Below, piece after piece: positions 1 to 62,467 of a stretch of 62,467 nt of DNA (within the stretch, counting starts at the first letter, position 1; every line of letters starts with the position of its first letter). The notes below the pieces were generated by a model. It was not told the origin of the DNA, searched no databases, and saw only the letters and a list, made by a program, of their open reading frames with translations. Source of the DNA: a virus (Duplodnaviria; Caudoviricetes); IMG/VR virus record IMGVR_UViG_3300045115_000277, positions 1 to 62,467 of that record; one strand, 5' to 3'. A program made the position numbers and the translations under genes.

Positions 1-243
1 TCATGACTGGTACAGCTTCACTTTCTTGCGCCAGTCGGAGGTGGCTTCCGCCTCCCCGGTCAGGCGTTCCAGATAAGCGTCGATTTCGGCCTGGCTCCAG
101 TGCGGGAGGTTGCCGAATGTGACAGGTGCGGGCAAACGTCCGGCGATGATCTCACGCTCCAGCTCGGCCGGTGAGAGGTCGAGATAGGCGCACACCGTGG
201 CCCTCTTCATCATGCGCGGCCATGAAGGACGATGGACACCCAT
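1..243 (-). CDS. Excisionase / AlpA-like HTH protein
   Basis: 80 aa; pattern MMKRATVCAYLDLS...GRLPAPV...W typical of Xis/AlpA; last gene of the leftward operon. Confidence 0.7.
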   Translation of the reverse strand: MGVHRPSWPRMMKRATVCAYLDLSPAELEREIIAGRLPAPVTFGNLPHWSQAEIDAYLERLTGEAEATSDWRKKVKLYQS

Positions 244-641
244 CAGGCTGGCTCATCGCATGACACGAGGGCGAGAAGGTCGGCGACAGTCACCGCCGCC
301 AGCACCGCGTTGTCGTCGACCGGTTGGCCCGTCAGCTGCTCAAGATGATGGGCGATGCGCAGCCGCGTGAAATCGGTGCCGACGATTGCCGCGCGATCAT
401 CGGTTAGCTTGACCGGCCAGCACATATGCGCGGCGACGATGATGCGCGCGGCGTGACGCTTATCGACGCCGGCGACCCACGCCTTCTCGATGAAGGACAG
501 CGGCGGGCGTTCGCCGTCGCGATTGCACTCCCGGCAGAAGCCGGGCTTCGCGCACGCGCCAGCCATCCAGCGTCCGTCGTTCTGGAGGAACTCGTGCCGC
601 ACGTCGATCCAGTCGCGTCGGATGCGGACGCCTTCACGCAT
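243..641 (-). CDS. Hypothetical phage protein
   Basis: ATG 641 coupled to upstream stop; TGATG overlap with xis; CxxC motif. Confidence 0.55.
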   Translation of the reverse strand: MREGVRIRRDWIDVRHEFLQNDGRWMAGACAKPGFCRECNRDGERPPLSFIEKAWVAGVDKRHAARIIVAAHMCWPVKLTDDRAAIVGTDFTRLRIAHHLEQLTGQPVDDNAVLAAVTVADLLALVSCDEPA

Positions 642-1066
642 GGGCCAGCACCTCCAGCACGTCGTCGGGAAGCCGGAACAGCCCGAGCGCACCCTTGCAC
701 GGCACCGGCTGGGCAAGGGGGACGGGATTGGCGAGCCGGATGCCATAGGGACCGAAGAACCACGGGCTCTCGCTCTCCATCACCGCCCCGCCAAGCTCGA
801 TGCTGCCCACGATCGCGCCGCCAGCGTCACGCATGTCGCGCCAGCTTATGCCCGCCTCGCCCGGCTGGCCGCCGGCTGCACGAAGGCAGGCGCGGACGTG
901 CTCCCAGTCGTCCTGTACGCCGGCGAGGCTCCACCATGCGCTGGCATGAAGCCAAACACGGCCACGATGCCGCCACGGCCCGGGGGCGGTTCTCGATGTC
1001 CTTGTCGAGGTGGAGGATCGCCCACCACCACGGAGCACGGACGCTGATCGCCACTTCGGGGATCAC
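634..1066 (-). pseudogene. ASCH-domain protein split by a 1-nt frameshift near 979-986
   Basis: N-terminal AISVRAPWWWAILHLDKDIENR in one frame; WRHRGRVWLHAS...PWFFGPYG...PCKGALGLF in another; GTGA start overlap at 1066. Confidence 0.75.
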
Positions 1067-1275
1067 GGCTGTTCCCCCAGCCCAGCGGGTGCATAGACCG
1101 GAAACGCCTCCACCTTTCGCCAGCTGTTGGTCTGACGATCCGCCGCAGCCAATGCAGTTGCCTCCGACATGAACACCTGCCCGCAGAGGACCCGATACTC
1201 GCCGTATTGACGGGCCGATCGCGTATGCGCAGCTCGCGCTGCACGAAGCATCCAGGCGATGGGCTGATCGTTCAC
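1063..1275 (-). CDS. Hypothetical phage protein
   Basis: 70 aa; start/stop overlaps with both neighbours. Confidence 0.55.
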   Translation of the reverse strand: MNDQPIAWMLRAARAAHTRSARQYGEYRVLCGQVFMSEATALAAADRQTNSWRKVEAFPVYAPAGLGEQP

Positions 1276-1565
1276 GCCGCACCCCCGATCGCCGACCGAA
1301 ACGCCCGGCCAGCGTCGGTCACATGAATGAACCGCTCGCGCTTGTCCTCGCCGCGGCGACGCTCGACAAAGCCGTGCTCCTCCAGCGTGCCGAGTGCGCG
1401 CGAGACGACGGGCTTGGACACCTTCAAGCTGTGCGCCATCTCGCGCACCTTGAGCGGCTCGTCGTGCTTCATCGCCACGCCCATGATCGCGAGCTGGCGC
1501 GTCGTCAGTTCGAGGTAGGAAGGCGACGTGACGAACGCCACCGCCTGGTCAATCAGGTCAGCCAT
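1272..1565 (-). CDS. MarR-family winged-helix regulator
   Basis: LTTRQLAIM...VSKPVVSRALGTLEEHGFVERRRGEDKRERFIHVTDAG. Confidence 0.85.
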   Translation of the reverse strand: MADLIDQAVAFVTSPSYLELTTRQLAIMGVAMKHDEPLKVREMAHSLKVSKPVVSRALGTLEEHGFVERRRGEDKRERFIHVTDAGRAFRSAIGGAA

Positions 1566-2142
1566 GGTGGATAAGCTCCAGTTCGAGCATGTAGGGGAGA
1601 CAGGTCGGCGGCCGGCGGCGCACGCAGCGCACCATTGCATCGACGCTGATCCACTCGGCGGGAGAGCGCCGGATATGTGCCGCGATGGCGATGGCCGCCC
1701 CGAGGGGATCGTGGATGATGTTTTCGAACGACAGGTTCAGGAACCGCCCGTCGCCGATTCGCGCGACCGCCTGCCGCGCCCGTCCGGTGTCCTGACGGAC
1801 GCTATGCTCCATCGCACGACGCGCGGCGCGGTCGTTGCGCGTACCCAGCAGCTTCAACATGCTTTTCGCCTGCTCGGCCGGGTGGCGCGATAGAAAAATG
1901 GTCCGATACTCCAGCCCTATCGGCGGCGCGTGCAGGTGTGGATCGAGCAGCTTAACCGCCCGGCCCTTCGCCGCCGCGTAGAACTCGCGCTGCGCATCGA
2001 GAGCGGGCAAGCGCAACGTCATCGCGTCTTCGAATGCAGGGTAGACGCCCACAGTCGGCACGCCGGCGGCGGCGAGCATCTGCATGACCAGCGACGAGCC
2101 ACAGCGGCCGAGTCCCGCGACGAGGATGGTCGGCTCAGTCAT
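1558..2142 (-). CDS. Sulfotransferase-like P-loop protein
   Basis: ILVAGLGRCGSSLVMQML resembles the 5'-PSB loop; also LSRHP and LSFENII motifs. Confidence 0.65.
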   Translation of the reverse strand: MTEPTILVAGLGRCGSSLVMQMLAAAGVPTVGVYPAFEDAMTLRLPALDAQREFYAAAKGRAVKLLDPHLHAPPIGLEYRTIFLSRHPAEQAKSMLKLLGTRNDRAARRAMEHSVRQDTGRARQAVARIGDGRFLNLSFENIIHDPLGAAIAIAAHIRRSPAEWISVDAMVRCVRRRPPTCLPYMLELELIHHG

Positions 2143-2341
2143 GGGCCAGCACCGGGCGTTCGTGCGCGCACTTGGGGCACGCGGCGCGCTTCATCAGCAT
2201 CGCGACCCTTTCAATCTGCATAGGCAGGTAGGCGACGATCCAGACGTGGCGGCAGGCGTCGTCACCACATCGCGCCATGACGACGTTCGGCTCCTGCGGC
2301 TGGGGCGCGCCGACGAGGTGGAGGTTGAGCGCGTCAGGCAC
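2135..2341 (-). CDS. Small Cys-rich (zinc-ribbon-like) protein
   Basis: GTG start after GAGGGG; CGDDAC...CPKC. Confidence 0.55.
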   Translation of the reverse strand: MPDALNLHLVGAPQPQEPNVVMARCGDDACRHVWIVAYLPMQIERVAMLMKRAACPKCAHERPVLAHD

Positions 2342-2504
2342 GCCGTTTCCCCTCAACGCGGCCCAGGCAGAACTCGAAGAACAGACCGAGCCATTCAATC
2401 GCGACAGACCAGCCAACAACTTCGTTCTTGATGGATTCGGGTTCGCTTAGCGAACCGCCTCCCCATGACCCGACGCTGACGCGCGGCAGTAAGCTGATCA
2501 GCAT
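2334..2504 (-). CDS. Small hypothetical protein (56 aa, not in ORF track)
   Basis: MLISLLPRVSVGSW...EGKRRA; GGAGG upstream; fills the gap between coupled genes. Confidence 0.5.
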   Translation of the reverse strand: MLISLLPRVSVGSWGGGSLSEPESIKNEVVGWSVAIEWLGLFFEFCLGRVEGKRRA

Positions 2505-2821
2505 GGTTGGTCCTCCGGCATGACCGGCATGTGGGTCCAGCCGATGTGCGTCACGAACTCGTCGGAGATCGGCTCGAACGTCACGTCGCCGTCGCGACCT
2601 TCATAACGCTCGAACCAGCCCGTCACGCAGCCGCTGGGATCATTCGCCCAGTCGGGGCGATCGTCGTCCTCCCATATGAGTTCGACGCGCTTGAGATAGT
2701 AGATTTCGCCGCTTGAGCGGACGCGAAGGGCGTCATTGCTCTCCCAGCAGGCGAGGACGCGCATTTCGACGCCTTCGTCAGCTTCGGGCGCTTGGCTCAT
2801 CGGATACCAATTGAGGCTCAT
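2498..2821 (-). CDS. Hypothetical phage protein
   Basis: MSLNWYPMSQAPE...HIGWTHMP, a common small phage protein pattern; ATGA overlap. Confidence 0.6.
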   Translation of the reverse strand: MSLNWYPMSQAPEADEGVEMRVLACWESNDALRVRSSGEIYYLKRVELIWEDDDRPDWANDPSGCVTGWFERYEGRDGDVTFEPISDEFVTHIGWTHMPVMPEDQPC

Positions 2822-3390
2822 TGGTGGCCCGCCAGTCCGGCGTCGCGCGCGGCATTGACGCGAGCCATCGCTTCCTGCGTGCCCCCTTTGTCGGGGTGCA
2901 CCCGCTGCGCCAGGCGCAGATAGGCGTCGGTAATCTCGCCGCGTGTCGCGTTCGCGCTCACGCCCAGCACCGTGTGCCACGCCTCCGGCGCAGGCAACGC
3001 AACGAACCCTTTGAACGTCTGGCGCACGATGTGCAGCCCGCCATGCCGCATCTCCGTCCGGCGCGCTTCAAGGATGTGGTAGATCGCCTGGAGGTTGTCC
3101 TCCGGCTTCGGGTAGCGGTCGACAGCGATGCAGCGCTGCTCGCCATCCCACATGAACCAGGCCGCGACGCCGGTGTCCTTGGCTGGGGTGAGGTCCAGAC
3201 CTCCCACATTGGACGACAGCACAATGTCCGTCACCGCCTTGCCGCTTTCTCGGCCGAACGCCTGCAACGCCGACTTGACGTTCTTGAGGGCCGCCGACAG
3301 CGACGTCTTGAACTGCGACGAGACCTTCGTCTGCGTGCGCGGCTGGGTGTCAGGCCAATGCAGCGGGTATGGCGGGATAGATGCAGCCAT
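2818..3390 (-). CDS. J-domain (DnaJ-like) protein
   Basis: C-terminal WHTVLGV...AYLRLAQRVHPDKGG...MARVNAA with HPD motif. Confidence 0.85.
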   Translation of the reverse strand: MAASIPPYPLHWPDTQPRTQTKVSSQFKTSLSAALKNVKSALQAFGRESGKAVTDIVLSSNVGGLDLTPAKDTGVAAWFMWDGEQRCIAVDRYPKPEDNLQAIYHILEARRTEMRHGGLHIVRQTFKGFVALPAPEAWHTVLGVSANATRGEITDAYLRLAQRVHPDKGGTQEAMARVNAARDAGLAGHQ

Positions 3391-3486
3391 CGGAAATCCT
3401 TGGGTAGCGGTCCGACCCGCCTCGAAGGCCGGACCGCAGCGGGGGTGAGCGACGCCGTGCAGGGCGCCCGAGGCTCGGGGGGCTCG

Positions 3487-3783
3487 TTAGTTCATCGTCT
3501 CGACGGGATCGCCAATGGCGGCCAACTGGCGGAGATTGCGAGAGAGCAGCGTGATAAATGCCTGCGCCTCGTCTGCGTCGATCCGGGCGAAGAGAGCATC
3601 ACCGCCCTTGGCGTGGAGCGACAGGAACAGCATCGGCTCGCCGCCCACAACGTCGTGGCCGACGCCGATCGCGCCGCCCAGCTGCTCGACATCCGTTGAT
3701 CGGATCGGTTCGACCCGGTCCGGCTTCATCGTCTCGCAAGCCATCAGCGCCATGACCGGGTGCGATATATGGGTGCCGCTCAT
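3487..3783 (-). CDS. Hypothetical phage protein
   Basis: 98 aa, natural composition, ATGA overlap. Confidence 0.55.
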   Translation of the reverse strand: MSGTHISHPVMALMACETMKPDRVEPIRSTDVEQLGGAIGVGHDVVGGEPMLFLSLHAKGGDALFARIDADEAQAFITLLSRNLRQLAAIGDPVETMN

Positions 3784-3917
3784 CGGCGCTTCCTTTCCGG
3801 CTGGGCGATCGATTCAGGCAGCGGCTTGCGCCGATCCGCCTCCACATGGACGCGGCCCCAGTGCGCGCGACCCAAGGTCGGCACGGGCGCGAGCTCCTTG
3901 AAACGCTGCGCGATCAT
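3780..3917 (-). CDS. Small hypothetical protein
   Basis: ATGA overlaps at both ends. Confidence 0.4.
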   Translation of the reverse strand: MIAQRFKELAPVPTLGRAHWGRVHVEADRRKPLPESIAQPERKRR

Positions 3918-4678
3918 AGCCCCGCCTCGTGCTTGAGCCGGTCGCGCTCCGCCATGACGAACGGACGCCACAGTTCGGGAACGCCGCGCCAGTGGTCCGA
4001 CCAGAACTGTTCCGCCGTGCCCGCCATCATCGCCTTGGGCAGGCCGTCGAGAAGCTCCTTCACGACGAGCGGCTTGCGGAACGCCGGGGCGAGGCCGAGC
4101 GTCATCGGCGGCTCTTGCGGCGGGGGCAGAAGTTCCTGCGCGCGCCGGCCGGCAACCTGCGTAGGAGCGGGATCGGGTGTCATACCCATTCTCGTGAACA
4201 GTTCCCGCATTGCGCGCTCCAGCTCGCCGATGCCGGCCGGCGTCCAGCGCTTCCAGATCGGCTTGCCGTTGCGCAGCTGGATTTCACCGTCCCGCCGCAC
4301 GACTTCGCACTGGGCCCAGATCGACGGCAGGCCATAGAGATAACGCCCGATCCCCCACATGACCGCCGCGCGCTTGAAGGCATCGGACAGGCCGCCCTTC
4401 TCGCCTTCCATGGCCGTGGAGCCAGCGCCGTCGCTCTTGGCGGTCCAGCGCGTGCCCATGTCGATCGATATGGTGGCGATCACGCGCCCGCTGGCCGTCT
4501 CGGCAAAACTGCTTTCCCAGCCGGCCGGCCCGCACACATCGTCGAGCCGGTTCTGCACGGCGCGGGACGTGATGTAGCAGAGCGCCATCGCGCGCTGCCC
4601 GTCACGGGACACCTGCTGGGCTCGCCAGCTATGTTCGCTGGGCGCGAAAGGCGCGCGAAGGGCGTCGAGGTCAACCAC
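3914..4678 (-). CDS. Rad52/22-family (Sak-like) single-strand annealing recombinase
   Basis: YITSRAVQNRLDDVCGPAGW...KSDG...EGEKGGLSDAFKRAAVMWGIGRYLY. Confidence 0.9.
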   Translation of the reverse strand: MVDLDALRAPFAPSEHSWRAQQVSRDGQRAMALCYITSRAVQNRLDDVCGPAGWESSFAETASGRVIATISIDMGTRWTAKSDGAGSTAMEGEKGGLSDAFKRAAVMWGIGRYLYGLPSIWAQCEVVRRDGEIQLRNGKPIWKRWTPAGIGELERAMRELFTRMGMTPDPAPTQVAGRRAQELLPPPQEPPMTLGLAPAFRKPLVVKELLDGLPKAMMAGTAEQFWSDHWRGVPELWRPFVMAERDRLKHEAGL

Positions 4679-4880
4679 GGCTGTCCGCCCACTTTGCGAG
4701 CGCGTCCAGCGCCTGTTCGCGCGCGCCGCCCTCCGACACCGACAAGCCTTCACCGTCCGCCAGCTTAGCGTCCACGGTCGCGGACATCAGGCGATCGAGA
4801 GCGCGGGCGAGAGTGGTTGCGACATCGCCGCCGACCGCCACCGGCCGGGGCTCCATCAGAAGCTGTTGCACGGCGCTCAT
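4671..4880 (-). CDS. Hypothetical phage protein
   Basis: ATG 4880 coupled to upstream stop. Confidence 0.5.
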   Translation of the reverse strand: MSAVQQLLMEPRPVAVGGDVATTLARALDRLMSATVDAKLADGEGLSVSEGGAREQALDALAKWADSRG

Positions 4881-5314
4881 AGCGGCAGGCTCTTTGCGAC
4901 GGCGTAGAGCATCAGGAAGAAGCAGACCCCGCCCATACCGACCATCACCGCCTCGTGCCAAAGCTGATTGTGCCAGAGTTTCGACACCATGCGGGCGCGA
5001 TATTCGGGTGTGCCGATCACGAAAGCAGGCGTCGCCTTCGCCTGGCTCAGATACTCTTCGACCCAATCAACCGCATCGTCGTGGTCGGCCGGCATCCCGA
5101 AGGTGCGCGCAAGGCCTTCCAGCCGGCGATATGCTTCGCAGAAGGCGATGATCTCACGCGACGTGGACACCTGTCCGATCGCGGTAATGTCGAGCCAGTG
5201 CTGTTCCAGGCGGAGGATGGCCGCCCGGCCGGTCGTAGAACGCCACGGCGAAGCGGGCGGCACGACGGTGCGGGCTTCGGCGGGCAGAGCGTCAGATGGT
5301 GCAAGCGAGGACAT
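4877..5314 (-). CDS. Hypothetical protein with C-terminal TM helix; first gene of leftward operon
   Basis: GGGAGGG SD; hydrophobic C-terminus. Confidence 0.6.
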   Translation of the reverse strand: MSSLAPSDALPAEARTVVPPASPWRSTTGRAAILRLEQHWLDITAIGQVSTSREIIAFCEAYRRLEGLARTFGMPADHDDAVDWVEEYLSQAKATPAFVIGTPEYRARMVSKLWHNQLWHEAVMVGMGGVCFFLMLYAVAKSLPL

Positions 5315-5341
5315 GCGTCCCTCCCGGTGGTTACGGGAAGG

Positions 5342-5382
5342 ATATTTACAATCCGTTTGTAGCTAGTCAACAACCAATTTGT
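5342..5382 (-). promoter_or_regulatory. Leftward promoter PL with two operators (ACAATCCGTTTGT 5348-5360; ACAACCAATTTGT 5370-5382)
   Basis: Minus-strand TTGACT at 5370-5365 and AT-rich -10 near 5348-5342; ACAA-N5-TTGT palindromes overlap both. Confidence 0.75.
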
Positions 5383-5398
5383 GGATTGCTGGCTTAGT

Positions 5399-5632
5399 TC
5401 ACACCCAACCGGATCCATTGTGTTTGGCACGCCAATAGCGCGCTTTGTTTCTGGCGTCCGACAGAAAGACGATGAAGAGGATCAGCCACGCCAGCAGCGA
5501 GACACCAAATAGGGGCCCGAGCTCGATCGCGCGATGGAAGAGCACTTCCGTCAGAACCAGCGCGTATAGTGCCAGCGTCCAACGCAAGGTGCGTTTGAAA
5601 GCCCAAGCAACATATCCGAGATTGTAGCCCAT
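5399..5632 (-). CDS. Small two-TM membrane protein downstream of cI
   Basis: GGGAGG SD; two hydrophobic segments. Confidence 0.65.
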   Translation of the reverse strand: MGYNLGYVAWAFKRTLRWTLALYALVLTEVLFHRAIELGPLFGVSLLAWLILFIVFLSDARNKARYWRAKHNGSGWV

Positions 5633-5642
5633 ACCTGCCTCC

Positions 5643-6335
5643 CTACTGCACCTTACGCCCATACCAGATCACACGCCCGACCAGACTTACTTCGTCGAGC
5701 AGACGCTCCACTGGGGGGTAAAGATCGGCGTTCTTGCTGACCAGCCGAACACGTGGCGGGTCGCTGTTGTGCACACGCTCAACATATTTCACGACGTGAC
5801 CGTCAACGTCCCACAAGCAAAAAGGGCCGGGCTGAGCCAAGGACTTCCGCCGCGTATCGACCAGTATCTGATCGCCGCCCTCAAAATCCGGTTCCATGGA
5901 GTTGCCCTCCGCCACCATGGCTAAGAGCGACGCGGCCGGAGCGCGCAATTCACGCTCGATCAGGTCGCGCGACATCGAGACGTAACCCTCGTCGCCGTCA
6001 CCCGTACCGCCGGCCCCCATTCCTGCGAAAGTGGGGAGCAGGCGGATCAGCACGCCGGCATCGGTTGTCGCGACCGAGAGGTACGGGTCTTCGCCGGTGC
6101 CCTCATCGGCGTCTTCCAGCGCCATCGCGATAAAGCGGACCCACGACGGCTTACGCTTCGTGTTTCCCTGCTCGAACTTGGAAATGACCTGCTGCGAGAC
6201 GCGCACAGTATCCCCATGCTCGGCAGCCAAGCCGTTGATGCGCGTTGCTAGATCGCTGGCAGACCAGCCCCGCGTGGTGCGCTCTGTCTTACACCAGAGC
6301 CCAGCCGCGCCAGGGTCTTCGGGTTCTCCATTCAT
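5643..6335 (-). CDS. cI: CI-like repressor (HTH + S24 peptidase)
   Basis: VSQQVISKFEQG HTH; AG cleavage site; EGNSMEP and VKYV catalytic motifs. Confidence 0.9.
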   Translation of the reverse strand: MNGEPEDPGAAGLWCKTERTTRGWSASDLATRINGLAAEHGDTVRVSQQVISKFEQGNTKRKPSWVRFIAMALEDADEGTGEDPYLSVATTDAGVLIRLLPTFAGMGAGGTGDGDEGYVSMSRDLIERELRAPAASLLAMVAEGNSMEPDFEGGDQILVDTRRKSLAQPGPFCLWDVDGHVVKYVERVHNSDPPRVRLVSKNADLYPPVERLLDEVSLVGRVIWYGRKVQ

Positions 6336-6346
6336 CGGACAAGCCT

Positions 6347-6405
6347 ACAAAACTTTTGGAATAGGAACTGCTACAAATGGGTTGTTATCGTGACAAACCA
6401 GTTGT
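6347..6405. promoter_or_regulatory. OR operators: ACAAAACTTTTGG 6347, ACAAATGGGTTGT 6373, ACAAACCAGTTGT 6393
   Basis: Three ACAA-N5-TTG(T/G) sites between divergent cI and cro; same consensus as at PL. Confidence 0.8.
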
Positions 6406-6418
6406 AACGTCCAAGACC

Positions 6419-6679
6419 ATGTCCGACTTCACGCTAGAGCGCGCCCTCAATGCTGAGCCCTTTTTGGGCAACCAAACCAAATTTGCATCGGCGATCGGCA
6501 CGTCTCAACAGAACATCTCGAACTGGCTGAAGGCTCGTAAGCGCCTGCCCGGTGAATTTGTCCTGCGAGCCGAAGAAGTGACAGGGATCAGCCGCCATGT
6601 TTGGCGGCCGGACCTTTACCCCCTCGCAGATGCAGCGCGACCTTGCACCGCATCAGAGGGGGCTTGTCCAGCGAATTAA
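6419..6679 (+). CDS. cro: Cro-like (YdaS family) regulator
   Basis: NQTKFASAIGTSQQNISNWL...TGISRHVWRPDLYP; divergent from cI. Confidence 0.85.
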   Translation: MSDFTLERALNAEPFLGNQTKFASAIGTSQQNISNWLKARKRLPGEFVLRAEEVTGISRHVWRPDLYPLADAARPCTASEGACPAN

Positions 6680-6768
6680 TCACGGTTCGCTGAATTTCGG
6701 TTGGTTGGTCTGCCGCATCGTCTTGTGCGGCCGCCATTTCGCGCGCGTTGGGCCGGGGGAGACTGGGC

Positions 6769-6912
6769 TTGAGTATTTTCATTTACGGATTGGTAGCGGC
6801 GGCAGCGGCCGGGGGGCTTGTCATTGGACTCGTAGCGGGTGGCCTCATCACCGTCTGGCGCATCGACCGGCACAACGCCGCCTTCCTCGACGATGAGAGG
6901 GGCGGCGCATGA
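6769..6912 (+). CDS. Small single-TM protein (47 aa, not in ORF track)
   Basis: GGGGGAG SD, TTG start, MSIFIYGLVAAAAAGGLVIGLVAGGLITVW; ATGA overlap with the methyltransferase. Confidence 0.55.
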   Translation: MSIFIYGLVAAAAAGGLVIGLVAGGLITVWRIDRHNAAFLDDERGGA

Positions 6913-7613
6913 GTGTCGCATCCGCAACCGTCCACGTCGGCGACGCCACCCTCCTGCTGGGTGACGCCTACGACCTGCTGCCCACGCTCGGCTGGTTCGA
7001 CATCCTCGTCGCGGACCCGCAATATGAATTCGACAACTCGGGAGGCGGAGCTTACCGGGCCGCGCGCGGTGCAAGCGACCAGATCGTGGAGGAAGGGCTC
7101 GACCAGGGCTTCGACCACACGATCATCAATTCCCTCATGTGCGGGGCCGTCGTCGTCTTCTGTCACAATGACCAACTGCCCGGCCTGCTGACCTACCTCG
7201 ACGGCAACTTTCACCGCTTCGTGGTCAATTTCTGGGCGAAACCAAACCCGGCGCCACACCGGAACAAGCACTATCTTGCGGACACCGAACCCTACATTCA
7301 CGCGTGGAACAGGGGCTATGCGCCTGTCGGCGACCACCACGACATGCACCGGTGGATCGTCGCCAACTCCCAGCCGTCCAAGCTGTTCGGTCATCCCACC
7401 GTCAAGCCCGACGCTGTGATGGAGAAGATCATCGCCAACGTGGGCGGAAACAGCATCTGCGATCCCTTCATGGGCACAGGCTCGACCGGCGTCGCCGCGG
7501 TCAAGGCCGGCAAGCGGTTCGTCGGCATCGAGAAGAACGAAAAGCATTTTCTCACCGCTGTCGGCCGGATCGAGCAGGCGCATCGGGAAACGCTGGAAAG
7601 GGCGGCTGCATGA
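6909..7613 (+). CDS. N6/N4 DNA methyltransferase (beta class)
   Basis: ADPQY, HPTVKP, DPFMGTGSTG, GIE motifs. Confidence 0.9.
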   Translation: MSVASATVHVGDATLLLGDAYDLLPTLGWFDILVADPQYEFDNSGGGAYRAARGASDQIVEEGLDQGFDHTIINSLMCGAVVVFCHNDQLPGLLTYLDGNFHRFVVNFWAKPNPAPHRNKHYLADTEPYIHAWNRGYAPVGDHHDMHRWIVANSQPSKLFGHPTVKPDAVMEKIIANVGGNSICDPFMGTGSTGVAAVKAGKRFVGIEKNEKHFLTAVGRIEQAHRETLERAAA

Positions 7614-7951
7614 TTTGGCCTTTCAAGAGAAACAAAAAACTGAAAGTCGAACGGCCACCAATCAATGAGGATTGGGCACCGGGCGACCTCGCCTACTGCG
7701 TCGACGGCAACTGGGGAGCCGTGACAGGCCCGCCGACGGCATCGATTAGCCGAGTTGAATTCGCATTCCCGGGCGTAGAGCGCGACACGGGTGCGCTTGG
7801 CTGGGGTTTGAAGTTGCAGAGCTGGCCAGACCGCTACGCCGCGACAGCCTTCCGCAAGGTTCGGCCGGATGTAACTGTGTGCTCGACCGAATTTGCCAAC
7901 TTCATGAAGCGACTTCGCAAGAGGCCTGCGCCGGCCGGGGCTGACCAATGA
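7610..7951 (+). CDS. Hypothetical phage protein
   Basis: MIWPFKRNKK...; ATGA overlaps. Confidence 0.6.
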   Translation: MIWPFKRNKKLKVERPPINEDWAPGDLAYCVDGNWGAVTGPPTASISRVEFAFPGVERDTGALGWGLKLQSWPDRYAATAFRKVRPDVTVCSTEFANFMKRLRKRPAPAGADQ

Positions 7952-8106
7952 TTCGCTGCCCCTACACCCGCGACGCGGTGGTCAACATGCTCCCAGTGTT
8001 CCAAAGCGACGAGCATATCGCCCGGCGCGTCTCCAATGCCGCCTATCGCATCAGCGCCGCCGATGTGCGCGCGCTGCGCGTGCGGCAACCATCCACCCGG
8101 CGCTAG
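7948..8106 (+). CDS. Small hypothetical protein (52 aa, not in ORF track)
   Basis: ATGA overlap; MIRCPYTRDAVV...; stop precedes the SD of the next gene. Confidence 0.5.
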   Translation: MIRCPYTRDAVVNMLPVFQSDEHIARRVSNAAYRISAADVRALRVRQPSTRR

Positions 8107-8115
8107 GAGAAGACC

Positions 8116-8685
8116 ATGTCTGACGGCAACGTGGCGGCTGACCAGCTCCGCCTTCTGATTGAGCGCATCGAGCGGCTCGAGGAAGAAAAAAAGGGCATCA
8201 ACGACGACATCAAGGACGTCTATCTGGAGGCGAAAGCCACCGGCTATGACGTCAAGACCATGCGCGCCATCATCCGCTTGAGGAAGATGGAGAAGAACGC
8301 CCGGCAGGAAGCGGAAGCTCTGCTGGAAACTTACAAGGTTGCCCTCGGCATGGAGGACGCGCCCGCCCGCACGCCGGACATGTTTCAGGAGCATGACGGC
8401 CGGCCCGACCCGTCCCGGCCGGCCCCTGCTCCATCGGCGAGCGATGCCGAGCGGTTCAACGAGGCGATGAACCTCGTCATCGACCATCAGAACGCGTCGA
8501 CATCGTGGCTCCAGCGCCAGATGCGCATCGGTTACAATGCGGCAGCCCGGCTGGTCGAGCAGCTGGAAACGCGTGGCGTCGTCGGCCCGCCCAACCATGT
8601 CGGCAAGCGTGACGTGCTGGTCCCGCCTGCCGGACAGGCACATCCTGCCCTCGCGATGATGGCGGAGGCGGCTGGCGTCACATGA
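8116..8685 (+). CDS. GapR (DUF2312) fused to FtsK gamma domain
   Basis: [21 protein letters not shown]...[12 protein letters not shown]...YKVALGM, then [32 protein letters not shown]. Confidence 0.88.
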
Positions 8686-9119
8686 GCCGCAAGTCCATGC
8701 GCGCCCGTCTGGAGGCGCGCCTAATCGCCGAGGGCAAGCTGCCGCCCAAGACCCAGCCCGCGCCATCACGCGGGAAGGAGCGTCTCTACGCGCTCGGCCG
8801 GCTCAAGGTCGGCGAGAAGAACCAGACCGAGCAGCGATACGAGGATGAGGTGTTGAAGCCCGGCCTCATTGCCGGCGAGATCCTCTGGTATCGCTTCGAG
8901 GGCATCAAGCTCAGGCTCGCCGACAATACCTTCCTCACGGTCGACTATGCCGTGCTGCCCGCCGACGGCGTGCTGACCATGGTCGATGTGAAGGGCGCGG
9001 CCGCGATCGTGCAGGAGGACGCGCGCGTGAAGATGCGCGTGGCCGCCGACAGCTATCCGTTCGCCTTTCGGCTGGCCTTCCCAGCCAAGGGCGGCGGCTG
9101 GACGGTCAAGGAGGTCTGA
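8682..9119 (+). CDS. PD-(D/E)XK endonuclease (putative resolvase)
   Basis: [18 protein letters not shown]...VDVKG...RVKMRVAA. Confidence 0.7.
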
Positions 9120-9121
9120 CC

Positions 9122-10201
9122 ATGTCATGGGAGGCCGAACATTGGGCGCGTCAGCAGCGCACGGGCGACCCGGTCACGAAAGCCGTTCTGGTCGGGCTCG
9201 CCAACTGGATGAACCCGAAGGGTGACGACTGCCAGGTGTCGATGCGCCGGCTGGCGGACGAGGTCGAAATCTCCGTTCGAACGGCCCAGCGCCATATCCA
9301 GCGCCTAGAGGCGATGGGGCTGATCGAGAAGCATGAAGCGCAGCGCGAGGACGGTGGACAGGGTTGGAACAGCTTCCGCTTTCCGAGTTACAGACCCCCG
9401 CGTGTGTCGCATGTGGAACCGGCAGGCAAGCAGGCGAAACCCCCTGTCAAATTGTCACCCCCCCCTGCCAATCTGACAGAGGGGGAGGGCGACAAATTGA
9501 CACCCTCCCCCCACGACAATTTGACACGGGGAGCCGCGCCAAATTGTCATGGGGAGGGTGACAATGGTGTCACCCCAGAGAGAGGAAAAGGACTAGATAA
9601 TACCCCCCCTACCCCCCCTCCCGGGGGGAGCGATGATGGGGCAAAAAGAAATCGGGGATCACGGATCGCGGAGGATTGGTCCGCACCGTCGATCGCGGAC
9701 CTGCCACCCGCAGCGAAAGCCAAGGCGCGCCAATGGCCGCCTGGAGCCTACGAAGCCGAGGCCGAGGCGTTTCACAGTTTCTGGCTCGGCGAAAGCCGCG
9801 CCGGCTCGCGCAAGAGCGACTGGAAGCGAGCGTGGTGCAACCGGATCAACGAGATCACGGGCCGTGTCCTGCGCGACGCCAAGGCCGGTGTGCGGCACAC
9901 GCCTGCTGCGCCGCCAGCGCCGCCCACGGCATCCAGGTCGCACGACACGACGCGGGAGAACGCCGCCGCCCACAAAATCCGCGACGCCGTCCGCAAGCGG
10001 CTCGGCGGTCAGGTCTACGAGCAATGGATCGCGCCGTCGCGCCTCGACGTCCACGCCGGCACGTTAACGATCGTCGCGGTCAGCGCGTTCGCCAGCACCT
10101 ATCAACGCGACAATTTCGCGGGCGAGATCGGCCAGGCGATGCACGCCGTGCTCGGACCAGACGCAGAACTCCGCTTCCATCACGAAAGGCCTCCAGCATG
10201 A
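9122..10201 (+). CDS. Replication initiator: N-terminal wHTH, C-terminal DnaA domain I-like
   Basis: KAVLVGLAN...SMRRLADEVEISVRTAQRHIQRLEAMGLI; C-terminal LGGQVYEQWIAP...LTIVAVSAF; internal iterons. Confidence 0.8.
   Translation: MSWEAEHWARQQRTGDPVTKAVLVGLANWMNPKGDDCQVSMRRLADEVEISVRTAQRHIQRLEAMGLIEKHEAQREDGGQGWNSFRFPSYRPPRVSHVEPAGKQAKPPVKLSPPPANLTEGEGDKLTPSPHDNLTRGAAPNCHGEGDNGVTPERGKGLDNTPPTPPPGGSDDGAKRNRGSRIAEDWSAPSIADLPPAAKAKARQWPPGAYEAEAEAFHSFWLGESRAGSRKSDWKRAWCNRINEITGRVLRDAKAGVRHTPAAPPAPPTASRSHDTTRENAAAHKIRDAVRKRLGGQVYEQWIAPSRLDVHAGTLTIVAVSAFASTYQRDNFAGEIGQAMHAVLGPDAELRFHHERPPA
9445..9572. repeat. Six iteron-like repeats (YGHCAAWYTGWCA): putative phage origin
   Basis: Copies start at 9445, 9466, 9490, 9514, 9537 and 9559 (spacing 21-24 bp; last copy degenerate), inside the initiator gene. 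Confidence 0.8.
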
Positions 10202-10410
10202 ACTCACCCGCCGACGAAATCCGCGCTCTTGCGGCGCGGGCCCTGGATGATGCCCGGGCGGAGAATGATGCCGCACGCGAGGCTGTCGTCCGCGCGCAAG
10301 CCTACATGGACAAAGCTATGGAACTGAGCGCCCTCGCCGACCGCATCGACACGACCACCATCGATGGCGGCGACCGCGAACTGCAAGTCTCCATCGTCCG
10401 ACCAGCGTGA
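10198..10410 (+). CDS. Hypothetical protein
   Basis: ATGA overlap; helical 70 aa. Confidence 0.55.
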   Translation: MNSPADEIRALAARALDDARAENDAAREAVVRAQAYMDKAMELSALADRIDTTTIDGGDRELQVSIVRPA

Positions 10411-10667
10411 CGCAGCGCGTCGGAGAGTTTGAATGCCTGTGCGGCGCACGCGAGATCGCCGACGATCAGCCCGTGCCGCGCACCTGCTGGAACTGCAAGG
10501 CTGAAACGATGGGCGCGTTCGGTAACCGCGCAACGCGCATCGATGTTACGGCCACGCCACCGCCCCCACCGGCACGCGATATTCCTGTTCACTCCCAACA
10601 CCCTGCCCGCGCGCGCCCAGCGCCGAAAAATCAGCCACTTAACGCCGATCAGCTAGAATTTCTGTGA
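10407..10667 (+). CDS. Small zinc-ribbon-like protein
   Basis: ECLCG...TCWNCK; GTGA overlap. Confidence 0.55.
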   Translation: MTQRVGEFECLCGAREIADDQPVPRTCWNCKAETMGAFGNRATRIDVTATPPPPPARDIPVHSQHPARARPAPKNQPLNADQLEFL

Positions 10668-10752
10668 GCATTGCCAGCTATCAACATGAAATTGCTTGCA
10701 CGACCCCAGTCAGACGCGCGAGATTCGCGCCGGGCAATTGATCGAGCGGGCC

Positions 10753-11454
10753 ATGAAACAGGGACAAAAGCCGAAGAAGGCTTCCCGGAAGAGCGGGCGG
10801 CCGAAGAACGCTGACACGCAACGCCTCTCCATCATGCAGGAGAGGTTCGTTCACGAATATCTGGCGACCACGCCGCACAATGCCACCGCCGCCTACGCAC
10901 GCGCGGGCTATCAGGCGACCGGCCAGGCGGCCCGCACCGCCGCTGCGCGCCTGCTCAAGCAACCAGCCATTCAGGCAGCGATCGCCACGCTGCGCGAGAA
11001 AGACGCCGCCAAGTTCGAGATCACGCGCGAGCGGGTGCTGGAGGAATATGCCAAGCTGGCGTTCGTCGACCCGCGCAAGTTCTTCGGCGAGGACGGCACG
11101 CTGAAGCATCCGACCGAACTGGACGACGGCACCGCGGCGGCGCTCGTCCAGTTCGAGATCGAGGAGGAGTTCATCGGCGACGAGCCGGACACCGAGCTTG
11201 AGGCGCAGCCCCATGGCGGCGGCCTCAAGCGCCAGCACGCCAAGACGCTCGCGATCGGCCGCACCGCCAAGATCAAGTGGAGCGGCAAGAAGGAGGCGCT
11301 CGACAGCATCGTCAACCTGATGGGCTGGAAGAAGGAGCCCGCACCGCTAGGCACGCCCGAAAACCCCCTGACGATGATCGTGCAGGATCTGCAAGGCCGA
11401 AGGAGCGCCCTCACGCCGTTGAGCGCCCCGCTGGACGATGACGACGACGAATGA
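10753..11454 (+). CDS. terS: Terminase small subunit
   Basis: QERFVHEYL...NATAAYARAGY...AARLLKQPAIQAAI...ITRERVLEEYAKLAF. Confidence 0.9.
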   Translation: MKQGQKPKKASRKSGRPKNADTQRLSIMQERFVHEYLATTPHNATAAYARAGYQATGQAARTAAARLLKQPAIQAAIATLREKDAAKFEITRERVLEEYAKLAFVDPRKFFGEDGTLKHPTELDDGTAAALVQFEIEEEFIGDEPDTELEAQPHGGGLKRQHAKTLAIGRTAKIKWSGKKEALDSIVNLMGWKKEPAPLGTPENPLTMIVQDLQGRRSALTPLSAPLDDDDDE

Positions 11455-13022
11455 GCGTCATGAACCACAACTTCGTGCCGAACACGGCGGACGAGCTGAA
11501 GGCGTGCCTCGCCGATCCCATGTGGCGCGTCTGTTCGGGCCAGCTCTACAAGATCATGGTCAAGGACGACAGCATGTCGGAGGGCACCAAGGTCATGCCC
11601 TTCCGGCCGAACCGCGCGCAGAAGCGGTTCATTCGCCGACTGTGGTTCCGCAACCTCATCCTCAAGGCCCGGCAGCTGGGCTTCACGACGCTGGTCGCCA
11701 TCCTCTGGCTCGACCACGCCCTTTTCAACCCGAACCAGCGGTGCGGCATCGTCGCGCACGACAAGGACGCGGCCGAGAACATCTTCCGCGACAAGGTCCG
11801 CTTCGCCTACGACAATCTGCCCGAGCAGCTGCGCGCCGAAATGCGCCTCAAGCGCGACAGCGCCAAGGAGCTGCTGTTCGCCCACAACAACAGTTCGATT
11901 CGTGTCGCCACATCGATGCGGTCGGGCACCATCGACCGGCTGCACATTTCCGAGTTCGGGAAAATCTGCGCCAAATATCCCGACAAGGCGCGCGAAGTCG
12001 TCACCGGCTCGCTGCCGGCCGTGCCCTTGAACGGCATCGCCATCATCGAGAGCACCGCTGAGGGCCAGGGCAACGAGTTCCACTCGATGTCGGTCCGCGC
12101 CGAGGCGCGATCACAGATCGCCCGCGACCTGACGCAGCGTGAATGGCGGTTCCACTTCGAGCCGTGGTGGCGGAACGACGAATATGAGATGGACCCGACG
12201 GGCGTCGTCATTACGGCCAAAGAGCATGAATATTTCGACACCATCGAGGCCGCCGCCGACACCACGCTCAGCCTGCGCAAGCGTGCATGGTATATCGCGA
12301 CGCGCGACAGCGACTTCGCCGGCGACGACGAGAAGATGTGGCAGGAATATCCGTCCACGTCGAAGGAAGCATTCCAGCAGTCCAGCGCGGGCTGCTATTA
12401 CACCGTCCAGCTAACCGCCGCCCGCCGCTCCGGGCGCATCGGCAATGTGCCACTCGTCACCCACGTCCCGGTCAACACCTTCTGGGACATCGGCAACCGC
12501 GACGGCACGGCGATATGGCTGCATCAACGCGTCGGCCTTGAGCATCGCTTCGTCGGCTTCATCGAAGGCTGGGGCGAGCCTTTCGACTATTACGTGAAGG
12601 AGCTGGAGAAGCTCGGCTATCTATGGGGCGTCCATCACCTGCCCCACGACGCGGACCACAAGCGCCAGCTGGGCAACGTCGTGGCCGCGCCTATCGACAT
12701 GCTCCAGGAACTGCGGCCGACATGGCGGTTCGACATTGTGCCGCGCGTCGCCGACATCACCCACGGCATCCAGCAGACCCGCAATGTCTTCAGCCAGTGC
12801 TGGTTCGACGAGACGGCGTGCGCCGAGGGTCTCGCCCACCTCCAGAGCTACAGCAAGGAGCGCGACGCGCGGCTCGGCGTGTGGAAGCCCACACCCCGGC
12901 ACGACATCCATTCCGAGGGCGCCGACGCCTTCCGCCAGTTCGCCCAGGGCTGGTCCGAACCCACCGTAGCAGCCGGCGCGCGGCCCAGCCGCAAGCGGCG
13001 TCCTTCATCAATGGCGGCATGA
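11451..13022 (+). CDS. terL: Terminase large subunit
   Basis: LKARQLGFTT, LHISEFG, IESTAEG, WDIG and HSEGADAFR motifs. Confidence 0.93.
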   Translation: MSVMNHNFVPNTADELKACLADPMWRVCSGQLYKIMVKDDSMSEGTKVMPFRPNRAQKRFIRRLWFRNLILKARQLGFTTLVAILWLDHALFNPNQRCGIVAHDKDAAENIFRDKVRFAYDNLPEQLRAEMRLKRDSAKELLFAHNNSSIRVATSMRSGTIDRLHISEFGKICAKYPDKAREVVTGSLPAVPLNGIAIIESTAEGQGNEFHSMSVRAEARSQIARDLTQREWRFHFEPWWRNDEYEMDPTGVVITAKEHEYFDTIEAAADTTLSLRKRAWYIATRDSDFAGDDEKMWQEYPSTSKEAFQQSSAGCYYTVQLTAARRSGRIGNVPLVTHVPVNTFWDIGNRDGTAIWLHQRVGLEHRFVGFIEGWGEPFDYYVKELEKLGYLWGVHHLPHDADHKRQLGNVVAAPIDMLQELRPTWRFDIVPRVADITHGIQQTRNVFSQCWFDETACAEGLAHLQSYSKERDARLGVWKPTPRHDIHSEGADAFRQFAQGWSEPTVAAGARPSRKRRPSSMAA

Positions 13023-13024
13023 CA

Positions 13025-13450
13025 ATGGCACGACGCGAATTTGCTCTCGACCTCTCGCGCTATCACGAGCGCTTCGGCTACGGCGACCTGACCGTGTTCA
13101 TGACTTGGTTCGGCGACGAGCTTGTCCCCTGCCTCGTCATCGTGCCGTCGCACTATGAGGGCCATGAGCGCGTCACGCCCTGCGTCGTGCCCCAGCGCGC
13201 CGCGTGGGTGTGGAGCGAGACGCTGGGCGACCCGCGTCACTGCGCCCTCGCCTCCTACCAGTTCTGCCAGTTCCTGCGGATCAACCCTGACCCGAACAGC
13301 GTCATCCGCATCACGTCGATCATCCGCGATCACATCGGCGACCTCATCTCCATCCCCCCTGCTCCCTTCGAGACCGCCGTCGTGGCCGACGCCATACGGC
13401 GCGACAGCGACGGCAAGGAGCATCATACAGAGGTGCGCGACCGTGTTTGA
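13025..13450 (+). CDS. Hypothetical protein between terminase and portal
   Basis: MARREFALDLSR...; fills the terL-portal gap. Confidence 0.65.
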   Translation: MARREFALDLSRYHERFGYGDLTVFMTWFGDELVPCLVIVPSHYEGHERVTPCVVPQRAAWVWSETLGDPRHCALASYQFCQFLRINPDPNSVIRITSIIRDHIGDLISIPPAPFETAVVADAIRRDSDGKEHHTEVRDRV

Positions 13451-15758
13451 CGACACCATTCAGGCCAAAGGCATCGAGTTCGGCAAGGTCAGCAGGACCA
13501 CGCCGGAAGAGCGGCTCTATCCCGACAGCAACAACATGCTGCCGATCAAGCCGAACCGCCGCACGTCGGCGCTCGACAGCCCTCATGGCATCCAGCTCCA
13601 GCGCAAGCTGATCGGCTTCTACCAGCGCGAGCTGGAGCGCCAGGCGATCAATCGCGCCGCGATGGTCGAGGACGAGGACTTCTACGACAATGAGCAATGG
13701 TCGCAGGAAGACATCGCGACGCTGAAGGATCGCGGGCAGGAACCGCTCGTCTACAACGTCATCTCCACGACGGTGAACTGGGTGCTCGGCACCGAGAAGC
13801 GCAGCCGCACCGATTTCAAGGTACTGCCGCGCCGCAAGCAGGAGGGCAAGCCGGCCGAGCGCAAGACGCAGATTCTCAAGTATCTGTCGGACGTGAACCG
13901 CTCGCCCTTCCACCGGTCGCGCGCATTCGAGGACACAGTGAAGGTCGGCGTCGGCTGGCTGGAAGACGGCGTGCAGGACGAGGACGACGGCGAGCCCATC
14001 TACTCCCGCTACGAGAACTGGCGGAACATGCTGTGGGACAGCGCCTCGACCGAATATGACCTGTCCGACGCGCGCTATGTGTTCCGGTCCAAATGGCTGG
14101 ATTACGACGTCGGGGCGGCCCTGTTCCCCGAGCGTCGCAAGCATCTTCAGGAGGCATGTCGCGAGGCGGGCGCGTTCGGGACTGACTGGCTGTTCGGCGA
14201 CGAGGCCATGGACAGCCTTGAAGACGCGATTGCGGAGGGCACGCTCGATAACCTGGCTACCAATCGCGATCGCTTCCGTGCGATCGAGGCGTGGTTTCGC
14301 AAGCCGACGAAGGTCAAGACCATGCGTGGCGGCGACTTCCGCGGCGAGGTGTTCGACCAAGGCTATGAGCCCCACCAGCGCCAACTGGACGAGGGCCTCG
14401 CCACGCTAACCGATCGCGTGATGATGCGGATGCACGTCGCGGTCATGACCGAAAACGACCTGCTCTATGTCGGCGAGAGCCCTTACCGGCACAACCGATA
14501 CCCGTTCACGCCCATCTGGTGTTACCGGCGCGGCCGGGACGGGATGCCCTACGGCATGATCCGTGGCATGAAGGGCATCCAGCGCGACATCAACAAGCGC
14601 GCGACCAAAGCGCTGGCGATCCTCTCCTCCAACAAGGTGGTGATGGAAGAAGGCGCGGTTCCCGACATTGACGAGTTCGCCGAAGAGGTTGCGCGCCCAG
14701 ACGCGATCATTGTGGTGAAGAAAGGCCACGAACTGAAAATCGACGCCGACCGCGAGCTTGCGCCGGCACACCTCGACCTGATGAGCCGGTCGATCGTCAT
14801 GATCCAGCAGCAGAGTGGCGTGACCGACGAAAATCTCGGCCGCAAGACCAATGCTTCTTCCGGCATCGCGATCGGCCGTCGGCAGGAGCAAGGCGCTATG
14901 GCCACGGCCGGCATCTTCGACAACCTGCGCTTCGCCGCCCAGGTGCAGGGCGAGAAGCAGCTATCCACGGTCGAGCAGTTCATGACCGAGGAGAAGGCGT
15001 TCCGCATCACGAACATGCGCGGCACGCCCGAATATGTGACGGTCAACGATGGTCTACCCGAAAATGACATCGTCGCGACCAAGGCGGACTATGTCATCAG
15101 CGAGCAGGACTGGCGCGCGTCGGTGCGCGCGGCACAGACTGAGGAGCTGCTTGCCCTTCTCTCGCAGCTTGCACCGGTCAATCCCCAGGTCGCGCTCGTC
15201 ATGCTCGACCTCGTCGTCGAAGGCATGGACGTGCCCCAGCGCGACGAGCTGGTCCGACGGATCCGCAGCATCACAGGGATGCGTGACCCCGACGCGGAAG
15301 AGCCCACGCCTGAGGAAATTGCGCGCGAGCAAGCGCAGCAGGAGGCCCAGCAGCGGCAGGACGCGCTCACGGACGCGACGATCGCCGACAAGCAGGCCAG
15401 CGCGCAGCAGAAGGCGGCGCAGGCGCAGCGCCTCGCCGTCGAGGCGCAGAAGGCCCAGACGGCCATCGCGGCCGGCAATATGGGCGCGGTGAAAACGGCA
15501 CTGGAGACGGCCTTGCAGATGCTGTCCGCCCCGGTCGCCGTGCCGATCGCCGACGATCTCCTCCGCGAGTCCGGTTTCATGCCCCGGTCGGAACAGGAAG
15601 AGGATGCCCGCATCGCCGGCGTCATCGAGGGCGAGGCGCAAGCCGATCAGGCGGCCGCGATGGAAGCGGCGCAACAGCAGCAGCTTGAGCAGCAGCAGGC
15701 CGGGGTCGCCGCCGAACCCGGCATGGATCAACCACCCGCGCCGATGGCCGGCGCTTAA
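13443..15758 (+). CDS. Portal protein (podovirus type)
   Basis: DEDFYDNEQW...RGQEPLVYN, PYGMIRGMKGIQRDINKR, SGIAI; GTG start after GAGG. Confidence 0.9.
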   Translation: MFDDTIQAKGIEFGKVSRTTPEERLYPDSNNMLPIKPNRRTSALDSPHGIQLQRKLIGFYQRELERQAINRAAMVEDEDFYDNEQWSQEDIATLKDRGQEPLVYNVISTTVNWVLGTEKRSRTDFKVLPRRKQEGKPAERKTQILKYLSDVNRSPFHRSRAFEDTVKVGVGWLEDGVQDEDDGEPIYSRYENWRNMLWDSASTEYDLSDARYVFRSKWLDYDVGAALFPERRKHLQEACREAGAFGTDWLFGDEAMDSLEDAIAEGTLDNLATNRDRFRAIEAWFRKPTKVKTMRGGDFRGEVFDQGYEPHQRQLDEGLATLTDRVMMRMHVAVMTENDLLYVGESPYRHNRYPFTPIWCYRRGRDGMPYGMIRGMKGIQRDINKRATKALAILSSNKVVMEEGAVPDIDEFAEEVARPDAIIVVKKGHELKIDADRELAPAHLDLMSRSIVMIQQQSGVTDENLGRKTNASSGIAIGRRQEQGAMATAGIFDNLRFAAQVQGEKQLSTVEQFMTEEKAFRITNMRGTPEYVTVNDGLPENDIVATKADYVISEQDWRASVRAAQTEELLALLSQLAPVNPQVALVMLDLVVEGMDVPQRDELVRRIRSITGMRDPDAEEPTPEEIAREQAQQEAQQRQDALTDATIADKQASAQQKAAQAQRLAVEAQKAQTAIAAGNMGAVKTALETALQMLSAPVAVPIADDLLRESGFMPRSEQEEDARIAGVIEGEAQADQAAAMEAAQQQQLEQQQAGVAAEPGMDQPPAPMAGA

Positions 15759-15778
15759 CGCACGACGAAGGACCGACG

Positions 15779-16699
15779 ATGAACCCCGATGACGTGAACG
15801 ACGAAGACCTGAGCCTGCTCACGGATGAAGAGCGTGCAGGCATGGAGGATGACGACGAAGGCGACGACGCGGCCGATGATGCCGGCGACGACGGTGCCGA
15901 AGATGAGGAAGATGCCGGCGCCGACGACGAAGGCGACGAGGAAGATGGCGCTGCCGACGATAGCGGCGATGCAGACGGTGCGGACGACGCCGGCGACGCA
16001 GCTGACGATGCGGCGGGGCGGGACGACGGCGATGACGACGACGCTGCATCCTCGCCCCGGCCGAGCGGCGACCGCGTCGATCCGACCGAGGTTCAGACCA
16101 AGCTTGATGAGATCGCCAAGCAGAAGACCGACCTCGAAAAGCAGCTGGACGAAGGCGAGATCACGACGAAGGAATATGTCGCTGCCCTCGACAAGCTGAA
16201 CGACGACAAGGGCGAACTGACGGGCAAGCTTGCGCGGCAACAGGAGCAGGACGAGGCCGTCACCAAGGCTTGGTATGGCGACGTCAACAAGTTCCTGGCG
16301 AAGCACAAGGATGTCAGCGCGAACGACACGCGCCTCCAGTCGTTCGATTCGGTCGTGCGCCGCGTCACCGCCGATCCGGCGAACAGCAGCCTCAGCAATC
16401 GCAAGCAGCTGGAGAAGGCTCACGCCCTCTGGAAGGAGGAAATGGGCATCAGCGAGACGACGGAGTCCAAACCGAAGGCCAAGCCTGCCGCCGGAAAAGA
16501 GGCCACCAAGCCGAAGCCGACCAAGCGCGAACTGCCGCCAACGCTGCATAACCTGCCGGCGGCTGATCTTCAGGTCGGAGATGATGGCAAATTCTCCTAT
16601 CTCGATGCCCTGCTGAACTCCGGCAAGACCGTCGAATATGAAGACCAGCTGGGGCGGCTCTCGGAAGCGGACCAGCAGGATTATTTGAGCCGGGCGTAG
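15779..16699 (+). CDS. Putative scaffolding protein
   Basis: Very acidic N-terminus, coiled coil, position between portal and capsid. Confidence 0.7.
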   Translation: MNPDDVNDEDLSLLTDEERAGMEDDDEGDDAADDAGDDGAEDEEDAGADDEGDEEDGAADDSGDADGADDAGDAADDAAGRDDGDDDDAASSPRPSGDRVDPTEVQTKLDEIAKQKTDLEKQLDEGEITTKEYVAALDKLNDDKGELTGKLARQQEQDEAVTKAWYGDVNKFLAKHKDVSANDTRLQSFDSVVRRVTADPANSSLSNRKQLEKAHALWKEEMGISETTESKPKAKPAAGKEATKPKPTKRELPPTLHNLPAADLQVGDDGKFSYLDALLNSGKTVEYEDQLGRLSEADQQDYLSRA

Positions 16700-16734
16700 A
16701 GCACGGCTCACAACACTCAGAAAAGCGGGGACAT

Positions 16735-16908
16735 ATGCTCAGGCTCGATGTGCGTGTAGGCGAGAGCGTTGCCATAGGTGACGGGATCGTCCTGACGCTG
16801 GAGAAGAAGTCCGGCCAGCTGGCGCGCATCGCGTTCAAGGTCGATCCTGCCACCAAGATAAGGATGATGCCGGGCCTACCTGGCATCCCCCCTAAGACAT
16901 CGTCATAG
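16735..16908 (+). CDS. csrA: CsrA/RsmA-like RNA-binding protein (57 aa, not in ORF track)
   Basis: MLRLDVRVGESVAIGDGIVLTLEKKSGQLARIAFKVDPATKIRMMPGLPGIPPKTSS; 14 of the first 32 residues identical, ungapped, to E. coli CsrA as recalled ([32 protein letters not shown]); GGGG SD. Confidence 0.85.
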   Translation: MLRLDVRVGESVAIGDGIVLTLEKKSGQLARIAFKVDPATKIRMMPGLPGIPPKTSS

Positions 16909-16915
16909 GAACATG

Positions 16916-16999
16916 TTGCAAGTGTCGCGCGGATAGGGCAAAATCCGCGTCGGCAATGCGCATGAGTGCTCTGCGGGATTCAACTCCACGAGGGCACCA
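16916..16999 (+). promoter_or_regulatory. Capsid leader: TTGCAA-17-CAAAAT promoter, GCGCATGAGTG box (16958-16968), SD-sequestering stem
   Basis: GUGCUCU 16966-72 can pair with AGGGCAC 16991-97; ATG at 17000. Confidence 0.75.
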
Positions 17000-18100
17000 A
17001 TGGGACAGACTGTCATCCCCTTCGGCGATGCCAAGGCGCAGAAGAAGTGGTCGGGCAAGCTCTTCATCGACACGGCGAAGAAGAGCTACTTCCAACGCAA
17101 ATTCGTCGGCGAAGGCGAAAACAACATCATCCAGCGCAAGACTGAGCTGGACAGCGACGCGGGCGATCGCGTCAGCTACGACCTTTCCGTCCAGCTGCGC
17201 GGCAAGCCGACGGCGGGCGACAATCGCGTCAAGGGCAAGGAAGAAAGCCTCAAATTCTACACGGACGAGGTTGCGATCGACCAGCTTCGTCACCCCGTTT
17301 CCGCCGGCGGCCGGATGACGCGCAAGCGCACCGCGCACAATCTCCGCAACGTGGCGAAGGACCGGCTCTCCGATTACTGGTCGCAGTATATCGACGAGCT
17401 CAACTTCATCTACCTGTCGGGCGCACGCGGCATCAACGAGGATTTCATCGAGGACGCGGACTATACCGGCCATGCCGGTAATCCGATCCAGTCGCCGGAC
17501 TCCGAGCATATTCTGTTCGGCGGCGATGCCACCTCGAAGGGGACCATCAGTTCGGACGATGGCTTCACGCGTGAGCTTGTCGAGCGTGCATCGGTCCGGG
17601 CGCGCATGATGCGCGCGCTCAACCCCAAGACGGCGAACATGCTGCCGATCGATTTGAACGGCGAGCGCCACTACGTCATCCTCATGTCTCCCTTCCAGGA
17701 GTATAACATGCGGACCGAAGTGGGGGCCGCCGGCTGGATGGAAATCCAGAAGGCCGCTTCCGCCGCTGAGGGTAGGAACTCGCCGATCTTCAAGGGCGGG
17801 CTCGGCATGGTCAACAACGTCGTGCTCCATAGCCATGAATCGGTAATCCGGTTCAATGACTATGGCGCTGGCGCGAACCTCTCTGCCGCACGCGCCCTGT
17901 TCATGGGCCGCCAGGCGGGCGTGGTTGCCTACGGCTCCGCCGGCGGGCTCCGCTTCACCTGGAAGGAGGAAGTGGACGACTATGGCAACGAGCCAACCGT
18001 CGTCGCGGGCACCATCATCGGCGTGAAGAAAACCCGGTTCAACGGCAAGGATTTCGGCGTCATGGCGCTCGACACCTACGCACGAAACCCGGCCCAGTAA
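17000..18100 (+). CDS. Major capsid protein (N4 gp56 / DUF4043-like)
   Basis: KKWSGKLF...AGDRVSYDL...KGKEESLKFYTDEVAIDQLRH...NSPIFKGGLG...GVKKTRFNGKDFGV. Confidence 0.9.
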   Translation: MGQTVIPFGDAKAQKKWSGKLFIDTAKKSYFQRKFVGEGENNIIQRKTELDSDAGDRVSYDLSVQLRGKPTAGDNRVKGKEESLKFYTDEVAIDQLRHPVSAGGRMTRKRTAHNLRNVAKDRLSDYWSQYIDELNFIYLSGARGINEDFIEDADYTGHAGNPIQSPDSEHILFGGDATSKGTISSDDGFTRELVERASVRARMMRALNPKTANMLPIDLNGERHYVILMSPFQEYNMRTEVGAAGWMEIQKAASAAEGRNSPIFKGGLGMVNNVVLHSHESVIRFNDYGAGANLSAARALFMGRQAGVVAYGSAGGLRFTWKEEVDDYGNEPTVVAGTIIGVKKTRFNGKDFGVMALDTYARNPAQ

Positions 18101-18112
18101 GGAGCGGACGAC

Positions 18113-18556
18113 ATGGCAACGATCATCCATTCCAGGCACGCTTCCGGGACCGTGGCGACGCCCCGGCCGCAAACGGCTGGCGCTGTTCATGTGGCGAAGT
18201 TCCGGCACACTTTCTCGTCGGCGCTGGCTGCGGCCGCCATCCTCGAACTGGGCGTGCTTCCGGCATATGCCCATATCGTGGATTACAAGCTGATCCCCGA
18301 GGGCGACTTCGCGGGCGTTACAGCAAGCGGCGGCATCATGACCGGCGAACTCGGCGCAGACGACGATGCCCGCGATGCGGGCACGGAACTGTTCTCGGCC
18401 GCGACGGCGCTCGATGCCGTCCAGGCACCGGACAAGGCCGCCGCCTACAATGTCGCGCCGGTCGAGCAGGCGCGCGGGATCGGCCTTAAATTCAGCGGTC
18501 AGGTGGTCGCGAACGCGGCCAAGAAGCTGACCCTGATCGTCACCTACACGCAGTAG
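18113..18556 (+). CDS. Virion-associated (capsid decoration-like) protein
   Basis: Strong SD; directly after capsid and before a terminator hairpin. Confidence 0.6.
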   Translation: MATIIHSRHASGTVATPRPQTAGAVHVAKFRHTFSSALAAAAILELGVLPAYAHIVDYKLIPEGDFAGVTASGGIMTGELGADDDARDAGTELFSAATALDAVQAPDKAAAYNVAPVEQARGIGLKFSGQVVANAAKKLTLIVTYTQ

Positions 18557-18563
18557 GCGGCAC

Positions 18564-18601
18564 ACGGCGGGCGCTCTGCACAGCGCCCGCCGTCCCTTTC
18601 C
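18564..18601 (+). terminator. Putative intrinsic terminator/attenuator
   Basis: 12-bp perfect stem ACGGCGGGCGCT/AGCGCCCGCCGT followed by CCCTTTCC (weak U-tract). Confidence 0.6.
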
Positions 18602-18627
18602 CGTCACCCCGCCGGAAGGAGAGCGAC

Positions 18628-19362
18628 ATGCTCATCGAATCCATCATCCGACGCCCCAAGGGCACCAAGGTCGACATGGGCTCGGCCATCTACCATTTCC
18701 TGCCTGATGCCGACGGCCGCCATGTCGCGGAAGTCGAGGACCAAGCTCACATCATCGCCATTCTCGCGATCAAGGAAGGCTATCGGCCAGCCGACGGTTC
18801 GGTCCTCGCCGCAGCCAGCGCAGTGCCCGTAATCGAAGGCCCGTTCTTCATCGTTCGCGGCCCGCAGGACATCGAAGCCTTTGGCGATTGGGCGCGCGCC
18901 ATCCCCGAGATGCAGGACGATCCGGCCGAGTTCGTGCTGCTGATCGACAAGATCGCTGCCGGCGAAGCGAGCCTGGGCGGCTACGCGTTCCCCGCCAACG
19001 AAATCCCTTCGCCTGCGAGCGCGAGCGCAGGCACGCGGGCGGCGCGGGACACTTCTCCCCCGCCGCCGCCCGCGACCACCATTCTCCCCACAGCCCAGAG
19101 CCAGCAGGACTCCCGCATTGACGGCGGTTCGCAGTCTGCTGGTGAAGGCGGAGCCGGCGCGGCGGGTGGCGCCGGCTCCGAAACCGCCGAGGAAGAGGAC
19201 GGCGAGGAGGAGGAGGAGGAGGCGGAAGCCGAAGCGAGCGGCGAACTCGACCGGGAAGCGCTCGCCAAGGAGTATAGCGAGCTCGTCGGTCATCGCCCCA
19301 ACGGCAAATGGTCGGCCGAGAAGATCGCAGCCGCGATCGCCGAAGTGAAGGCGCAGGGCTGA
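18628..19362 (+). CDS. Hypothetical virion-associated protein
   Basis: AAGGAG SD; MLIESIIRRPKGT...; acidic linker. Confidence 0.65.
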   Translation: MLIESIIRRPKGTKVDMGSAIYHFLPDADGRHVAEVEDQAHIIAILAIKEGYRPADGSVLAAASAVPVIEGPFFIVRGPQDIEAFGDWARAIPEMQDDPAEFVLLIDKIAAGEASLGGYAFPANEIPSPASASAGTRAARDTSPPPPPATTILPTAQSQQDSRIDGGSQSAGEGGAGAAGGAGSETAEEEDGEEEEEEAEAEASGELDREALAKEYSELVGHRPNGKWSAEKIAAAIAEVKAQG

Positions 19363-19366
19363 TCCC

Positions 19367-20071
19367 ATGGCGCTGGCTTCGGAAGTGCTGGATCGGGCGC
19401 GCCGGCTGATCCAGGACGAAACCAGCGTCCGCTGGCCGCTTGTCGAGCTCTGTCTGTGGCTCGACGACGGACAGCGGGAAATCGCGCTCCAAAAGCCTTC
19501 CGCGATCAGTTCCAATGTCGTCCTGCCGCTCCAGCGCGGCACCCTCCAGACCATCCCGGACGAGGCGATCGCGTTGATGCGCGTCGTCCGCAACATCGCC
19601 TCCGTCGAGGAAGGTGGTCTGCGCAATCCCGGACCCGTCATTCGCATCTGCGCCCGTGACATGCTCGACGCGCAGAACCGCAACTGGCACGAGGATCGCG
19701 ACGTGCGGTTCTCGCGGACCGTGAAGCACTACGTCTATGACGAGGAGGACACGCGCTCTTTCTACGTCTACCCCGGGAATGACGGAACCGGACTTGTCGA
19801 GGCGGTGCTGTCCCTCGATCCCGTAAAGATCGAGCCGTTGCGCGGCGGCGACGCCGAGGATCTTGAGAGCTACGCGGTCGAGCTCACCCTGCCCGGCATC
19901 TACATCAACGCGCTCGTCGATTATGTCTGCTACAAGGCCTATGCGAAGGACGCGCTTGTCGCCGGTGCCGCCCAGCGCGCCGCGCTCCACTATCAGCAGT
20001 TCGCGAACGCAGTCGGGATCAAGGTCAATCAGGAAGCCCTGAAAAGCCCGAACCACACCGGGGCCGCCTGA
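19367..20071 (+). CDS. Head-tail adaptor-like protein
   Basis: LIQDETSVRW...WLDDGQREI...FYVYP...ALVDYVCYKAYAKD. Confidence 0.7.
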   Translation: MALASEVLDRARRLIQDETSVRWPLVELCLWLDDGQREIALQKPSAISSNVVLPLQRGTLQTIPDEAIALMRVVRNIASVEEGGLRNPGPVIRICARDMLDAQNRNWHEDRDVRFSRTVKHYVYDEEDTRSFYVYPGNDGTGLVEAVLSLDPVKIEPLRGGDAEDLESYAVELTLPGIYINALVDYVCYKAYAKDALVAGAAQRAALHYQQFANAVGIKVNQEALKSPNHTGAA

Positions 20072-20664
20072 TGCGCGAGCTTGCCGACTTTCTCCGCTGG
20101 GTGATGCCCTATGCAACCGCTTGCCCAGAACCCGTGGCCGAGAGCCACATCCTCGATGCCGCGCGCGAGTTCTGCGCGGCCACGCGATGCTGGCGGTTCG
20201 TGGACACGATCGTGGTCAAGGCCGATGACCGGGCGATCCTTTGCGTTCCGCCGGGCGCGAGCCTGCACGAGATCGAGGAAGCGCGCTTCGCTGGACGATC
20301 CCTCGACCGGATCGCGTATACCGACATCGACCACGGCGAAGGCGAGCCGCACGCGATCAGCCAGATCGACATGAACAGCGTTGCCCTTGTGCCCCATCGC
20401 GCCGGCACGCTCGACATCTCCCTCTTCCTCACGCCCGCTGTTCATGCCGATCAGCTGCCTGACATCCTCTACGACCGTTGGGCCAGGACCATCGCCGACG
20501 GCGCGCTTGCTTCCATCCTCGAATTGCCAGGCCAACCCTACACTGACGTGGGCGCGGCGGCCGCGCGGCGCGCGCGGTTCGAGCAGGCGAAGGACAGCAA
20601 CTTCAACGCCAGCAAGCGAGGCCAGCAGCGTGCCCCCGTCCGAACTCGACCCCGCTTCCTCTGA
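20071..20664 (+). CDS. Second adaptor / tail tubular-like protein
   Basis: VMPYATACPEP...AAREFC...IADGALASIL; TGATG overlap. Confidence 0.6.
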   Translation: MRELADFLRWVMPYATACPEPVAESHILDAAREFCAATRCWRFVDTIVVKADDRAILCVPPGASLHEIEEARFAGRSLDRIAYTDIDHGEGEPHAISQIDMNSVALVPHRAGTLDISLFLTPAVHADQLPDILYDRWARTIADGALASILELPGQPYTDVGAAAARRARFEQAKDSNFNASKRGQQRAPVRTRPRFL

Positions 20665-20749
20665 AAGCGCCCCCTTCACGGCCTCGCCCACGCCCTACAC
20701 GCGCCTGCCTCACGCGCCCGACCGGGAGGTGCGTGACCGCGGTGGCGAC

Positions 20750-21397
20750 ATGGCGGAACTGCACGACAAGCGCGGCGAACAGCGCCTGTTCTATTTCATC
20801 GACATGCGCCCTTATCTGCATGATGGCGAGAGCGTGGTGGCGGCAAGCGCCACCGTCGATCCGGTGTCCGAGCCGGAAATGCAGATCCAGCGCATGGAAT
20901 ATGCTGCCGACGCGGTGCTGGTCTGGCTCTCGGGCGGCAGGGACGCGGAACGCTACCTCGTCCGTGCCTCAGTCAGGACCAGCGGTCGGCGAACCTGGCT
21001 CATCACCTTCGCCGTCGTCACGCATGGGGACGCGGAGCCGGGCGAGGTCATCCTGCTTAGCGCGGAGCAGCTGAGCGACGGCGTTGCAGCCGGCGTCGCG
21101 CCGCAGCTAATGGCCTCGCCGCCCTCCGTGACGTTCCCCGACACCGCAGCCGGCGCGACATCCGCGCCGGTCGCTGTCAGCATTTCCAACATCGGCAGCG
21201 CGCCCGCCACGGTGCGATCGATCACGCTCACCGGGCCATTCGCTTTCACGAGCGACGCCGAAGGACGGCTGGACGCGGGCGAGGACTTCACGCTGCTCGT
21301 CCGGTTCAAGCCCCTTGCTCGCGGCTCGGCAACCGGGATACTCACCGTGGCCGGAAATGTCAGCGCAACCTTAGCTCTTTCGGGGCGCGCGACTTAG
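20750..21397 (+). CDS. Tail-fibre adaptor domain plus Ig-like (ASH/choice-of-anchor) domain
   Basis: VWLSGG...Y...TSGR motif, then SVTFPDT...ISNIGSAP...VRFKP...TGILTV. Confidence 0.6.
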   Translation: MAELHDKRGEQRLFYFIDMRPYLHDGESVVAASATVDPVSEPEMQIQRMEYAADAVLVWLSGGRDAERYLVRASVRTSGRRTWLITFAVVTHGDAEPGEVILLSAEQLSDGVAAGVAPQLMASPPSVTFPDTAAGATSAPVAVSISNIGSAPATVRSITLTGPFAFTSDAEGRLDAGEDFTLLVRFKPLARGSATGILTVAGNVSATLALSGRAT

Positions 21398-21399
21398 GC

Positions 21400-21452
21400 T
21401 ATAATGGTCCGGCAATCGCGCATGAGTGCGGTCTTATTCAAAGGCTGCGCAC
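21400..21452 (+). promoter_or_regulatory. Tailspike leader: TATAAT, box 21418-21428, 10-bp anti-SD stem
   Basis: GUGCGGUCUU 21426-35 can pair with AAGGCUGCGC 21441-50; ATG at 21453. Confidence 0.75.
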
Positions 21453-24176
21453 ATGCCCATTCTCGAAGGCTCTTCCTACGCGTCGTTCCTGATCCGCCTG
21501 TCACAGGCGGCGGACGAGATCGTCTCTGTTCAGTGGGCCACGGAGAAGGTGACGGCCGTTCCGGGCGTCGATTATGCCGACGCGAGCGGAACCGTCGAGT
21601 TCCTGCCGGGCGAGACGGAAAAGACCGTGCAGGTGCTCGTATACGGCCGCGCGCCGGGCGACACCAGCGAGCGCACCTTCCGCATCCGCGTTTTTCCCGC
21701 GCCCGACGTCATCCTGGGCGCGTCGATGCTGAACGCCGTGATCCGCGTCATCAACCAAGCCGGGGCGATCGTGACGGCCGTCACCGTGGCGAACGGGCCG
21801 GATGGCTTGAGCGCCTTCGAGCAGGCGAAGCTCCAGGGCTACGTCGGGACGCTGGCCGAATGGCTCGCGTCGCTCAAGGGCGAGGAGGGACGAGCCGCTA
21901 CGACCCAGATGTTCGAAGCGGGCCTCATTGATGCCGACGACGCCGAGGCTCTGTTCGCGCGCCTCGCTGCGACCGGCGGGCCCGCAGGCGGCTGGTATAA
22001 CAGCCTTGAAGCGGGCGCGGCCGATGTCGATGAAGGCGAAGGCTACTATGTCGCCACGCCCGAGGGTGACTTCTTCGCCGCGCAGAAGGTGGATGGCGTA
22101 GGTCGCAAGATCGTCGTCTTCGCTACCCACGCATCGTTCCGTAACAACGGCATCAACCTCTTTGACGAGGCGGTGGGCGATGGCGTGACGCTCGACCACG
22201 ACGCGCTGAACGACGTGATCGAGACGGCAAAGAACTGGGGTGTGGGCCTCATCAACTGCGGCGGCGCAGGCAAAACCTATCTGATCGGCGGCACGCCGGC
22301 GAAGGTCGACGCCAATGACGGCCAGAACCGCTATCTGGCTCGGCTCTTCTCCAACCTCACGTTCCGCGGCAACGGCCCTGGCTCCCGGCCGACGTTCAAG
22401 ATGAAGGGCGGCTATGAGCATCCCGGCGTCTTGTTCGGCGATCGCTGGTGGGATGGAGAGACGGTCGAGAATATCGCCTTCGAGAATATCGCCTTCGACG
22501 GCAACATGGCCGCGCAGATCATCCCCAACTATCCGGTCGGAACGCCCGACAACAATATCGACCAGCATCAGCGCGCGATCGGCCTGCTGCGGGCGAAGAA
22601 CCTGCATGTGCGCAATTGCCTGTTCCGCCATTGGCGCGGCGATGGCGTCGCCATGTCGACCTACACCTATGTCGATGATGATGACCCCATCACCTATTCG
22701 AGCCAGCTGACTGTCGAGGATTGCGAGTTCTTCGACATCTTCTCGATCGGGATCAGCTTCGACGGCTTCCAGATGCGGTCGCGCGGCAACTATTTCCACG
22801 GTGACGGCTACTGGGTCGGTGCCATCAGCTGCGAGAGCCTTTCAACGCGCGGCCGCATTCAGGAAATCTGGTCGATCGCCGACTATTTCGACTTTCGGGA
22901 CGGCCTCTCGCCCACGGCGGCAACGGTGCGCGACTATGCCACCAATTCAGCCCAGGCGCTCGCTGCGCGGCGGCACTTCCGCCCGGCGATCGCGCTTTCG
23001 GGCAATTACTACACGCAGAACCCCGGCAACGTCTTTGGCGGGCAGTTCGGTCGTGTCAGCATCATACACCCGAAGGTCCGGCAAGGCAGCATCCTTGCGG
23101 GCGGATTCGAACGCGTGTTCATCGACGCGCCGGACATCGAAAACACCTACGAAGACATCTCGAAAATCTGGCCCTCGCGGCCCCACGCCATCACCATCAC
23201 GCCGGCCGCCGGCGCGAACGCTGTCACCGGCCTGTCGAGGGCGATCGTCCGCAATGCGGTCATCAACCATGATCTGAGCTACCACGGCATCTATGCGTCG
23301 GCGATCGACGACATCGAGATCAGCGGCGGCAGCATCACCGGCCCGCGCACGGCGGCGATCCGGCTGGAGGACTGCGCGGGCTCCGTCTCCAATATCAAGA
23401 TCGCGGACTATGGCCTGAAGACCAACCGCGCCTACTGGCTCCCGCTCTTCGCGAACGAAGGCGGCATGACCCAGGATCAGAAGAACGCCGCGGCCGACGC
23501 GCTTGTCGGCTCGACCGGCGCTGCCGTGACGCTCTTCGGCTCGAAGGGCGACATCACGATCAGCGATGTGCGCGCGCTCGACACGCGGACCGGCGATGCC
23601 GTTAAGTCGGAATATGCGGTCTACGCCAATGTCGACACCAGCGACATTGTGCGGATCCGCGACGTCAACGCGCGGGGCATGCTCGCCATCAAGGACGTCA
23701 ACAATGCCGCCCTCGTGAGCGGTGTGATGGAGAACACATTCCGGGTCTGGAAGACGAACGCCAAGGTGGAGATCGGCGGCGGGCTGACGAGCTACGGCAA
23801 CCCCGAATTCATCAACGCGGCCGACGATCTCAGCGTCAAGCTGCGCGCGCCCCAGGCGAAGAACCGGACGCTCTCGTTCGTCGACGAGAACGATCATCTC
23901 GAAGCGCAAATCGTGCACACGGCCGACGGCACGCTCCAGATGGTCATGTTCAACGACGGGACGCCGGTCAACGCGCCTCTCGCTCTGCGCATCGACGGCA
24001 CCATGAAGGCCAACTGGACGTGGGAGACCCCGCTCCAGCTGATTGCCGATGCCGGCGACATGTCGTTCTGGCTCTGGGCAGACGACGACAAAAGGTTGCG
24101 CATCAAAAGCGCCCGGCCGGCCGGCAGCACGGACGGCGAACTGGTCGGCGATCAGACCGACACTCCCACACCATAA
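21453..24176 (+). CDS. Tailspike 1: Calx-beta domain plus right-handed beta-helix (depolymerase-like)
   Basis: ATEKVTAVPGVDY...GTVEFLPGETEKTVQV; AVGDGVTLDHDALN; NIAFDGN beta-helix rungs. Confidence 0.8.
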   Translation: MPILEGSSYASFLIRLSQAADEIVSVQWATEKVTAVPGVDYADASGTVEFLPGETEKTVQVLVYGRAPGDTSERTFRIRVFPAPDVILGASMLNAVIRVINQAGAIVTAVTVANGPDGLSAFEQAKLQGYVGTLAEWLASLKGEEGRAATTQMFEAGLIDADDAEALFARLAATGGPAGGWYNSLEAGAADVDEGEGYYVATPEGDFFAAQKVDGVGRKIVVFATHASFRNNGINLFDEAVGDGVTLDHDALNDVIETAKNWGVGLINCGGAGKTYLIGGTPAKVDANDGQNRYLARLFSNLTFRGNGPGSRPTFKMKGGYEHPGVLFGDRWWDGETVENIAFENIAFDGNMAAQIIPNYPVGTPDNNIDQHQRAIGLLRAKNLHVRNCLFRHWRGDGVAMSTYTYVDDDDPITYSSQLTVEDCEFFDIFSIGISFDGFQMRSRGNYFHGDGYWVGAISCESLSTRGRIQEIWSIADYFDFRDGLSPTAATVRDYATNSAQALAARRHFRPAIALSGNYYTQNPGNVFGGQFGRVSIIHPKVRQGSILAGGFERVFIDAPDIENTYEDISKIWPSRPHAITITPAAGANAVTGLSRAIVRNAVINHDLSYHGIYASAIDDIEISGGSITGPRTAAIRLEDCAGSVSNIKIADYGLKTNRAYWLPLFANEGGMTQDQKNAAADALVGSTGAAVTLFGSKGDITISDVRALDTRTGDAVKSEYAVYANVDTSDIVRIRDVNARGMLAIKDVNNAALVSGVMENTFRVWKTNAKVEIGGGLTSYGNPEFINAADDLSVKLRAPQAKNRTLSFVDENDHLEAQIVHTADGTLQMVMFNDGTPVNAPLALRIDGTMKANWTWETPLQLIADAGDMSFWLWADDDKRLRIKSARPAGSTDGELVGDQTDTPTP

Positions 24177-24188
24177 GGCGGCGGAACG

Positions 24189-27100
24189 ATGGAAGATTAC
24201 ACGAGTGCATCTGGCAGGCTGATCCGGCTCATTGTTTCTCAAGTCGCTTCAGCCGGCGCCGCCAGCTTCAGAGAGACTTTTGAACAAGCCCTTGCTCTGC
24301 CGATGGGGGCGTACTTTTCCAGCGCCGCTACTGGCCGTATGCGGCTTTACAAGCGCGTGCCTGCTGCTCCCGGCTACAATGATCTGGGCGACACTGCCGC
24401 CACCTTGTTCGCCGAGACCGCGAAACAGTTCAGGGACGAGGCGGCGCAAGCAGCCGAGCAGGCAGCGTTGAGTGCTCAGGAGTCAGCCACCGCTGTTCAG
24501 GACAGGCTGCTCTCGCTCCCGACTGACCAGGTTCTTGCGGGGACCGAACTGCCGGATGATGTGCGGGTCATGCGCACCGAAGGGCGGACGGCGGCAGGCG
24601 ATGGCGGTGGTGGCGTCAATCTGTTCTCGATCGTCGAGCCCGACCATCCTGGGAAGATCCAGGATGGTGGAGGAAACTGGTGGGAGTTTCTCGATGAAGC
24701 TCCCAACGTCGAGCGGTTCCTGAACATTGATGATGCGCAGCAATGGTCCGCCTATTCCCGGCGACCCGTCAATATGCGACCGGAAACCGACTATCGCACG
24801 CCCGGCCGCCTCGTCATGCAGGAGGGCGCCAAGCTCATCTGCGCTGAGGGCGACTATAATTTCGTCACCTTCCGCGCGCCGATGGAAGATGGCGGCGAAC
24901 GGTTGCGGTCAATGGCGCGCATCCTGCCGCCCGATGGCCTCGATCAGGACTTTCTAACCTTCGGGGCCGACGCCTATAATGCCTTTTTAGGCGGCGTTTA
25001 TATCGACGCACGGCAGATGACGGGCGGCGCAGTCGTCGCATGGGAAGGCGCGGACTGGAACCCGCGAACCCAGGCGACGCTGCGCCACGTCATGGTTCGT
25101 GGTTATGGTGCCGGCGTCGGCGTGCATGTGCCGGGAACCGCGAACGAACCCAAGCTGCACAAGGTGACAGCGATCAATTGCGGCACGGGGTTCCTGTTCG
25201 AGGGCGGCGACATCGAGGCCAATTTCGTGTCCGCGCCTTACAACGACATCGGCATCCACATGCTGGCGACGCGCGGCCGGTTGCGCAGCCTCGCGCTGGA
25301 GGCGTGGGAATGTGAACGCAATTTCCTGCTGGAAGGGGCGATCGCCGACGCGGACATTACCAGCCTGATTTCCGACACGTCGGGCCGGCATGGCGTCGAA
25401 GTCAGGGCGCGAGCGGGGGAACCCGCGCCGCGCATGACGATCGAGCGCTTGCAGATCAGCAACAGCGCCCATGGCGACGGGTCCGACGGTCTGTTCGACG
25501 ATTATTTCGAGGACTTCTCGGCCGCGTTCAGCGAGGCGGGCCGGATCAAGATTTTGGCCGCCAACATGACCGGGGGCAAGGCGCGCTACCGGGTGAACGG
25601 CGTCTATAATGCGAACAACGGCTTCAACGCCATGGCCGCGCCGTCCTGCTTTAGGCAGGCCGAATTGAGCAGTGGCGCGGGCGAGGCGTTGAGCCTGGCC
25701 GCGCGAAAGCATGTCGATCTTGTCGGCTGGGAATTTTACAACGGCACTTACCGGCCCTTGGCCACGGTCGGGTCGCCGACCGGCTGGCATAACCTCATCG
25801 CGAACGGCGACTTCGACCTGTGGGCCGCCGCGCGGCCGCTCGACATCGCGCCCGCCGGCAGCGCCGTGCTGGCCCGCGAAACCGACGCGGACTTTGTTGT
25901 GGGCACCGGCAGTTCGCTCAAGATCACGGCCGGCGCGTCTGTCGGCGATGGCGCGGAATTTTTCGTTCCGAACGCCCAGCGCTATCGCGGCAAGGTGATG
26001 ACCGCGCTTGCCTCCGTCCTCACGTTCGGCGTGGAGGCGACGGAATATAATACGCGCGTGCAGGTGCATGTGAACGGGTCGTTGCTGGTCGATGCGGACG
26101 GCCCGTGCGAGCAGATCATCCAGCCCAAGTCCGGCTTCCAGCAGGGGCGCGTCGCCTTCCTCGTGCCCGACGATGCGGAGTTCATCAGCCTCAAGGTCAC
26201 GCCCGCGGCCGTCGCCGCAGCGCCGGGACGCAGCATCTGGACGGACAAGTGGTCGCTGTTCGAGGGGGCGGCGACCGACATGCCGGTGCCGGCGCATCCA
26301 ATGTCCGATACCGGCTGGACCGACTATGCGCTGGAGCCATTCGAGGATGACCTGGCCGCGATCGACCTGCGTTTCTGCGGCGACCGGATCAAGCTGTCGG
26401 CCGCCGCACCGGTCAAGCTGGTCGGCCTCTCAAACCGCGCCGCGAGCGCGGAAATCACCGTCGAGTTTCAGGACAGCAACGTCACGCTGATGACGTTCAG
26501 CGATACGCTCAAGCGCGCGGACGGGCTGGACGCGCCGTTCCCCATTCCGGCCGGCGCTGTGTTGAAATTCGTGCTGAATGGCTCGGTGTGGAAGGCGAGC
26601 ATGCCCGAGACGCAGCAGCGCGCCCTGGTGCCGACGCTGCTCGGCGCGGTGGGCGATGGCGCGTCGGACGCGGATCAGGTTGCGTTCCAGCTGGTGCTGG
26701 ACAAGCTGGCGGCAAGCCGTGCGCCCGCACCGGGATACAGCCATGGCTATACCGACGTCACAAACGGCGTGCTCATCAAGCCTGGCACTTATAATCTGGG
26801 CGACTTCTTGCTGGCAGATAATCAGTCCGTCAACATGGTAGCAGAAGTTGATGGCACCGTGACAATCATGGTGCCCGCAGACAAATATTTCATGACCCTC
26901 CCCGGCCGGGTCAACGAATTTAAGGTGCAGGGCATCAAGTTCGTCGGCGGCAGAGGGGCGTTCAAGTTCAGCAACACCGGCAACAACGTCAACCTGCTGC
27001 ACATCTTCAAGAATTGTCGCTTTATCGATTACAGCGAATGTGCGGTCCAGAACAGCAGCGACGATCATCCCGGCTTGACCTTCGAGGACAACGTTCTTTC

Positions 27101-28895
27101 GGGCGCGGAAGGCCATGAGACGGTCGGCCTCGCCTGGGGCGGCTTCCTCGACAGCTGCGCGATCACCAATAACAATTTTCTGCGCAACGCCTATCATTTG
27201 GCGATCGGCCCGCGCCTCTCGGGCACGGCGCGGATTGAGGGCAACGGCTTCCTCTCGTTCGGCGATCCGACCGGCATCAACCGGACGAAGGCGGACATCT
27301 GGATCAAGCCGAACGTCGATGCCGGCGGCTTCGGCGTGAACAGTGGGTTCGCGACGCTTATCCGGTCGAACAAGTTCGGAAACGAAAATCAGCTGGCATC
27401 ATCTCCACGCATCCTGATAGCCAATGAGGGCGGCCCGGGCAGCGGCGGCGATCGCGGCACGCAGCGCCCGGCCACAACCGATATCGGTTATGTATCCGGT
27501 CTCATCTTCGACAATAACCGCTTCTCCGGCATTGGCGGCCTCAATGCCCCGCTAATTCGATCCTACATTACCACGGGTTTGCGGCAGATTTCGTGGAAAC
27601 AAGGCAACAAGTTCGACGGCGGCACCTATACGCGGATCGTCGAATTCGCCAACGCCAAGCCCGATGCCGACTATGCCGACACGAACAGCATGTTCGAGTT
27701 CGGGGTGGCTGACGTCGCAGCCGGCAGTTCGCCGCCCGCCTATGAATTTTCCAATGCGCATTTCGCGCACCTCTACGATCGCGCCTGTTTCTGGCCTGGC
27801 GATCCCAACGCGGTCGAGGTGTATCCGACATCGACGGCCGCCACGCTGCTCGCCTCCGCGCTCAATCCTGTCGGGATCGATCGCAACGGCAGCACAACGC
27901 TAATCAACCGCGTGGCTGATCCGGCGGGCGGGACCGATGTGGCGATCTTCCAGTCGGGTGCGAATGAGCCGATGCTCACGAAGACGTTCACGGCCCCGGC
28001 GGTGGGCGGGATGGTCTGGATCGACCTGATGCTAGGCCGCGCCGCCAGTCGCGCTTTGGATGCGGTTAAAATCGAAGTCCGCAACTTCTCGGGTAGCCGC
28101 TTCGCCTTCCAGCGCCACATCACTGTTCCAGCGAACATCAGCCGCGTCTGTGTCCCAATGTTGATCCCCCCGATGGCGAACCCGGCGGACTGGCAGCTAC
28201 GCATCCTTCCAATCGGCTATGCTTCTGGCACGAAAGACAGGGTAGTGACGGGCTGGTGGACGATCAGCTCCGGTCCAGCCCCGATCAGCCGGAAGGCCGC
28301 GCTCGATCGTTGGCCACTGCTGCCCCCTAACAGGGCGATGCTGGGAGCAGTGGCTGGAACCCCTGGTACGCTGCCGCTAGGCTGGTCCGCACAGGGCAGC
28401 GGTGGTCTCGCTGGGATCAGCACGTCCGTCATCAAGGCTGGGGCTGATGCCAACGGACCATTCATAGATTTGCGCGTCAACGGCACGGCCACCACCGGCG
28501 GCCTGCTTTACATCAGCTATGCACCGATGCTGGCAATCGAGCATGACGGCTCATCGAGCAGCTGGGCGCACGAGGTCGCTCTGCGCCTGATTGCAGGCGG
28601 CTACGCCGGCCTCACGTCCACAACCACGGCAGGCGAGGGACGCGAGGGCGGTACGTCCGGCCCGATCGGCATCGGCATCCGACGCCTGACTGACGTGGGC
28701 GGCTACATATCCGAGGTCGAATATTTCTACACGCCGACCACCGATTATGCCCTCTATGGCAAGCCCGACATTACCTCGAGCAATGCAGGGACCAAGGTTA
28801 TTCAGCCCGTCATTCAGCTGGTCATCCCGGTCACGGGCACGGCGATCGACTTCACGCTCCGCATCTATGCACCCCAGTTTCGGCGGATCACATGA
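24189..28895 (+). CDS. Tailspike 2: multi-module beta-helix / carbohydrate-binding protein
   Basis: GRTAAGDGGGG; NLIANGDF CBM-like start; second GAVGDGASDADQVAFQ beta-helix entry. Confidence 0.75.
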   Translation: MEDYTSASGRLIRLIVSQVASAGAASFRETFEQALALPMGAYFSSAATGRMRLYKRVPAAPGYNDLGDTAATLFAETAKQFRDEAAQAAEQAALSAQESATAVQDRLLSLPTDQVLAGTELPDDVRVMRTEGRTAAGDGGGGVNLFSIVEPDHPGKIQDGGGNWWEFLDEAPNVERFLNIDDAQQWSAYSRRPVNMRPETDYRTPGRLVMQEGAKLICAEGDYNFVTFRAPMEDGGERLRSMARILPPDGLDQDFLTFGADAYNAFLGGVYIDARQMTGGAVVAWEGADWNPRTQATLRHVMVRGYGAGVGVHVPGTANEPKLHKVTAINCGTGFLFEGGDIEANFVSAPYNDIGIHMLATRGRLRSLALEAWECERNFLLEGAIADADITSLISDTSGRHGVEVRARAGEPAPRMTIERLQISNSAHGDGSDGLFDDYFEDFSAAFSEAGRIKILAANMTGGKARYRVNGVYNANNGFNAMAAPSCFRQAELSSGAGEALSLAARKHVDLVGWEFYNGTYRPLATVGSPTGWHNLIANGDFDLWAAARPLDIAPAGSAVLARETDADFVVGTGSSLKITAGASVGDGAEFFVPNAQRYRGKVMTALASVLTFGVEATEYNTRVQVHVNGSLLVDADGPCEQIIQPKSGFQQGRVAFLVPDDAEFISLKVTPAAVAAAPGRSIWTDKWSLFEGAATDMPVPAHPMSDTGWTDYALEPFEDDLAAIDLRFCGDRIKLSAAAPVKLVGLSNRAASAEITVEFQDSNVTLMTFSDTLKRADGLDAPFPIPAGAVLKFVLNGSVWKASMPETQQRALVPTLLGAVGDGASDADQVAFQLVLDKLAASRAPAPGYSHGYTDVTNGVLIKPGTYNLGDFLLADNQSVNMVAEVDGTVTIMVPADKYFMTLPGRVNEFKVQGIKFVGGRGAFKFSNTGNNVNLLHIFKNCRFIDYSECAVQNSSDDHPGLTFEDNVLSGAEGHETVGLAWGGFLDSCAITNNNFLRNAYHLAIGPRLSGTARIEGNGFLSFGDPTGINRTKADIWIKPNVDAGGFGVNSGFATLIRSNKFGNENQLASSPRILIANEGGPGSGGDRGTQRPATTDIGYVSGLIFDNNRFSGIGGLNAPLIRSYITTGLRQISWKQGNKFDGGTYTRIVEFANAKPDADYADTNSMFEFGVADVAAGSSPPAYEFSNAHFAHLYDRACFWPGDPNAVEVYPTSTAATLLASALNPVGIDRNGSTTLINRVADPAGGTDVAIFQSGANEPMLTKTFTAPAVGGMVWIDLMLGRAASRALDAVKIEVRNFSGSRFAFQRHITVPANISRVCVPMLIPPMANPADWQLRILPIGYASGTKDRVVTGWWTISSGPAPISRKAALDRWPLLPPNRAMLGAVAGTPGTLPLGWSAQGSGGLAGISTSVIKAGADANGPFIDLRVNGTATTGGLLYISYAPMLAIEHDGSSSSWAHEVALRLIAGGYAGLTSTTTAGEGREGGTSGPIGIGIRRLTDVGGYISEVEYFYTPTTDYALYGKPDITSSNAGTKVIQPVIQLVIPVTGTAIDFTLRIYAPQFRRIT

Positions 28896-30460
28896 TCCGA
28901 CTGACCAGGTTCGGCGGTGAAATCCCGCGCGTGGCCCCCCGCCTCCTGGGCGATGTCGCCGCCCAGGTCGCGCGCAACGTCAGGCTGGAGGACGGGGCGC
29001 TGGCCCCCCTTCGTCTGCCGGCAGTGGTTCAAGCGGTCACGGGGTCGGTCAAGACGATCTACCCGGATGGGGATGCCTGGCTGACGTGGGACAAAGCCGT
29101 GGCTGTCGCACCGGCGCCCATCGCCGAAGACAGGCTCTACATTACCGGAGATGGCGTACCGAAGGTCAAGGTCGGCGCGACCACATACGCACTTGCTGTT
29201 CCGGCTCCTTCGTCAGCGCTCACCAGCGTTCTCGAAACCGGCGAGCCGGATTCCGAGATCTCCGCGACGGTGCTCTACACCTATACCTGGGTCACGGCGC
29301 TGGATGAGGAGTCGGAGCCCGCGCCCTTAGGCGATGGCGTGCTGTGGAGCGAGGGCCTCAACGTCGTGCTGACCGGCTTCCAGGCTGCGCCAGCCGACCG
29401 CGGCATCGATCGCATGCGCATCTATCGCTCGCAGACGAGCGCGCTTGGCGAAACTGAACTCTACCTCATCCACGAGCGATCGGCTTCGACCGCGTCATTT
29501 ACGGATGTGGTCGCGAACAACCCAATCCAGGAGCTTCTACAGTCGATCGACTATAACGCTCCACCGGACGGCCTCGCCGGTCTGGTCGCGATGCCGAACG
29601 GCATGATGGCCGCTTTCATGGGCAAGCGGCTGTATTTCTGCCAGCCCTACCGGCCGCACGCTTGGCCTGAGAAGTATATCCTCACAACGGATTACGAGAT
29701 CGTCGGCCTGGGCGTGTTCGGCTCGGCCGTGGCCGTCCTGACGACGGGACAGCCCTACATCGTGGCTGGCACTGCGCCCGACACCATGTCGATGGAGAAG
29801 ATGGAGGTGAACCTCCCCTGCCTCTCCGCGCGTGGGATCGTCGACATGGGCTATTCGGTGGCCTACCCCTCGCCTGAAGGGCTTGTCATCATCAACACGT
29901 CCGGCGCGCAGTTGGTGTCGCGTAACCTGATGACCCGCGACCAGTGGCAGCGCCTCACCCCCTCTTCCTTTGTCGCTAGCGTCTATTCGGGACGATACAT
30001 CGCCTCCTACACGCCAGCCGCCGGCACATCCGCCACCATCATCGTTGACCTGAGCGGGGAGCAGCCGTTCATCACCCATGCGGACCTGCACGCATCGGCC
30101 ATGTTCTCTCGCATCGAAGGCGGACAGCTCTACTTCGTCTCGGCCGGGGCTATCCGCGAATGGGACGCGCCGTCCGCGCCGGTCGGCTCATATGTCTGGC
30201 GCTCCAAATTGTTCGCGCTCCCCAGCTATGGCAATTTCGGAGCCTTCCTTGCCGATGCCGAAGCGCCGGACGGCTCGCCGCCTTCGTTCGCCGCCCGAAT
30301 CTACGCGGACGGCGTGCTGAGGGCGACCGTTCCGACGATCAACCAGCCCGCCCGCCTGCCGAGCGGGTTCACGGCGCGCACATGGGAGATCGAGATCGAG
30401 AGCAACTGCCGTGTAACCGCGCTTGCGATCGCCACCTCGCCATCGGAGTTGGCGGGATGA
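28892..30460 (+). CDS. Tail nozzle / tail tubular protein B-like
   Basis: FGGEIPRVAPRLL...ARNVRL; LYFCQPYRPHAWP; YVWRSKLF. Confidence 0.7.
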   Translation: MIRLTRFGGEIPRVAPRLLGDVAAQVARNVRLEDGALAPLRLPAVVQAVTGSVKTIYPDGDAWLTWDKAVAVAPAPIAEDRLYITGDGVPKVKVGATTYALAVPAPSSALTSVLETGEPDSEISATVLYTYTWVTALDEESEPAPLGDGVLWSEGLNVVLTGFQAAPADRGIDRMRIYRSQTSALGETELYLIHERSASTASFTDVVANNPIQELLQSIDYNAPPDGLAGLVAMPNGMMAAFMGKRLYFCQPYRPHAWPEKYILTTDYEIVGLGVFGSAVAVLTTGQPYIVAGTAPDTMSMEKMEVNLPCLSARGIVDMGYSVAYPSPEGLVIINTSGAQLVSRNLMTRDQWQRLTPSSFVASVYSGRYIASYTPAAGTSATIIVDLSGEQPFITHADLHASAMFSRIEGGQLYFVSAGAIREWDAPSAPVGSYVWRSKLFALPSYGNFGAFLADAEAPDGSPPSFAARIYADGVLRATVPTINQPARLPSGFTARTWEIEIESNCRVTALAIATSPSELAG

Positions 30461-31035
30461 AGCCAGGCGCGTCGGCATCCGTCGAGCAGAACCAGCTTTT
30501 CCGGCAGCTGAAGGAAAAGGTCGAGATCCTCAACGGCGATCGGGGCGACCAGCGCAAGGCAGCGATGCGGCAAGGCGATGCGCAGGATTTGCGCGAATTC
30601 ATCGCCAACCTTCGAAAGGGCACGGCCGACGTCCAGAAGGACTTGGCAGACGCCGTCGACAAGCTCAACCAGCTCGGGACCACGCTCGATCAGGTGGAAC
30701 AGAGCCTCGACGACACCAAGGCAGACCTCGAACAGACCGAGCAGGCGCTTGTTGCCGCCCAGGCGACGCTCAGCACCCTTCAGCAAACGCTGACATCGGT
30801 GCAGTCGAGCATCGAGCAGGCCCAACAGTCGATCGAGGCGCTCGACCAGAGCAGCGCCGCCGTGGCAAGTGAGCTTGCCGCGTTACGCGCCGCCGCGACG
30901 GGTGTCACCGTTCCTGATGTGTCGGCCGTCGCCGTGTCGGCACCGCCAACGGCAGCGGAATATAACGCTCTGCTCGGCGACCTAATAGCGATGCGCACCG
31001 CGCTTCTCTCGCTGAAGGCGGCAATCGACACCTGA
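30457..31035 (+). CDS. Coiled-coil tail needle/plug-like protein
   Basis: Long heptad repeats; C-terminal APPTAAEYNAL. Confidence 0.6.
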   Translation: MKPGASASVEQNQLFRQLKEKVEILNGDRGDQRKAAMRQGDAQDLREFIANLRKGTADVQKDLADAVDKLNQLGTTLDQVEQSLDDTKADLEQTEQALVAAQATLSTLQQTLTSVQSSIEQAQQSIEALDQSSAAVASELAALRAAATGVTVPDVSAVAVSAPPTAAEYNALLGDLIAMRTALLSLKAAIDT

Positions 31036-31048
31036 CGCAGTTATGCGC

Positions 31049-31103
31049 TATGATACCGGCACGCGCATGAGTGCGGTTCCTCAATCACGGACCCCCTGCG
31101 CGC
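31049..31103 (+). promoter_or_regulatory. GNAT/ejection operon leader: TATGAT, box 31063-31073, alternative stem
   Basis: GUGCGG 31071-76 can pair with CUGCGC 31096-101, and UCC with GGA; ATG at 31104. Confidence 0.7.
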
Positions 31104-31544
31104 ATGTCGATCCCGTCCATCATCCTTGACGAACCCGATCGGCTCATCGCCTGGGCGAGCGAGCAGCTGGGCGTCGGCTTCTTCAATGACGCGCGTGCGA
31201 TCGGCTGGGGAACGCTGGACGACATCCGCGCGGTCGCCGTCTACGAGCGGTGGACCGGAAGCGACTGCTGCGTCCATCTTGTAAGCGATCAGCGGCCCGG
31301 CTGGCTTGCTCGCCGGTTCATTGCCGCAGGGTTTTCCTACCCGTTCATCGTGGGCAGGCTTCGTCGGCTCACAGGGCTTGTTCCCGCCTCAAATTTTCGC
31401 GCCCTGCGCCTCAACGAGCATTTCGGATTTAGGCGCGAAGGAGCGTTGCGCGCAGGCGCGGACGACGGCGGTGACATGATCGTCATGGGAATGCTCCGCG
31501 AGGAGTGCCGCTTCATCTCGGAAAGGGACAAGAGCCATGGGTAG
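31104..31544 (+). CDS. GNAT-family acetyltransferase (internal virion protein type)
   Basis: FSYPF...RLTGLVPASNFRALRLNEHFGFRREGALR...MGMLREEC. Confidence 0.8.
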   Translation: MSIPSIILDEPDRLIAWASEQLGVGFFNDARAIGWGTLDDIRAVAVYERWTGSDCCVHLVSDQRPGWLARRFIAAGFSYPFIVGRLRRLTGLVPASNFRALRLNEHFGFRREGALRAGADDGGDMIVMGMLREECRFISERDKSHG

Positions 31545-32640
31545 CAAAGGCAGCGCGCCAAGCCCCGATCCGGCGATCGGACAGGCCGCGCTCATGCAGG
31601 CAAGACTCGGACAGGAGTTTTTGGACTTCAGCAAGCAGCAATATGCCGTCTCCAATGCGCGCAACGACAAGCTGGACGCGCTCTCGCAAGAGGTGACGCG
31701 CCAGCAGTTGGACGCGTCGAAGACGGCGCAGACGTGGGCAACCGAGGATCGGGAGCGATACAAGTCGGTCTTCCAGCCGCTTCAGGACGAATTTGTCGCC
31801 GAAGCGCAGAAATATGGGTCGCAGGAATATCAGGACCAGGCGGCATCCAAGGCGCGAGCGGACGTCATTAACTCCGCCGCCTCGCAGGCCGCCCAGCGCG
31901 GTCGCGCGATGGCTTCTATGGGCATTTCGCCCGCCAGCGGCCGTTATGCCGGCATCGAGCGAGGTGCCGATGTGCAGGTCGCGCTCGGCGCGGCCGGCGC
32001 GGAGAATAACGCGCGTCAGCTGGCGCGCGACAAAGGGCTGGCGCTCAAGGCAGATGCCATCAATCTCGGGAACGGCCTGCCCAGTTCGGCCGCCGGATCG
32101 CTTGGCCTTGGGGTCTCCGCTGGCGGGGCGGCCGTCAACACGGCGACTGTGCCGATCAGTGCGTACAATCAGTCGAACGCGAACTTGCAGGCCGGCTATG
32201 GCACCGCGATGAACGGCTATGCCGGTCAGGCGGCGGGAATGACCAGCCTCTACAACGCACAGTTGAGCGCCTACAACGCCCAGCAACAGGCCGGAGCCGG
32301 ACTGTTCAGTGGGCTCGGCAGCATCGCCGGTGCAGCGATCATCGCCTCCTCAAAAGACTATAAGGAGGACAAGAATCCGGCGCGCGGCGTCCTTGACGCG
32401 GTGCGCGAGATGCCGGTCGAGGAATGGACCTATAAGGAGGGCATCGCCGACGGCGGACGTCATATTGGCCCCTACGCGGAGGATTTCCAGAAGGCGACCG
32501 GCAAGGGCGACGGCAAAAGCATTCCCGTTGTCGATGCGCTGGGCGTGGCGCTCGGCGCGGTGCAGGAGCTCGACCGGAAGGTCGACAAGCTGATGGCGGG
32601 CCGCGGCATCGGCGTGGGCAAGCGGCAGAAGGCCGCGTAG
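31537..32640 (+). CDS. Ejection/pilot protein with C-terminal peptidase S74 (intramolecular chaperone) domain
   Basis: MGSKGSAPSPDP; A/G/Q-rich body; SSKDYKEDK...WTYK...HIGPYAEDF...AVQELDRKV. Confidence 0.7.
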   Translation: MGSKGSAPSPDPAIGQAALMQARLGQEFLDFSKQQYAVSNARNDKLDALSQEVTRQQLDASKTAQTWATEDRERYKSVFQPLQDEFVAEAQKYGSQEYQDQAASKARADVINSAASQAAQRGRAMASMGISPASGRYAGIERGADVQVALGAAGAENNARQLARDKGLALKADAINLGNGLPSSAAGSLGLGVSAGGAAVNTATVPISAYNQSNANLQAGYGTAMNGYAGQAAGMTSLYNAQLSAYNAQQQAGAGLFSGLGSIAGAAIIASSKDYKEDKNPARGVLDAVREMPVEEWTYKEGIADGGRHIGPYAEDFQKATGKGDGKSIPVVDALGVALGAVQELDRKVDKLMAGRGIGVGKRQKAA

Positions 32641-32648
32641 GAGGCGAT

Positions 32649-33902
32649 ATGGTGTCGTTGGGAATGGGCCTGGGGGCGTTCGCTCAAGGCATGGGCCAGG
32701 GTATGCAGATGGCGCAGCAGGTGAAGGGCGTCCTGCGCGACAAGAAGCTGCACGCCATGGAACAGGACGCGACGGCGGCCGGAACCGCCGCGCGCGAGGC
32801 AGACATCGCCAAGGCGATCCAGACCACCACCGGAGCGAACGGTGCGCAGTCGTTCTCCGTCGGCGGCCAGCAGTTCAGCGATGCCGGCCAAGCCCGGAAC
32901 GCCGCTGCCCAGCAGGTCGGCACGGTCATGGACTATTATCGCAACCAGACCGTCCCCAAGCTGATCGAAGGCTATATGAAGATGGGGGACGCCCAGAAGG
33001 CGTCCGCCCTTCAGTCGTGGGTCGAGACCGAGGACGCGAACAATCTCACCAAGGATTGGGCGCGCGCCACGCGCATGGCGCTGCTCGGCGACAACAAGGC
33101 CGCCATGCGCGGCTTCGGAAAGCTCTATGAGAAGTTGGAGCCGGGCTCGAAATATGTCGGCATGGAGGACATCACCGAACCCGTCTACGAGGAGCGCAAG
33201 CTGCCGAAGACGGGCGAGACGATCCGGGTCGAGGCCGGCACGCGCCCGGTCGGCGTCCGCCTGAAGCTCAAATCCGCAGACGGCGAAGAAGTGACGCACG
33301 ACTTCGGGAGCACGGAGGATTTGTTTCAGACCGCCATGCTGACCCTTTCTCCAGACAAATTCGTCGGCCGGGCTTTCGCGGAGGTGGACAAGGCGCAGGC
33401 GTCGCGCGCGGCGGCAGCGAAGGATGCACGCGAGTTCGGGCAGGACGTGCAGATGAAGCGCATGGACGCCGTCATCGCCGACCAGCGCGATCAGCGGCAA
33501 CACGAGCGGTCGATCATCCGCGACGATCGGCAGTTCGCGCAGACCACCGCGCGAGACGATCGCCAGTTTGCGCAGCAGAGCCAGCGAGACGCCACCTTGC
33601 AGGGCTATGATCTCGAAAAAATCACGACATCGAAGCAAATGGATGCTGCTCTGGCACCCTCCATGGAAGCAGCTAAGGCCAAGGGCGACACTGCCGAGGA
33701 TGCACGCAAAGCGATCGCTGGTATCTGGAAAAACCTTTCGACCAATTCCCTCCCGGGCAAAGACGGCTTCAATGCCAAGCCGGTCGAAGAACAAATTGAG
33801 CAGGCGGCGCGCATCTACCGTCAGCAGAGCACGGTAGCGCGCGGTGTCGTCGCCGGCGCCAAGCAGGAGTCACAGTCGCGGGGCATTCCAAAGCTGTGGT
33901 GA
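32649..33902 (+). CDS. Putative ejection (internal virion) protein
   Basis: GLGAFAQGMGQG N-terminus; helical; precedes the giant gene. Confidence 0.6.
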   Translation: MVSLGMGLGAFAQGMGQGMQMAQQVKGVLRDKKLHAMEQDATAAGTAAREADIAKAIQTTTGANGAQSFSVGGQQFSDAGQARNAAAQQVGTVMDYYRNQTVPKLIEGYMKMGDAQKASALQSWVETEDANNLTKDWARATRMALLGDNKAAMRGFGKLYEKLEPGSKYVGMEDITEPVYEERKLPKTGETIRVEAGTRPVGVRLKLKSADGEEVTHDFGSTEDLFQTAMLTLSPDKFVGRAFAEVDKAQASRAAAAKDAREFGQDVQMKRMDAVIADQRDQRQHERSIIRDDRQFAQTTARDDRQFAQQSQRDATLQGYDLEKITTSKQMDAALAPSMEAAKAKGDTAEDARKAIAGIWKNLSTNSLPGKDGFNAKPVEEQIEQAARIYRQQSTVARGVVAGAKQESQSRGIPKLW

Positions 33903-33922
33903 CAGCCTCCCCATGATCGGGC

Positions 33923-33988
33923 TAGGATAGGCGCAGCCGCGCATGAGTGTGGTCTTCATCGCAAGACCCCTCATCGCGAGTGCACGCC
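33923..33988 (+). promoter_or_regulatory. Giant-gene leader: TAGGAT, box 33939-33949, long alternative stem
   Basis: AUGAG 33943-47/CUCAU 33970-74 and GGUCUU 33951-56/AAGACC 33963-68. Confidence 0.7.
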
Positions 33989-36900
33989 TTGGCCAAGTCC
34001 ATCTTCCAGCTTTCGCCGCTTGATGCCGAAACCCAGCGCCAGGCGGAGGCGGACAGCGCCAGCCTGTCCGCGCCGGAGCTGCCCGCGATTGGCGCGCCGC
34101 CGCCCCTCTCCATCCCCGCCCTGCCCGCCGCTCCCGCCAGCGCCGGATCATCGGTCGGGCGTGTGCCCGGTGCGGTGAAGCCGCCGGCGGCGCTGATCTC
34201 CGCCTTCGAGCAGGCGGCGCTCAAATATGACATTCCGATCAATATCATCATGGCGCTGGGCGAGCAGGAATCGCGCTACAATCCGATGGCGCTGGGCACG
34301 CCCACGCAATGGGGCAGGGCCAAAGGCCTGATGCAGTTTCTCGACGACACCGCCGCCCGTCTTGGCATCAACCCGTTCGATCCGCTTCAGTCGATCGACG
34401 CCGCGGCGATGCAGCTGCGCCAACGGCTGAACAAGGGCTATTCGATGGCGGACGCCGTCAAGGAGCACTTCGCCGGGCCGGATCGGAAGAAATGGGGCGT
34501 CAAGACCGCCCGCTATGGCGAGGAGGTTCTTGGCCGCGCCGCGCGCCTGCGTGAAGAACTCGCGCCGCGCTATGAGCGCGGGCCTTGGTATTCGCCCGGC
34601 GCGAAGCCGATGAAGACGGACGGCCGCCCGGTCTCGGCCGACGCGATCGGTGCCGTCATCGGCGGCACCAAGAAAGCGCCGCCCTCGCTCGCCGCGACCT
34701 TCGAGAACCCGCACAGCGCCAAGAGCGTGATCGCGCGCTATCAGAGCGAGAGCCAGCGCTTGCCGAATGAGGGAGGCATCTCTGCGACCCGCCAGCCGAC
34801 TGGCACGCTCGCCAACGCGTTGCGCGGCGCAGCAACCTCCAGCGTCGAGGCGTTCCGGCAGGCCGGTCAGGGCGTGCGGATGCAGTTCGAGGACGCCGCC
34901 GGTCCGACAATTGACGCGTGGGTGGAGCGCAACATGCCCGGTGCGCCCGGGCTCAGCCTCGACGAACAGCGCGCGGCGTTCGGCAAGACCAACACGGAGC
35001 AGGCGTTCGCTCGCTCGCAGGATCGCGCCGCTGCCGCGACGCCCAAGTTCGACTCCTGGCTCGCCGATGCCGCCTATGGCGGCCTCCAGAGCATCATTCA
35101 GACCGCGCCGGGCATCGCGACCGGCATCGCCTTCGGGCCAGCGGCCGGCCTAGCCACGCTGGGCGGCCAGACGCAGGCGCAATCCTACGCCAAGTACCGG
35201 TCGCGCGGCGCGTCGCCGGGCATGGCGCTGGCAGGCGGCCTGGGCGAAGGATCAGTCGAGATCGCCACCGAAATGCTGCCCATGGGCTGGCTTGCGGAAA
35301 AGTTCGGCACGGTGGGCCTCAAGCGGTTCATGTCGGAATATCTGCTTCGTGAAATGCCGACCGAGCAGGTTGCCACGTTCCTCCAGGACGCGATCGACAC
35401 CGCCATCGCCAATCCCGACAAGACTTGGGGCGATTTCTGGGACGAGCGCGCCGACGCCGCCGGCAAGACGGCGGTGGCGACGCTGATGCAGTCCGGCGCG
35501 TTCGCTGGCGCAAACGCCGCGCTGGCTCGCGTGGCGCGCGAGGAAGTCGACCAGGCACTGGGACATCCTGCCCCCGCTGCTTCGGCCGTGCCCGCTGCTC
35601 CTGCGGAAAGGGCGGTGGCACCTGCCGCCCCTGCTCCAGAGCCGGCCGCGCCTGCCCCACCCCCACCGGCCGGCCCGCTCGGTCGCGCACTGGCGCAAGC
35701 GCCCGCTCCAGAACCGGTCCAGCCGCCGGCGAGCGCCATCGTGCCCGACCCCGTCGATCCGATGACGCCACTCACGCCGCTTACGCTGGCGACCGATGGC
35801 GCGGAATATTCCGTCCGGCTGCTCGGGGAAACCGAGGATGCCATCTGGGTCAAGACCGACAGCGGCGAGGAATTGCAGATTCCGCGCGCCGATGTCGCGT
35901 CGGGCGCGGTGCAGCTTCTCGGCCCCGAAGCTGCTCCCCCTCAAGCGGTCAAGGAAGACTTGACGGCTGAGGCCGCGCCCGAGCAGCCAGCGCCGGCTCA
36001 GGTCGAACCTGCTGCACCTGCTGAGGCGGAAGCAGTCGATCCCGAGACGGGCGAGATCCTCGCCGTGCCAGATGCGCCAACGGAGCGGCCCGCTCCTGTC
36101 GCAGCTGCGCCAAAGCCGGTGCGATCCAAGCCCGAACCGCTCGACGGCATGGACGAGCCGCAACTGCGCGAGCGGCTGAAATATCTCGCCACCCAGGCGC
36201 GCACCAATGCTGGCTGGACTAAACCGCTGCTCGCCGAACGCAAGCGCGTTGAAGCCGCTATCGACGCAATGAACGCCGCGCAGAGCGGAGACGACGCTAC
36301 GGCCGCAATCAAGGAGGCAGAGGCAAAGGCCGCAACTTCTCCGCTCAACGACCGGCCCGAGCCGACCCAAGCGCAGAAGGACGCCGGCAATTACGCCAAG
36401 GGCCATGTGTCGATCGGCGGGCTGGACGTCAGCATCGAGAACCCGGCGGGAACGAGCCGCCGCCCCGAATGGCCGCCGCTCAAGCATAGCTACGGTTACG
36501 TGAAGCGCAGCGAGGGCGCGGACGGCGACCATGTTGACGTGTTTCTCGGCCCCAAGGCTGGCGATCCGACCAACCCGGTCTTCGTGGTCGATCAGGTCAA
36601 CAAGGACGGCACCTTTGACGAGCACAAGGTCATGGTGGGCTTCGGCGACAAGGGTGCGGCCCGGCGCGGCTATCTCGCCAATTACGAGAAGGGATGGAGC
36701 GGACTTGGCGACATCACGGAAATGTCCTTCGAGGCGTTCCGTGACTGGGTGAAGGACGGCGGCCGCACGAACGCCCCGGCTGGCACGAAAGTCGGCGCGG
36801 CGACTCCTTCGCGCGACGAAGCGTCGGAACAGCCGGTCACTGCGACCGTTTCTGTTTCCGAGCCGCCGGTGGACGCCCCCCCGCCCCCCGATCAGTCCCC

Positions 36901-39900
36901 GACGGCACAGGCTCCGACGCCGGCCGCGCAAGATGTGCCGCCCGCGTCGGAGCCAAAGCCTTCCGTCAGGCGCGAGACCGACAAGAAAAACCAGAACCCA
37001 TACGTGCGTAACGGCGAGCGTTACACGCTGACCGCAGACGTCGATTATCTGCGTGCCGGCGGCGCGTACAAGGTCGAAAGCGCCGGTAAAAAGAGCGCCT
37101 TTTTCGCCAATCTTGAAACTGACGGTCGCACATCAGTCCAAAACTGGCGGATCGAGCGAGCGCTGAAGGATGGCGTGATGAGGCGGGTGGATGATCCCGC
37201 GCCTCGCCCCTCCGCCCGACCCGCGCCTGCCAAGGAAGACGTGCCGCGCCTTATCGAAGAAGGGTTCGCCGCGAACCGGGCGGTCCTCAAGAATTTCAAG
37301 AAGGGGGACGCCGTGGAGTTCGACCACGGCAACTTCTATCGCGACGGCCGCTCGCGCACATTCTCCGGCACTGTCGACGTCGTGCAGAGCAAGGAGCAAG
37401 GCACGATTCGCGTCGTGTCCGAAAGCGGTGCCGCCTATTCCGTGCAGGCGCGCAATCTGCGGCATCGCAAGTCGGACGACACGCAGTCGCCCACCCGGCA
37501 GTTCGAAGGCAACAAGCTGTTCACGGCCGACAAGGTCGAGGCGGCAAGGGCGCGGCTCAAGGAGAAGATGAACCGCATCAACAGCGGCATCGACCCGGAA
37601 GTGCTGCTCGACGGCATCGTCATCACAGGCGCGTATATCGAGGCGGGCGTGCGCAAGTTCGGCGAATACGCCGCCGCTATGCGCGCGGACTTTGGCGACC
37701 GCATCAACCCTTACCTCCTCTCCTTCTGGGAGGGCGCGCGCAACTATCCGGGGCTGGACACCGCCGGCATGTCGTCGCCCGAGGAATCGCGCGCCGCACA
37801 TGCCGACCTGCTGTCGCCCGGTCTGCCGTCGCAAGAAGCGATTGCGCTCGGGACAGAGGTGGCGAAGCCCAAGCGGAAGAAGGCTGCGTCTACGTCGCGC
37901 ACGCTGCGCGACGACTGGGGCGTCGACCATATCGACGGCTGGACGCCGATCGAGGGCGGGCAAAATGCGGAGACGGATTTTGGCCTGAAGGGCGGTGTCA
38001 AGGATGCCTTCCTCGCCGACGCCACCGCCTACATGCGCGCCGTCGCGGCGACGCTTCGGCCGCTGGGCTTTTCGCCCCACGTCGGCAGCAAGGGCAAGGA
38101 GGCAAACCCTGTTTCGCGCAACGCCGCCGGTCCGGCTGTTTCGGGTGACGTCAGCCTCCACCTTCGGCACGCAAGCGGAGCGAACGTCTATGCGACCATC
38201 GGCGCGACGTCGATGCGGGGAGCCGTTCCGACGAACAGCGCGGGCGTCTCCATCATGTATCGCGTCTCGCGAAAAGACGGCGACAAGCAGGCCACGGCTG
38301 GTGTAAACCGGTGGGCGCCCGCCGACCTCAGCGCTGTCGATCTTGCCGACACGATCGCCTGGGAAGTCGGCCGGGGCAAGCCGGAGCTCACTCGCGATGT
38401 CGCAGAACCCGAACCAGCTGGACAAGGCCGCGATCGAAGCGGAATTCCGACGCCTGAAGCAGGACGGCGTAATGGAGACGATCCCGCTGCGCGACCGGAT
38501 CTTGGCGACCTGGCAGAAGGACAGCCCGAGGATGTGGGCGAACCTGCAATCGCAGGGCCTGACGGAGAAGATGGCGTTCGTGGTGCAGGCCCGGATGTGG
38601 CAGCGGCAGGACGAGCTGATGAAGGCGGGCCTGCCGATGACGGACGCGCGCGAGGAAGCGGAACGCGAGGAACTGCTGCTGGAGCCCGAGACGCAGGAGC
38701 CGGACGACAGCGACCTGCCGACGACGTTGCAGGACGCGCCCCCGTATCTCAAGAGCCAGTGGCGCGAGCAGATGGCCCTGCTAAGCGACGACGCGCCGAC
38801 AGCGTAGGCGAGCCTGATCTATTTCAGGATGCGCCGGAGCTTTCCGCTGCGCCCCTCGCGCCGCTCAGCCCGGCAAAGACCGGCCCCGGTAATTTCCACA
38901 TCGCCAATCCGCTGGAGATTGTTGGCGGCGGACCGGTAGCGCGGTTCGACCGCAACCGTCAGGCGATCGAAACCTACAACGCGATCAGGGACGAGGGGCG
39001 CGCCGCCACCGCGGAGGAGCAGCGCATCCTCGCCGGCTACACGGGCTGGGGAAGTTTCGGGCAGGAGCTATTCCAAGGGACGTGGGCGCGTCCCATGCCC
39101 AAGGACAGCTGGCAGGAGCGCGATCGCTGGCTGCGCGACCATCTGGGCAAGGAGGAATGGGAGAGCGCGCAGCGGTCCATCACCAATGCCCACTATACCG
39201 ATCCTCCAACCGTCATGGCGATGTGGGCGATGATGCAGCGCATGGGCTTCAAAGGTGGCCGCGTGCTCGAACCGTCCATGGGCATTGGCAATTTCTTCGG
39301 CATGATGCCGGCGGACCTGCAAAGTCGGTCCCAGCTAGCCGGGATCGAGCTCGACAGCCTGACGGGCGGCATGGCCCAGCTGCTCTACCCGGACGCCAAT
39401 GTCCGCGTGATGGGCTATCAGGAGTCGCGCACGCCCGACGACTTCTACGATGTCGTCATCGGCAACTGGCCGTTCGAGAACACCGTAATCGCCGACCGGC
39501 TCTATGATCGCCTGTCGCCCTATCTTCACGACTATTTCTTCCTGAAAGCGCTCGACCAGGTGCGGCCGGGCGGCATCGTCATGGGTATCACGTCGTCCGG
39601 CTCGATGGACAAGAAGGCGACCGGCGTCCGGCGCGAGCTGGCGCGAAAGGGCGAGTTGGTCGCAGCCTTCCGCCTGCCCTCCGGCGCGTTCGCCGAATAT
39701 GCCGGCACGAAGGTGGTCACGGACATCGTCATCCTGCGCAAGCGCGTCGAGCCGATCAGCCTCGCGGATGGAGAGGGCTGGATCAACAGCGTGCCCTATC
39801 AGACCCCTAACGGCGAAGTGCACATCAACGAGTATTACGTCGCCAATCCCTCGCATGTGATCGGAACGATCGACTTCGGCCACGGCACCACGCGCGGCCA

Positions 39901-42900
39901 ACCGGGAATGATCGTGCATCGGCCGGACGACATGGCCGAGCAACTCCAGCGCCTCATCCAGACAGTCCCGCAGGACGCCTATGCGACGGAGGCGCGAACC
40001 AAGCATATCAGCTTCGTGGCAAACCACACCGCTGACCGCGAAGGCGCTCTCACGAAGACCAAGGACGGGCTGTTCATCGTGCGCGGCGAGCATCTTGCTC
40101 CTGCGGCGGAGGTTGAGCGATATGCCGTCAAGGACGCGGCCAAGACCGCGCAGCGCGTCGATCAGCTGGAGCAGCTGGTGGACATGCGTCGCGCCTATGC
40201 GACGCTGATCGATGCCGAGCGGTCCGGCGACGCGGGGCCGGCGCGCAAGGCGCTGAAAGCGAGCTACGACGCTTTCACCAAGGCGCATGGCAAGCTCGCG
40301 GATGCGTTCGGCCTCGCCTATCTCCGCAAGATCGACGATCCCTTCTATCCGGCGCTGGCGGCGCTGGAGATCGACGGCAAGCCGGCCGCGATCCTGACCC
40401 GCAGCACGACGCGACCCGCACCGTCGATCGACAATCCGTCCATCGCCGAGGCGTTCGTCCTGGCGCGCAACAGCACGGTCAATCCGTCGCTCGACGACAT
40501 CGCGCAGCGTGCGCGGGTGGGCCGTGACGAGGCCAAGGCGGAGCTGCTCTCGACCGGTGCCGTGTTCGAGCTTCCCAACGGCGATGTCGCGCCCTCCGAC
40601 ATGTATCTGTCGGGCAATGTGCGCGAGAAGCTGCGACAGGCCAAGGCGGCGGTCGCGGAGGGGATGGCCCACCTTCAGCGCAACGTCGATGCACTGGCGG
40701 CCGTCGTGCCGGCGGACGTGCCCTATTTCAAGATTGAGACCCAGCTGGGCGCGACATGGATTTCGCCCTCCATCTATGCCGAGTTCGTCGGCCACATGCT
40801 GGGCCTGCCCAACGGCAACGATGTCGAGGTGCGTTACACCAGCGGCAGGTGGGCCGTGCGGCTGGAAGACCGGATCAAGAACCGGCCGGAAGCGCGCACG
40901 GGCTTCGGCACCGACGAATATAGCTTCCAGCGCCTCGTCAACGCCGCCTTCAGCAACCAGACCGTGACCATCCGCCGCCGCGACAGCGAGGGCGGGCAAT
41001 ATGTCGATCATGCCGCCACCGAAGAGGTGAACGGCAAGATCGCCGAAATGCGCACCAAGTTCGCCGACTGGCTGTGGAGCGATCCCGAGCGCCGCGTGGC
41101 GGTCGAGGCTGAGTATAACGAGGTTCGCAACGCGTTCGCGACGCCGCGCTTCGACGGCTCGTTCCTGCGGTTCGAGGGCATGGCGCTTTCGCTCGGCAAT
41201 GGCCCGTTCGACCTTCGCCAGCATCAGGCGGACGCCATCTGGCGCGCGCTCGTGTCGCGCCGGTCGCTCAACGCGCACGAAGTCGGCACCGGCAAGACCT
41301 TCACCATGGGCGGCATCGCGGTGGAAAGCCGGCGCTATGGCATCGCCCGCAAGCCGCTGATCTTTGCCCACAACGCCAACAGCAAGAGCGTGGCGGCCGA
41401 AATCCAGCAGATGTATCCTGCCGCCAAGATCCTCTATATCGACAATCTGACGCCGGCGACCATCGACGTGAAGATGCGCCAGATCGCGAACGATGACTGG
41501 GATGCCGTCGTCGTGCCGCACAGCCTCATCGACCGCTTCGCCTTCCGCGAAGAAACGCTGATGGACATGGCGCGCGAGGAAATCGCCGCGCTTGAGGAGG
41601 AAGCCTACGCCGCGGCGGCCGACGACGGCGCGACGCTCAAGGACGAAATGCTGGACGATCCCGAGGAGCTAAAAAAGCTCCGCTCTCCGACCGCCAAGGA
41701 ACTGGTGAAGCAGCGCCAGCGCATTATCGAGACGATCCGCAAGCAGTCGCATCGAGCCTCGCGCGAGGGCGCCATCTCCTTCGAGGAACTGGGCGTCGAC
41801 ATGGTGATGGTGGACGAGGCGCACGAGTTCAAGAAGCCGCCCATCAGCACGCGCATGAAGATGAAGGGGCTCAACACCTCGACGTCGGACCGCTCCATCG
41901 CTCTCTCCTTCCTGACGCGCTACGTCCGCGCGCAGAACGGCGGGGGCAACGTCCACCTGTTCACGGGCACGCCGGTCACGAACACGCTGACCGAAGTCTT
42001 CCACATGATGCGCTACATCATGCAGGAGGAGATGCAGGCCGCCGGCATCGACCAGTGGGACGGCTGGTTCGGCTCGTTCGCGCGCGAGGTGCTCGACGTC
42101 GAGCAGAACGCCGCCGCTGAATATGAAGCGGTGACGCGGCTCGCCGGGTTCATCAACGTGCCCGAGCTGCGGCGGATGATCGGCCAGTATATGGACACGG
42201 TCTTCGCGTCCGACATGCCGGAAATGCAGCCCCGCCGCACGAGATCGGGCAAGACCATGTCCGACGAGCTCACGGAAGCCGAGCGCGCGGAACTGCTGAA
42301 CGGGCGGACTGAGGGCGCGGCCGACCGTCCCTACAAGAAGGTCATCAACGTCACGTCCGACCTGACGCCGGCGCAGAAGGTGATTTTCGAGGAACTGCGC
42401 GGCTATGCCCGCGCCTGGCGTTCTATGTCCGGCAAGGAGCGACGCGAGGCAATGGCGGCCGGTGCGCCGGAATCGCCGATCATCACCGAGGGGCTGGCCA
42501 ACAAGGCCAGTTTCGACGTGCGTCTTTATGACGGCGAAGCAATCGCAGGACAGGAAGGTAAGATTGCCGACGACGAGGGCAGCAAGGCGTCCAGAGTGGT
42601 CGCGAACGTCAGGGAAATCTACGACAGTTCGCCGCTCGCCACCCAGGTCATTTTCGCCGAACAGGGGTTCTCGAACCGCGTGACGCGCAGTCTCGGCCGG
42701 GACGCCGATGGCAACCGGCAAACGAAGACGATTCCCTACTTCTCGACCATCCGCGACATCGTGGAGCGCCTTGTCGCGTCAGGCATCCCGCGCGCCGAGA
42801 TCGCGATCGTCGACGGCTCCACGACGAAGGACAAGCGCAAGGAGATTGCGCTGGCGATGAACGCGGCGACGATCCGCGTCGTCATCGGCAGCACCGGGAC

Positions 42901-45900
42901 GCTCGGCGTGGGCGTGAACATGCAGAAGAACCTGCGCGCCATGCACCATATGGACGCACCATGGATGCCGGGCGACCTGGAGCAGCGCAACGGGCGCGGG
43001 CAGCGGCAGGGCAACCAGTGGAACACCGTCCTCGAATATCGCTACCTGACCGACCGGCTGGACGGCCGGCGCTGGCAGGTGCTGGCGATTAAGCAGCGCT
43101 TCATCACCGCCTTCCTCAAGGCCGACGACAGCGCGCGCGTGATCGAGGGCGAGGCAGCGGCCGACGAGCAGAGCGACATCCTCCAGTCCTTCGCCGAAGC
43201 GGCCGGCGACCCGCGCATCCTGATCCGCGAGAAGCTGCGCAAGCAGCTTGACGGGGCGCAGCGGCGCGAGCGCCTCCATACGCAGGGGATCGCCAACGCG
43301 CTGGGTCAGGCTCGGCTGCTCACGAAGGCGGCGGACGACACCGAGGCCGACCTGGCCGACATCGACCGGCGTGGCGCGGTCGCGGCGGTGGACGCGCTCG
43401 TCGCCGCGAACGCGGGCAAAGGCTTCTCCATCACGGTCGACGGCAAGCGGCACGAGAAGCGCAAGGACGCGGACGACGCGATCGGCGACTGGGCCGCGTT
43501 CAATATGCGTGTGGGCGACGACGCGCGCGCGATTGGCCGTTTCGGCGAGCACGAATTGATGCTGGCATGGCCGGCGAACTCGGCCGAGCCCGAACTGCGC
43601 ATGACGATCGAGGGGCGCAAGTTCAGCGGCGGTTCGGTGCAAGGGCTTGAACAGTCGCTGCGCAAATTCTCGGCCGATGTCGAGCGCAGGCGGGGCCAGC
43701 TTGCCGAGCAGCGCGCGACCGTGGGACGTCTGGAAGCCGTAGCAAACGAGCCTTTCCATCTCGCGGCCGATCTCGACCGCTATGCCAAGGCGCTGACGGA
43801 CCTTGAGGCCGACATCCAGGCCAATCCGGTTCCCCCGCCCGCCTGGCTGCGCACCGGCGCGCCGGTCGACACGCCTGTCTTCTGGAAGGGTGCGGAGCTC
43901 ACCGTCGCGGGCCATCGCTGGACGGCGGAGGGTTGGTTCGTGCTGGCGAACGACGCCCGGGGCGACGTCGTCGTGCCCTATCTGGAGGCGAAGGACGCGC
44001 AGGGGATCAACCTCTATGAGGAGCGGCCGTTCGAAGCGCCGCAGTTGATCGAGAAGGAGGTGAAGACCGACCCGGCGCAGAGCGAGGAGAACCCGGCCGC
44101 CTACAGCATCGGCGCGCCGCGCGGCGGCGGCTTCACCTCGCCGGACGGCTTGCGGCAGCATCTGGAGGCAAGCCGCCTGGGCAGCTCCATCAAGGCGATG
44201 CTCGACGCCGGCAAGATCGTCCTGCACGCGGACGCGACGACACTGCCGATCGGCGCGCCGCGTGCGAGCATCCGCGACTTCCTCGACGGCGAAGCTGTCG
44301 CGACGCTGAGCGGGCAGGAGTTCGCGCCCGACGGCCGGCCGCTGACCGTCAAGGTGACGCAATGGTATGCGGAGCGTGGCGACGCGATCGTGGACACGCC
44401 CAACATCGGCCCGGTGACGCTCGATGCCGTGTCGGTAAAGAACTCCGTCTCCCACGGGCTGGGGCGAAGCAAATCCGCCGCCTTCGCTGCGGTGCCGGAA
44501 GTTCTTCGGCGTGGCAGGATCGTGCATAGCGAGCCGTGGCGTGGCGCGCGCGATGGCGCGATGGCCTATTTTGTCGCCGCCCCTATCCGGCTTGGCGACC
44601 AGGACATGATCGAAATCGTGATGATCCGGTCCGATTCGCACGGCGCGCGCATGTATGTCCATGAGGTGGCGGTGCGTGAAGTGCTCCGGCTCCCCGCCGT
44701 CAAGACCAGTGCAGATGCAGCCGAAGCTGGGGTGCGTGCTGGAGCGGGTGCCGGAGCAATTCGGACCATACTCGAAAATGTTTACGGAGCCAATACTATC
44801 GCGGACAAGGGGCGGAAGTCCGTCGATCAGGCCGCCGACATTCAGGGCGTCACGGCACCTGACGGAAGCATTCACCTTGTGGCGAACCAGCTTTCCAGCC
44901 GCACCGCCCTGCCCGTCCTGCTGCATGAAATGTTCCATGCCGGCGTGCGCCCGCTCATCGGCAATGCCAGTTGGACGGCGGCGCTTGGCCGACTGTCGGC
45001 GCTCTATCGGTCTGCCGCGCTGCGCGAGTCGACCGCCGACCGGGGCAACTCGGCTTATTGGCGCAAGGCGCTGGCGCGCGTGGACGTCGCCGCGCCGCCG
45101 CCCGGACAGGTCGTCGAGGAATTTGCCGCCTATGCACTGGAAGAGCGCGCGCTTGCGCCAGCCGGCGTGGGCGAGGCGCTGGACCGGCTGGTCGGCGCGC
45201 TCAAGGCGTGGCTGCTGCGGCGCTTCGGCGTGCAATTGGGGAAGATCACGCCGGCACAGCTTCAGGCACTCGCCACGGCCGCGCTGCGATCGGGCGTCAC
45301 CGCTCCTGTCGCTGACACGGCGTTCAGCCGCGTTGTGCCGGCGGCCGAGGACATCGACGCCGCGACCCCAGGCATGATCGCCAACCTCGTGACGAAGGCG
45401 ATGGACGGCAATATGAGCGTGCTCGGCGTCATTCCGCTGCGCCCACTGCTGTCCGAACTGGCCTCCCGCCTGCCCGCCGCTCGCGAATATCTCGCGCTCA
45501 AGCAGGCGATGGACCAGACGCGCGACAGCTGGCACGCGAAAGCCGACGCTGTGGCGCAGCCGTGGCTCAAGTTCCGCGTCCTGCACAAGGCCGAGAACGG
45601 CAAGCTGATGGACCTGATGCACGAGGCGACGCTCGCCGGCGTCGATCCCGCAAAGCCGTTCGCGTCGATCCTGACGCCGGCCGACCGTAAGGTGCTGGCG
45701 GACGGACCGGGCTCGGACATCTACGACGCCGCGGCGGAGAAGGCCGCCCGCGACGAGACGCGAAAGATCGCGCACGCGCGGCTGGTATCCCAGTTCACGG
45801 CGCTGACGGGGGAGGCGCAGCAGATCTACGCAACCGTGCGCGACACATATCGCGCGCTCTCCGAGGCCTTCGAACAGACGCTGCTCGACAACCTGTCCAA

Positions 45901-48175
45901 GGCGCTCGACATCAAGTTTCGTCAGGCGAAGCGGGCTTATGACGCGGAGCTGATCCGCATCGCCGACACCGACATGGCGCCAGAGGCGCGCGAACTCGCC
46001 CAGGCGCAAGCCGAACGCGAATGGGCGAAGCAGCGGCAGATGCAGGGGTGGGCCAAGGGCGCACGCATGACGCGCCTGCGCGCTTTCTTCGAGACCAACA
46101 ATCTGGCTGGCCCCTATTTCCCCCTCGCCCGCTTCGGCAACTTCTTCGTGACGGTGCGGGACAAGGAGACCGATCAGGTCATCAGCTTCTCTCGGTTCGA
46201 GCGGCCGGGCGAACAGCAGGCCTTCGCCAAGCAGATGAAGGAAGCCGGGCACATCGCGACGATGGGCGTGCTCGATGACGGCGGCGCGCTCAAGGCGCAG
46301 GTGGACGCCCGCTTCGTCACCGACATCGAATCAATCCTCGAAGGCGCGGACGTCAGCGACTCCGTACGGGACGCGGTCTGGCAGCGCTGGCTCGAAACCA
46401 TGCCCGACATGTCGATCCGAACGAGCCGCATCCACCGCAAGGGGCGCGCCGGCTTCTCGTCCGACGCGATCCGCGCTTTCGGGCATCACATGTTCCACGG
46501 CTCGCATCAGCTTGCGCGCCTCAAATACGCGCTCGATCTGGACGAGACCGTCGCGCTTGCGCGCGATCAGGCCAAGACGATGCCGGACCCGGTCCGCGCT
46601 GGCCTGATCGTCAACGAGATGGCCCGGCGCAATCAGTTCGTGATGAACCCGACAGGCGGGCCGCTTGCGCAGGCTCTGACGTCGGCCGCGTTCGTCTACC
46701 ACCTCTCGGTCAGCCCGGCGGCGGCGCTGGTGAACACGGCGCAGACCGCGGTGATGGGTATTCCGATCCTCGCGGCCTACGACAAGCGCGCCGGGCGCGG
46801 CGCGGCGCGGGCAGCGTTCGAACTCAACAAGGCGCTGCTCGACTTCACCGCGGGCAAGGGGCACGCGGCGCGCGCCGGGCGGCTCAGCGCGCAAGAGCGT
46901 GACGCCATGGAGCAAGCGTATGACACGGGCCTGATCGAGCGCACGCAATCCCACGATCTCGCAGGCGTGGGAGAAACCGGGGTGGAGTATAGCCCGGCTC
47001 GCACCAAGGTCATGGGTGCCATCAGCTGGGCGTTCCACCACACCGAGCGGATGAACCGCGAGGTAACGTTCCTCGCTGCCTATCGCATGGCCCGGCGGAA
47101 CGACGAACCGCACAACATGGCGATCGATCGGGCCGCCGAACTGACGTGGAAAATCCACTTCGACTACCAGAACACCAGCCGTCCGCGCATCATGCAGTCC
47201 GACACGGCCAAGGTGCTGCTGACCTTCCGCAACTTCCAGGTGAACATGCTCTGGAGGCTGTTCCGCGACGCCCATCAGGCGGTCAAAGGGCGGAGCAAGG
47301 ATGAGCGTCGCGAAGCACGCGTTCAGCTTGCCGGCGTGACGGGCATGATGATGCTCTCGGCCGGCGTGCGGGGCACCTGGCTCTACGGCGTCGCGATGGT
47401 GCTCGCTTCCATGTTCTTCGGCGATGATGCCGAGGACAAGTTCTCCAGCGCCATAATTGAGGCTCTGGGGCATCGGCTGGGCGGGATGGCACTTAACGGC
47501 GTTCCCGGCGATGTGCTGGGTATCGACCTGTCGCAGCGCATCGGTATGCCGGACCTCTGGTTCCGCTCGCCGGATCGCGAGCTCGAAGGCGCGACGGAGT
47601 TCGACTATTGGGCCATGCAGGTGCTTGGCGCGGGGGTCGGCATTCTCCGCAACGCGTGGACGGGGGTGTCGATGATCGCGGAGGGCAACACCTACCGCGG
47701 TGTCGAGACGATCATGCCCAAGTTCGCCAAGGATTTGATGCGCTCCTATCGCTACATGAGCGAGGGCGCACGCACGCTCAAGGGCGACCCTATCGTGGAG
47801 GACATGGACGTCGCTTCGGCCCTGAAGCAGGCGCTCGGCTTCACGCCGGCGGAACTGACGGAGCGCTACGACCAGAACCGGTCGATGAAGAACCACGAAC
47901 AGCGCATCCTTGATGAGCGCAGCCGCATCCTGTCGGACTTCGACCAAGCGCAGCGGGAGGGGCAATCGACTGCCGCGGTCGTTGACGCGATTGACAGCTT
48001 CAACCGCGCCAACCCGGACTATCCGATCACGGCGCGATCGCTGCGGCAGTCGATGCGGTCGCGGCAGCAGATGCGCGAGCGGAAGATCGGCGGCGTCTAT
48101 CTAAATCCGCGCCTCGCCGACCGGATGCGCGATGAAGCGCCCGAGCTGATCTACAGCGAGGACGACGACGAATGA
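33980..48175 (+). CDS. Giant DarB-like polyvalent virion protein (SLT, pyrophosphatase-like, N6-MTase, SNF2 helicase, nuclease-like, HExxH peptidase, PLxRFG); start probably GTG 33980 or TTG 33989
   Basis: QESRYNP...AKGLMQF; GADGDHVDVF...FDEHKVMVGF; LEPSMGIGNF, IGNWPF; HEVGTGKT, VDEAH, QRNGRGQRQGN; LLHEMFH; YFPLARFG. Confidence 0.9.
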   Translation: MHALAKSIFQLSPLDAETQRQAEADSASLSAPELPAIGAPPPLSIPALPAAPASAGSSVGRVPGAVKPPAALISAFEQAALKYDIPINIIMALGEQESRYNPMALGTPTQWGRAKGLMQFLDDTAARLGINPFDPLQSIDAAAMQLRQRLNKGYSMADAVKEHFAGPDRKKWGVKTARYGEEVLGRAARLREELAPRYERGPWYSPGAKPMKTDGRPVSADAIGAVIGGTKKAPPSLAATFENPHSAKSVIARYQSESQRLPNEGGISATRQPTGTLANALRGAATSSVEAFRQAGQGVRMQFEDAAGPTIDAWVERNMPGAPGLSLDEQRAAFGKTNTEQAFARSQDRAAAATPKFDSWLADAAYGGLQSIIQTAPGIATGIAFGPAAGLATLGGQTQAQSYAKYRSRGASPGMALAGGLGEGSVEIATEMLPMGWLAEKFGTVGLKRFMSEYLLREMPTEQVATFLQDAIDTAIANPDKTWGDFWDERADAAGKTAVATLMQSGAFAGANAALARVAREEVDQALGHPAPAASAVPAAPAERAVAPAAPAPEPAAPAPPPPAGPLGRALAQAPAPEPVQPPASAIVPDPVDPMTPLTPLTLATDGAEYSVRLLGETEDAIWVKTDSGEELQIPRADVASGAVQLLGPEAAPPQAVKEDLTAEAAPEQPAPAQVEPAAPAEAEAVDPETGEILAVPDAPTERPAPVAAAPKPVRSKPEPLDGMDEPQLRERLKYLATQARTNAGWTKPLLAERKRVEAAIDAMNAAQSGDDATAAIKEAEAKAATSPLNDRPEPTQAQKDAGNYAKGHVSIGGLDVSIENPAGTSRRPEWPPLKHSYGYVKRSEGADGDHVDVFLGPKAGDPTNPVFVVDQVNKDGTFDEHKVMVGFGDKGAARRGYLANYEKGWSGLGDITEMSFEAFRDWVKDGGRTNAPAGTKVGAATPSRDEASEQPVTATVSVSEPPVDAPPPPDQSPTAQAPTPAAQDVPPASEPKPSVRRETDKKNQNPYVRNGERYTLTADVDYLRAGGAYKVESAGKKSAFFANLETDGRTSVQNWRIERALKDGVMRRVDDPAPRPSARPAPAKEDVPRLIEEGFAANRAVLKNFKKGDAVEFDHGNFYRDGRSRTFSGTVDVVQSKEQGTIRVVSESGAAYSVQARNLRHRKSDDTQSPTRQFEGNKLFTADKVEAARARLKEKMNRINSGIDPEVLLDGIVITGAYIEAGVRKFGEYAAAMRADFGDRINPYLLSFWEGARNYPGLDTAGMSSPEESRAAHADLLSPGLPSQEAIALGTEVAKPKRKKAASTSRTLRDDWGVDHIDGWTPIEGGQNAETDFGLKGGVKDAFLADATAYMRAVAATLRPLGFSPHVGSKGKEANPVSRNAAGPAVSGDVSLHLRHASGANVYATIGATSMRGAVPTNSAGVSIMYRVSRKDGDKQATAGVNRWAPADLSAVDLADTIAWEVGRGKPELTRDVAEPEPAGQGRDRSGIPTPEAGRRNGDDPAARPDLGDLAEGQPEDVGEPAIAGPDGEDGVRGAGPDVAAAGRADEGGPADDGRARGSGTRGTAAGARDAGAGRQRPADDVAGRAPVSQEPVARADGPAKRRRADSVGEPDLFQDAPELSAAPLAPLSPAKTGPGNFHIANPLEIVGGGPVARFDRNRQAIETYNAIRDEGRAATAEEQRILAGYTGWGSFGQELFQGTWARPMPKDSWQERDRWLRDHLGKEEWESAQRSITNAHYTDPPTVMAMWAMMQRMGFKGGRVLEPSMGIGNFFGMMPADLQSRSQLAGIELDSLTGGMAQLLYPDANVRVMGYQESRTPDDFYDVVIGNWPFENTVIADRLYDRLSPYLHDYFFLKALDQVRPGGIVMGITSSGSMDKKATGVRRELARKGELVAAFRLPSGAFAEYAGTKVVTDIVILRKRVEPISLADGEGWINSVPYQTPNGEVHINEYYVANPSHVIGTIDFGHGTTRGQPGMIVHRPDDMAEQLQRLIQTVPQDAYATEARTKHISFVANHTADREGALTKTKDGLFIVRGEHLAPAAEVERYAVKDAAKTAQRVDQLEQLVDMRRAYATLIDAERSGDAGPARKALKASYDAFTKAHGKLADAFGLAYLRKIDDPFYPALAALEIDGKPAAILTRSTTRPAPSIDNPSIAEAFVLARNSTVNPSLDDIAQRARVGRDEAKAELLSTGAVFELPNGDVAPSDMYLSGNVREKLRQAKAAVAEGMAHLQRNVDALAAVVPADVPYFKIETQLGATWISPSIYAEFVGHMLGLPNGNDVEVRYTSGRWAVRLEDRIKNRPEARTGFGTDEYSFQRLVNAAFSNQTVTIRRRDSEGGQYVDHAATEEVNGKIAEMRTKFADWLWSDPERRVAVEAEYNEVRNAFATPRFDGSFLRFEGMALSLGNGPFDLRQHQADAIWRALVSRRSLNAHEVGTGKTFTMGGIAVESRRYGIARKPLIFAHNANSKSVAAEIQQMYPAAKILYIDNLTPATIDVKMRQIANDDWDAVVVPHSLIDRFAFREETLMDMAREEIAALEEEAYAAAADDGATLKDEMLDDPEELKKLRSPTAKELVKQRQRIIETIRKQSHRASREGAISFEELGVDMVMVDEAHEFKKPPISTRMKMKGLNTSTSDRSIALSFLTRYVRAQNGGGNVHLFTGTPVTNTLTEVFHMMRYIMQEEMQAAGIDQWDGWFGSFAREVLDVEQNAAAEYEAVTRLAGFINVPELRRMIGQYMDTVFASDMPEMQPRRTRSGKTMSDELTEAERAELLNGRTEGAADRPYKKVINVTSDLTPAQKVIFEELRGYARAWRSMSGKERREAMAAGAPESPIITEGLANKASFDVRLYDGEAIAGQEGKIADDEGSKASRVVANVREIYDSSPLATQVIFAEQGFSNRVTRSLGRDADGNRQTKTIPYFSTIRDIVERLVASGIPRAEIAIVDGSTTKDKRKEIALAMNAATIRVVIGSTGTLGVGVNMQKNLRAMHHMDAPWMPGDLEQRNGRGQRQGNQWNTVLEYRYLTDRLDGRRWQVLAIKQRFITAFLKADDSARVIEGEAAADEQSDILQSFAEAAGDPRILIREKLRKQLDGAQRRERLHTQGIANALGQARLLTKAADDTEADLADIDRRGAVAAVDALVAANAGKGFSITVDGKRHEKRKDADDAIGDWAAFNMRVGDDARAIGRFGEHELMLAWPANSAEPELRMTIEGRKFSGGSVQGLEQSLRKFSADVERRRGQLAEQRATVGRLEAVANEPFHLAADLDRYAKALTDLEADIQANPVPPPAWLRTGAPVDTPVFWKGAELTVAGHRWTAEGWFVLANDARGDVVVPYLEAKDAQGINLYEERPFEAPQLIEKEVKTDPAQSEENPAAYSIGAPRGGGFTSPDGLRQHLEASRLGSSIKAMLDAGKIVLHADATTLPIGAPRASIRDFLDGEAVATLSGQEFAPDGRPLTVKVTQWYAERGDAIVDTPNIGPVTLDAVSVKNSVSHGLGRSKSAAFAAVPEVLRRGRIVHSEPWRGARDGAMAYFVAAPIRLGDQDMIEIVMIRSDSHGARMYVHEVAVREVLRLPAVKTSADAAEAGVRAGAGAGAIRTILENVYGANTIADKGRKSVDQAADIQGVTAPDGSIHLVANQLSSRTALPVLLHEMFHAGVRPLIGNASWTAALGRLSALYRSAALRESTADRGNSAYWRKALARVDVAAPPPGQVVEEFAAYALEERALAPAGVGEALDRLVGALKAWLLRRFGVQLGKITPAQLQALATAALRSGVTAPVADTAFSRVVPAAEDIDAATPGMIANLVTKAMDGNMSVLGVIPLRPLLSELASRLPAAREYLALKQAMDQTRDSWHAKADAVAQPWLKFRVLHKAENGKLMDLMHEATLAGVDPAKPFASILTPADRKVLADGPGSDIYDAAAEKAARDETRKIAHARLVSQFTALTGEAQQIYATVRDTYRALSEAFEQTLLDNLSKALDIKFRQAKRAYDAELIRIADTDMAPEARELAQAQAEREWAKQRQMQGWAKGARMTRLRAFFETNNLAGPYFPLARFGNFFVTVRDKETDQVISFSRFERPGEQQAFAKQMKEAGHIATMGVLDDGGALKAQVDARFVTDIESILEGADVSDSVRDAVWQRWLETMPDMSIRTSRIHRKGRAGFSSDAIRAFGHHMFHGSHQLARLKYALDLDETVALARDQAKTMPDPVRAGLIVNEMARRNQFVMNPTGGPLAQALTSAAFVYHLSVSPAAALVNTAQTAVMGIPILAAYDKRAGRGAARAAFELNKALLDFTAGKGHAARAGRLSAQERDAMEQAYDTGLIERTQSHDLAGVGETGVEYSPARTKVMGAISWAFHHTERMNREVTFLAAYRMARRNDEPHNMAIDRAAELTWKIHFDYQNTSRPRIMQSDTAKVLLTFRNFQVNMLWRLFRDAHQAVKGRSKDERREARVQLAGVTGMMMLSAGVRGTWLYGVAMVLASMFFGDDAEDKFSSAIIEALGHRLGGMALNGVPGDVLGIDLSQRIGMPDLWFRSPDRELEGATEFDYWAMQVLGAGVGILRNAWTGVSMIAEGNTYRGVETIMPKFAKDLMRSYRYMSEGARTLKGDPIVEDMDVASALKQALGFTPAELTERYDQNRSMKNHEQRILDERSRILSDFDQAQREGQSTAAVVDAIDSFNRANPDYPITARSLRQSMRSRQQMRERKIGGVYLNPRLADRMRDEAPELIYSEDDDE
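38397..38807 (+). CDS. Putative nested gene (+1 frame) inside the giant gene, 136 aa
   Basis: GGAG SD, ATG 38397; natural helical sequence with mostly G/C third positions, while the host frame there is a G/A/D/R low-complexity linker. Confidence 0.65.
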   Translation: MSQNPNQLDKAAIEAEFRRLKQDGVMETIPLRDRILATWQKDSPRMWANLQSQGLTEKMAFVVQARMWQRQDELMKAGLPMTDAREEAEREELLLEPETQEPDDSDLPTTLQDAPPYLKSQWREQMALLSDDAPTA

Positions 48176-48183
48176 CGCTCAAT

Positions 48184-48210
48184 GGGGCCGGCGCGACCGG
48201 CCCCGCATTT
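48184..48210 (+). terminator. Putative terminator after the giant gene
   Basis: GGGGCCGG/CCGGCCCC stem followed by GCATTT. Confidence 0.55.
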
Positions 48211-48214
48211 GCGA

Positions 48215-48352
48215 TTGTGGCAACCCTGCTGATCGGCTAGATTCCGGTCTCATTCAATCGCGCATGAGTGCGGTCCAACAGGGCTGGCAACGTGACGCGA
48301 AATCTCTCCCACAACCTGCACATGCCGACGGCCGCCGAGCGGAGGCCGTCCT
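48215..48352 (+). promoter_or_regulatory. Lysis leader: TTGTGG-17-TAGATT, box 48260-48270, uORF and SD-hiding hairpin
   Basis: UGCGGUCC 48269-76/GGGCUGGCA 48281-89; GACGGCC 48327-33/GGCCGUC 48344-50 covers GGAGG. Confidence 0.7.
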
Positions 48353-48763
48353 ATGGCCCATGAAACGAGCACGCAGGAATGGCTGCTGGGCGGGGGCGGC
48401 CTTGTGACCCTCGGCGGCGGGATCGTGTGGGCGTGGAACGCAATTTGGGCGCGTGCCGACAAGCGCCAGCGTGAACTGGATGCCCGCGCCGCGAAACTGG
48501 ACGAAGAGGAAGCACAGGCAGTGCTCGACATGAAGGGGCGGCTCAACGCGATCGAGGGTGCGTTGGTGTCGATGGGCGAGCAGCTGGAGCAGCACCGCCT
48601 CGCCCTTCACATCCTCGTGGCTAAGGTCGCGCGCGAAGACCCCGCCGCGCCCGAACTGGAGCAGGTCGCCAACATCCTTGGCAACGCATTCCCTGTGCAC
48701 CTGCACATCCCGGCCGACATGGCCGACGCGATCAACCGCATCGATAAAGGAGCTGCCGCATGA
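48353..48763 (+). CDS. Single-TM coiled-coil lysis-cassette protein (holin/antiholin-like)
   Basis: N-terminal hydrophobic segment; first gene of the lysis unit. Confidence 0.6.
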   Translation: MAHETSTQEWLLGGGGLVTLGGGIVWAWNAIWARADKRQRELDARAAKLDEEEAQAVLDMKGRLNAIEGALVSMGEQLEQHRLALHILVAKVAREDPAAPELEQVANILGNAFPVHLHIPADMADAINRIDKGAAA

Positions 48764-48990
48764 AGCTCATCCCGAACTGGCGCGACGCCTGGCGCTGGTC
48801 GAGCGTCCGGTTGAGCGCCGCGGCGACGCTCGTCTGGGCATGGCTGCTCGCCAATCCCGATGCCCTTTGGTCCTTTCTGAACGGGCTCCCGCCGGAACTG
48901 CGTGAATTGCTGCCGCCTGCCGCGCCCTTGGGCGTGTTCCTGCTCGTCACGCTTGCGCGCATCCTCACCACGGAGCCCAAAGATGATTGA
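48760..48990 (+). CDS. Holin-like protein
   Basis: MKLIPNWRDAWRWSSVRL plus two TM segments. Confidence 0.75.
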   Translation: MKLIPNWRDAWRWSSVRLSAAATLVWAWLLANPDALWSFLNGLPPELRELLPPAAPLGVFLLVTLARILTTEPKDD

Positions 48991-49579
48991 TCCTTCGCAC
49001 ATTGTCGTCACTGGCAAGCGGCCGGGCCGGAAGACACTCGCTAGCGTCGTCGGGGCGGCCACGGCCGCGCTGCTGCTGACCTATATCCCGGCGGACGAAA
49101 GCGGCCGGACGGTCCGCGTGGAGATGAAGCAGGACGGCACCGCCAAGGTCCATCATGTCAGCGGCAAGCAATATCTGCGGGCCTATCTCGACATGGTCGG
49201 CGTCCCCACCGCCTGCGACGGCCTGACGAGCTACCGGGGCAAGAAGATCGAGATCGGAGACCGATTCACCGAAGAGCAGTGCGCCACCATGCTTGAAGAA
49301 GAGCTGGTGACGCACGCCGAAGGGGTCATGCAATGTACGCCCGGCCTTGCCCTGACAATCCCGCGCCGCGACAATGCGCGCTTCGCGGCGGTCTCCGGTG
49401 CCTACAATTATGGCGTGCCGCTCTACTGTCGATCGACCGCGCGGGCGCGCTTCAACTCCGGCCAGATTGGCGCGGCCTGCGAGGCGCTGACCTGGTTCAA
49501 CAAGGCCGGCAAGAAGGTTGTGCCGGGGCTGGTGAAGCGTCGGGCGCGGGAGCACGCCGTCTGCGTGAAGGACGCGTAA
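48983..49579 (+). CDS. GH24 lysozyme, probable SAR endolysin
   Basis: Ala/Gly-rich N-terminal anchor; ESG...AYLDMVGVPTACDG; AYNYG; WFNKAG...GLVKRRARE. Confidence 0.88.
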   Translation: MIDPSHIVVTGKRPGRKTLASVVGAATAALLLTYIPADESGRTVRVEMKQDGTAKVHHVSGKQYLRAYLDMVGVPTACDGLTSYRGKKIEIGDRFTEEQCATMLEEELVTHAEGVMQCTPGLALTIPRRDNARFAAVSGAYNYGVPLYCRSTARARFNSGQIGAACEALTWFNKAGKKVVPGLVKRRAREHAVCVKDA

Positions 49580-49764
49580 TGGCGCGCTATGCGACCAAAC
49601 CCGAGCACGCGTTCATCGAAGATGACGTCTGGGCCGAACCGGCGCGTCACGACATCTTCGTGAGCGATGCCGCGCCGATCGACACCGGCCTGCTCGACGC
49701 AGAGGGCAACGCCATCTTCCGTATGCCCAACCCCATCGGCTTCGGCCGCGACGAGGAGTGGTGA
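49579..49764 (+). CDS. Small acidic hypothetical protein
   Basis: TAATG and TGATG overlaps; PIDTGLLDAEGNAIFR. Confidence 0.6.
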   Translation: MARYATKPEHAFIEDDVWAEPARHDIFVSDAAPIDTGLLDAEGNAIFRMPNPIGFGRDEEW

Positions 49765-50267
49765 TGATGCTCGCCCGGATCAAAACCATTGCGGCTATGG
49801 GCGCTGGTCTCGCCATCATGGGCCTGCTTGTCGCCCTGATCGCCACGCGCGCGACGCTCGCCGAGACAAAGCTGCGCTTTGAATTGTGGCAGACGGCGGT
49901 GGCGCACACCCAGGCGGAAGCCACCGCCGACGCCCTGACCCAGAAAATCGAAAGGGAAGCTGAATATGCGAAAGCCGCGACTGCCGCTCAGTCTGATTAT
50001 GATGCTCTGCGCGAGCGTTATGCTCGCCTCGTGCGGACCCAAGCCGCTCGCCATCCGGCCGGCCGTGCCGATCTGCCCGGAGCCGCCCGCCCCGCCGGCA
50101 TTCCTCAAGACGCCGCCGAAAATCCCGAGCTTCCTTCTGGAGCCGGTGATGGTATCCCCTTCGGCACAATCCTGATCCCGCAGGCGGACGCGCTCATCTG
50201 CGCCGAGAACACCGCCTATGCCCAAGGTGCTTATGGCTGGGCGGCCGGGATCACGCCGGCGCGTTGA
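49764..50267 (+). CDS. i-spanin (Rz-like)
   Basis: N-terminal TM, coiled coil, GAGGAG SD. Confidence 0.75.
   Translation: MMLARIKTIAAMGAGLAIMGLLVALIATRATLAETKLRFELWQTAVAHTQAEATADALTQKIEREAEYAKAATAAQSDYDALRERYARLVRTQAARHPAGRADLPGAARPAGIPQDAAENPELPSGAGDGIPFGTILIPQADALICAENTAYAQGAYGWAAGITPAR
49966..50175 (+). CDS. o-spanin (Rz1-like lipoprotein) embedded in Rz
   Basis: Lipobox MLASC, Pro-rich mature part, nested frame. Confidence 0.8.
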   Translation: MRKPRLPLSLIMMLCASVMLASCGPKPLAIRPAVPICPEPPAPPAFLKTPPKIPSFLLEPVMVSPSAQS

Positions 50268-50463
50268 TCTCAGCGAAGTGGGTAGCGCCGACGAAGTGAT
50301 TTCCCTCGCGCGTTGCCCAACCGTAATGATATTCGTCCTCGCCGGTGATGAACCGATCCCAGATGGCGATCTCGATTTCATCGTTCGTCCAGAAGAGTAG
50401 ATCGCGGCCGTCCTTGAGGCGGTCGGGCATGTCTTCGACCGGAATCCAGTCGATCCTGCCCAT
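50251..50463 (-). CDS. Small hypothetical protein (LexA-boxed operon gene 3)
   Basis: MGRIDWIPVEDMPD...THFAEINAP; TGATG overlap. Confidence 0.6.
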   Translation of the reverse strand: MGRIDWIPVEDMPDRLKDGRDLLFWTNDEIEIAIWDRFITGEDEYHYGWATREGNHFVGATHFAEINAPA

Positions 50464-50654
50464 CAGCCCAGCTTCCCCTGCATGAACTCCTCGTTCAGCT
50501 GATCCAGCGATATTTCGCGTATCGCGACCACGTTCTCCAGCATGCTGGCGATAGCGTGCACGTCCCTGCCTTGCAGGCCCGTGTCGAGCACCTCCTCGTC
50601 CTTGCTGAACCGGTCCGCGAAAGCGCGGAACCTGATCTTCAATTCGTCGCGCAT
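50463..50654 (-). CDS. Small hypothetical protein (gene 2)
   Basis: AAGGGA SD; 63 aa helical. Confidence 0.55.
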   Translation of the reverse strand: MRDELKIRFRAFADRFSKDEEVLDTGLQGRDVHAIASMLENVVAIREISLDQLNEEFMQGKLG

Positions 50655-50809
50655 GGCTGTTCCCTTTCTGCCCAGGCGAGCGCGCCGACCATGAACGGGC
50701 CATCGTCGCGCCTCCCCTCACGGATTTCCTGATGGAAATGGCGAAGTCCAATCCCGCGCGCTTCCAACGCATCGGCGACAGCCGCGCGCACTTGTTCGAT
50801 CTGCTTCAT
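50639..50809 (-). CDS. Small hypothetical protein (gene 1)
   Basis: AGGAG SD; MKQIEQVRAAVAD...GRRDDGPFMVGAL. Confidence 0.6.
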   Translation of the reverse strand: MKQIEQVRAAVADALEARGIGLRHFHQEIREGRRDDGPFMVGALAWAEREQPCATN

Positions 50810-50825
50810 GATGTTCTCCTGTTTA

Positions 50826-50858
50826 GAACATATGAAGAACATTCAGCGATTCGGTCAA
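50826..50858 (-). promoter_or_regulatory. Alphaproteobacterial LexA box GTTC-N7-GTTC overlapping a promoter
   Basis: GAACATATGAAGAAC at 50826-50840; minus-strand TTGACC at 50858-50853. Confidence 0.75.
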
Positions 50859-50895
50859 GCCGAACGTCCGCTCCGCCCGTGAAAGCAGATTGCAA

Positions 50896-52335
50896 TTAGA
50901 AGACGGCGCCACCTAGCCGTCCTGGGCTAGACCTTGTCCCCAATCGATCTGCAATGACCATTCCCGCAAATAAGAAAACTAATGCCACATTGTCTTCAAT
51001 AGACAGAACGCTGAAACCAACGCCCATACCCACCAAGAAGGCAGCGATAGCACTATTAATCGCTCGTACATATGCGTTGGCGCCTTCGAGCGCATTTCTT
51101 ACCGCCATCATGATCAACGCTGACATGAAAGCAACCCAAAGAACCAATCCTACATATCCACCATGAATTAATATAGATAGGTACAGACTATCGATGGTAG
51201 CCATCCCAGTGGGCCCAGTCACGCCGGCTAGAAATTGAGCAGTCCCATCACCATGGCCCATCCAAGGTGACTCTGAGGCACGCGTTAAGGCATCCGAAAC
51301 CATAATCTCGCGTATCCGTGCACTGCTGAGGTTATCAGCGGTTCCGCCGACAACCTGAGTCAACGCATCGCCCAAATAAAACGCGTATAAGCTAACGACC
51401 GACGCTATCGCCAAAGAAAGCGTTAGTATAAGCCATCGGTACTTAAACCAATTCAACGTCATCAAGAGCACGAAAAACAAATTAGCGACAATAAACACCA
51501 GAAGACCGGATCGAGATGTCGATACAAAAACGCAGTACATACAACCAAATACGGCGATCATGGAGGCATATCTCCAACCTGCTTTTTCGTTGATTGCGAG
51601 CGCCGCGCATAGGGGAACTAAAGCTCCCGCAAACTGCCCTAGCACCAAGGGCTGGGTCATCAGTGATTGAGCTCTTAGAGATCCATCCCTGTAGAAATTG
51701 TTCATGAACGATTCAGCCAATATTCCGCCGGCGGCATATCTGTTCAAGCCGCTCAGCATCATAAGGCGCATATTATAAAGAATTTCTATGAAAGCCCCAA
51801 CGGAAATCAAGATAACACAAATAATTATTGCGCGAAGTGCATGTCTATATATGTTTCTATCCAGAAGATAGACGGTAGAGCTCAGAAATATCAGTGCAAT
51901 CGGCACATAAACTCGGAAATATTCGACTATAGGAATGCTGGAAGACACCGGCTTGCCAAAAAATGAAGACAAGAATCTCCAAAACGAATAAGCTCCGAGC
52001 AACAAAAAAATGAACTTAGAACGATTAAATGCATATAAAAATGGATTCCAAACTCTTTTTACTACAAAAGCATAAAATATACCTGCCGCAAAAAATAATG
52101 TGGAATAAATGACGAACGGGCTTATGCCCGGCAATCCAGGAACTGATAGGTAAAAGTATCTTGGCCACAGTAACGTAATCACGATGAGCGCCAGAAAGGA
52201 TAGAGCGGCACCTCTGCCTAAGCTATAACTCCCCAAACCTGATGATCCTTGAGCCGAAGCCATGGCCACCAACAAGCGTTCTCGCCGTGACGTCGCGCTG
52301 TCAGGCACGTCGTCCATCAATTTACCATCCGCCAT
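50896..52335 (-). CDS. O-antigen ligase / Wzy_C-family membrane protein
   Basis: Many TMs; RAQSLMTQPL, STSRSGLL, PWMGHG, IDSLYL; AT-richer DNA. Confidence 0.8.
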   Translation of the reverse strand: MADGKLMDDVPDSATSRRERLLVAMASAQGSSGLGSYSLGRGAALSFLALIVITLLWPRYFYLSVPGLPGISPFVIYSTLFFAAGIFYAFVVKRVWNPFLYAFNRSKFIFLLLGAYSFWRFLSSFFGKPVSSSIPIVEYFRVYVPIALIFLSSTVYLLDRNIYRHALRAIIICVILISVGAFIEILYNMRLMMLSGLNRYAAGGILAESFMNNFYRDGSLRAQSLMTQPLVLGQFAGALVPLCAALAINEKAGWRYASMIAVFGCMYCVFVSTSRSGLLVFIVANLFFVLLMTLNWFKYRWLILTLSLAIASVVSLYAFYLGDALTQVVGGTADNLSSARIREIMVSDALTRASESPWMGHGDGTAQFLAGVTGPTGMATIDSLYLSILIHGGYVGLVLWVAFMSALIMMAVRNALEGANAYVRAINSAIAAFLVGMGVGFSVLSIEDNVALVFLFAGMVIADRLGTRSSPGRLGGAVF

Positions 52336-52605
52336 TGTCCTGAGACCTGCCCCTTGCAGTAGATCACGCAATCAGCCTTTGAAGCGCGAGCTGCGTTGAT
52401 GCAAGACAGATTTCAGAGCGTCCGGGCTGGTGCTATCGTGTTATGACCGCGCTTTATGTTGCACCGGCGGGTGCCATTGTCTATCAGGCGCAGGCCCAAC
52501 CCAGCCCATCAGGACAGTCTGAATGCGTGCATTGCGTACCGCGATGAAATATGCCGTCTACGGTCATGCCCGACCTCATCAGCCACGCTGGATCAGGTAA
52601 CATCA

Positions 52606-54072
52606 ATGGCGATACGGAATGTGAGTTATCCGCGCACGATGCCAATGCAATCGCGATTGGGCATCTCTCCGTTGGTAGTGCCTGCCGCCCTAGCCACGAT
52701 CATTGTGAGTATTGCCCTTCTTGGGCTGGCGAATTCCGCTCCGGATCCGCTAGAATTGAACGCATCTCAACTAGTGCTGGCTGCCACATTTATTGTGACC
52801 ATGGTGGCATTAATCCTGACCTCACTCTCAATCAGGATGCAGGTCTGCTTCCAGATTTTGTATATATACCTCTGCATATATCTTATCCTTCCAGGATTTA
52901 ATCACGTTTCATTGAATGACTATCCGTTTTATCGGATGGCATATCGCGATGACGTCCAGCTGGAATCTTCCCTCATTGTAGCGGTTTTTTGCGCAGTGTT
53001 CGTGCTTATCCAGTGTTACTTTTTGATTTTTCCAAAGCCTCAGCTTAATGAACGAAATACTGAGTATCAACTTCAGAGCCGTGGCTGGTTTGTTTTTTTA
53101 TACTGGGTTTTGACATGCGCGGCTGCGGGGCTATTTCTAGTCGTTGTGGGGCCGAATTATGCGTTTGGCGCGCGCTTAAACAACGTCTTAGAACTCGATG
53201 CCGCGTCAGCAACGATGATAACAGTGCTGCCGCGAGCGATCGGGTCTGTGGGTTTAGGTCTCGCATTCGCTCATGCGCGAATGCGCGGATCCCGCGTGGG
53301 CATTGTGACCGTTCTCGCATTTCTTTTACCAACGGCAGTGCTGCTGTTTCCGCCGGCAATAGCCCGGGGCACACTATTCGGCACAATCCTCCTATGCTGT
53401 TTTGCAACGATAGATTTTTCGAAGATTTCTAATCGATTAAACCTAACTCTGCTTTTCCTTTTCGGTGCTGTTGTGGCTATGCCAGTTACCGACATGCTGA
53501 CGAGGGGCGGCCGAAACCTGTCTGATCTTCAGTCATCTGAGGTCATGAATCGTTATTTCAAATCCGGCGATTTCGATGGGCTTCAATCCATAAACAATGC
53601 GGTTCTGTTGGTCGAATCATCAGGTCTGCAGGGCGGCAAGCAGCTTTTAAGTTCGATTTTGTTTTTTCTCCCTCGGACGGCTTGGCCAACTAAAGCCGAA
53701 CCGACCGGCATCGTCGCTGCTAGGGCTGCAGGCTACAAGTTCCTGAATATTTCACAGCCCATCCCGGGCGAATTTTTCGTGGATTTCGGCTTGACCGGAA
53801 TGGCTCTCTGCGCCGCGATACTCGCCTTTCTCATGTTGCGGCTGGACAGGTGGATAGATAAAACTTGGAACAGCGTCCCCGCAAGCAGGCTCATTGCGGG
53901 CGCGTTTGTCGCCTACAGTTTGATGATATTTCGAGGGTCTTTGGGTGCAGTCATTGGGCCGGTGCTCTTGGCGGGTGCTTTATGCCTTCTAATCAAGTTT
54001 TTCGGGTACAGACGAGAGATTTCTCGTGAAAACGATCATGAGGTTGTGCCCAATGACGCAGCTTCACGATGA
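52606..54072 (+). CDS. O-antigen polymerase (Wzy)-like membrane protein
   Basis: About 10 TMs; GDFDG, FFLPRTAWPTK, GEFFVDFG motifs. Confidence 0.75.
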   Translation: MAIRNVSYPRTMPMQSRLGISPLVVPAALATIIVSIALLGLANSAPDPLELNASQLVLAATFIVTMVALILTSLSIRMQVCFQILYIYLCIYLILPGFNHVSLNDYPFYRMAYRDDVQLESSLIVAVFCAVFVLIQCYFLIFPKPQLNERNTEYQLQSRGWFVFLYWVLTCAAAGLFLVVVGPNYAFGARLNNVLELDAASATMITVLPRAIGSVGLGLAFAHARMRGSRVGIVTVLAFLLPTAVLLFPPAIARGTLFGTILLCCFATIDFSKISNRLNLTLLFLFGAVVAMPVTDMLTRGGRNLSDLQSSEVMNRYFKSGDFDGLQSINNAVLLVESSGLQGGKQLLSSILFFLPRTAWPTKAEPTGIVAARAAGYKFLNISQPIPGEFFVDFGLTGMALCAAILAFLMLRLDRWIDKTWNSVPASRLIAGAFVAYSLMIFRGSLGAVIGPVLLAGALCLLIKFFGYRREISRENDHEVVPNDAASR

Positions 54073-54502
54073 TCCTACACCTGGACGATTTGATGGAGCA
54101 TTGGCATGGTTCGCAAAGCTAATGACCCCTCCTATATTGGGATTGGCAGTAACTGCTGTTTTTTTATCGCTCATGATTCTGACCCAACCGGATTGGGACA
54201 CGGGGCCAGGAAAATACTTGTTGAGCAACTATGAGGTAGAAAGAGCCGTAAGGTCGCGGTTGTCTGACCCTCCATATCTGACTTTTAAACACCTAAATAA
54301 GGGCTGCGGAATAGCTGTGCTTAGAAGGAGTTCTTTGCGTCAGATTACACGGATTAACTTCATCGTTGGTAACAACAAAAAAGTCGCATTTGCTTCAGAT
54401 GCTCCGTCTGAATTTGGCAAGCTATGGAGCCGATTTTGTTTCCAAAGTTCTGGTGAAGATCTCGATCGCTCCGCCCTGTATGGAAAAGATCGCCGTGAAT
54501 AA
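54053..54502 (+). CDS. Hypothetical membrane-anchored protein
   Basis: One TM; overlaps both neighbours. Confidence 0.5.
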   Translation: MTQLHDDPTPGRFDGALAWFAKLMTPPILGLAVTAVFLSLMILTQPDWDTGPGKYLLSNYEVERAVRSRLSDPPYLTFKHLNKGCGIAVLRRSSLRQITRINFIVGNNKKVAFASDAPSEFGKLWSRFCFQSSGEDLDRSALYGKDRRE

Positions 54503-55919
54503 GACTTTGTCTGGTTTGGCTTTAGTTGGCACGGCGCTATCCATGTGCCTGCTGATCCCCCATTCGATCTCGAAAGACCTTAGCTCATTCCGGGTCCATA
54601 GTTTGACCTCCCAGAACCCTGGCCAGAAATTTGTGATAGCGCATTACTTTCCGCTATTCGAAGTGTCCATTGCGCCACAAACTGAGCATGGTGACTACTA
54701 TGAACAGAACTTTTTAAGCCCTCACGGTGAAAATGATAAATTTCTAACGGGAAGAGGCTTCGTAAGGGAAAGGCCCTTGCTACCGCGCGGCGGCATACAA
54801 TCTCGGCAGCAGGCGTTCGACTTAGACATCGCGCGAGCCGCAGAGATTGGTATTGACGCTTTCGGCATCGATCTTTTCGAGCCGGGAAGTCGATCATGGG
54901 AAGTTGCGGAGGAGCTTCTAAGCGCGGCCGCTCGATCCCGTAAGAAAATTCGAATTGTGCCAGAACCCGACATGACGGTTCTGAAGGCCACATCACCTCA
55001 GAAGCTGGCTAAAGCAATTGAGGTCCTTATATCTGATAACGCCACATTTATGTTATCCGACGGCCGAAAACTAGTAATGCCGTTTGCCTCTGAGCACGTT
55101 AGTCCAGGATACTGGAAAGAATTCACCAAGGTACTAGCGCAGGACGGGTACGATATTGCTCTTGCTCATGACTTTATCGACCCCAATAATATGGCTTCTT
55201 ATGCTCGAGAATCTTGGGCCGCGACCCGCTGGGGAACTCGTGACTTAAGTAGCGGAGACGTTCAGAATGATTTCCACGCGCGGGCCCAACGGGCTGGCTA
55301 CGAGCGTTGGATCGCCACCGTCGCGCCGCAAGATATGCGTCCTAAGGATCTTATAATGGCAGAATCGGAGGGCACCGGCTCTCTTCGATCTGCATTCGAC
55401 GCTGCTCAACAAGGAAACGCAATTGGCGTCCACATTGCCACATGGAACGACTACAGCGAGGGCACTGAAATTGCGCCGTCCTCGGCCGCGTTGCACTCGT
55501 GGTATGATCTCGTCCAGTGGTATATCGCCAAGTTCAAAAAGGGAAAGAATCCAACCATACGAAAAGATTCAGTAATTGCGCATTACCGCCGCCAGATTTT
55601 TGTAGCGACGGAGACCAAGTACGGGAGTTCTTGGCAAAATAAGGGCACAACCCCAGTTCAAAATATTGTGGATGTCGCTGCATTCTTAACAAGAAAAGCA
55701 ACTATAAGAATCAGGGTCGGGAATGTAGAAATGAGCCGCGTTCTTACAGCAGGTGCTAGTCGTATCGTTGTTCCAGCTCGTCCAGGGAAGGTGGCGGTAT
55801 CAGTCGTCCGTTCAGGACGCGTGATCCTGAGATGCACAGGCGCTGAAGAGATCGTGCCAAAGCCTGCGCGACACGATCCCCTTTATATCGGCTTTTCGTC
55901 CTCTCGGGACTGCTCGTGA
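54495..55919 (+). CDS. Exported glycoside hydrolase, GH71-like
   Basis: VIAHYF, DIARAAEIGIDAF, VAPQDMRP, ATWNDYSEGTEIAPS. Confidence 0.75.
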   Translation: MNKTLSGLALVGTALSMCLLIPHSISKDLSSFRVHSLTSQNPGQKFVIAHYFPLFEVSIAPQTEHGDYYEQNFLSPHGENDKFLTGRGFVRERPLLPRGGIQSRQQAFDLDIARAAEIGIDAFGIDLFEPGSRSWEVAEELLSAAARSRKKIRIVPEPDMTVLKATSPQKLAKAIEVLISDNATFMLSDGRKLVMPFASEHVSPGYWKEFTKVLAQDGYDIALAHDFIDPNNMASYARESWAATRWGTRDLSSGDVQNDFHARAQRAGYERWIATVAPQDMRPKDLIMAESEGTGSLRSAFDAAQQGNAIGVHIATWNDYSEGTEIAPSSAALHSWYDLVQWYIAKFKKGKNPTIRKDSVIAHYRRQIFVATETKYGSSWQNKGTTPVQNIVDVAAFLTRKATIRIRVGNVEMSRVLTAGASRIVVPARPGKVAVSVVRSGRVILRCTGAEEIVPKPARHDPLYIGFSSSRDCS

Positions 55920-55946
55920 CCCCGGGGCACGCCGTCTGGACGCATT

Positions 55947-56711
55947 TTAAGGCAGCGACAGTCGGATCGCCGTCGCCTGCCCCGTCGCCAGATTGATGAA
56001 GCCGCCGGCGTGGCCGATGGAGCCGCGCCCCAGCAGGTCGAACATCAGCGCCAGCGCGTGGCTGGACATGACGCGGTTGATGAACAGCGATTGCCGCTCC
56101 AGCGCCTCCGCGACCGAGCAGCTGGGCGCGTCATCCTCGGCCATGCTTTCGTCCGCAAGCTCGGGGAAATATTCGAGCACGGTCGGCAGTCGCATATGCG
56201 CATCGTTCTGGAACACGGAGCGCCGCGACGTGCCGATGATGAACTGGCCGTCCGTCGCGCGGTTGCCGAGGTCGAGCCAATAGAATGGCGGCACATGCCC
56301 CTCATCCGCGAAAGCAGCGCCGATCGCGCGCCGCGCCTTCGCCGTGTCGACGCAGGTGATGATGATGTCCTGCCCGTTCAATTCGAACGCTTCGGGCGCG
56401 CGGCCATGGACCGCAGTCCAGGCTAGACCGTGCGCCAGGTTGACGCGCTCGGTCAACGTGATCGCCTTCGAGTTGCCGAGGTCGCAGCGATAGAAGGGCT
56501 GGCGGCCAAGGTTCGCCTCGCTCACCACGTCGTCATCGATGACGGTGACATGCAGGGACCGGGACGAAATCGCGGCGAGCGCTGTGTCGAGCGACGCCAG
56601 CCCCATCAGCATCTGCGCGCCGTTGCCGCCGCATCCCACGAGGGCGACCTTGATCGCGCGATTATCAAAGCCGGCCGGGAGATAGTGCCGAAGAGGTGTG
56701 TCAGGCTGCAT
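55947..56711 (-). CDS. PRTRC system ThiF/E1-like protein
   Basis: VGCGGNG, DDDVVSEANLGRQ, CVDTAKAR, WLDLGN, PSCSVAEALERQ. Confidence 0.9.
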   Translation of the reverse strand: MQPDTPLRHYLPAGFDNRAIKVALVGCGGNGAQMLMGLASLDTALAAISSRSLHVTVIDDDVVSEANLGRQPFYRCDLGNSKAITLTERVNLAHGLAWTAVHGRAPEAFELNGQDIIITCVDTAKARRAIGAAFADEGHVPPFYWLDLGNRATDGQFIIGTSRRSVFQNDAHMRLPTVLEYFPELADESMAEDDAPSCSVAEALERQSLFINRVMSSHALALMFDLLGRGSIGHAGGFINLATGQATAIRLSLP

Positions 56712-57357
56712 GATGGCCTCCTGCAAAGGGGATGCGGGGAAGTGGCAGGAACATGCCGGCCGCGCAGATGCGAGCGACGGCGTCCGGCGTTGGCCGATCG
56801 AGCCTGCCAAACACGACGGAGATCTTGGTCGAGTGCGCGTCGTCCTCGTTGTCCGGCGTGCTGAAAAAGGCACCGCCCCTGCCATGGCTGTGGATGTCGC
56901 ACACGACGTGCCAGCCGGGATCGCTGGCTGGCGTTCGATAGACGAGGCGCGACGGTGTTGCCTCATCGATGACAGGAAACACCAGGTCGAAGTCGCCGCT
57001 ATGCTCGTTCCACAGCACGAACGCTGCCGCCTCATCTGGCAGGGCCGCGCGTAGGTGGGCGAGGATGCGGTGATAGTGCTCGGCCGGGATCAGACCGCAC
57101 ACCAGATTGGCGCGCTGATCGCCGATGCTGCCATAAGGCAGGTAGATGTCGGGTCGAGGATGAAGGGGCACATCCAGTTCCAGCCAAGGCCGACGCAGGA
57201 TCAGCATCACGCCATCGCTGCCAACCGCCAAGCCATGCCCCGACCGGCTGGCGCGCAGCGCATCGATGGCGGGCGACGCGCCGGTCGGCGGCACGGGATA
57301 GCAAGGCACTGCGGCGAGGACGGCAAGTGCTGTGGGATCATCGGCGAGGATGCTCAT
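56701..57357 (-). CDS. PRTRC system protein A (JAB peptidase)
   Basis: LPDEAAA...DIHSHG...AFFSTPDNEDD. Confidence 0.88.
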   Translation of the reverse strand: MSILADDPTALAVLAAVPCYPVPPTGASPAIDALRASRSGHGLAVGSDGVMLILRRPWLELDVPLHPRPDIYLPYGSIGDQRANLVCGLIPAEHYHRILAHLRAALPDEAAAFVLWNEHSGDFDLVFPVIDEATPSRLVYRTPASDPGWHVVCDIHSHGRGGAFFSTPDNEDDAHSTKISVVFGRLDRPTPDAVARICAAGMFLPLPRIPFAGGHHAA

Positions 57358-58148
57358 GCGCGCTTGCCCCCGATGATCTGGCCCAGCGTGATCGGCGCGG
57401 CTTCCTTCGGGTGCTGCTGGCCTCGGTTGAACGGCTGGAGCCGATGTGCGGGAAAACGCTTCGCCTTTCCCGCCGCCAGACCGTCCCAAAGGCGGACGAG
57501 ACCGCCCTTTCCTTTCAGGCTGTGTTCCTGGCCCGGGTTGGGGTGGGTCGACCAGCTATCGAACACCGCGCCCTCATATTCGGGGATCGCTGCGACATTG
57601 ATCGTCTTGGGCTTGGGGATGTTGCCCCAGCACAGTGTCCCATTGGCGAAGACGTTGAGGATCGGCGAGCACAGCAGCGCCGTTTCGGCCGTGGGCCGCT
57701 CGTTCTTCGCCAGCGCATAGACGCCGAGCGTGCGCCGCGTGGTGACCAGCACATGCGCGGGATAGGGCACGCGCACCGACGTCCGCTCTGCCAGCGCCTT
57801 CAAGCCCTCCGGCGGCCGGGAGATGGCAAAGTAGGCGGTTCGGCTATGCTCAGGCACCCACCATGCGAGCATGTCGGGATGCGCCACCAGCACGTTTGCC
57901 GGCAGGATTTCCGGCGCGGCCGCCTTGCCCAGTGCTTCGGTCCATTGGCGCAGATGTGCGCGCGTGAGCGGCGTGCCGGCGCCGATCAGCGGCTTGCCAT
58001 CCAGCTGCTCGACATCGTGCATACTGGCGAACGACGCCTGCTCGCCGTAGCGAATGCCTTTCGTCCGGTAGAGGAGGATGGCGTTGCTGAGGGCGAGACC
58101 GCCCTGCGTCGCCTCGAACACAGTCGAATGGGCCATGGTCTTGCTCAC
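57354..58148 (-). CDS. PRTRC system protein B (E2-like)
   Basis: LAWWVP...PILNVFANGTLCWGN...FDSWSTHPN. Confidence 0.85.
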   Translation of the reverse strand: MSKTMAHSTVFEATQGGLALSNAILLYRTKGIRYGEQASFASMHDVEQLDGKPLIGAGTPLTRAHLRQWTEALGKAAAPEILPANVLVAHPDMLAWWVPEHSRTAYFAISRPPEGLKALAERTSVRVPYPAHVLVTTRRTLGVYALAKNERPTAETALLCSPILNVFANGTLCWGNIPKPKTINVAAIPEYEGAVFDSWSTHPNPGQEHSLKGKGGLVRLWDGLAAGKAKRFPAHRLQPFNRGQQHPKEAAPITLGQIIGGKRA

Positions 58149-59257
58149 GATTTGGAGGGAAAAAGGTCGATCAGCGCCTGGGCGGCGATCAGCATGTCGA
58201 CGCCGGCGCGCAACGAGGCGAACCAGTCATCGATGAGGCCGGGATTGATTAGCGGGCAGATGCCCGCCGTGTCGTGAAACGACGTCTGCATCGCGTGCTC
58301 GCACACGTAATCGAGCTCGCGCTGGAAATGGTCAAAGGGCACGAGCGTGAGCGGCGGGGTATGCGAGGATTCCTCGTAGGCGAACACATAGTTGTGGCAG
58401 AGATCGGAGTCGTAATTCCACGCGCTGCCGGGGCTATCCAGGCTCCGCACGGCATCGGCGGCCTTGCGGACGCGGCGGATGGCGTCGGCAAGTTCGTCCG
58501 GCAGGTGCTTGAGGGGACTGGCGTTCTCCGCGAGCATCCATTCCGGCCGTCGATCGCGCATCATCGACGGCAAGCTGTATTCGGTTTCGAGGTCTTCGGC
58601 CGTCGCGCCGTGCCAGTCCATAAGCGCCTGCCGCGCGCCTTCGTCAGTGGTTTCCCCGTCCCAGTACATCGATGACATGTCCTCGAAGAGCTCCTCAAAT
58701 CCGAAGATTGGCAGCACCGCCGGCAGCGCCCCGCACAGCTCCTTGTAGGCCGCCGCCTGCCAGCCGACCGGCGCGACCGGCCCGAACAGCGTGTTTGACA
58801 GGACATTGCTCTTCTCGATCCATCCAAGGTCGATCTGGCCAATGCTGTCGCAGATGATGACGATAGCCGGGTCGAGCCCGCCTTCGCAGATCATCACGGC
58901 CACGCGCAGATTGGCGATGTCGACCGGCCGGAGGATTTCCAGCACGGCGGCGTCGAACAGCTGCTCGATCCGCTGCCGCGCCTCGTATCGGCTGTAGAGC
59001 CGGTCCGCCTTTTCCCGCCCGGCCGCCCAGCGCCCGATGATCCGGTGGTGCGCCGCCAGCGGCGTGTCGAACAGGACCGGCACATCGGGGTGGAGCCCGA
59101 CCGTGCGGCCGGCCAGGTCAGCCGAGGGGAGCCAGGCGCAGGCCGGGAGGCGGCTGGAGCGGTTCCGAGCGGCCGTCCGGGAAAGTGACAACGCGCGCGT
59201 GGAAGGGGGCAAGACCGGGGGCACAGAGCGGCTCGGAATTTGCGGGAGTGTCATCAT
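58145..59257 (-). CDS. PRTRC system protein F
   Basis: Position between C and B; size; start uncertain. Confidence 0.65.
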   Translation of the reverse strand: MMTLPQIPSRSVPPVLPPSTRALSLSRTAARNRSSRLPACAWLPSADLAGRTVGLHPDVPVLFDTPLAAHHRIIGRWAAGREKADRLYSRYEARQRIEQLFDAAVLEILRPVDIANLRVAVMICEGGLDPAIVIICDSIGQIDLGWIEKSNVLSNTLFGPVAPVGWQAAAYKELCGALPAVLPIFGFEELFEDMSSMYWDGETTDEGARQALMDWHGATAEDLETEYSLPSMMRDRRPEWMLAENASPLKHLPDELADAIRRVRKAADAVRSLDSPGSAWNYDSDLCHNYVFAYEESSHTPPLTLVPFDHFQRELDYVCEHAMQTSFHDTAGICPLINPGLIDDWFASLRAGVDMLIAAQALIDLFPSKS

Positions 59258-59324
59258 CTTCGTCGATCCATTCGAGGAGCGTCTTACGGGCGACCGGCGG
59301 GATGGCGGCTTTCGTGCCAGCCAC
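59118..59324 (-). CDS. Small ORF between PRTRC C and F (overlaps F)
   Basis: GTG 2 nt after the C stop; 68 aa. Confidence 0.4.
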   Translation of the reverse strand: MAGTKAAIPPVARKTLLEWIDEDDDTPANSEPLCAPGLAPFHARVVTFPDGRSEPLQPPPGLRLAPLG

Positions 59325-59326
59325 GA

Positions 59327-59533
59327 TCAGCCCTTGGTGCCGACGGCGCGCCGGTACTCGGTTACGTGGACGTTGTTCGTCACGCCTGCGTCGAACATCT
59401 CGGCGTTGAGGATCGCCGGGTACAGGGTGGCGTGATAGGCGCGCAGCGCCTGCGGATCGTCGGCGATGTGCGGCGGGACCGGAAGGTCGATCCCGTCATA
59501 GCGATAGGCGCGGGTCAGGTGGGTGATTTGCAT
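59327..59533 (-). CDS. PRTRC system protein C (ubiquitin-like)
   Basis: LTRAYRYDGIDL...YPAILNA...YRRAVGTKG C-terminus. Confidence 0.9.
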   Translation of the reverse strand: MQITHLTRAYRYDGIDLPVPPHIADDPQALRAYHATLYPAILNAEMFDAGVTNNVHVTEYRRAVGTKG

Positions 59534-59572
59534 GAGTGCCTCCCGGCGTAGGTGTTCAAAGAGGGGCTGGGA

Positions 59573-59989
59573 TCATTCCCAGAGGCTGACGGGCTCGCCC
59601 GGTGCGGGCTCTGTGGCCGGTGGCGCGGCGGGTTCGGGCGCTGGGGCGGCGGCCTTCTTGGCAGGCTCGGCCGGTTTCGCCTTCGGCTTGGCGGCCGTCT
59701 TCGCCGTCTCGGCCGCCGCCTGCTGCTCCGCGATCTGGTCGGCCAGCGACTTGCGAGCGACGATGAGCTGGCCCAGCGCGCCGTCCGCGCCCTTCGCCAG
59801 CTCCTCGTCAATCTCGACGGCGGTGGCGGTGATGGAAATCGGTCGGATTTCGCCCGCCTCCGCCTTGGCCTTGCTGCCCTCCGCCTTGCGCGGGATGATC
59901 GTGAGCGTGACGGTCTGGTCCGGTCCGGCCGCAAGGTCGAAGCCCAGAGAATAGCGCGAGAGCAGCGGCAATAGGTTGGTGATGAGCAT
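59573..59989 (-). CDS. PRTRC system protein E
   Basis: VTLTIIP...PISITATAVEIDEEL...SLADQI; A/K/P-rich tail. Confidence 0.8.
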   Translation of the reverse strand: MLITNLLPLLSRYSLGFDLAAGPDQTVTLTIIPRKAEGSKAKAEAGEIRPISITATAVEIDEELAKGADGALGQLIVARKSLADQIAEQQAAAETAKTAAKPKAKPAEPAKKAAAPAPEPAAPPATEPAPGEPVSLWE

Positions 59990-59994
59990 GGGCG

Positions 59995-61341
59995 TCAATC
60001 CTTTTCGGGGTGGGCGTGGTGGACGCCAAGGCCGGCGCCTGCGGGCGGCGGGCTGTATCTGCCGTCCAGCGTCATCGCGCTCGGCAAACGGCCGGCCCAG
60101 CTGAACCCGGTCGCGTTCAGCATCCCGTCGATGAGCTTGGGGACCGGCGCATCCAGCAGCTTGGCGAACGGCTTCGCGCCCATATGATCGATGAGGCCGC
60201 ATTCCTTGGCGATGAACTTGAGCTCGTCCTTGCCGAACCGGGCCAGGAACGCCTTGTCCACCTGCCATGTGTCGCGCAGGACCGCGTCGAACGCCGCCGC
60301 GAACTCGGGATCGCCCTCCACCGCCTGGATCAGCGCCGCGCGCCACGCGGCCTCGCGAATGGCTGTCACGCGGGCGGCGATCGCTTCGGCCGTGACGGTC
60401 GCCTTCGGGGCGGCGGCGGGCGCGCTGGCCGGCTTGGCCTTTGCCGCTGGGGCGGGCGCGGGCGATGTCGAAGCCGCCTGCGTGTCGCCCTTCGCAGAAG
60501 TGGGTACTGTACCCACTTCCGGCGCTTGCGCGGCCGGAACGGGTTCGGACGGAGCCGCCGCAGGATCAGGCTTGGCTGGTGCAGCCGCCTCGCTCTTCAG
60601 CTTGAAGCATCCGGGGTTCGTGCAATTTCCGTCATCGACGTGCGTCTCGAACAGCGCCCGTTGAGAAGCCGAGTTGAACGGGCATGTCGTGCATTCGGTC
60701 TTGTCGAACGTCGCCGCGGCTAGGCTCTGCGTCATGCGCATCAGCACGTCGCGGGTCTTGTTCACGTCGAGCCCGTGCGACACGATCGTCTGCAACGCCT
60801 GGTCCTGCTTGTCAGTCGGGACGGCGGCGAGCAATTCAGCGTGCCCGACCTTGATGCGGCGTTCGTCCAGCGCGAGCTTTACGCCCTCCGACAGGCCGGC
60901 GAGCGCCAGGCGACGGTCAAGCTTCGCCGTGGACCAGCCCAGACGCTTCGCTGCCTCGCTCCGGTCGTTCTGGCAGGCGGCGAGCACGCGCACGGCGGCG
61001 TCTGCCTGCTCAGTTTCGGAAGCATCCTCGCGGATGTCGTTCTCGTCGATAGCGGCTTCCAGCGCCTCCTGATCCGTCATCTCCTTGATGATGACCGGCA
61101 CCTCGCCGTCTTCGCCGAACGCTTCCACAGCGGCACGGTAACGACGCTCGCCGGCGACGATCGCATAGTCGTCACCCTCCTTCGCGGGGCGGACGAGGAT
61201 CGGCTGGAGAACGCCGCGCAGACGCATGGAAGAGACGAGCTCGTCATGCTTGCTCTTGTCGAAATAGCGGCGCGGGTTCTCGCCGTGCCGGAGCCGCTTG
61301 AGGGGCAGCTTCGTGGCGTATTGCAAGATGGTGTCGGTCAT
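59995..61341 (-). CDS. PRTRC system ParB-family protein
   Basis: NPRRYFD...GVLQPILVRP...IVAGERRYRA...ENDIRED; CTTCPFNS. Confidence 0.9.
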   Translation of the reverse strand: MTDTILQYATKLPLKRLRHGENPRRYFDKSKHDELVSSMRLRGVLQPILVRPAKEGDDYAIVAGERRYRAAVEAFGEDGEVPVIIKEMTDQEALEAAIDENDIREDASETEQADAAVRVLAACQNDRSEAAKRLGWSTAKLDRRLALAGLSEGVKLALDERRIKVGHAELLAAVPTDKQDQALQTIVSHGLDVNKTRDVLMRMTQSLAAATFDKTECTTCPFNSASQRALFETHVDDGNCTNPGCFKLKSEAAAPAKPDPAAAPSEPVPAAQAPEVGTVPTSAKGDTQAASTSPAPAPAAKAKPASAPAAAPKATVTAEAIAARVTAIREAAWRAALIQAVEGDPEFAAAFDAVLRDTWQVDKAFLARFGKDELKFIAKECGLIDHMGAKPFAKLLDAPVPKLIDGMLNATGFSWAGRLPSAMTLDGRYSPPPAGAGLGVHHAHPEKD

Positions 61342-61351
61342 GGGATTTCCT

Positions 61352-62467
61352 TCATTCGCAGAGGCCGTAGCGGCTCGAGCATTTTGGCCCATCTTCCAGC
61401 CGCTCAATCTCATCCAAAGAGTTCAGCAGGTCGAAATTCCGCCCGCCGCGTGACGTTTTCGACCACTCCACCGCGCGATCGATGCGTGCCCGAACCTTGC
61501 CATTCTCATCGGGAGGCAGCTTGTCGGTCGGCAGGAAGCTCGAGATGAAGTCGTCTCTCTCGCCCATCGCGACTGACGTATTGGCGTGCCGGGCAACATT
61601 TCCGCAGTCCACTTCCCACTCGGCGATGCGTTCGATCACCTCTGGGAAGTGCAAAGCCGTCAGGCGCACCTCTTCCTTCTGCGCCATAATGCAGAAGCAT
61701 CCCACTCGGGACATACCAAGAAGATATAGAGGGTTCGGTTTCAAGCCGTGGCGCTTCGCGATCTCGAAGACTTGGGCGGCCTTCCATTGGTGGATCGGGC
61801 GATAGATAACAGCCGGGGCGCGCCAAGAGCATCGCACCACTTCCAGCATCGACTTTTTCGCGCGGGCCTTGCTCTCTTCAGCGCGCTCGCCAACCCATTC
61901 GACCACGGGAACCCCGCCCATACGGATCGGGCTTTTGATGAATTCCATCGGATCCAGCTTCAGCTCTTGCGTGCAGAAGCGGGTTTTTGAGCCAGGGAAC
62001 CGTCCGTGCAATTTCGCCATGTCGAGAAAGGGGTTTCCCGTAGGCGTCATGAACGAAATTGCTCGCTCGATGAGGTGTGCGGGAACAGGGGGGCTTATTT
62101 TGATCGGGCAGTCGCATTCCTCGCGGAGCGCGGCCTTCTCCGCGTAGCTGAGGTCATTCGCTTGCCGTTCGCGGCACGCTGTCGTGTGCTGCTTGCGGCG
62201 AAGCTCCTTTGGCCAGTCGCGAGCGATCGCCTCCCGGCGCGCAGCAAACCGATCGGTGAAATCGGCGCGGACCGTTTCGATCGTGATGCCCAAGGCGCGC
62301 GACAGATAGGCGACGTGCTCAAGCGTCACGTCGTGCTCATTGCCTGTGTCGGCAAACAAGAACCGCGGACGAAAATCCGGACGGCGAGACATGCGCTCCA
62401 CAGCGAGGCACGCGACGGCCGTGCTATCCTTGCCGCCGCTGATGCTGACGAAATGAACCGCGTTCAT
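61352..62467 (-). CDS. PAPS reductase-family protein
   Basis: SISGGKDSTA, FADTGNE, RFCTQELK, GERAEESKAR, NPLY...RVGC, CSSRYGLCE. Confidence 0.9.
   Translation of the reverse strand: MNAVHFVSISGGKDSTAVACLAVERMSRRPDFRPRFLFADTGNEHDVTLEHVAYLSRALGITIETVRADFTDRFAARREAIARDWPKELRRKQHTTACRERQANDLSYAEKAALREECDCPIKISPPVPAHLIERAISFMTPTGNPFLDMAKLHGRFPGSKTRFCTQELKLDPMEFIKSPIRMGGVPVVEWVGERAEESKARAKKSMLEVVRCSWRAPAVIYRPIHQWKAAQVFEIAKRHGLKPNPLYLLGMSRVGCFCIMAQKEEVRLTALHFPEVIERIAEWEVDCGNVARHANTSVAMGERDDFISSFLPTDKLPPDENGKVRARIDRAVEWSKTSRGGRNFDLLNSLDEIERLEDGPKCSSRYGLCE

Follow-up and report, generated by a model that had tools for sequence, protein, structure and literature searches.

The window, by which we mean the whole 62,467-nt stretch of prophage DNA analysed, carries a head-assembly block that closes with a short gene for a CsrA-like protein, followed by five late leaders that share one short sequence element, here called the box (Table 1). 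The preliminary description had placed a CsrA-fold gene at the end of a terS-terL-portal-scaffold block; homology and position bear this out for the gene itself, and Pfam matches do so for terS and the portal, while terL and the scaffold are assigned by position only. The box-bearing leaders precede the capsid gene, a tail operon (a 916-aa beta-helix protein, then 1568-aa and 522-aa proteins), a gene with a Peptidase_S74 fibre domain, a giant polyvalent protein with SLT, InPase, Helicase_C, LPD3 and LPD39 domains, and a lysis region with DUF7940 and Phage_lysozyme genes (Pfam).

Table 1 Coordinates of the head-assembly genes, the CsrA-like gene and the box-bearing features in the window
Feature	Coordinates	Strand	Details
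Sixth exact box copy	6905..6915	+	spans start codon of DNA methylase ORF 6909-7613
Head-assembly block	10696..16699	+	upstream of CsrA-like gene; terS, presumed terL, portal, presumed scaffold
terS	10696-11454	+	Pfam Terminase_2, E 1e-22
Presumed terL	11451-13022	+	position only; no Pfam match
P22-type portal	13122-15758	+	Pfam P22_portal, E 2e-184
Presumed scaffold	15779-16699	+	position only; no Pfam match
CsrA-like gene, 57 aa	16735..16908	+	last gene of head-assembly block; candidate box reader
Capsid leader	16916..17002	+	-35 TTGCAA 16916-16921; -10 CAAAAT 16939-16944; box 16958-16969
Capsid leader start region	16990-17002	+	SD, anti-box and AUG: GAGGGCACCAAUG
Capsid gene	17000-18100	+	Pfam Phage_capsid_3, E 7e-69
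Tail-operon leader	21377..21456	+	-10 TATAAT 21400-21405, weak -35; box 21418-21429
Tail-operon start region	21440-21456	+	SD, anti-box and AUG
Fibre-operon leader	31025..31107	+	promoter TCGACA-18-TATGAT 31025-31054 (scan); box 31063-31074; anti-box and AUG 31096-31107
Giant-protein leader	33899..33982	+	promoter GTGACA-18-TAGGAT 33899-33928 (scan); box 33939-33950, T at end
Giant-protein start region	to 33982	+	anti-box CCUCAUCGCG, then probable start GUG 33980; gene end 48175
Lysis leader	48184..48363	+	terminator-like hairpin 48184-48204; -35 TTGTGG 48215-48220; -10 TAGATT 48238-48243; box 48260-48271
Lysis-leader box partner	48316-48325	+	CUGCACAUGC, around AUG 48322 of 13-codon uORF

The box, GCGCATGAGTG, occurs in six exact copies, all on the plus strand, where 0.13 would be expected per window, and none of 100 shuffles reached six. 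Five copies begin at 16958, 21418, 31063, 33939 and 48260, precisely as first described, within intergenic gaps of 91, 55, 68, 77 and 177 nt that are among the large gaps of the late region. Each of these five has a -10-like (sigma-70-like) hexamer 8-16 nt upstream; a promoter scan flags only two of the five leader promoters (marked in Table 1), and the other three were read by eye. Given these predicted transcript starts, the leader boxes would form the 5'-proximal element of five separately promoted late transcripts, as part of a whole explanation to which we give about an even chance. All boxes in the window are spelled CAUGAGUG, with UGAG in all six copies, that is, without GGA in the hairpin loop, and they depart in this from the CsrA-type site (ANGGAN or CAGGA(U/A/C)G). 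Gene callers place the start of three late window genes at a GTG within the box, and these starts are probably wrong. Rfam covariance models run over the whole window on both strands gave no match at the gathering score, and no CsrB-type antagonist sRNA was seen in the window.

The preliminary description was mistaken in finding no copy before terS, as an exact one lies at 6905; a search from 6915 to 16958 found none, so the head-assembly block is box-free. The 6905 copy has no -10-like element just upstream, resembles the leader boxes over no more than its 11 nt and sits in an unremarkable fold (z -0.83), and the motif is absent from the methylase starts of four relatives (the closest, in one of them, matches nine of 11 bases). 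With no promoter, an ordinary fold and no conservation, it was rejected as a true regulatory site and is probably a chance occurrence rather than a leader box.

Computed folds show a helix that hides the start region clearly in the leaders with boxes at 21418 and 33939, moderately at 16958 and weakly at 31063 and 48260. In the tail leader, whose true start is likely ATG 21453 rather than GTG 21426 within the box, GCAUG.AGUGCGGUCU pairs with AGGCUGCGCA.CAUGC (-21.5 kcal/mol, z -4.37; none of 200 shuffles as stable), and the giant-protein leader folds at -21.3 kcal/mol (z -2.16; duplex p 0.003). The minimum-free-energy (MFE) fold of the capsid leader pairs the box and the UCU that follows it with GAGGGCAC and AUG (-21 kcal/mol, z -2.35); here the cognate partner ranks only 12/30 against non-cognate partners. 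The fold of the fibre leader, with a likely start at ATG 31104, is poorly backed (z -0.48, 58 of 200 shuffles as stable; duplex p 0.086). In the lysis leader, the box can pair with the start of a 13-codon uORF (duplex -13.4 kcal/mol) that overlaps the start of the gene at 48353-48763; the MFE fold instead pairs the box locally with CGUGACGCGA (z -1.52) and leaves the SD of that gene in a separate hairpin.

Judged by its sequence, the 57-aa ORF is a divergent CsrA homologue. Residues 1-42 of its 57 match Pfam CsrA (PF02599) with E 2e-5 and 24.9 bits, below the gathering score, which is 27. When 19 phage homologues are combined in a profile (A1), RsmE (2jpp) is matched at E 6e-11, and seven other CsrA structure entries at E<=0.001. 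The window protein alone aligns to RsmE 2jpp over residues 1-36 (E 0.0066), with L2, L4, G9-E10, G15-D16, G27 and R31 identical. Both L4 and R44 of beta5 are described as critical RNA-binding residues of CsrA (available part of PMC7652899). L4 (beta1) is present, the stretch M1-L2-x-L4 aligning with RsmE residue for residue. Residues 37-57, which cover the beta5 and R44 region, are unaligned to RsmE, as is the CsrA C-terminal helix; by manual count the window protein reads K41-I42-R43-M44, the family consensus has its R one position earlier than R44, and some relatives have R or K at 44. A two-copy complex prediction of the protein scored 0.34 against a mark of 0.42 and was weighed neither way for a dimer.

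To place the box among related phages, relatives were gathered by a capsid-protein search; an exact 15-mer scan of viral contigs, which returned at least 119 loci, mostly single chance matches, was dropped. Of the related capsid leaders, 41 have 100 nt or more of upstream sequence, and every one of these carries a homologous box, two of them in diverged form. Among 33 distinct capsid leaders, 16 read GCGCA-GGA-N-GUGC, in agreement with the textbook CsrA site, and position 6 of the box is occupied by G 16 times, by U 11 times and by A four times. The relatives' box places CAGGA(U/C/A)G within a GCGC/GUGC hairpin near the mRNA 5' end, 20-35 nt from the ribosome site; the GCGC/GUGC stem is present throughout, and the GGA-loop form is a four-pair hairpin. 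Known CsrA sites include the CsrB repeats CAGGA(U/A/C)G and the SELEX consensus RUACARGGAUGU, in hairpin context (PMC7652899, as far as available). The relatives' hairpin is of this CsrB-repeat/SELEX type, which upholds the initial proposal that box and CsrA-like gene belong together. Compared with these sequences, the window box GCGCA-UGA-GUGC is a local spelling of an element common to related phages.

On 22 leaders aligned with MAFFT, RNAalifold found no structure beyond the 4-pair hairpin, whose stem holds no double-compensated pair in that alignment, G-C/G-U changes being the only ones. The spacing from box to start is fairly constant, at about 29-53 nt. The Bcep22 capsid leader has a box of the GGA type, and Bcep22, PEp14 and Itty13 carry the box both there and elsewhere. 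Atu_ph08 has two divergent late operons with a box at the head of each; its record also starts the capsid gene at a GTG within the box, probably wrongly.

The preliminary description had expected box and csrA-like gene to occur together in related phages, and this holds in every related genome that could be checked. A CsrA-like ORF is present at 39 of the 40 loci that have upstream sequence; in PBC5, the 40th, some 30 kb separate the capsid gene from the CsrA-like gene, which there follows the scaffold gene, and the boxes are kept. Three distant capsid relatives (933W, Vibrio 1.205.O and KPP25), which serve as negative controls, have neither gene nor box within 2.5 kb. Co-occurrence is thus perfect in the genomes checked yet phylogenetically confounded, with these three controls. 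Since the box is shared among relatives together with their CsrA-like gene, the phage probably controls the translation of its own virion genes. Burkholderia cepacia/cenocepacia and S. meliloti are among the hosts without a chromosomal csrA, according to the available text of PMC7366521.

Pairing of the box with the start region was scored by duplex energies rather than by alignment, because the anti-box falls out of register in sequence alignments. Box and start region form a duplex of -16.8 kcal/mol on average, where random 19-mers drawn from the respective genome reach -9.3. Among 44 distinct leaders, 31 have p<0.05 and 13 have p>=0.05, and at least two start-codon bases are paired in 32. 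Cognate combinations averaged -14.3 kcal/mol and non-cognate ones -11.0, and none of 10000 permutations was as low (15 box types). Box and anti-box spellings compensate one another, as in GGACGUGC/GCACGUCC, AAGAGUGC/GCACUCUU, CAUGAGUGC/GCACUCAUG and GGAGUGU/ACACUCC. Seventeen of 18 leaders pair U6 with an A, which belongs to the start codon in 13 of them; the G-to-U change at box position 6 is therefore explained by pairing in cis. By computation, the ribosome site takes 13.0 kcal/mol on average to open, and 8.4 kcal/mol if the box loop is constrained to stay single-stranded (n=39). The SD-hiding leader stems first proposed are supported in the form of a box complementary to the SD and start-codon region, with a complement that covaries, and a start-hiding helix with the box in its 5' arm, as in ymdA, is present.

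A phage-owned switch made of a CsrA-like protein and its leaders is thus well supported as anatomy, and its binding and sign are predictions. We consider it an evenly balanced proposition that the late leaders occlude themselves and that the phage CsrA-like protein binds the box, frees the start and activates the late messages. Under this model, the box would be an RNA element of Bcep22/PBC5-like podophages, spelled GCGC-AGGAN-GUGC in about half of the relatives, and in the window it would head five transcripts (capsid, tail, fibre, giant polyvalent protein and lysis). Its nucleotides could form either the small hairpin or a helix with the SD and start-codon region, the two being mutually exclusive; the thermodynamically favoured fold would hide the ribosome site, in the window by pairing CAU with AUG. 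Once the head-assembly operon was expressed, the CsrA-family protein would be made, would grip the hairpin form of the box and keep the start region open, switching late translation on and perhaps also stabilising the late messages. A conserved leader that blocks itself, in front of a gene as heavily translated as the capsid gene must be, would imply some mechanism of relief. For the window itself, the protein would have to tolerate U for the first G of GGA. Tentatively, and with more doubt than belief, we extend this to the clade, whose CsrA-like protein may license the whole late programme as an activator by reading A-N-G-A, the first G being dispensable. Findings that count against the model include the pairing that is weak or unspecific in some leaders, the confounded co-occurrence, the L162 leaders described below and the absence of double-compensated pairs from the small hairpin; in addition, the window boxes lack the GGA that canonical CsrA requires, and the protein falls below the Pfam cut-off with its beta5/R44 region unaligned to RsmE.

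The same protein and box might also act with the opposite sign, which we judge unlikely: a CsrA-like dimer would clamp the hairpin and the ribosome site and repress or cap late translation, as CsrA does on glgC and RsmE on hcnA, for instance to hold back lysis or to keep capsid in proportion to scaffold. CsrA-family proteins most often act as repressors, and the box-to-start spacing puts box and SD inside the 10-63 nt bridging range (both from the available part of PMC7652899). Many GGA-type leaders moreover have AGGAG or AAGGA ribosome sites. In the distant relative L162, three of four leaders carry the box without significant fold-back pairing (p 0.23-0.61), and the combination of box and AAGGA ribosome site there looks like the classical repressor layout. 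Two box copies, at 6905 in the window (methylase) and at L149:961 in PBC5 (integrase), moreover span start codons of genes that are not late, where repression is the only effect that binding could have. However, conserved and covarying self-pairing already occludes the start region, and on most leaders a repressor would add nothing; no second GGA or UGA motif occurs in the ribosome sites of the window, GAGGG and AAAGG; and some further reason would be needed for repressing the virion protein made in the largest amount, which is expressed together with its assembly partners.

Quite improbably, in our view, the box could act purely in cis with no phage protein to read it, protecting the 5' end or throttling translation, and the CsrA-like protein could act on host RNAs or otherwise. 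This would suit window boxes that have lost GGA and a position 6 that drifts among G, U and A after its cis partner. Host-directed roles (moron functions, CRISPR repression) have been proposed, and one peptide of the JC1 homologue was detected in virions, in the parts of the literature available. Against this, a helix demands complementarity alone, yet the same 12-13 nt are kept in 2-5 leaders per genome: GCGCA..GA..GUGC persists in each such set at capsid identities down to 47%. In the 22-leader alignment only the box and the ATG are invariant, and the invariant columns include the 5' GCGC that the hairpin requires; the L162 leaders retain the box without the pairing; and many hosts have no Csr system to interfere with.

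It is very unlikely that the window protein has switched to a UGAG loop, giving a pair insulated from GGA sites, as the preliminary description had proposed with its orthogonal protein-RNA pair. The uniform UGAG of the six window copies fits such a switch, as does a K/R-I/V-R/K motif in the beta5 region that is common to window-lineage proteins and missing from most GGA-type proteins. Nevertheless, a relative with 92% capsid identity has GGAG in its homologue of the 31063 leader and UGAG in its other leaders; the genomes L131, L132 and L136 each combine a U-type (UGA) capsid leader with an A-type (AGA) second leader; and sister CsrA-like proteins of L129, L139 and L145 accompany U, G and A boxes, respectively. 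Inspection of the CsrA-like protein alignment by eye revealed no residue that convincingly follows the base (G, U or A) at position 6 of the box. An orthogonal UGAG pair is not supported, since relatives spell the site with GGA, boxes of U, G and A type are mixed and U6 is accounted for by pairing to the A of AUG in 13/17 paired cases. Finally, the box could work at the DNA level, as an operator or activator site for late transcription close to the promoter, with RNA pairing as a by-product; this is suggested by the promoter-like sequence that always adjoins the box but is most improbable, given a variable distance to the -10 hexamer (8 to about 19 nt), strict strand specificity (83 loose matches on the gene strand versus 7 on the opposite one across the window and 45 loci), a covarying complement near the start codon and the fit of the box to an RNA-protein site consensus.

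The activator model has parts in common with several known systems. With CsrA/RsmA/RsmE (RsmE-hcnA, PDB 2jpp) it shares a homologous protein and, in the relatives, GGA-loop hairpin boxes; unlike there, the gene is phage-borne, the candidate sites lie on the phage's own late leaders, the window protein has only 57 aa and every window box has U in place of the first G of GGA. The Com protein of phage Mu, an activator of mom translation, is described as binding a small hairpin immediately upstream of the stem in which the mom start is occluded; Com is a zinc-finger protein, unrelated to CsrA, with a single target gene. A phage protein and a small hairpin adjoining the start-occluding stem of a late gene are thus common to both, whereas a set of late operons and a CsrA-like protein are at issue here. 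A further parallel is E. coli ymdA, which CsrA activates and in which a hairpin hides the ribosome site (Renda et al. 2020, as summarised in the available part of PMC7652899). There too the regulator has its site on the 5' side of the stem, so that the hairpin would be opened by binding; in contrast to that single case, 2-5 operons per phage are concerned here, conserved over a phage family, and their activation is predicted.

A 'CsrA-like regulator' is annotated between the scaffold and capsid genes of Bcep22, BcepIL02, DC1, JC1, PEp14 and Itty13, the same gene in the same location as in the window. The preliminary description mentioned such genes in Bcep22-like podophages as lacking described targets, and published accounts, in the parts available, agree: they treat phage CsrA as a moron or as a modulator of the host or of CRISPR and name no target. 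We found no published description of a late-leader box system in the literature covered. A conserved site and a covarying, start-hiding helix on the phage's own late leaders would give this CsrA-like gene a concrete job. The window shows that the box can lose GGA and yet persist on every late leader, the changed base being the one that pairs with the start codon, and the phage family is in this respect a natural experiment on what a CsrA-fold protein reads. If the model is true, a translational licensing step would be added to phage late-gene control, and the protein would be the first CsrA-family reader with a dispensable first G, in hosts without a Csr system of their own.

Six exact copies of the box GCGCATGAGTG, a short motif that recurs in the leaders of late genes, were found in the window, exclusively on the + strand (expected number 0.13; none of 100 shuffled sequences reached six). 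The window (62,467 bases, 63.7% G+C; a provirus record in IMG/VR) has the gene layout of a Bcep22/PBC5-like podophage, and the DNA of its capsid region is 70–75% identical to that of Erwinia, Burkholderia, Pseudomonas, Sinorhizobium and Ralstonia phages of this type. All late genes lie on one strand (see table). The five late-leader coordinates in the preliminary description were all exact, and the observation is real except for one missed copy: contrary to the statement that no box precedes terS, a sixth exact copy at 6905–6915 does so and overlaps the beginning of a DNA methylase gene (6909–7613), whose start codon is the ATG of the box. A -10-like hexamer precedes the box by 8–16 nt in all five late leaders, with a -35-like hexamer 17–18 nt further up (a consensus promoter scan flags two of these five promoters), which would place the box within approximately the first 15 nt of the five late transcripts as judged from predicted starts.

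Late genes and late-leader box copies of the window, in gene order
Feature	Position	Strand	Place or domains	Intergenic gap (nt)	-10-like hexamer
terS (Terminase_2)		+	first of head-assembly genes		
terL, presumed		+	after terS		
portal, P22-type		+	after presumed terL		
scaffold, presumed		+	between portal and CsrA-like ORF		
CsrA-like ORF, 57 aa	16735-16908	+	after presumed scaffold		
box copy, capsid leader	16958	+		91	CAAAAT
major capsid gene (Phage_capsid_3), then adaptor genes		+			
box copy, tail leader	21418	+		55	TATAAT
beta-helix tail protein, then large tail proteins		+			
box copy, fibre leader	31063	+		68	TATGAT
S74-chaperone fibre		+			
box copy, polyvalent protein leader	33939	+		77	TAGGAT
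polyvalent protein, 4,731 aa		+	SLT, InPase, Helicase_C, LPD3, LPD39		
box copy, lysis leader	48260	+		177	TAGATT
lysis cassette		+	after polyvalent protein gene		

Three other features of the record were noted. ORF 8116–8685 fuses a GapR-like DNA-binding domain to an FtsK gamma domain, an unusual pair that hints at an alphaproteobacterial host. Just past the lysis cassette, on the - strand, a gene for a Wzy_C (O-antigen ligase/polymerase-type) membrane protein (50896–52371) may serve lysogenic conversion or be the first gene of the host. A GC-rich hairpin with a T-rich run (18557–18627) follows the gene next after the capsid gene, at a place equivalent to the annotated terminator of Bcep22 (L191 4164–4189); no box lies ahead of the gene that comes next after this hairpin in the window.

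A capsid-protein search supplied 45 related IMG/VR loci (numbered L; capsid identity 47–93%). Of these, 41 have 100 nt or more ahead of the capsid gene, and in every one of them a homologous element, following a TTGCAA/GATAAT-type promoter, occupies the same place, in diverged form in two (L126, L135). The only invariant columns of a 22-leader alignment are the box and the ATG. Genomes carry 1–5 good copies, each in the spelling of that phage; a loose pattern occurs 83 times on the gene strand vs 7 on the opposite strand, and both divergent late operons of Atu_ph08 are headed by a box. Among 33 distinct capsid leaders, position 6 (the first base of NGA) is G in 16, spelled GCGCA-GGA-(U/C/A or none)-GUGC, U in 11, including the window, PBC5 and L160, and A in 4, the remaining 2 being diverged; cultured phages include GGA (Bcep22, Dimitile), UGA (PEp14, Atu_ph08) and AGA (Itty13) forms. 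The spellings CAGGAUG, CAGGACG and CAGGAAG are exact CsrB repeats, CAGGA(U/A/C)G in the available text of PMC7652899, which also reports for CsrA, from SELEX, the four-pair hairpin context of these boxes. Rfam holds no matching family.

Box-like sequences also occur at other places. In PBC5 (L149 961–972) an exact box, in the UGA spelling of the window, likewise lies over the start codon of ORF 866–2266, a non-late gene that reads MSALTDKQ from the box ATG and is a putative integrase by position only. Methylase starts of four relatives do not conserve the box (the best, in one, matches 9/11 bases), and the two start-codon boxes may be chance occurrences or repressive sites. The string GCGCATGATGCGC within the capsid coding sequence (17602–17614), present at the same place in L146 (10597) and L127 (728), most likely reflects coding conservation rather than a site.

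The region of the ribosome site and start codon contains a complement of the 3′ half of the box, in many cases of the NGA as well; this complement (the anti-box) changes along with the box spelling across leaders (GGACGUGC/GCACGUCC, AAGAGUGC/GCACUCUU, CAUGAGUGC/GCACUCAUG, GGAGUGU/ACACUCC and GGAGCGC/CGCUCC). Across 44 distinct leaders, the best box:start-region duplex averaged -16.8 kcal/mol vs -9.3 for 19-mers drawn at random from the same genome, with p<0.05 in 31 and not in 13, and at least two start-codon bases were paired in 32. With 15 box types, one representative each, cognate duplexes were on average more stable than non-cognate ones (-14.3 vs -11.0 kcal/mol; 0/10,000 permutations as low). 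Fifteen further, non-capsid leaders gave p<0.05 in nine, the six others including L225 and L237, whose rule-set start codons may be mis-called; a sixteenth (L230) was left out, as no start was found. Opening the ribosome site was computed to cost 13.0 kcal/mol on average, and 8.4 with the box loop kept unpaired (n=39). Whole-leader folds of relatives were more stable than shuffles (z -2.9 to -5.9); those of the window were mixed (21418, z -4.37; 16958, -2.35; 33939, -2.16; 48260, -1.52; 31063, -0.48), and its capsid leader displayed no specificity for its own partner (rank 12 of 30 against non-cognates). This comparative evidence supports the start-hiding stems that had been proposed.

Pairing also accounts for position 6. 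U pairs with A in 17/18 leaders (the start-codon A in 13 of the 17) and G pairs with C in 13/21, a pattern in which the U version shifts the anti-box one base closer and the box CAU covers AUG. The claim that UGAG marks an orthogonal protein–RNA pair found no support, because spellings are mixed: in the record from which L121 comes (92% capsid identity), the counterpart of the 31063 leader is spelled GGAG and stands beside UGAG leaders; L131, L132 and L136 combine a UGA capsid leader with an AGA second leader, pairing being significant in both; and L129, L139 and L145, with closely related CsrA-like proteins, have boxes with U, G and A, respectively. On these sequences, position 6 does not appear to be a specificity switch. 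A CsrA-like protein acting as reader of the box would accept any of G, U and A at this position, which would be unusual for a family in whose ligands GGA is described as fully conserved (PMC7652899, in excerpt).

The window ORF scores 24.9 bits against Pfam CsrA, below the cut-off of 27, and a profile built from alignment A1 (19 phage homologues) matches RsmE and CsrA structures (E 6e-11). The alignment of the window protein alone with RsmE covers residues 1–36, L4 included, and does not extend to the beta5 region (site of the critical R44). Among 40 loci with enough upstream sequence, the homologue sits just ahead of the capsid gene in 35 and 2–4 kb upstream in 4; the fortieth, PBC5, encodes it as gp26, annotated hypothetical, directly after the scaffold gene, on the other strand and ~30 kb from the capsid gene. 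The late leaders of PBC5 retain boxes nonetheless, as expected of a trans-acting reader. Neither gene nor box was found within 2.5 kb in the distant capsid relatives 933W, Vibrio phage 1.205.O and KPP25. Co-occurrence is perfect (39/40 loci plus PBC5, and joint absence in three distant relatives) but probably rests on one evolutionary event; together with the CsrB-type GGA spellings, this comparative evidence supports the proposed link between box and CsrA.

Late-gene starts were also considered in relation to the box. In three late ORFs the earliest start in frame is a GTG within the box (21426, 31071, 33947), and the capsid gene of Atu_ph08 is annotated from it (L214 2468). Starts 33–36 nt further down (ATG 21453, ATG 31104, GTG 33980) agree better with the leader anatomy, although GTG 33980 has no evident ribosome site. 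A 13-codon upstream ORF (48322–48363; MPTAAERRPSYGP) lies in the lysis leader. The box of this leader pairs best with the AUG region of the ORF, and the ORF's stop lies 11 nt beyond the start of gene 48353; the ORF runs across a separate GC-rich hairpin containing the SD of that gene, an arrangement that suggests translational coupling.

We favour a two-state leader with the CsrA-like protein as activator. A GCGC/GUGC hairpin displaying A-N-G-A would alternate with a helix burying the start site, and the protein would hold the hairpin state and so permit translation, resembling CsrA on ymdA, where the protein-bound leader permits translation (PMC7652899, in excerpt). The case for activation is indirect: the protein needed in greatest amount has a leader that blocks itself through covarying pairing, which calls for a factor to relieve it, and the one conserved sequence of the leader is a CsrA-type site in the arm needing release. 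A serious rival is repression, with the protein clamping box and ribosome site, whose spacing falls within the 10–63 nt that CsrA can bridge (same excerpt). The distant relative L162 (47% capsid identity) matches this layout best: its four leaders (519, 3910, 5270, 8399) have a perfect GCGC-AGGA-GCGC hairpin 29–32 nt before the start, and in three, fold-back pairing is lacking (p 0.23–0.61) and the ribosome site is of AAGGA type, a layout closer in appearance to classical targets of CsrA repression. Roles of the box in cis only or at the DNA level are less likely.

In the portions available of the literature on Bcep22-like phages, the CsrA-like gene is described as a moron or possible host/CRISPR modulator, and the publications found on such phage genes name no target for it in those portions, in agreement with the preliminary description; neither Burkholderia nor S. 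meliloti has a chromosomal csrA (PMC7366521, in excerpt). As far as the literature searched extends, the system would be an unpublished variant of CsrA-type leader control with a putative protein reader, to which the window contributes a box spelling without GGA, the altered base of which pairs with the start codon.

Follow-up and report, generated by a model that had tools for sequence, protein, structure and literature searches.

Alternative folds of a repeated box in late-gene leaders of a Bcep22-like provirus point to a possible CsrA-type translational switch

Five late-gene leaders of a Bcep22-like provirus carry copies of one short sequence box that can fold in two alternative ways, either into a small hairpin of its own or into a longer helix with a gene-specific segment further downstream. 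The motif, both of its folds, their covariation among related phages, the promoter-like elements upstream and the co-occurrence of the box with a csrA-like gene are observations made in this analysis. The alternative folds are very probably a product of selection. Their function is the subject of a model whose chances we regard as evenly balanced, in which each leader is a two-state element and a CsrA-like protein captures the box hairpin and so opens translation of the late genes.

The window, by which we mean the whole stretch of 62,467 nucleotides that was analysed, is a Bcep22-like provirus. By an exact-match count over its full length, the box (GCGCATGAGTG) occurs exactly six times, always on the + strand, at positions 6905, 16958, 21418, 31063, 33939 and 48260. 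Five of these six copies reside in the leaders of late genes (capsid, tailspike, GNAT, giant gene and lysis), and in all five leaders the box can form a 12-nt hairpin with the stem GCGC/GUGC and the loop AUGA. A search of both strands of the whole window against Rfam 15 gave no match at the gathering score. The genes considered are as follows.

16735 to 16908, + strand: csrA-like gene (57 aa, P0001), directly upstream of the capsid leader; its product is the candidate box-binding protein
17000 to 18100, + strand: major capsid gene (PF13252 Phage_capsid_3, E 7e-69)
21453 to 24176, + strand: tailspike-like gene, 907 aa (Beta_helix and Calx-beta matches)
31104 to 31544, + strand: N-acetyltransferase (GNAT) gene (phrog_4470 acyl-CoA N-acyltransferase, E 1e-42, query from 31107)
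33989 to 48175, + strand: gene for a giant polyvalent virion protein of 4728 aa, UUG start (SLT, InPase, Helicase_C, LPD3 and LPD39 domains)
48292 to 48363, + strand: candidate 23-codon upstream ORF, read from the sequence, which would end inside the start region of a 136-aa lysis-cassette ORF (48353 to 48763)
6905 to 6915, + strand: sixth exact copy of the 11-mer, overlapping the start codon of a DNA methylase gene (6909 to 7613)

The UUG at 33989 was taken as the start of the giant gene because the N-terminus MAKSIFQ is conserved in two relatives (G001 and G002). The box copy at the methylase start is probably coincidental. It was rejected as a member of the system, as the full box is found at the methylase start in none of five relatives and a partial one in a single relative. 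Its promoter score (6/12) is at background level, and it has no downstream complement (leader z +0.49, 200 shuffles, as the control in the shuffle test described below).

The long folds of the five leaders, read from the sequence and from minimum-free-energy (MFE) predictions, are these.

16958 to 17004, + strand: capsid leader; box 16958 to 16969, long hairpin 16959 to 17004, GUGCUCU (16966 to 16972) paired with AGGGCAC (16991 to 16997)
21418 to 21458, + strand: tailspike leader; box 21418 to 21429, 10-bp helix of GUGCGGUCUU (21426 to 21435) with AAGGCUGCGC (21441 to 21450), plus GCAUG/CAUGC, which holds the AUG at 21453 to 21455
31063 to 31109, + strand: GNAT leader; box 31063 to 31074, GUGCGG/CUGCGC plus UCC/GGA, a helix that buries the AUG at 31104 to 31106
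33939 to 33977, + strand: giant-gene leader hairpin; box 33939 to 33950, AUGAG/CUCAU plus GGUCUU/AAGACC
48260 to 48298, + strand: lysis-leader hairpin; box 48260 to 48271, UGCGGUCC (48269 to 48276) paired with GGGCUGGCA (48281 to 48289), burying the GUG at 48292 to 48294

The earlier note had listed one pairing for each leader; every one of them is present where it was placed, and all belong to minimum-energy folds. It had also described these stems as mutually exclusive with the box hairpin, which they are, because the long folds occupy the same bases as the 4-bp hairpin of the box itself. The pairings extend further than had been noticed. In the capsid leader the CAU of the box pairs with the AUG at 17000, and in the tailspike and GNAT leaders box CAUG pairs with the CAUG of the start codons at 21453 and 31104, so that the box reaches the start codon in three leaders; in the lysis leader, box CAUG pairs with CGUG (48292). 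The further claim that a stem lies on or against the ribosome-binding region in every leader is correct for capsid, tailspike and GNAT and needs amendment for the other two. The giant-gene stem stops 11 nt before the true UUG start, which is open in the predicted long fold, and the lysis stem covers only the GUG that opens the candidate 23-codon ORF, the ATG at 48353 being at least 55 nt further downstream.

The five long hairpins have predicted energies of −16.6 to −21.6 kcal/mol, and the free RNA is predicted to be almost wholly in the long fold, with the small box hairpin never forming. The MFE values are −20.3 kcal/mol for the capsid leader, −21.5 for tailspike, −16.6 for GNAT and −17.4 for lysis. 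The predicted probability of being unpaired is 0.00 to 0.12 for the bases of the capsid, tailspike and GNAT AUGs and the lysis GUG (tailspike 0.00, GNAT 0.02, lysis 0.01), a range to which the giant-gene UUG does not belong. The capsid hairpin buries both the Shine–Dalgarno (SD) sequence GAGGG (16990 to 16994) and the AUG (17000 to 17002), whose three bases have unpaired probabilities of 0.12, 0.01 and 0.01 in free RNA and of 0.87, 0.82 and 0.56 when the box hairpin is forced, at a cost of 9.8 kcal/mol. Across the five leaders, a change to the small hairpin is predicted to cost 5.9 to 12.1 kcal/mol, so a flip would probably have to occur during RNA synthesis.

The expectation that the stems would be more stable than shuffled controls was borne out for two of the five when whole leaders were folded. 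With 200 shuffles, the z-scores for capsid, tailspike, GNAT, giant gene and lysis were −2.72, −3.90, −1.13, −1.15 and −1.57, and the numbers of shuffles folding as well were 3, 0, 28, 21 and 14, so that capsid and tailspike beat their shuffles and GNAT, giant gene and lysis do not. The duplex between box and downstream sequence gave p-values, in the same order, of 0.017, 0.006, 0.093, 0.049 and 0.073 against shuffles, and of 0.15, 0.011, 0.105, 0.038 and 0.083 against genomic segments. When only the hairpin span was shuffled and the box was held fixed, the values were 0.012, 0.004, 0.18, 0.002 and 0.044, for span lengths that were chosen after the fact. Taken alone, the statistics within the window are moderate; the case is made by related phages.

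In the capsid leaders of relatives the box is kept as GCGC-A-N-GA-(N)-GUGC, which folds into a hairpin of 4 bp, most often with AGGA as the loop. All four pairs are present in each of 31 unique box variants, a count that is partly circular because the search pattern for non-capsid sites demanded the 3′ half. The stem has nevertheless undergone pair-keeping changes, from G1-C12 to A1-U12 in phage GP4 and from G3-U10 to G3-C10, as well as from G-C to G-U, and length varies by one-base insertions in the loop only. Among the 31 variants the loop starts AGGA in 18, AUGA in nine and AAGA in four, and only A-N-G-A is constant across the family.

The long helix is kept in a different manner. An alignment of the capsid leaders made with MAFFT and RNAalifold was out of structural register, and pairing was therefore assessed from permutations and tables of partner bases. 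Of the 31 unique capsid leaders from relatives, 27 have a helix better than in shuffles (p < 0.05). A box combined with its own downstream leader has a mean energy of −17.6 kcal/mol, compared with −13.1 kcal/mol when the leader is that of another phage, a difference reached in none of 20,000 permutations. The variable loop base (N6) and the distant base opposite it change together, giving U-A in eight leaders, G-C in eight, G-U in three and A-U in one, with seven unpaired (n = 27).

The other leaders supply further cases. Scanning the collection with an exact 14-mer of the box gave matches in 119 contigs, mostly single and in coding-like context, and only 21 loci, judged leader-like by eye, were used. 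The tailspike fold is kept in two relatives (L002 and L003) and in 10 more tailspike-type leaders, with an invariant outer helix and two compensated inner pairs; these leaders were chosen by eye out of the 119 matches, all preselected for an identical box, which is why RNAalifold reports little covariation in them (2 of 13 pairs). The GNAT fold recurs with a different spacer in G001, an AUG is likewise buried in the lysis leaders of both G001 and G002, and the inner helix of the giant-gene leader is compensated in relatives (GGUCUU/AAGACC, GGUCUG/CAGACC and GGUCG/CGACC). Burial of the start codon is not universal, because in L009, L011 and PEp14 the helix opposing the box lies 15 to 18 nt upstream of the AUG and leaves both SD and AUG free. 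The proposal in the earlier note that structure is conserved without conservation of sequence thus holds, through the comparative support for both folds.

Promoter-like elements precede the box in the late leaders, those of four leaders at the following positions.

16916 to 16944, + strand: capsid promoter-like element (TTGCAA, 17 nt, CAAAAT; 8/12), its −10 ending 13 nt before the box
21400 to 21405, + strand: tailspike −10-like hexamer TATAAT, 12 nt before the box (8/12, with a weak −35)
31025 to 31054, + strand: GNAT sigma-70-like promoter (TCGACA, 18 nt, TATGAT; 10/12), 8 nt before the box
33899 to 33928, + strand: giant-gene sigma-70-like promoter (GTGACA, 18 nt, TAGGAT; 9/12), 10 nt before the box

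Within the window the spacing from −10 to box varies from 8 to 16 nt. In relatives, a TTGCA-type −35 and an nAnAAT −10 recur upstream of the capsid box, where the mean best promoter score is 7.7, compared with 5.9 ± 0.9 at random positions. Between 16600 and 34100, terminator-like sites are no commoner than expected by chance (12, compared with 11.3 in shuffles).

The gene directly upstream of the capsid leader provides a candidate reader of the box. The single 57-aa protein matches PF02599 (CsrA) with 23.7 bits (E 3.4e-6), below the 27-bit Pfam cut-off, and phrog_8397, annotated as ‘CsrA-like regulator’, with an E-value of 8.5e-12. A profile of 22 phage homologues aligns with RsmE (2jpp) over its full length (residues 1–62 against 1–59, E 2e-9), and all nine of the matches listed in that search are CsrA/Rsm chains. 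RsmE and CsrA contact RNA through N-terminal leucine residues and an arginine at position 44. The window protein has methionine where RsmE has R44, and among the 22 homologues R or K is found at 43 or 44 in 15, L2 in 14 and R7 in 14. Among the homologues, no position of the protein changes in step with the loop variant (GGA, UGA or AGA), and all three loops occur together in one F116-like phage.

The csrA-like gene and the box travel together. An ORF of this type lies upstream of the capsid gene at 32 of 45 relative loci and in the window (33 loci), and those relative loci in which it is absent are mostly fragments or have no upstream sequence. The gene is present in nine of 10 other records that bear the box in leader context and in none of five that carry the same 14-mer in coding-like context. 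Cultured phages with both parts are JC1, GP4, F116, PEp14 and Itty13. The copies of the box in F116 and in an F116-like record are located at gene junctions within operons and have no promoter, which favours a role at the RNA level. On these grounds the CsrA-like protein is the probable ligand of the box.

If so, the leaders may work as follows. Each late leader would begin with the 12-nt operator, close to the predicted RNA 5′ end and only a short way behind a promoter-like element of its own. In one fold the operator would form the small hairpin, the version with loop AUGA that this lineage has of the A-N-G-A hairpin kept across Bcep22-like phages, in the shape of a CsrA/RsmE binding site. 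In the other, the box would use its loop and 3′ half to pair with the gene-specific segment beside or including the start codon, and in free RNA this fold is predicted to close the capsid, tailspike and GNAT start codons and the lysis GUG. The CsrA-like protein would bind the small hairpin as the box leaves the polymerase, the long fold would then be blocked, and the start codon would open; the protein would thereby be a translational activator of virion and lysis genes. Given binding, we lean towards activation rather than repression. Several observations count against the model: the loop here is AUGA and CsrA sites are defined by GGA, the protein has methionine at the R44 position and by itself scores below the Pfam threshold, switching is costly, and the giant-gene UUG is already open in the long fold. 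A stronger version, which we offer only tentatively, is that the protein is a dedicated late translational activator with a relaxed loop requirement (A-N-G-A instead of GGA), and that copies of this single cassette behind five promoters place five genes under one switch. In this lineage the free loop position is U, so that the operator could be both protein-binding hairpin and anti-start-codon (CAU:AUG) at once.

The same protein and box could instead act in repression, with a dimer that spans the box hairpin and another site located at the SD, or that stabilizes a closed form, so as to limit or delay the synthesis of virion and lysis proteins. We consider this possible but unlikely. CsrA usually represses, as at glgC and hcnA, and the best structural match of the phage proteins is the RsmE-hcnA complex (2jpp). 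The SD of relatives often has a GGA 15 to 35 nt after the box, and in F116 the box AGGAG is the SD itself, which predicts repression at sites of that type. However, pure repression would leave nothing to do for a conserved helix that already shuts off the start codon in protein-free RNA, the demand for capsid protein is the highest of all late in infection, and by eye there is no second A-N-G-A hairpin at the SD in the leaders of the window. Moreover, according to PMC11879866, knock-down of a phage csrA homologue yielded smaller plaques, so that the protein helps that phage.

Somewhat less probable still is that no protein flips the leaders. The hairpins would then be 5′-terminal stabilizers or dampers of translation, and the box would be conserved for another reason, for example because it is the first stretch transcribed from a shared type of promoter, or a site of processing. 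Stable long hairpins that begin a few bases from the predicted RNA 5′ end would suit such roles, as would the prediction that the small hairpin never forms in free RNA. Yet a plain hairpin has no need of an exact 11–12-nt 5′ arm common to five unrelated leaders and to phages with 47–92% capsid identity, nor would the stem of the small hairpin be expected to survive base changes and loop insertions. The variable distance between −10 and box, the copies in operons without promoters and the tight co-occurrence with the csrA-like gene also speak against this reading.

A nut/boxB-like site, at which the box hairpin would recruit a phage antiterminator to RNA polymerase as late transcripts begin, is very unlikely. 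The resemblance lies in a small GC-stem hairpin with a purine-rich loop of 4–5 nt just downstream of promoters in a temperate phage, but covariation ties the box to the start-codon region and not to terminators, terminator-like sites between 16600 and 34100 occur at shuffle frequency, and the conserved neighbour encodes a CsrA-fold protein. Finally, that the stems are chance pairings in GC-rich DNA beside a repeated motif is scarcely credible: some shuffles equal the GNAT, giant-gene and lysis leaders, and the capsid and GNAT duplexes do not stand out from the genomic background, but every one of the five z-scores is negative and that of the control box positive, the folds persist in relatives whose 3′ arms have changed, and the capsid leaders yield the permutation and covariation results given above.

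Genes for CsrA are widespread in phages. Those on mobile elements have been surveyed (PMC7366521), and other reports treat phage csrA genes as morons, with unknown role (PMC9144972), or as tools for manipulating the host, with suppression of CRISPR-Cas proposed (PMC8450108). For such a gene, the conserved operator in the leader of the phage's own capsid gene would be a concrete target inside the phage, one that is directly testable because the cultured relatives named above carry both parts. If the stronger version of the model is true, capsid, tailspike, acetyltransferase, giant virion protein and lysis would form one protein-gated translational switch, and a layer of late-gene control would act at translation rather than transcription. 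The series of AUGA, AAGA and AGGA loops would offer a natural test of how stringently proteins of the CsrA fold depend on GGA, and the two-state leader, being compact, could be used as a portable switch of translation.

Known systems share parts of this arrangement. The N proteins of lambda and P22 read the boxB hairpins of nut sites, and boxB acts on transcription elongation. The box is likewise a small phage-specific hairpin near the 5′ end of an operon whose proposed reader is a phage protein; here, in contrast, covariation ties the hairpin to the translation start. Com of phage Mu is a late protein that binds a hairpin just upstream on the mom mRNA and opens a stem hiding the start codon. 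The opening proposed here is of the same type, and the start is predicted to be paired in the free leader except at the giant-gene UUG. Com, however, is a zinc finger that serves one gene, whereas the candidate here has the CsrA fold and several leaders are involved. The likeness to Com/mom is functional only and not one of family: the box system at most works alike and is not a member.

The closest relatives in form are the operators of CsrA, RsmA and RsmE, such as RsmE-hcnA (2jpp) and E. coli CsrA-glgC, which are read by a small CsrA-fold protein. They share a short stem, a tetra- or pentaloop of the (A/N)GGA type, which is AGGA in most relatives of the window, and a position in the 5′ leader near the SD. 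In the window, by contrast, the loops are AUGA and contain no GGA, only A-N-G-A being constant across the phage family, and the protein lacks the C-terminal helix region as well as R44. The targets here are the phage's own late genes, and the operator is complementary to the start region instead of overlapping it. E. coli CsrA also activates some messages, by remodelling an inhibitory leader or by protecting the 5′ end (ymdA, moaA and flhDC). The proposal made here is similar in that upstream binding would free a sequestered initiation region, and in that the message is predicted to carry the site at its 5′ end. Those cases concern single host genes with canonical GGA sites, whereas in the provirus one operator has been copied onto five phage leaders, and the operator's own loop bases pair with the start codon.

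The window is a provirus of the Bcep22-like podophage type (62,467 bp, IMG/VR), and its capsid region shares 70-75% DNA identity with Erwinia phage PEp14, Burkholderia phages JC1 and Bcep22, Sinorhizobium phage PBC5 and many Ralstonia phages. The following gene calls are used in the analysis.

13122-15758, P22-like portal
15779-16699, scaffold-like ORF
16735-16908, CsrA-like ORF (57 aa)
17000-18100, major capsid gene
21453-24176, tailspike-like gene (beta-helix)
31104-31544, GNAT acetyltransferase
33989-48175, polyvalent protein of 4728 aa (SLT, InPase, helicase-C, LPD3 and LPD39 domains), here the giant gene
from 48353, lysis cassette (endolysin 48902-49579)

Elsewhere, an S24-peptidase CI/LexA-type repressor gene (5643-6335, minus strand) is located beside early rightward genes, a ThiF-family gene occupies 55947-57035, and a ParB-like gene (59995-61413) resides close to the right end. 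An 87-nt tRNA-Trp called by ARAGORN at 60271-60357 (minus strand) falls inside this ParB-like ORF and is likely a false call. Two candidate genes for lysogenic conversion (surface polysaccharide) lie in a low-GC island at 50900-56000 (50-53% versus about 65%), one a Wzy_C O-antigen-ligase-like gene at 50896-52371 on the minus strand, the other a glycosyl hydrolase 71 gene at 54366-55919.

The box, GCGCATGAGTG, occurs exactly six times in the window, on the plus strand only. Five copies reside in intergenic leaders (16958, 21418, 31063, 33939 and 48260), each with a promoter-like element upstream. As the -10 of this element ends 8-16 nt before the box, the box is near the predicted message start, at about +2 to +10 of what would be five separate late messages.

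Promoter-like elements 5′ of the leader boxes
Capsid, TTGCAA-17-CAAAAT, 8/12
Tailspike, TATAAT with a weak -35
GNAT, TCGACA-18-TATGAT, 10/12
Giant gene, GTGACA-18-TAGGAT, 9/12
Lysis, TAGATT, 7/12

The sixth copy (6905-6915) lies on the ATG (6909) of a DNA methylase gene, where stop and start codons overlap as ATGA. It has neither a downstream complement (z +0.49 versus shuffles) nor a promoter-like element (6/12), and at this position the box is missing in five of five relatives examined, with a partial box in one of them. Given the lack of conservation and of a complement, this copy is probably coincidental, and it was used as an internal control; if bound, it would predict repression.

All of the pairings listed in the earlier note were found in place, each as part of a minimum-energy fold. 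The pairing observation is real and reaches beyond its first description, as the box CAUG also pairs with the start-codon CAUG in the tailspike and GNAT leaders. In the capsid leader the AUG is paired with the box CAU, and in the lysis leader CGUG is paired with the box CAUG. The box can alternatively form its own small hairpin (G1-C12, C2-G11, G3-U10, C4-G9, loop AUGA; predicted -3.2 kcal/mol). The two folds are mutually exclusive because the long helices take the loop and 3′ stem of the small hairpin. The long fold is the predicted dominant state of free RNA, the small hairpin having a probability of at most 0.0001, and the lysis-leader GUG and the capsid, tailspike and GNAT start codons are predicted to be 88-100% paired. 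When the small hairpin is forced, the predicted unpaired probability of these four codons becomes about 0.5-0.98, except that the tailspike start-codon G is still only 0.11 unpaired.

A stem at the start region, which had been claimed for every leader, is predicted for capsid, tailspike and GNAT, but the claim does not hold as worded for the other two. The true start of the giant gene is UUG 33989, set by the N-terminus MAKSIFQ conserved in two relatives; it lies 11 nt past the hairpin and is open in the prediction. The lysis hairpin is at least 55 nt 5′ of ATG 48353, and the sole candidate start it covers is GUG 48292. This GUG opens a 23-codon candidate ORF (48292-48363) whose stop, TGA 48361-48363, is just inside the 136-aa ORF starting at 48353, an arrangement that looks like translational coupling and would pass box control to the lysis genes. 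The strong SD (GGAGG) of the 136-aa ORF sits in a separate local hairpin (48325-48355). Just past the stop of the giant gene is a GC-rich inverted repeat (48186-48206, GGGGCCGG...CCGGCCCC) followed by a T-containing tail, which may be a terminator separating the giant gene from the lysis transcript.

Folding of the five leaders against controls: whole-leader z; shuffles folding as well, of 200; box/downstream duplex p versus shuffles; the same versus 2000 genomic segments; p for the hairpin span only with the box fixed, flattered because spans were picked after the folds were known; cost of forcing the small hairpin (kcal/mol)
Capsid: -2.72; 3; 0.017; 0.15; 0.012; 9.8
Tailspike: -3.90; 0; 0.006; 0.011; 0.004; 12.1
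GNAT: -1.13; 28; 0.093; 0.105; 0.18; 6.7
Giant gene: -1.15; 21; 0.049; 0.038; 0.002; 6.1
Lysis: -1.57; 14; 0.073; 0.083; 0.044; 5.9

As whole leaders, capsid and tailspike fold better than shuffled sequence, and GNAT, giant and lysis individually do not, GNAT being the weakest case overall. Within the window, the case against chance is moderate.

Relatives were taken from 45 loci obtained by a capsid-protein search of viral contigs (47-93% identity). Their capsid leaders carry a box variant of the form GCGC-A-N-GA-(N)-GUGC, and a loose 8-nt box pattern is present in 31 of the 33 unique capsid leaders having enough upstream sequence. Two loci, L008 and L017, have a different capsid leader with no standard box, though the csrA-like gene is present; their long hairpin (GGCCUCUG.../...CAGAGGAC) spans the SD up to the AUG, with a CUAUGAC motif 5′ of it. 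All four small-hairpin pairs are possible in all 31 unique box variants (47 instances), a count that is circular for non-capsid sites, where the search pattern required the 3′ half, and not for capsid leaders. Pair 1 is G-C in 28, G-U in 2 and A-U in 1; pair 3 is G-U in 27 and G-C in 4; pair 4 is C-G in 30 and U-G in 1. The 13-nt and 12-nt forms differ by a single extra base in the loop. Loops begin AGGA (18/31), AUGA (9) or AAGA (4), leaving only A-N-G-A invariant, and all three types occur in one F116-like record (G010; L192, L123), so the second base of the loop can vary between boxes of one genome.

The long helix reaches p<0.05 against 500 shuffles in 27 of 31 unique capsid leaders. Among 21 representatives, duplexes between a box and its own downstream leader have a mean energy of -17.6 kcal/mol, versus -13.1 with the leader of another phage, and 20,000 permutations never reached the observed total. 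When 35 leaders (27 unique) are folded to minimum energy, the variable loop base and its distant partner are U-A in 8, G-C in 8, G-U in 3 and A-U in 1, with 7 unpaired. The permutations and this matched partner provide the covariation that supports the two-state structure suggested in the earlier note, and chance pairing is the less likely explanation. Burial of the start region is common but not universal, since the partner of G7 in these 35 leaders lies 5′ of the AUG by 1-5 nt in 22 and by 15-18 nt in 3, with G7 unpaired in 10; in PEp14, L009 and L011 the anti-box helix leaves SD and AUG free.

The other four leaders keep the fold with altered 3′ arms in the nearest relatives (records G001 and G002; loci L002 and L003). 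The giant inner helix appears as GGUCUU/AAGACC, GGUCUG/CAGACC and GGUCG/CGACC; the G001 lysis box has an extra loop C with a matching G in the arm, and in the lysis leaders of both records the buried codon is AUG. G001 also has a 14-codon equivalent of the 23-codon ORF. In the more distant G003 and JC1 the box is found at the capsid leader only, so its extension to five leaders is a recent event in the window's lineage. In F116 (L190), one box (1638-1649) falls within the csrA gene at its 3′ end, 5′ of the next gene, and a second (2092-2103) is the SD (AGGAG) of the following gene; both are within an operon, without a promoter.

The ORF at 16735-16908 scores 23.7 bits against Pfam CsrA, under the 27-bit cut-off, and matches the PHROG 'CsrA-like regulator' with E 8.5e-12. 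When 22 phage homologues are combined into a profile, it matches RsmE (2jpp) over the full length (E 2e-9), and all nine matches listed are CsrA/Rsm chains. In iterated HMM searches, 33 loci, the window among them, had a homologue 5′ of the capsid gene; most of the rest are fragments or carry the gene at another position (e.g. PBC5). The gene is present in nine of ten records with an exact 14-mer box in a leader-like setting (two possibly the same phage), the tenth being a 41%-complete fragment, and in none of five large records with the 14-mer in a coding-like setting. Gene and box also occur together in the cultured phages JC1, GP4, F116, PEp14 and Itty13. Several features would count against a canonical CsrA: a Met aligned with RsmE R44 (Arg is one position earlier, and the nearest relatives have K or R at R44), an R or K at residue 43 or 44 limited to 15 of the 22 homologues, a proline-rich tail replacing the C-terminal helix, and the lack of GGA in the window's box loops.

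We favour a two-state leader gated by the CsrA-like protein, and we infer the protein flip on good grounds and with this named candidate. The box would be transcribed before the rest of the leader, and the protein would capture the small hairpin ahead of synthesis of the 3′ arm, thereby blocking the long helix and keeping the start codon open; without the protein, the leader would close. The main rival is repression, in which the protein bridges box and SD, and this is likely for sites of the F116 type at least, where the box itself serves as SD. Protein-gated opening would explain why a structure concealing the start codon of the most abundant virion protein is conserved, and it fits the location of the regulator gene within the head operon, immediately 5′ of the capsid promoter. 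It also fits the smaller plaques described on knock-down of a phage csrA homologue (PMC11879866). A stabiliser hairpin acting without protein, or a nut-like antitermination site, is a less likely reading of these leaders.

The available text of work on phage CsrA (PMC9144972, PMC10269572, PMC7366521, PMC8450108, PMC11879866) assigns it no target in the phage's own leaders, and literature searches, judged by titles and abstracts, gave no paper reporting one. The leader switch is testable in cultured relatives. Since the window's box fails the GGA test that defines a canonical CsrA site and its protein misses the Pfam cut-off of the CsrA family, we class the system as a variant rather than a plain member. 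The element would work much as the CsrA/RsmE operator does, and the proposed logic resembles that of Mu Com/mom and of CsrA-activated leaders.
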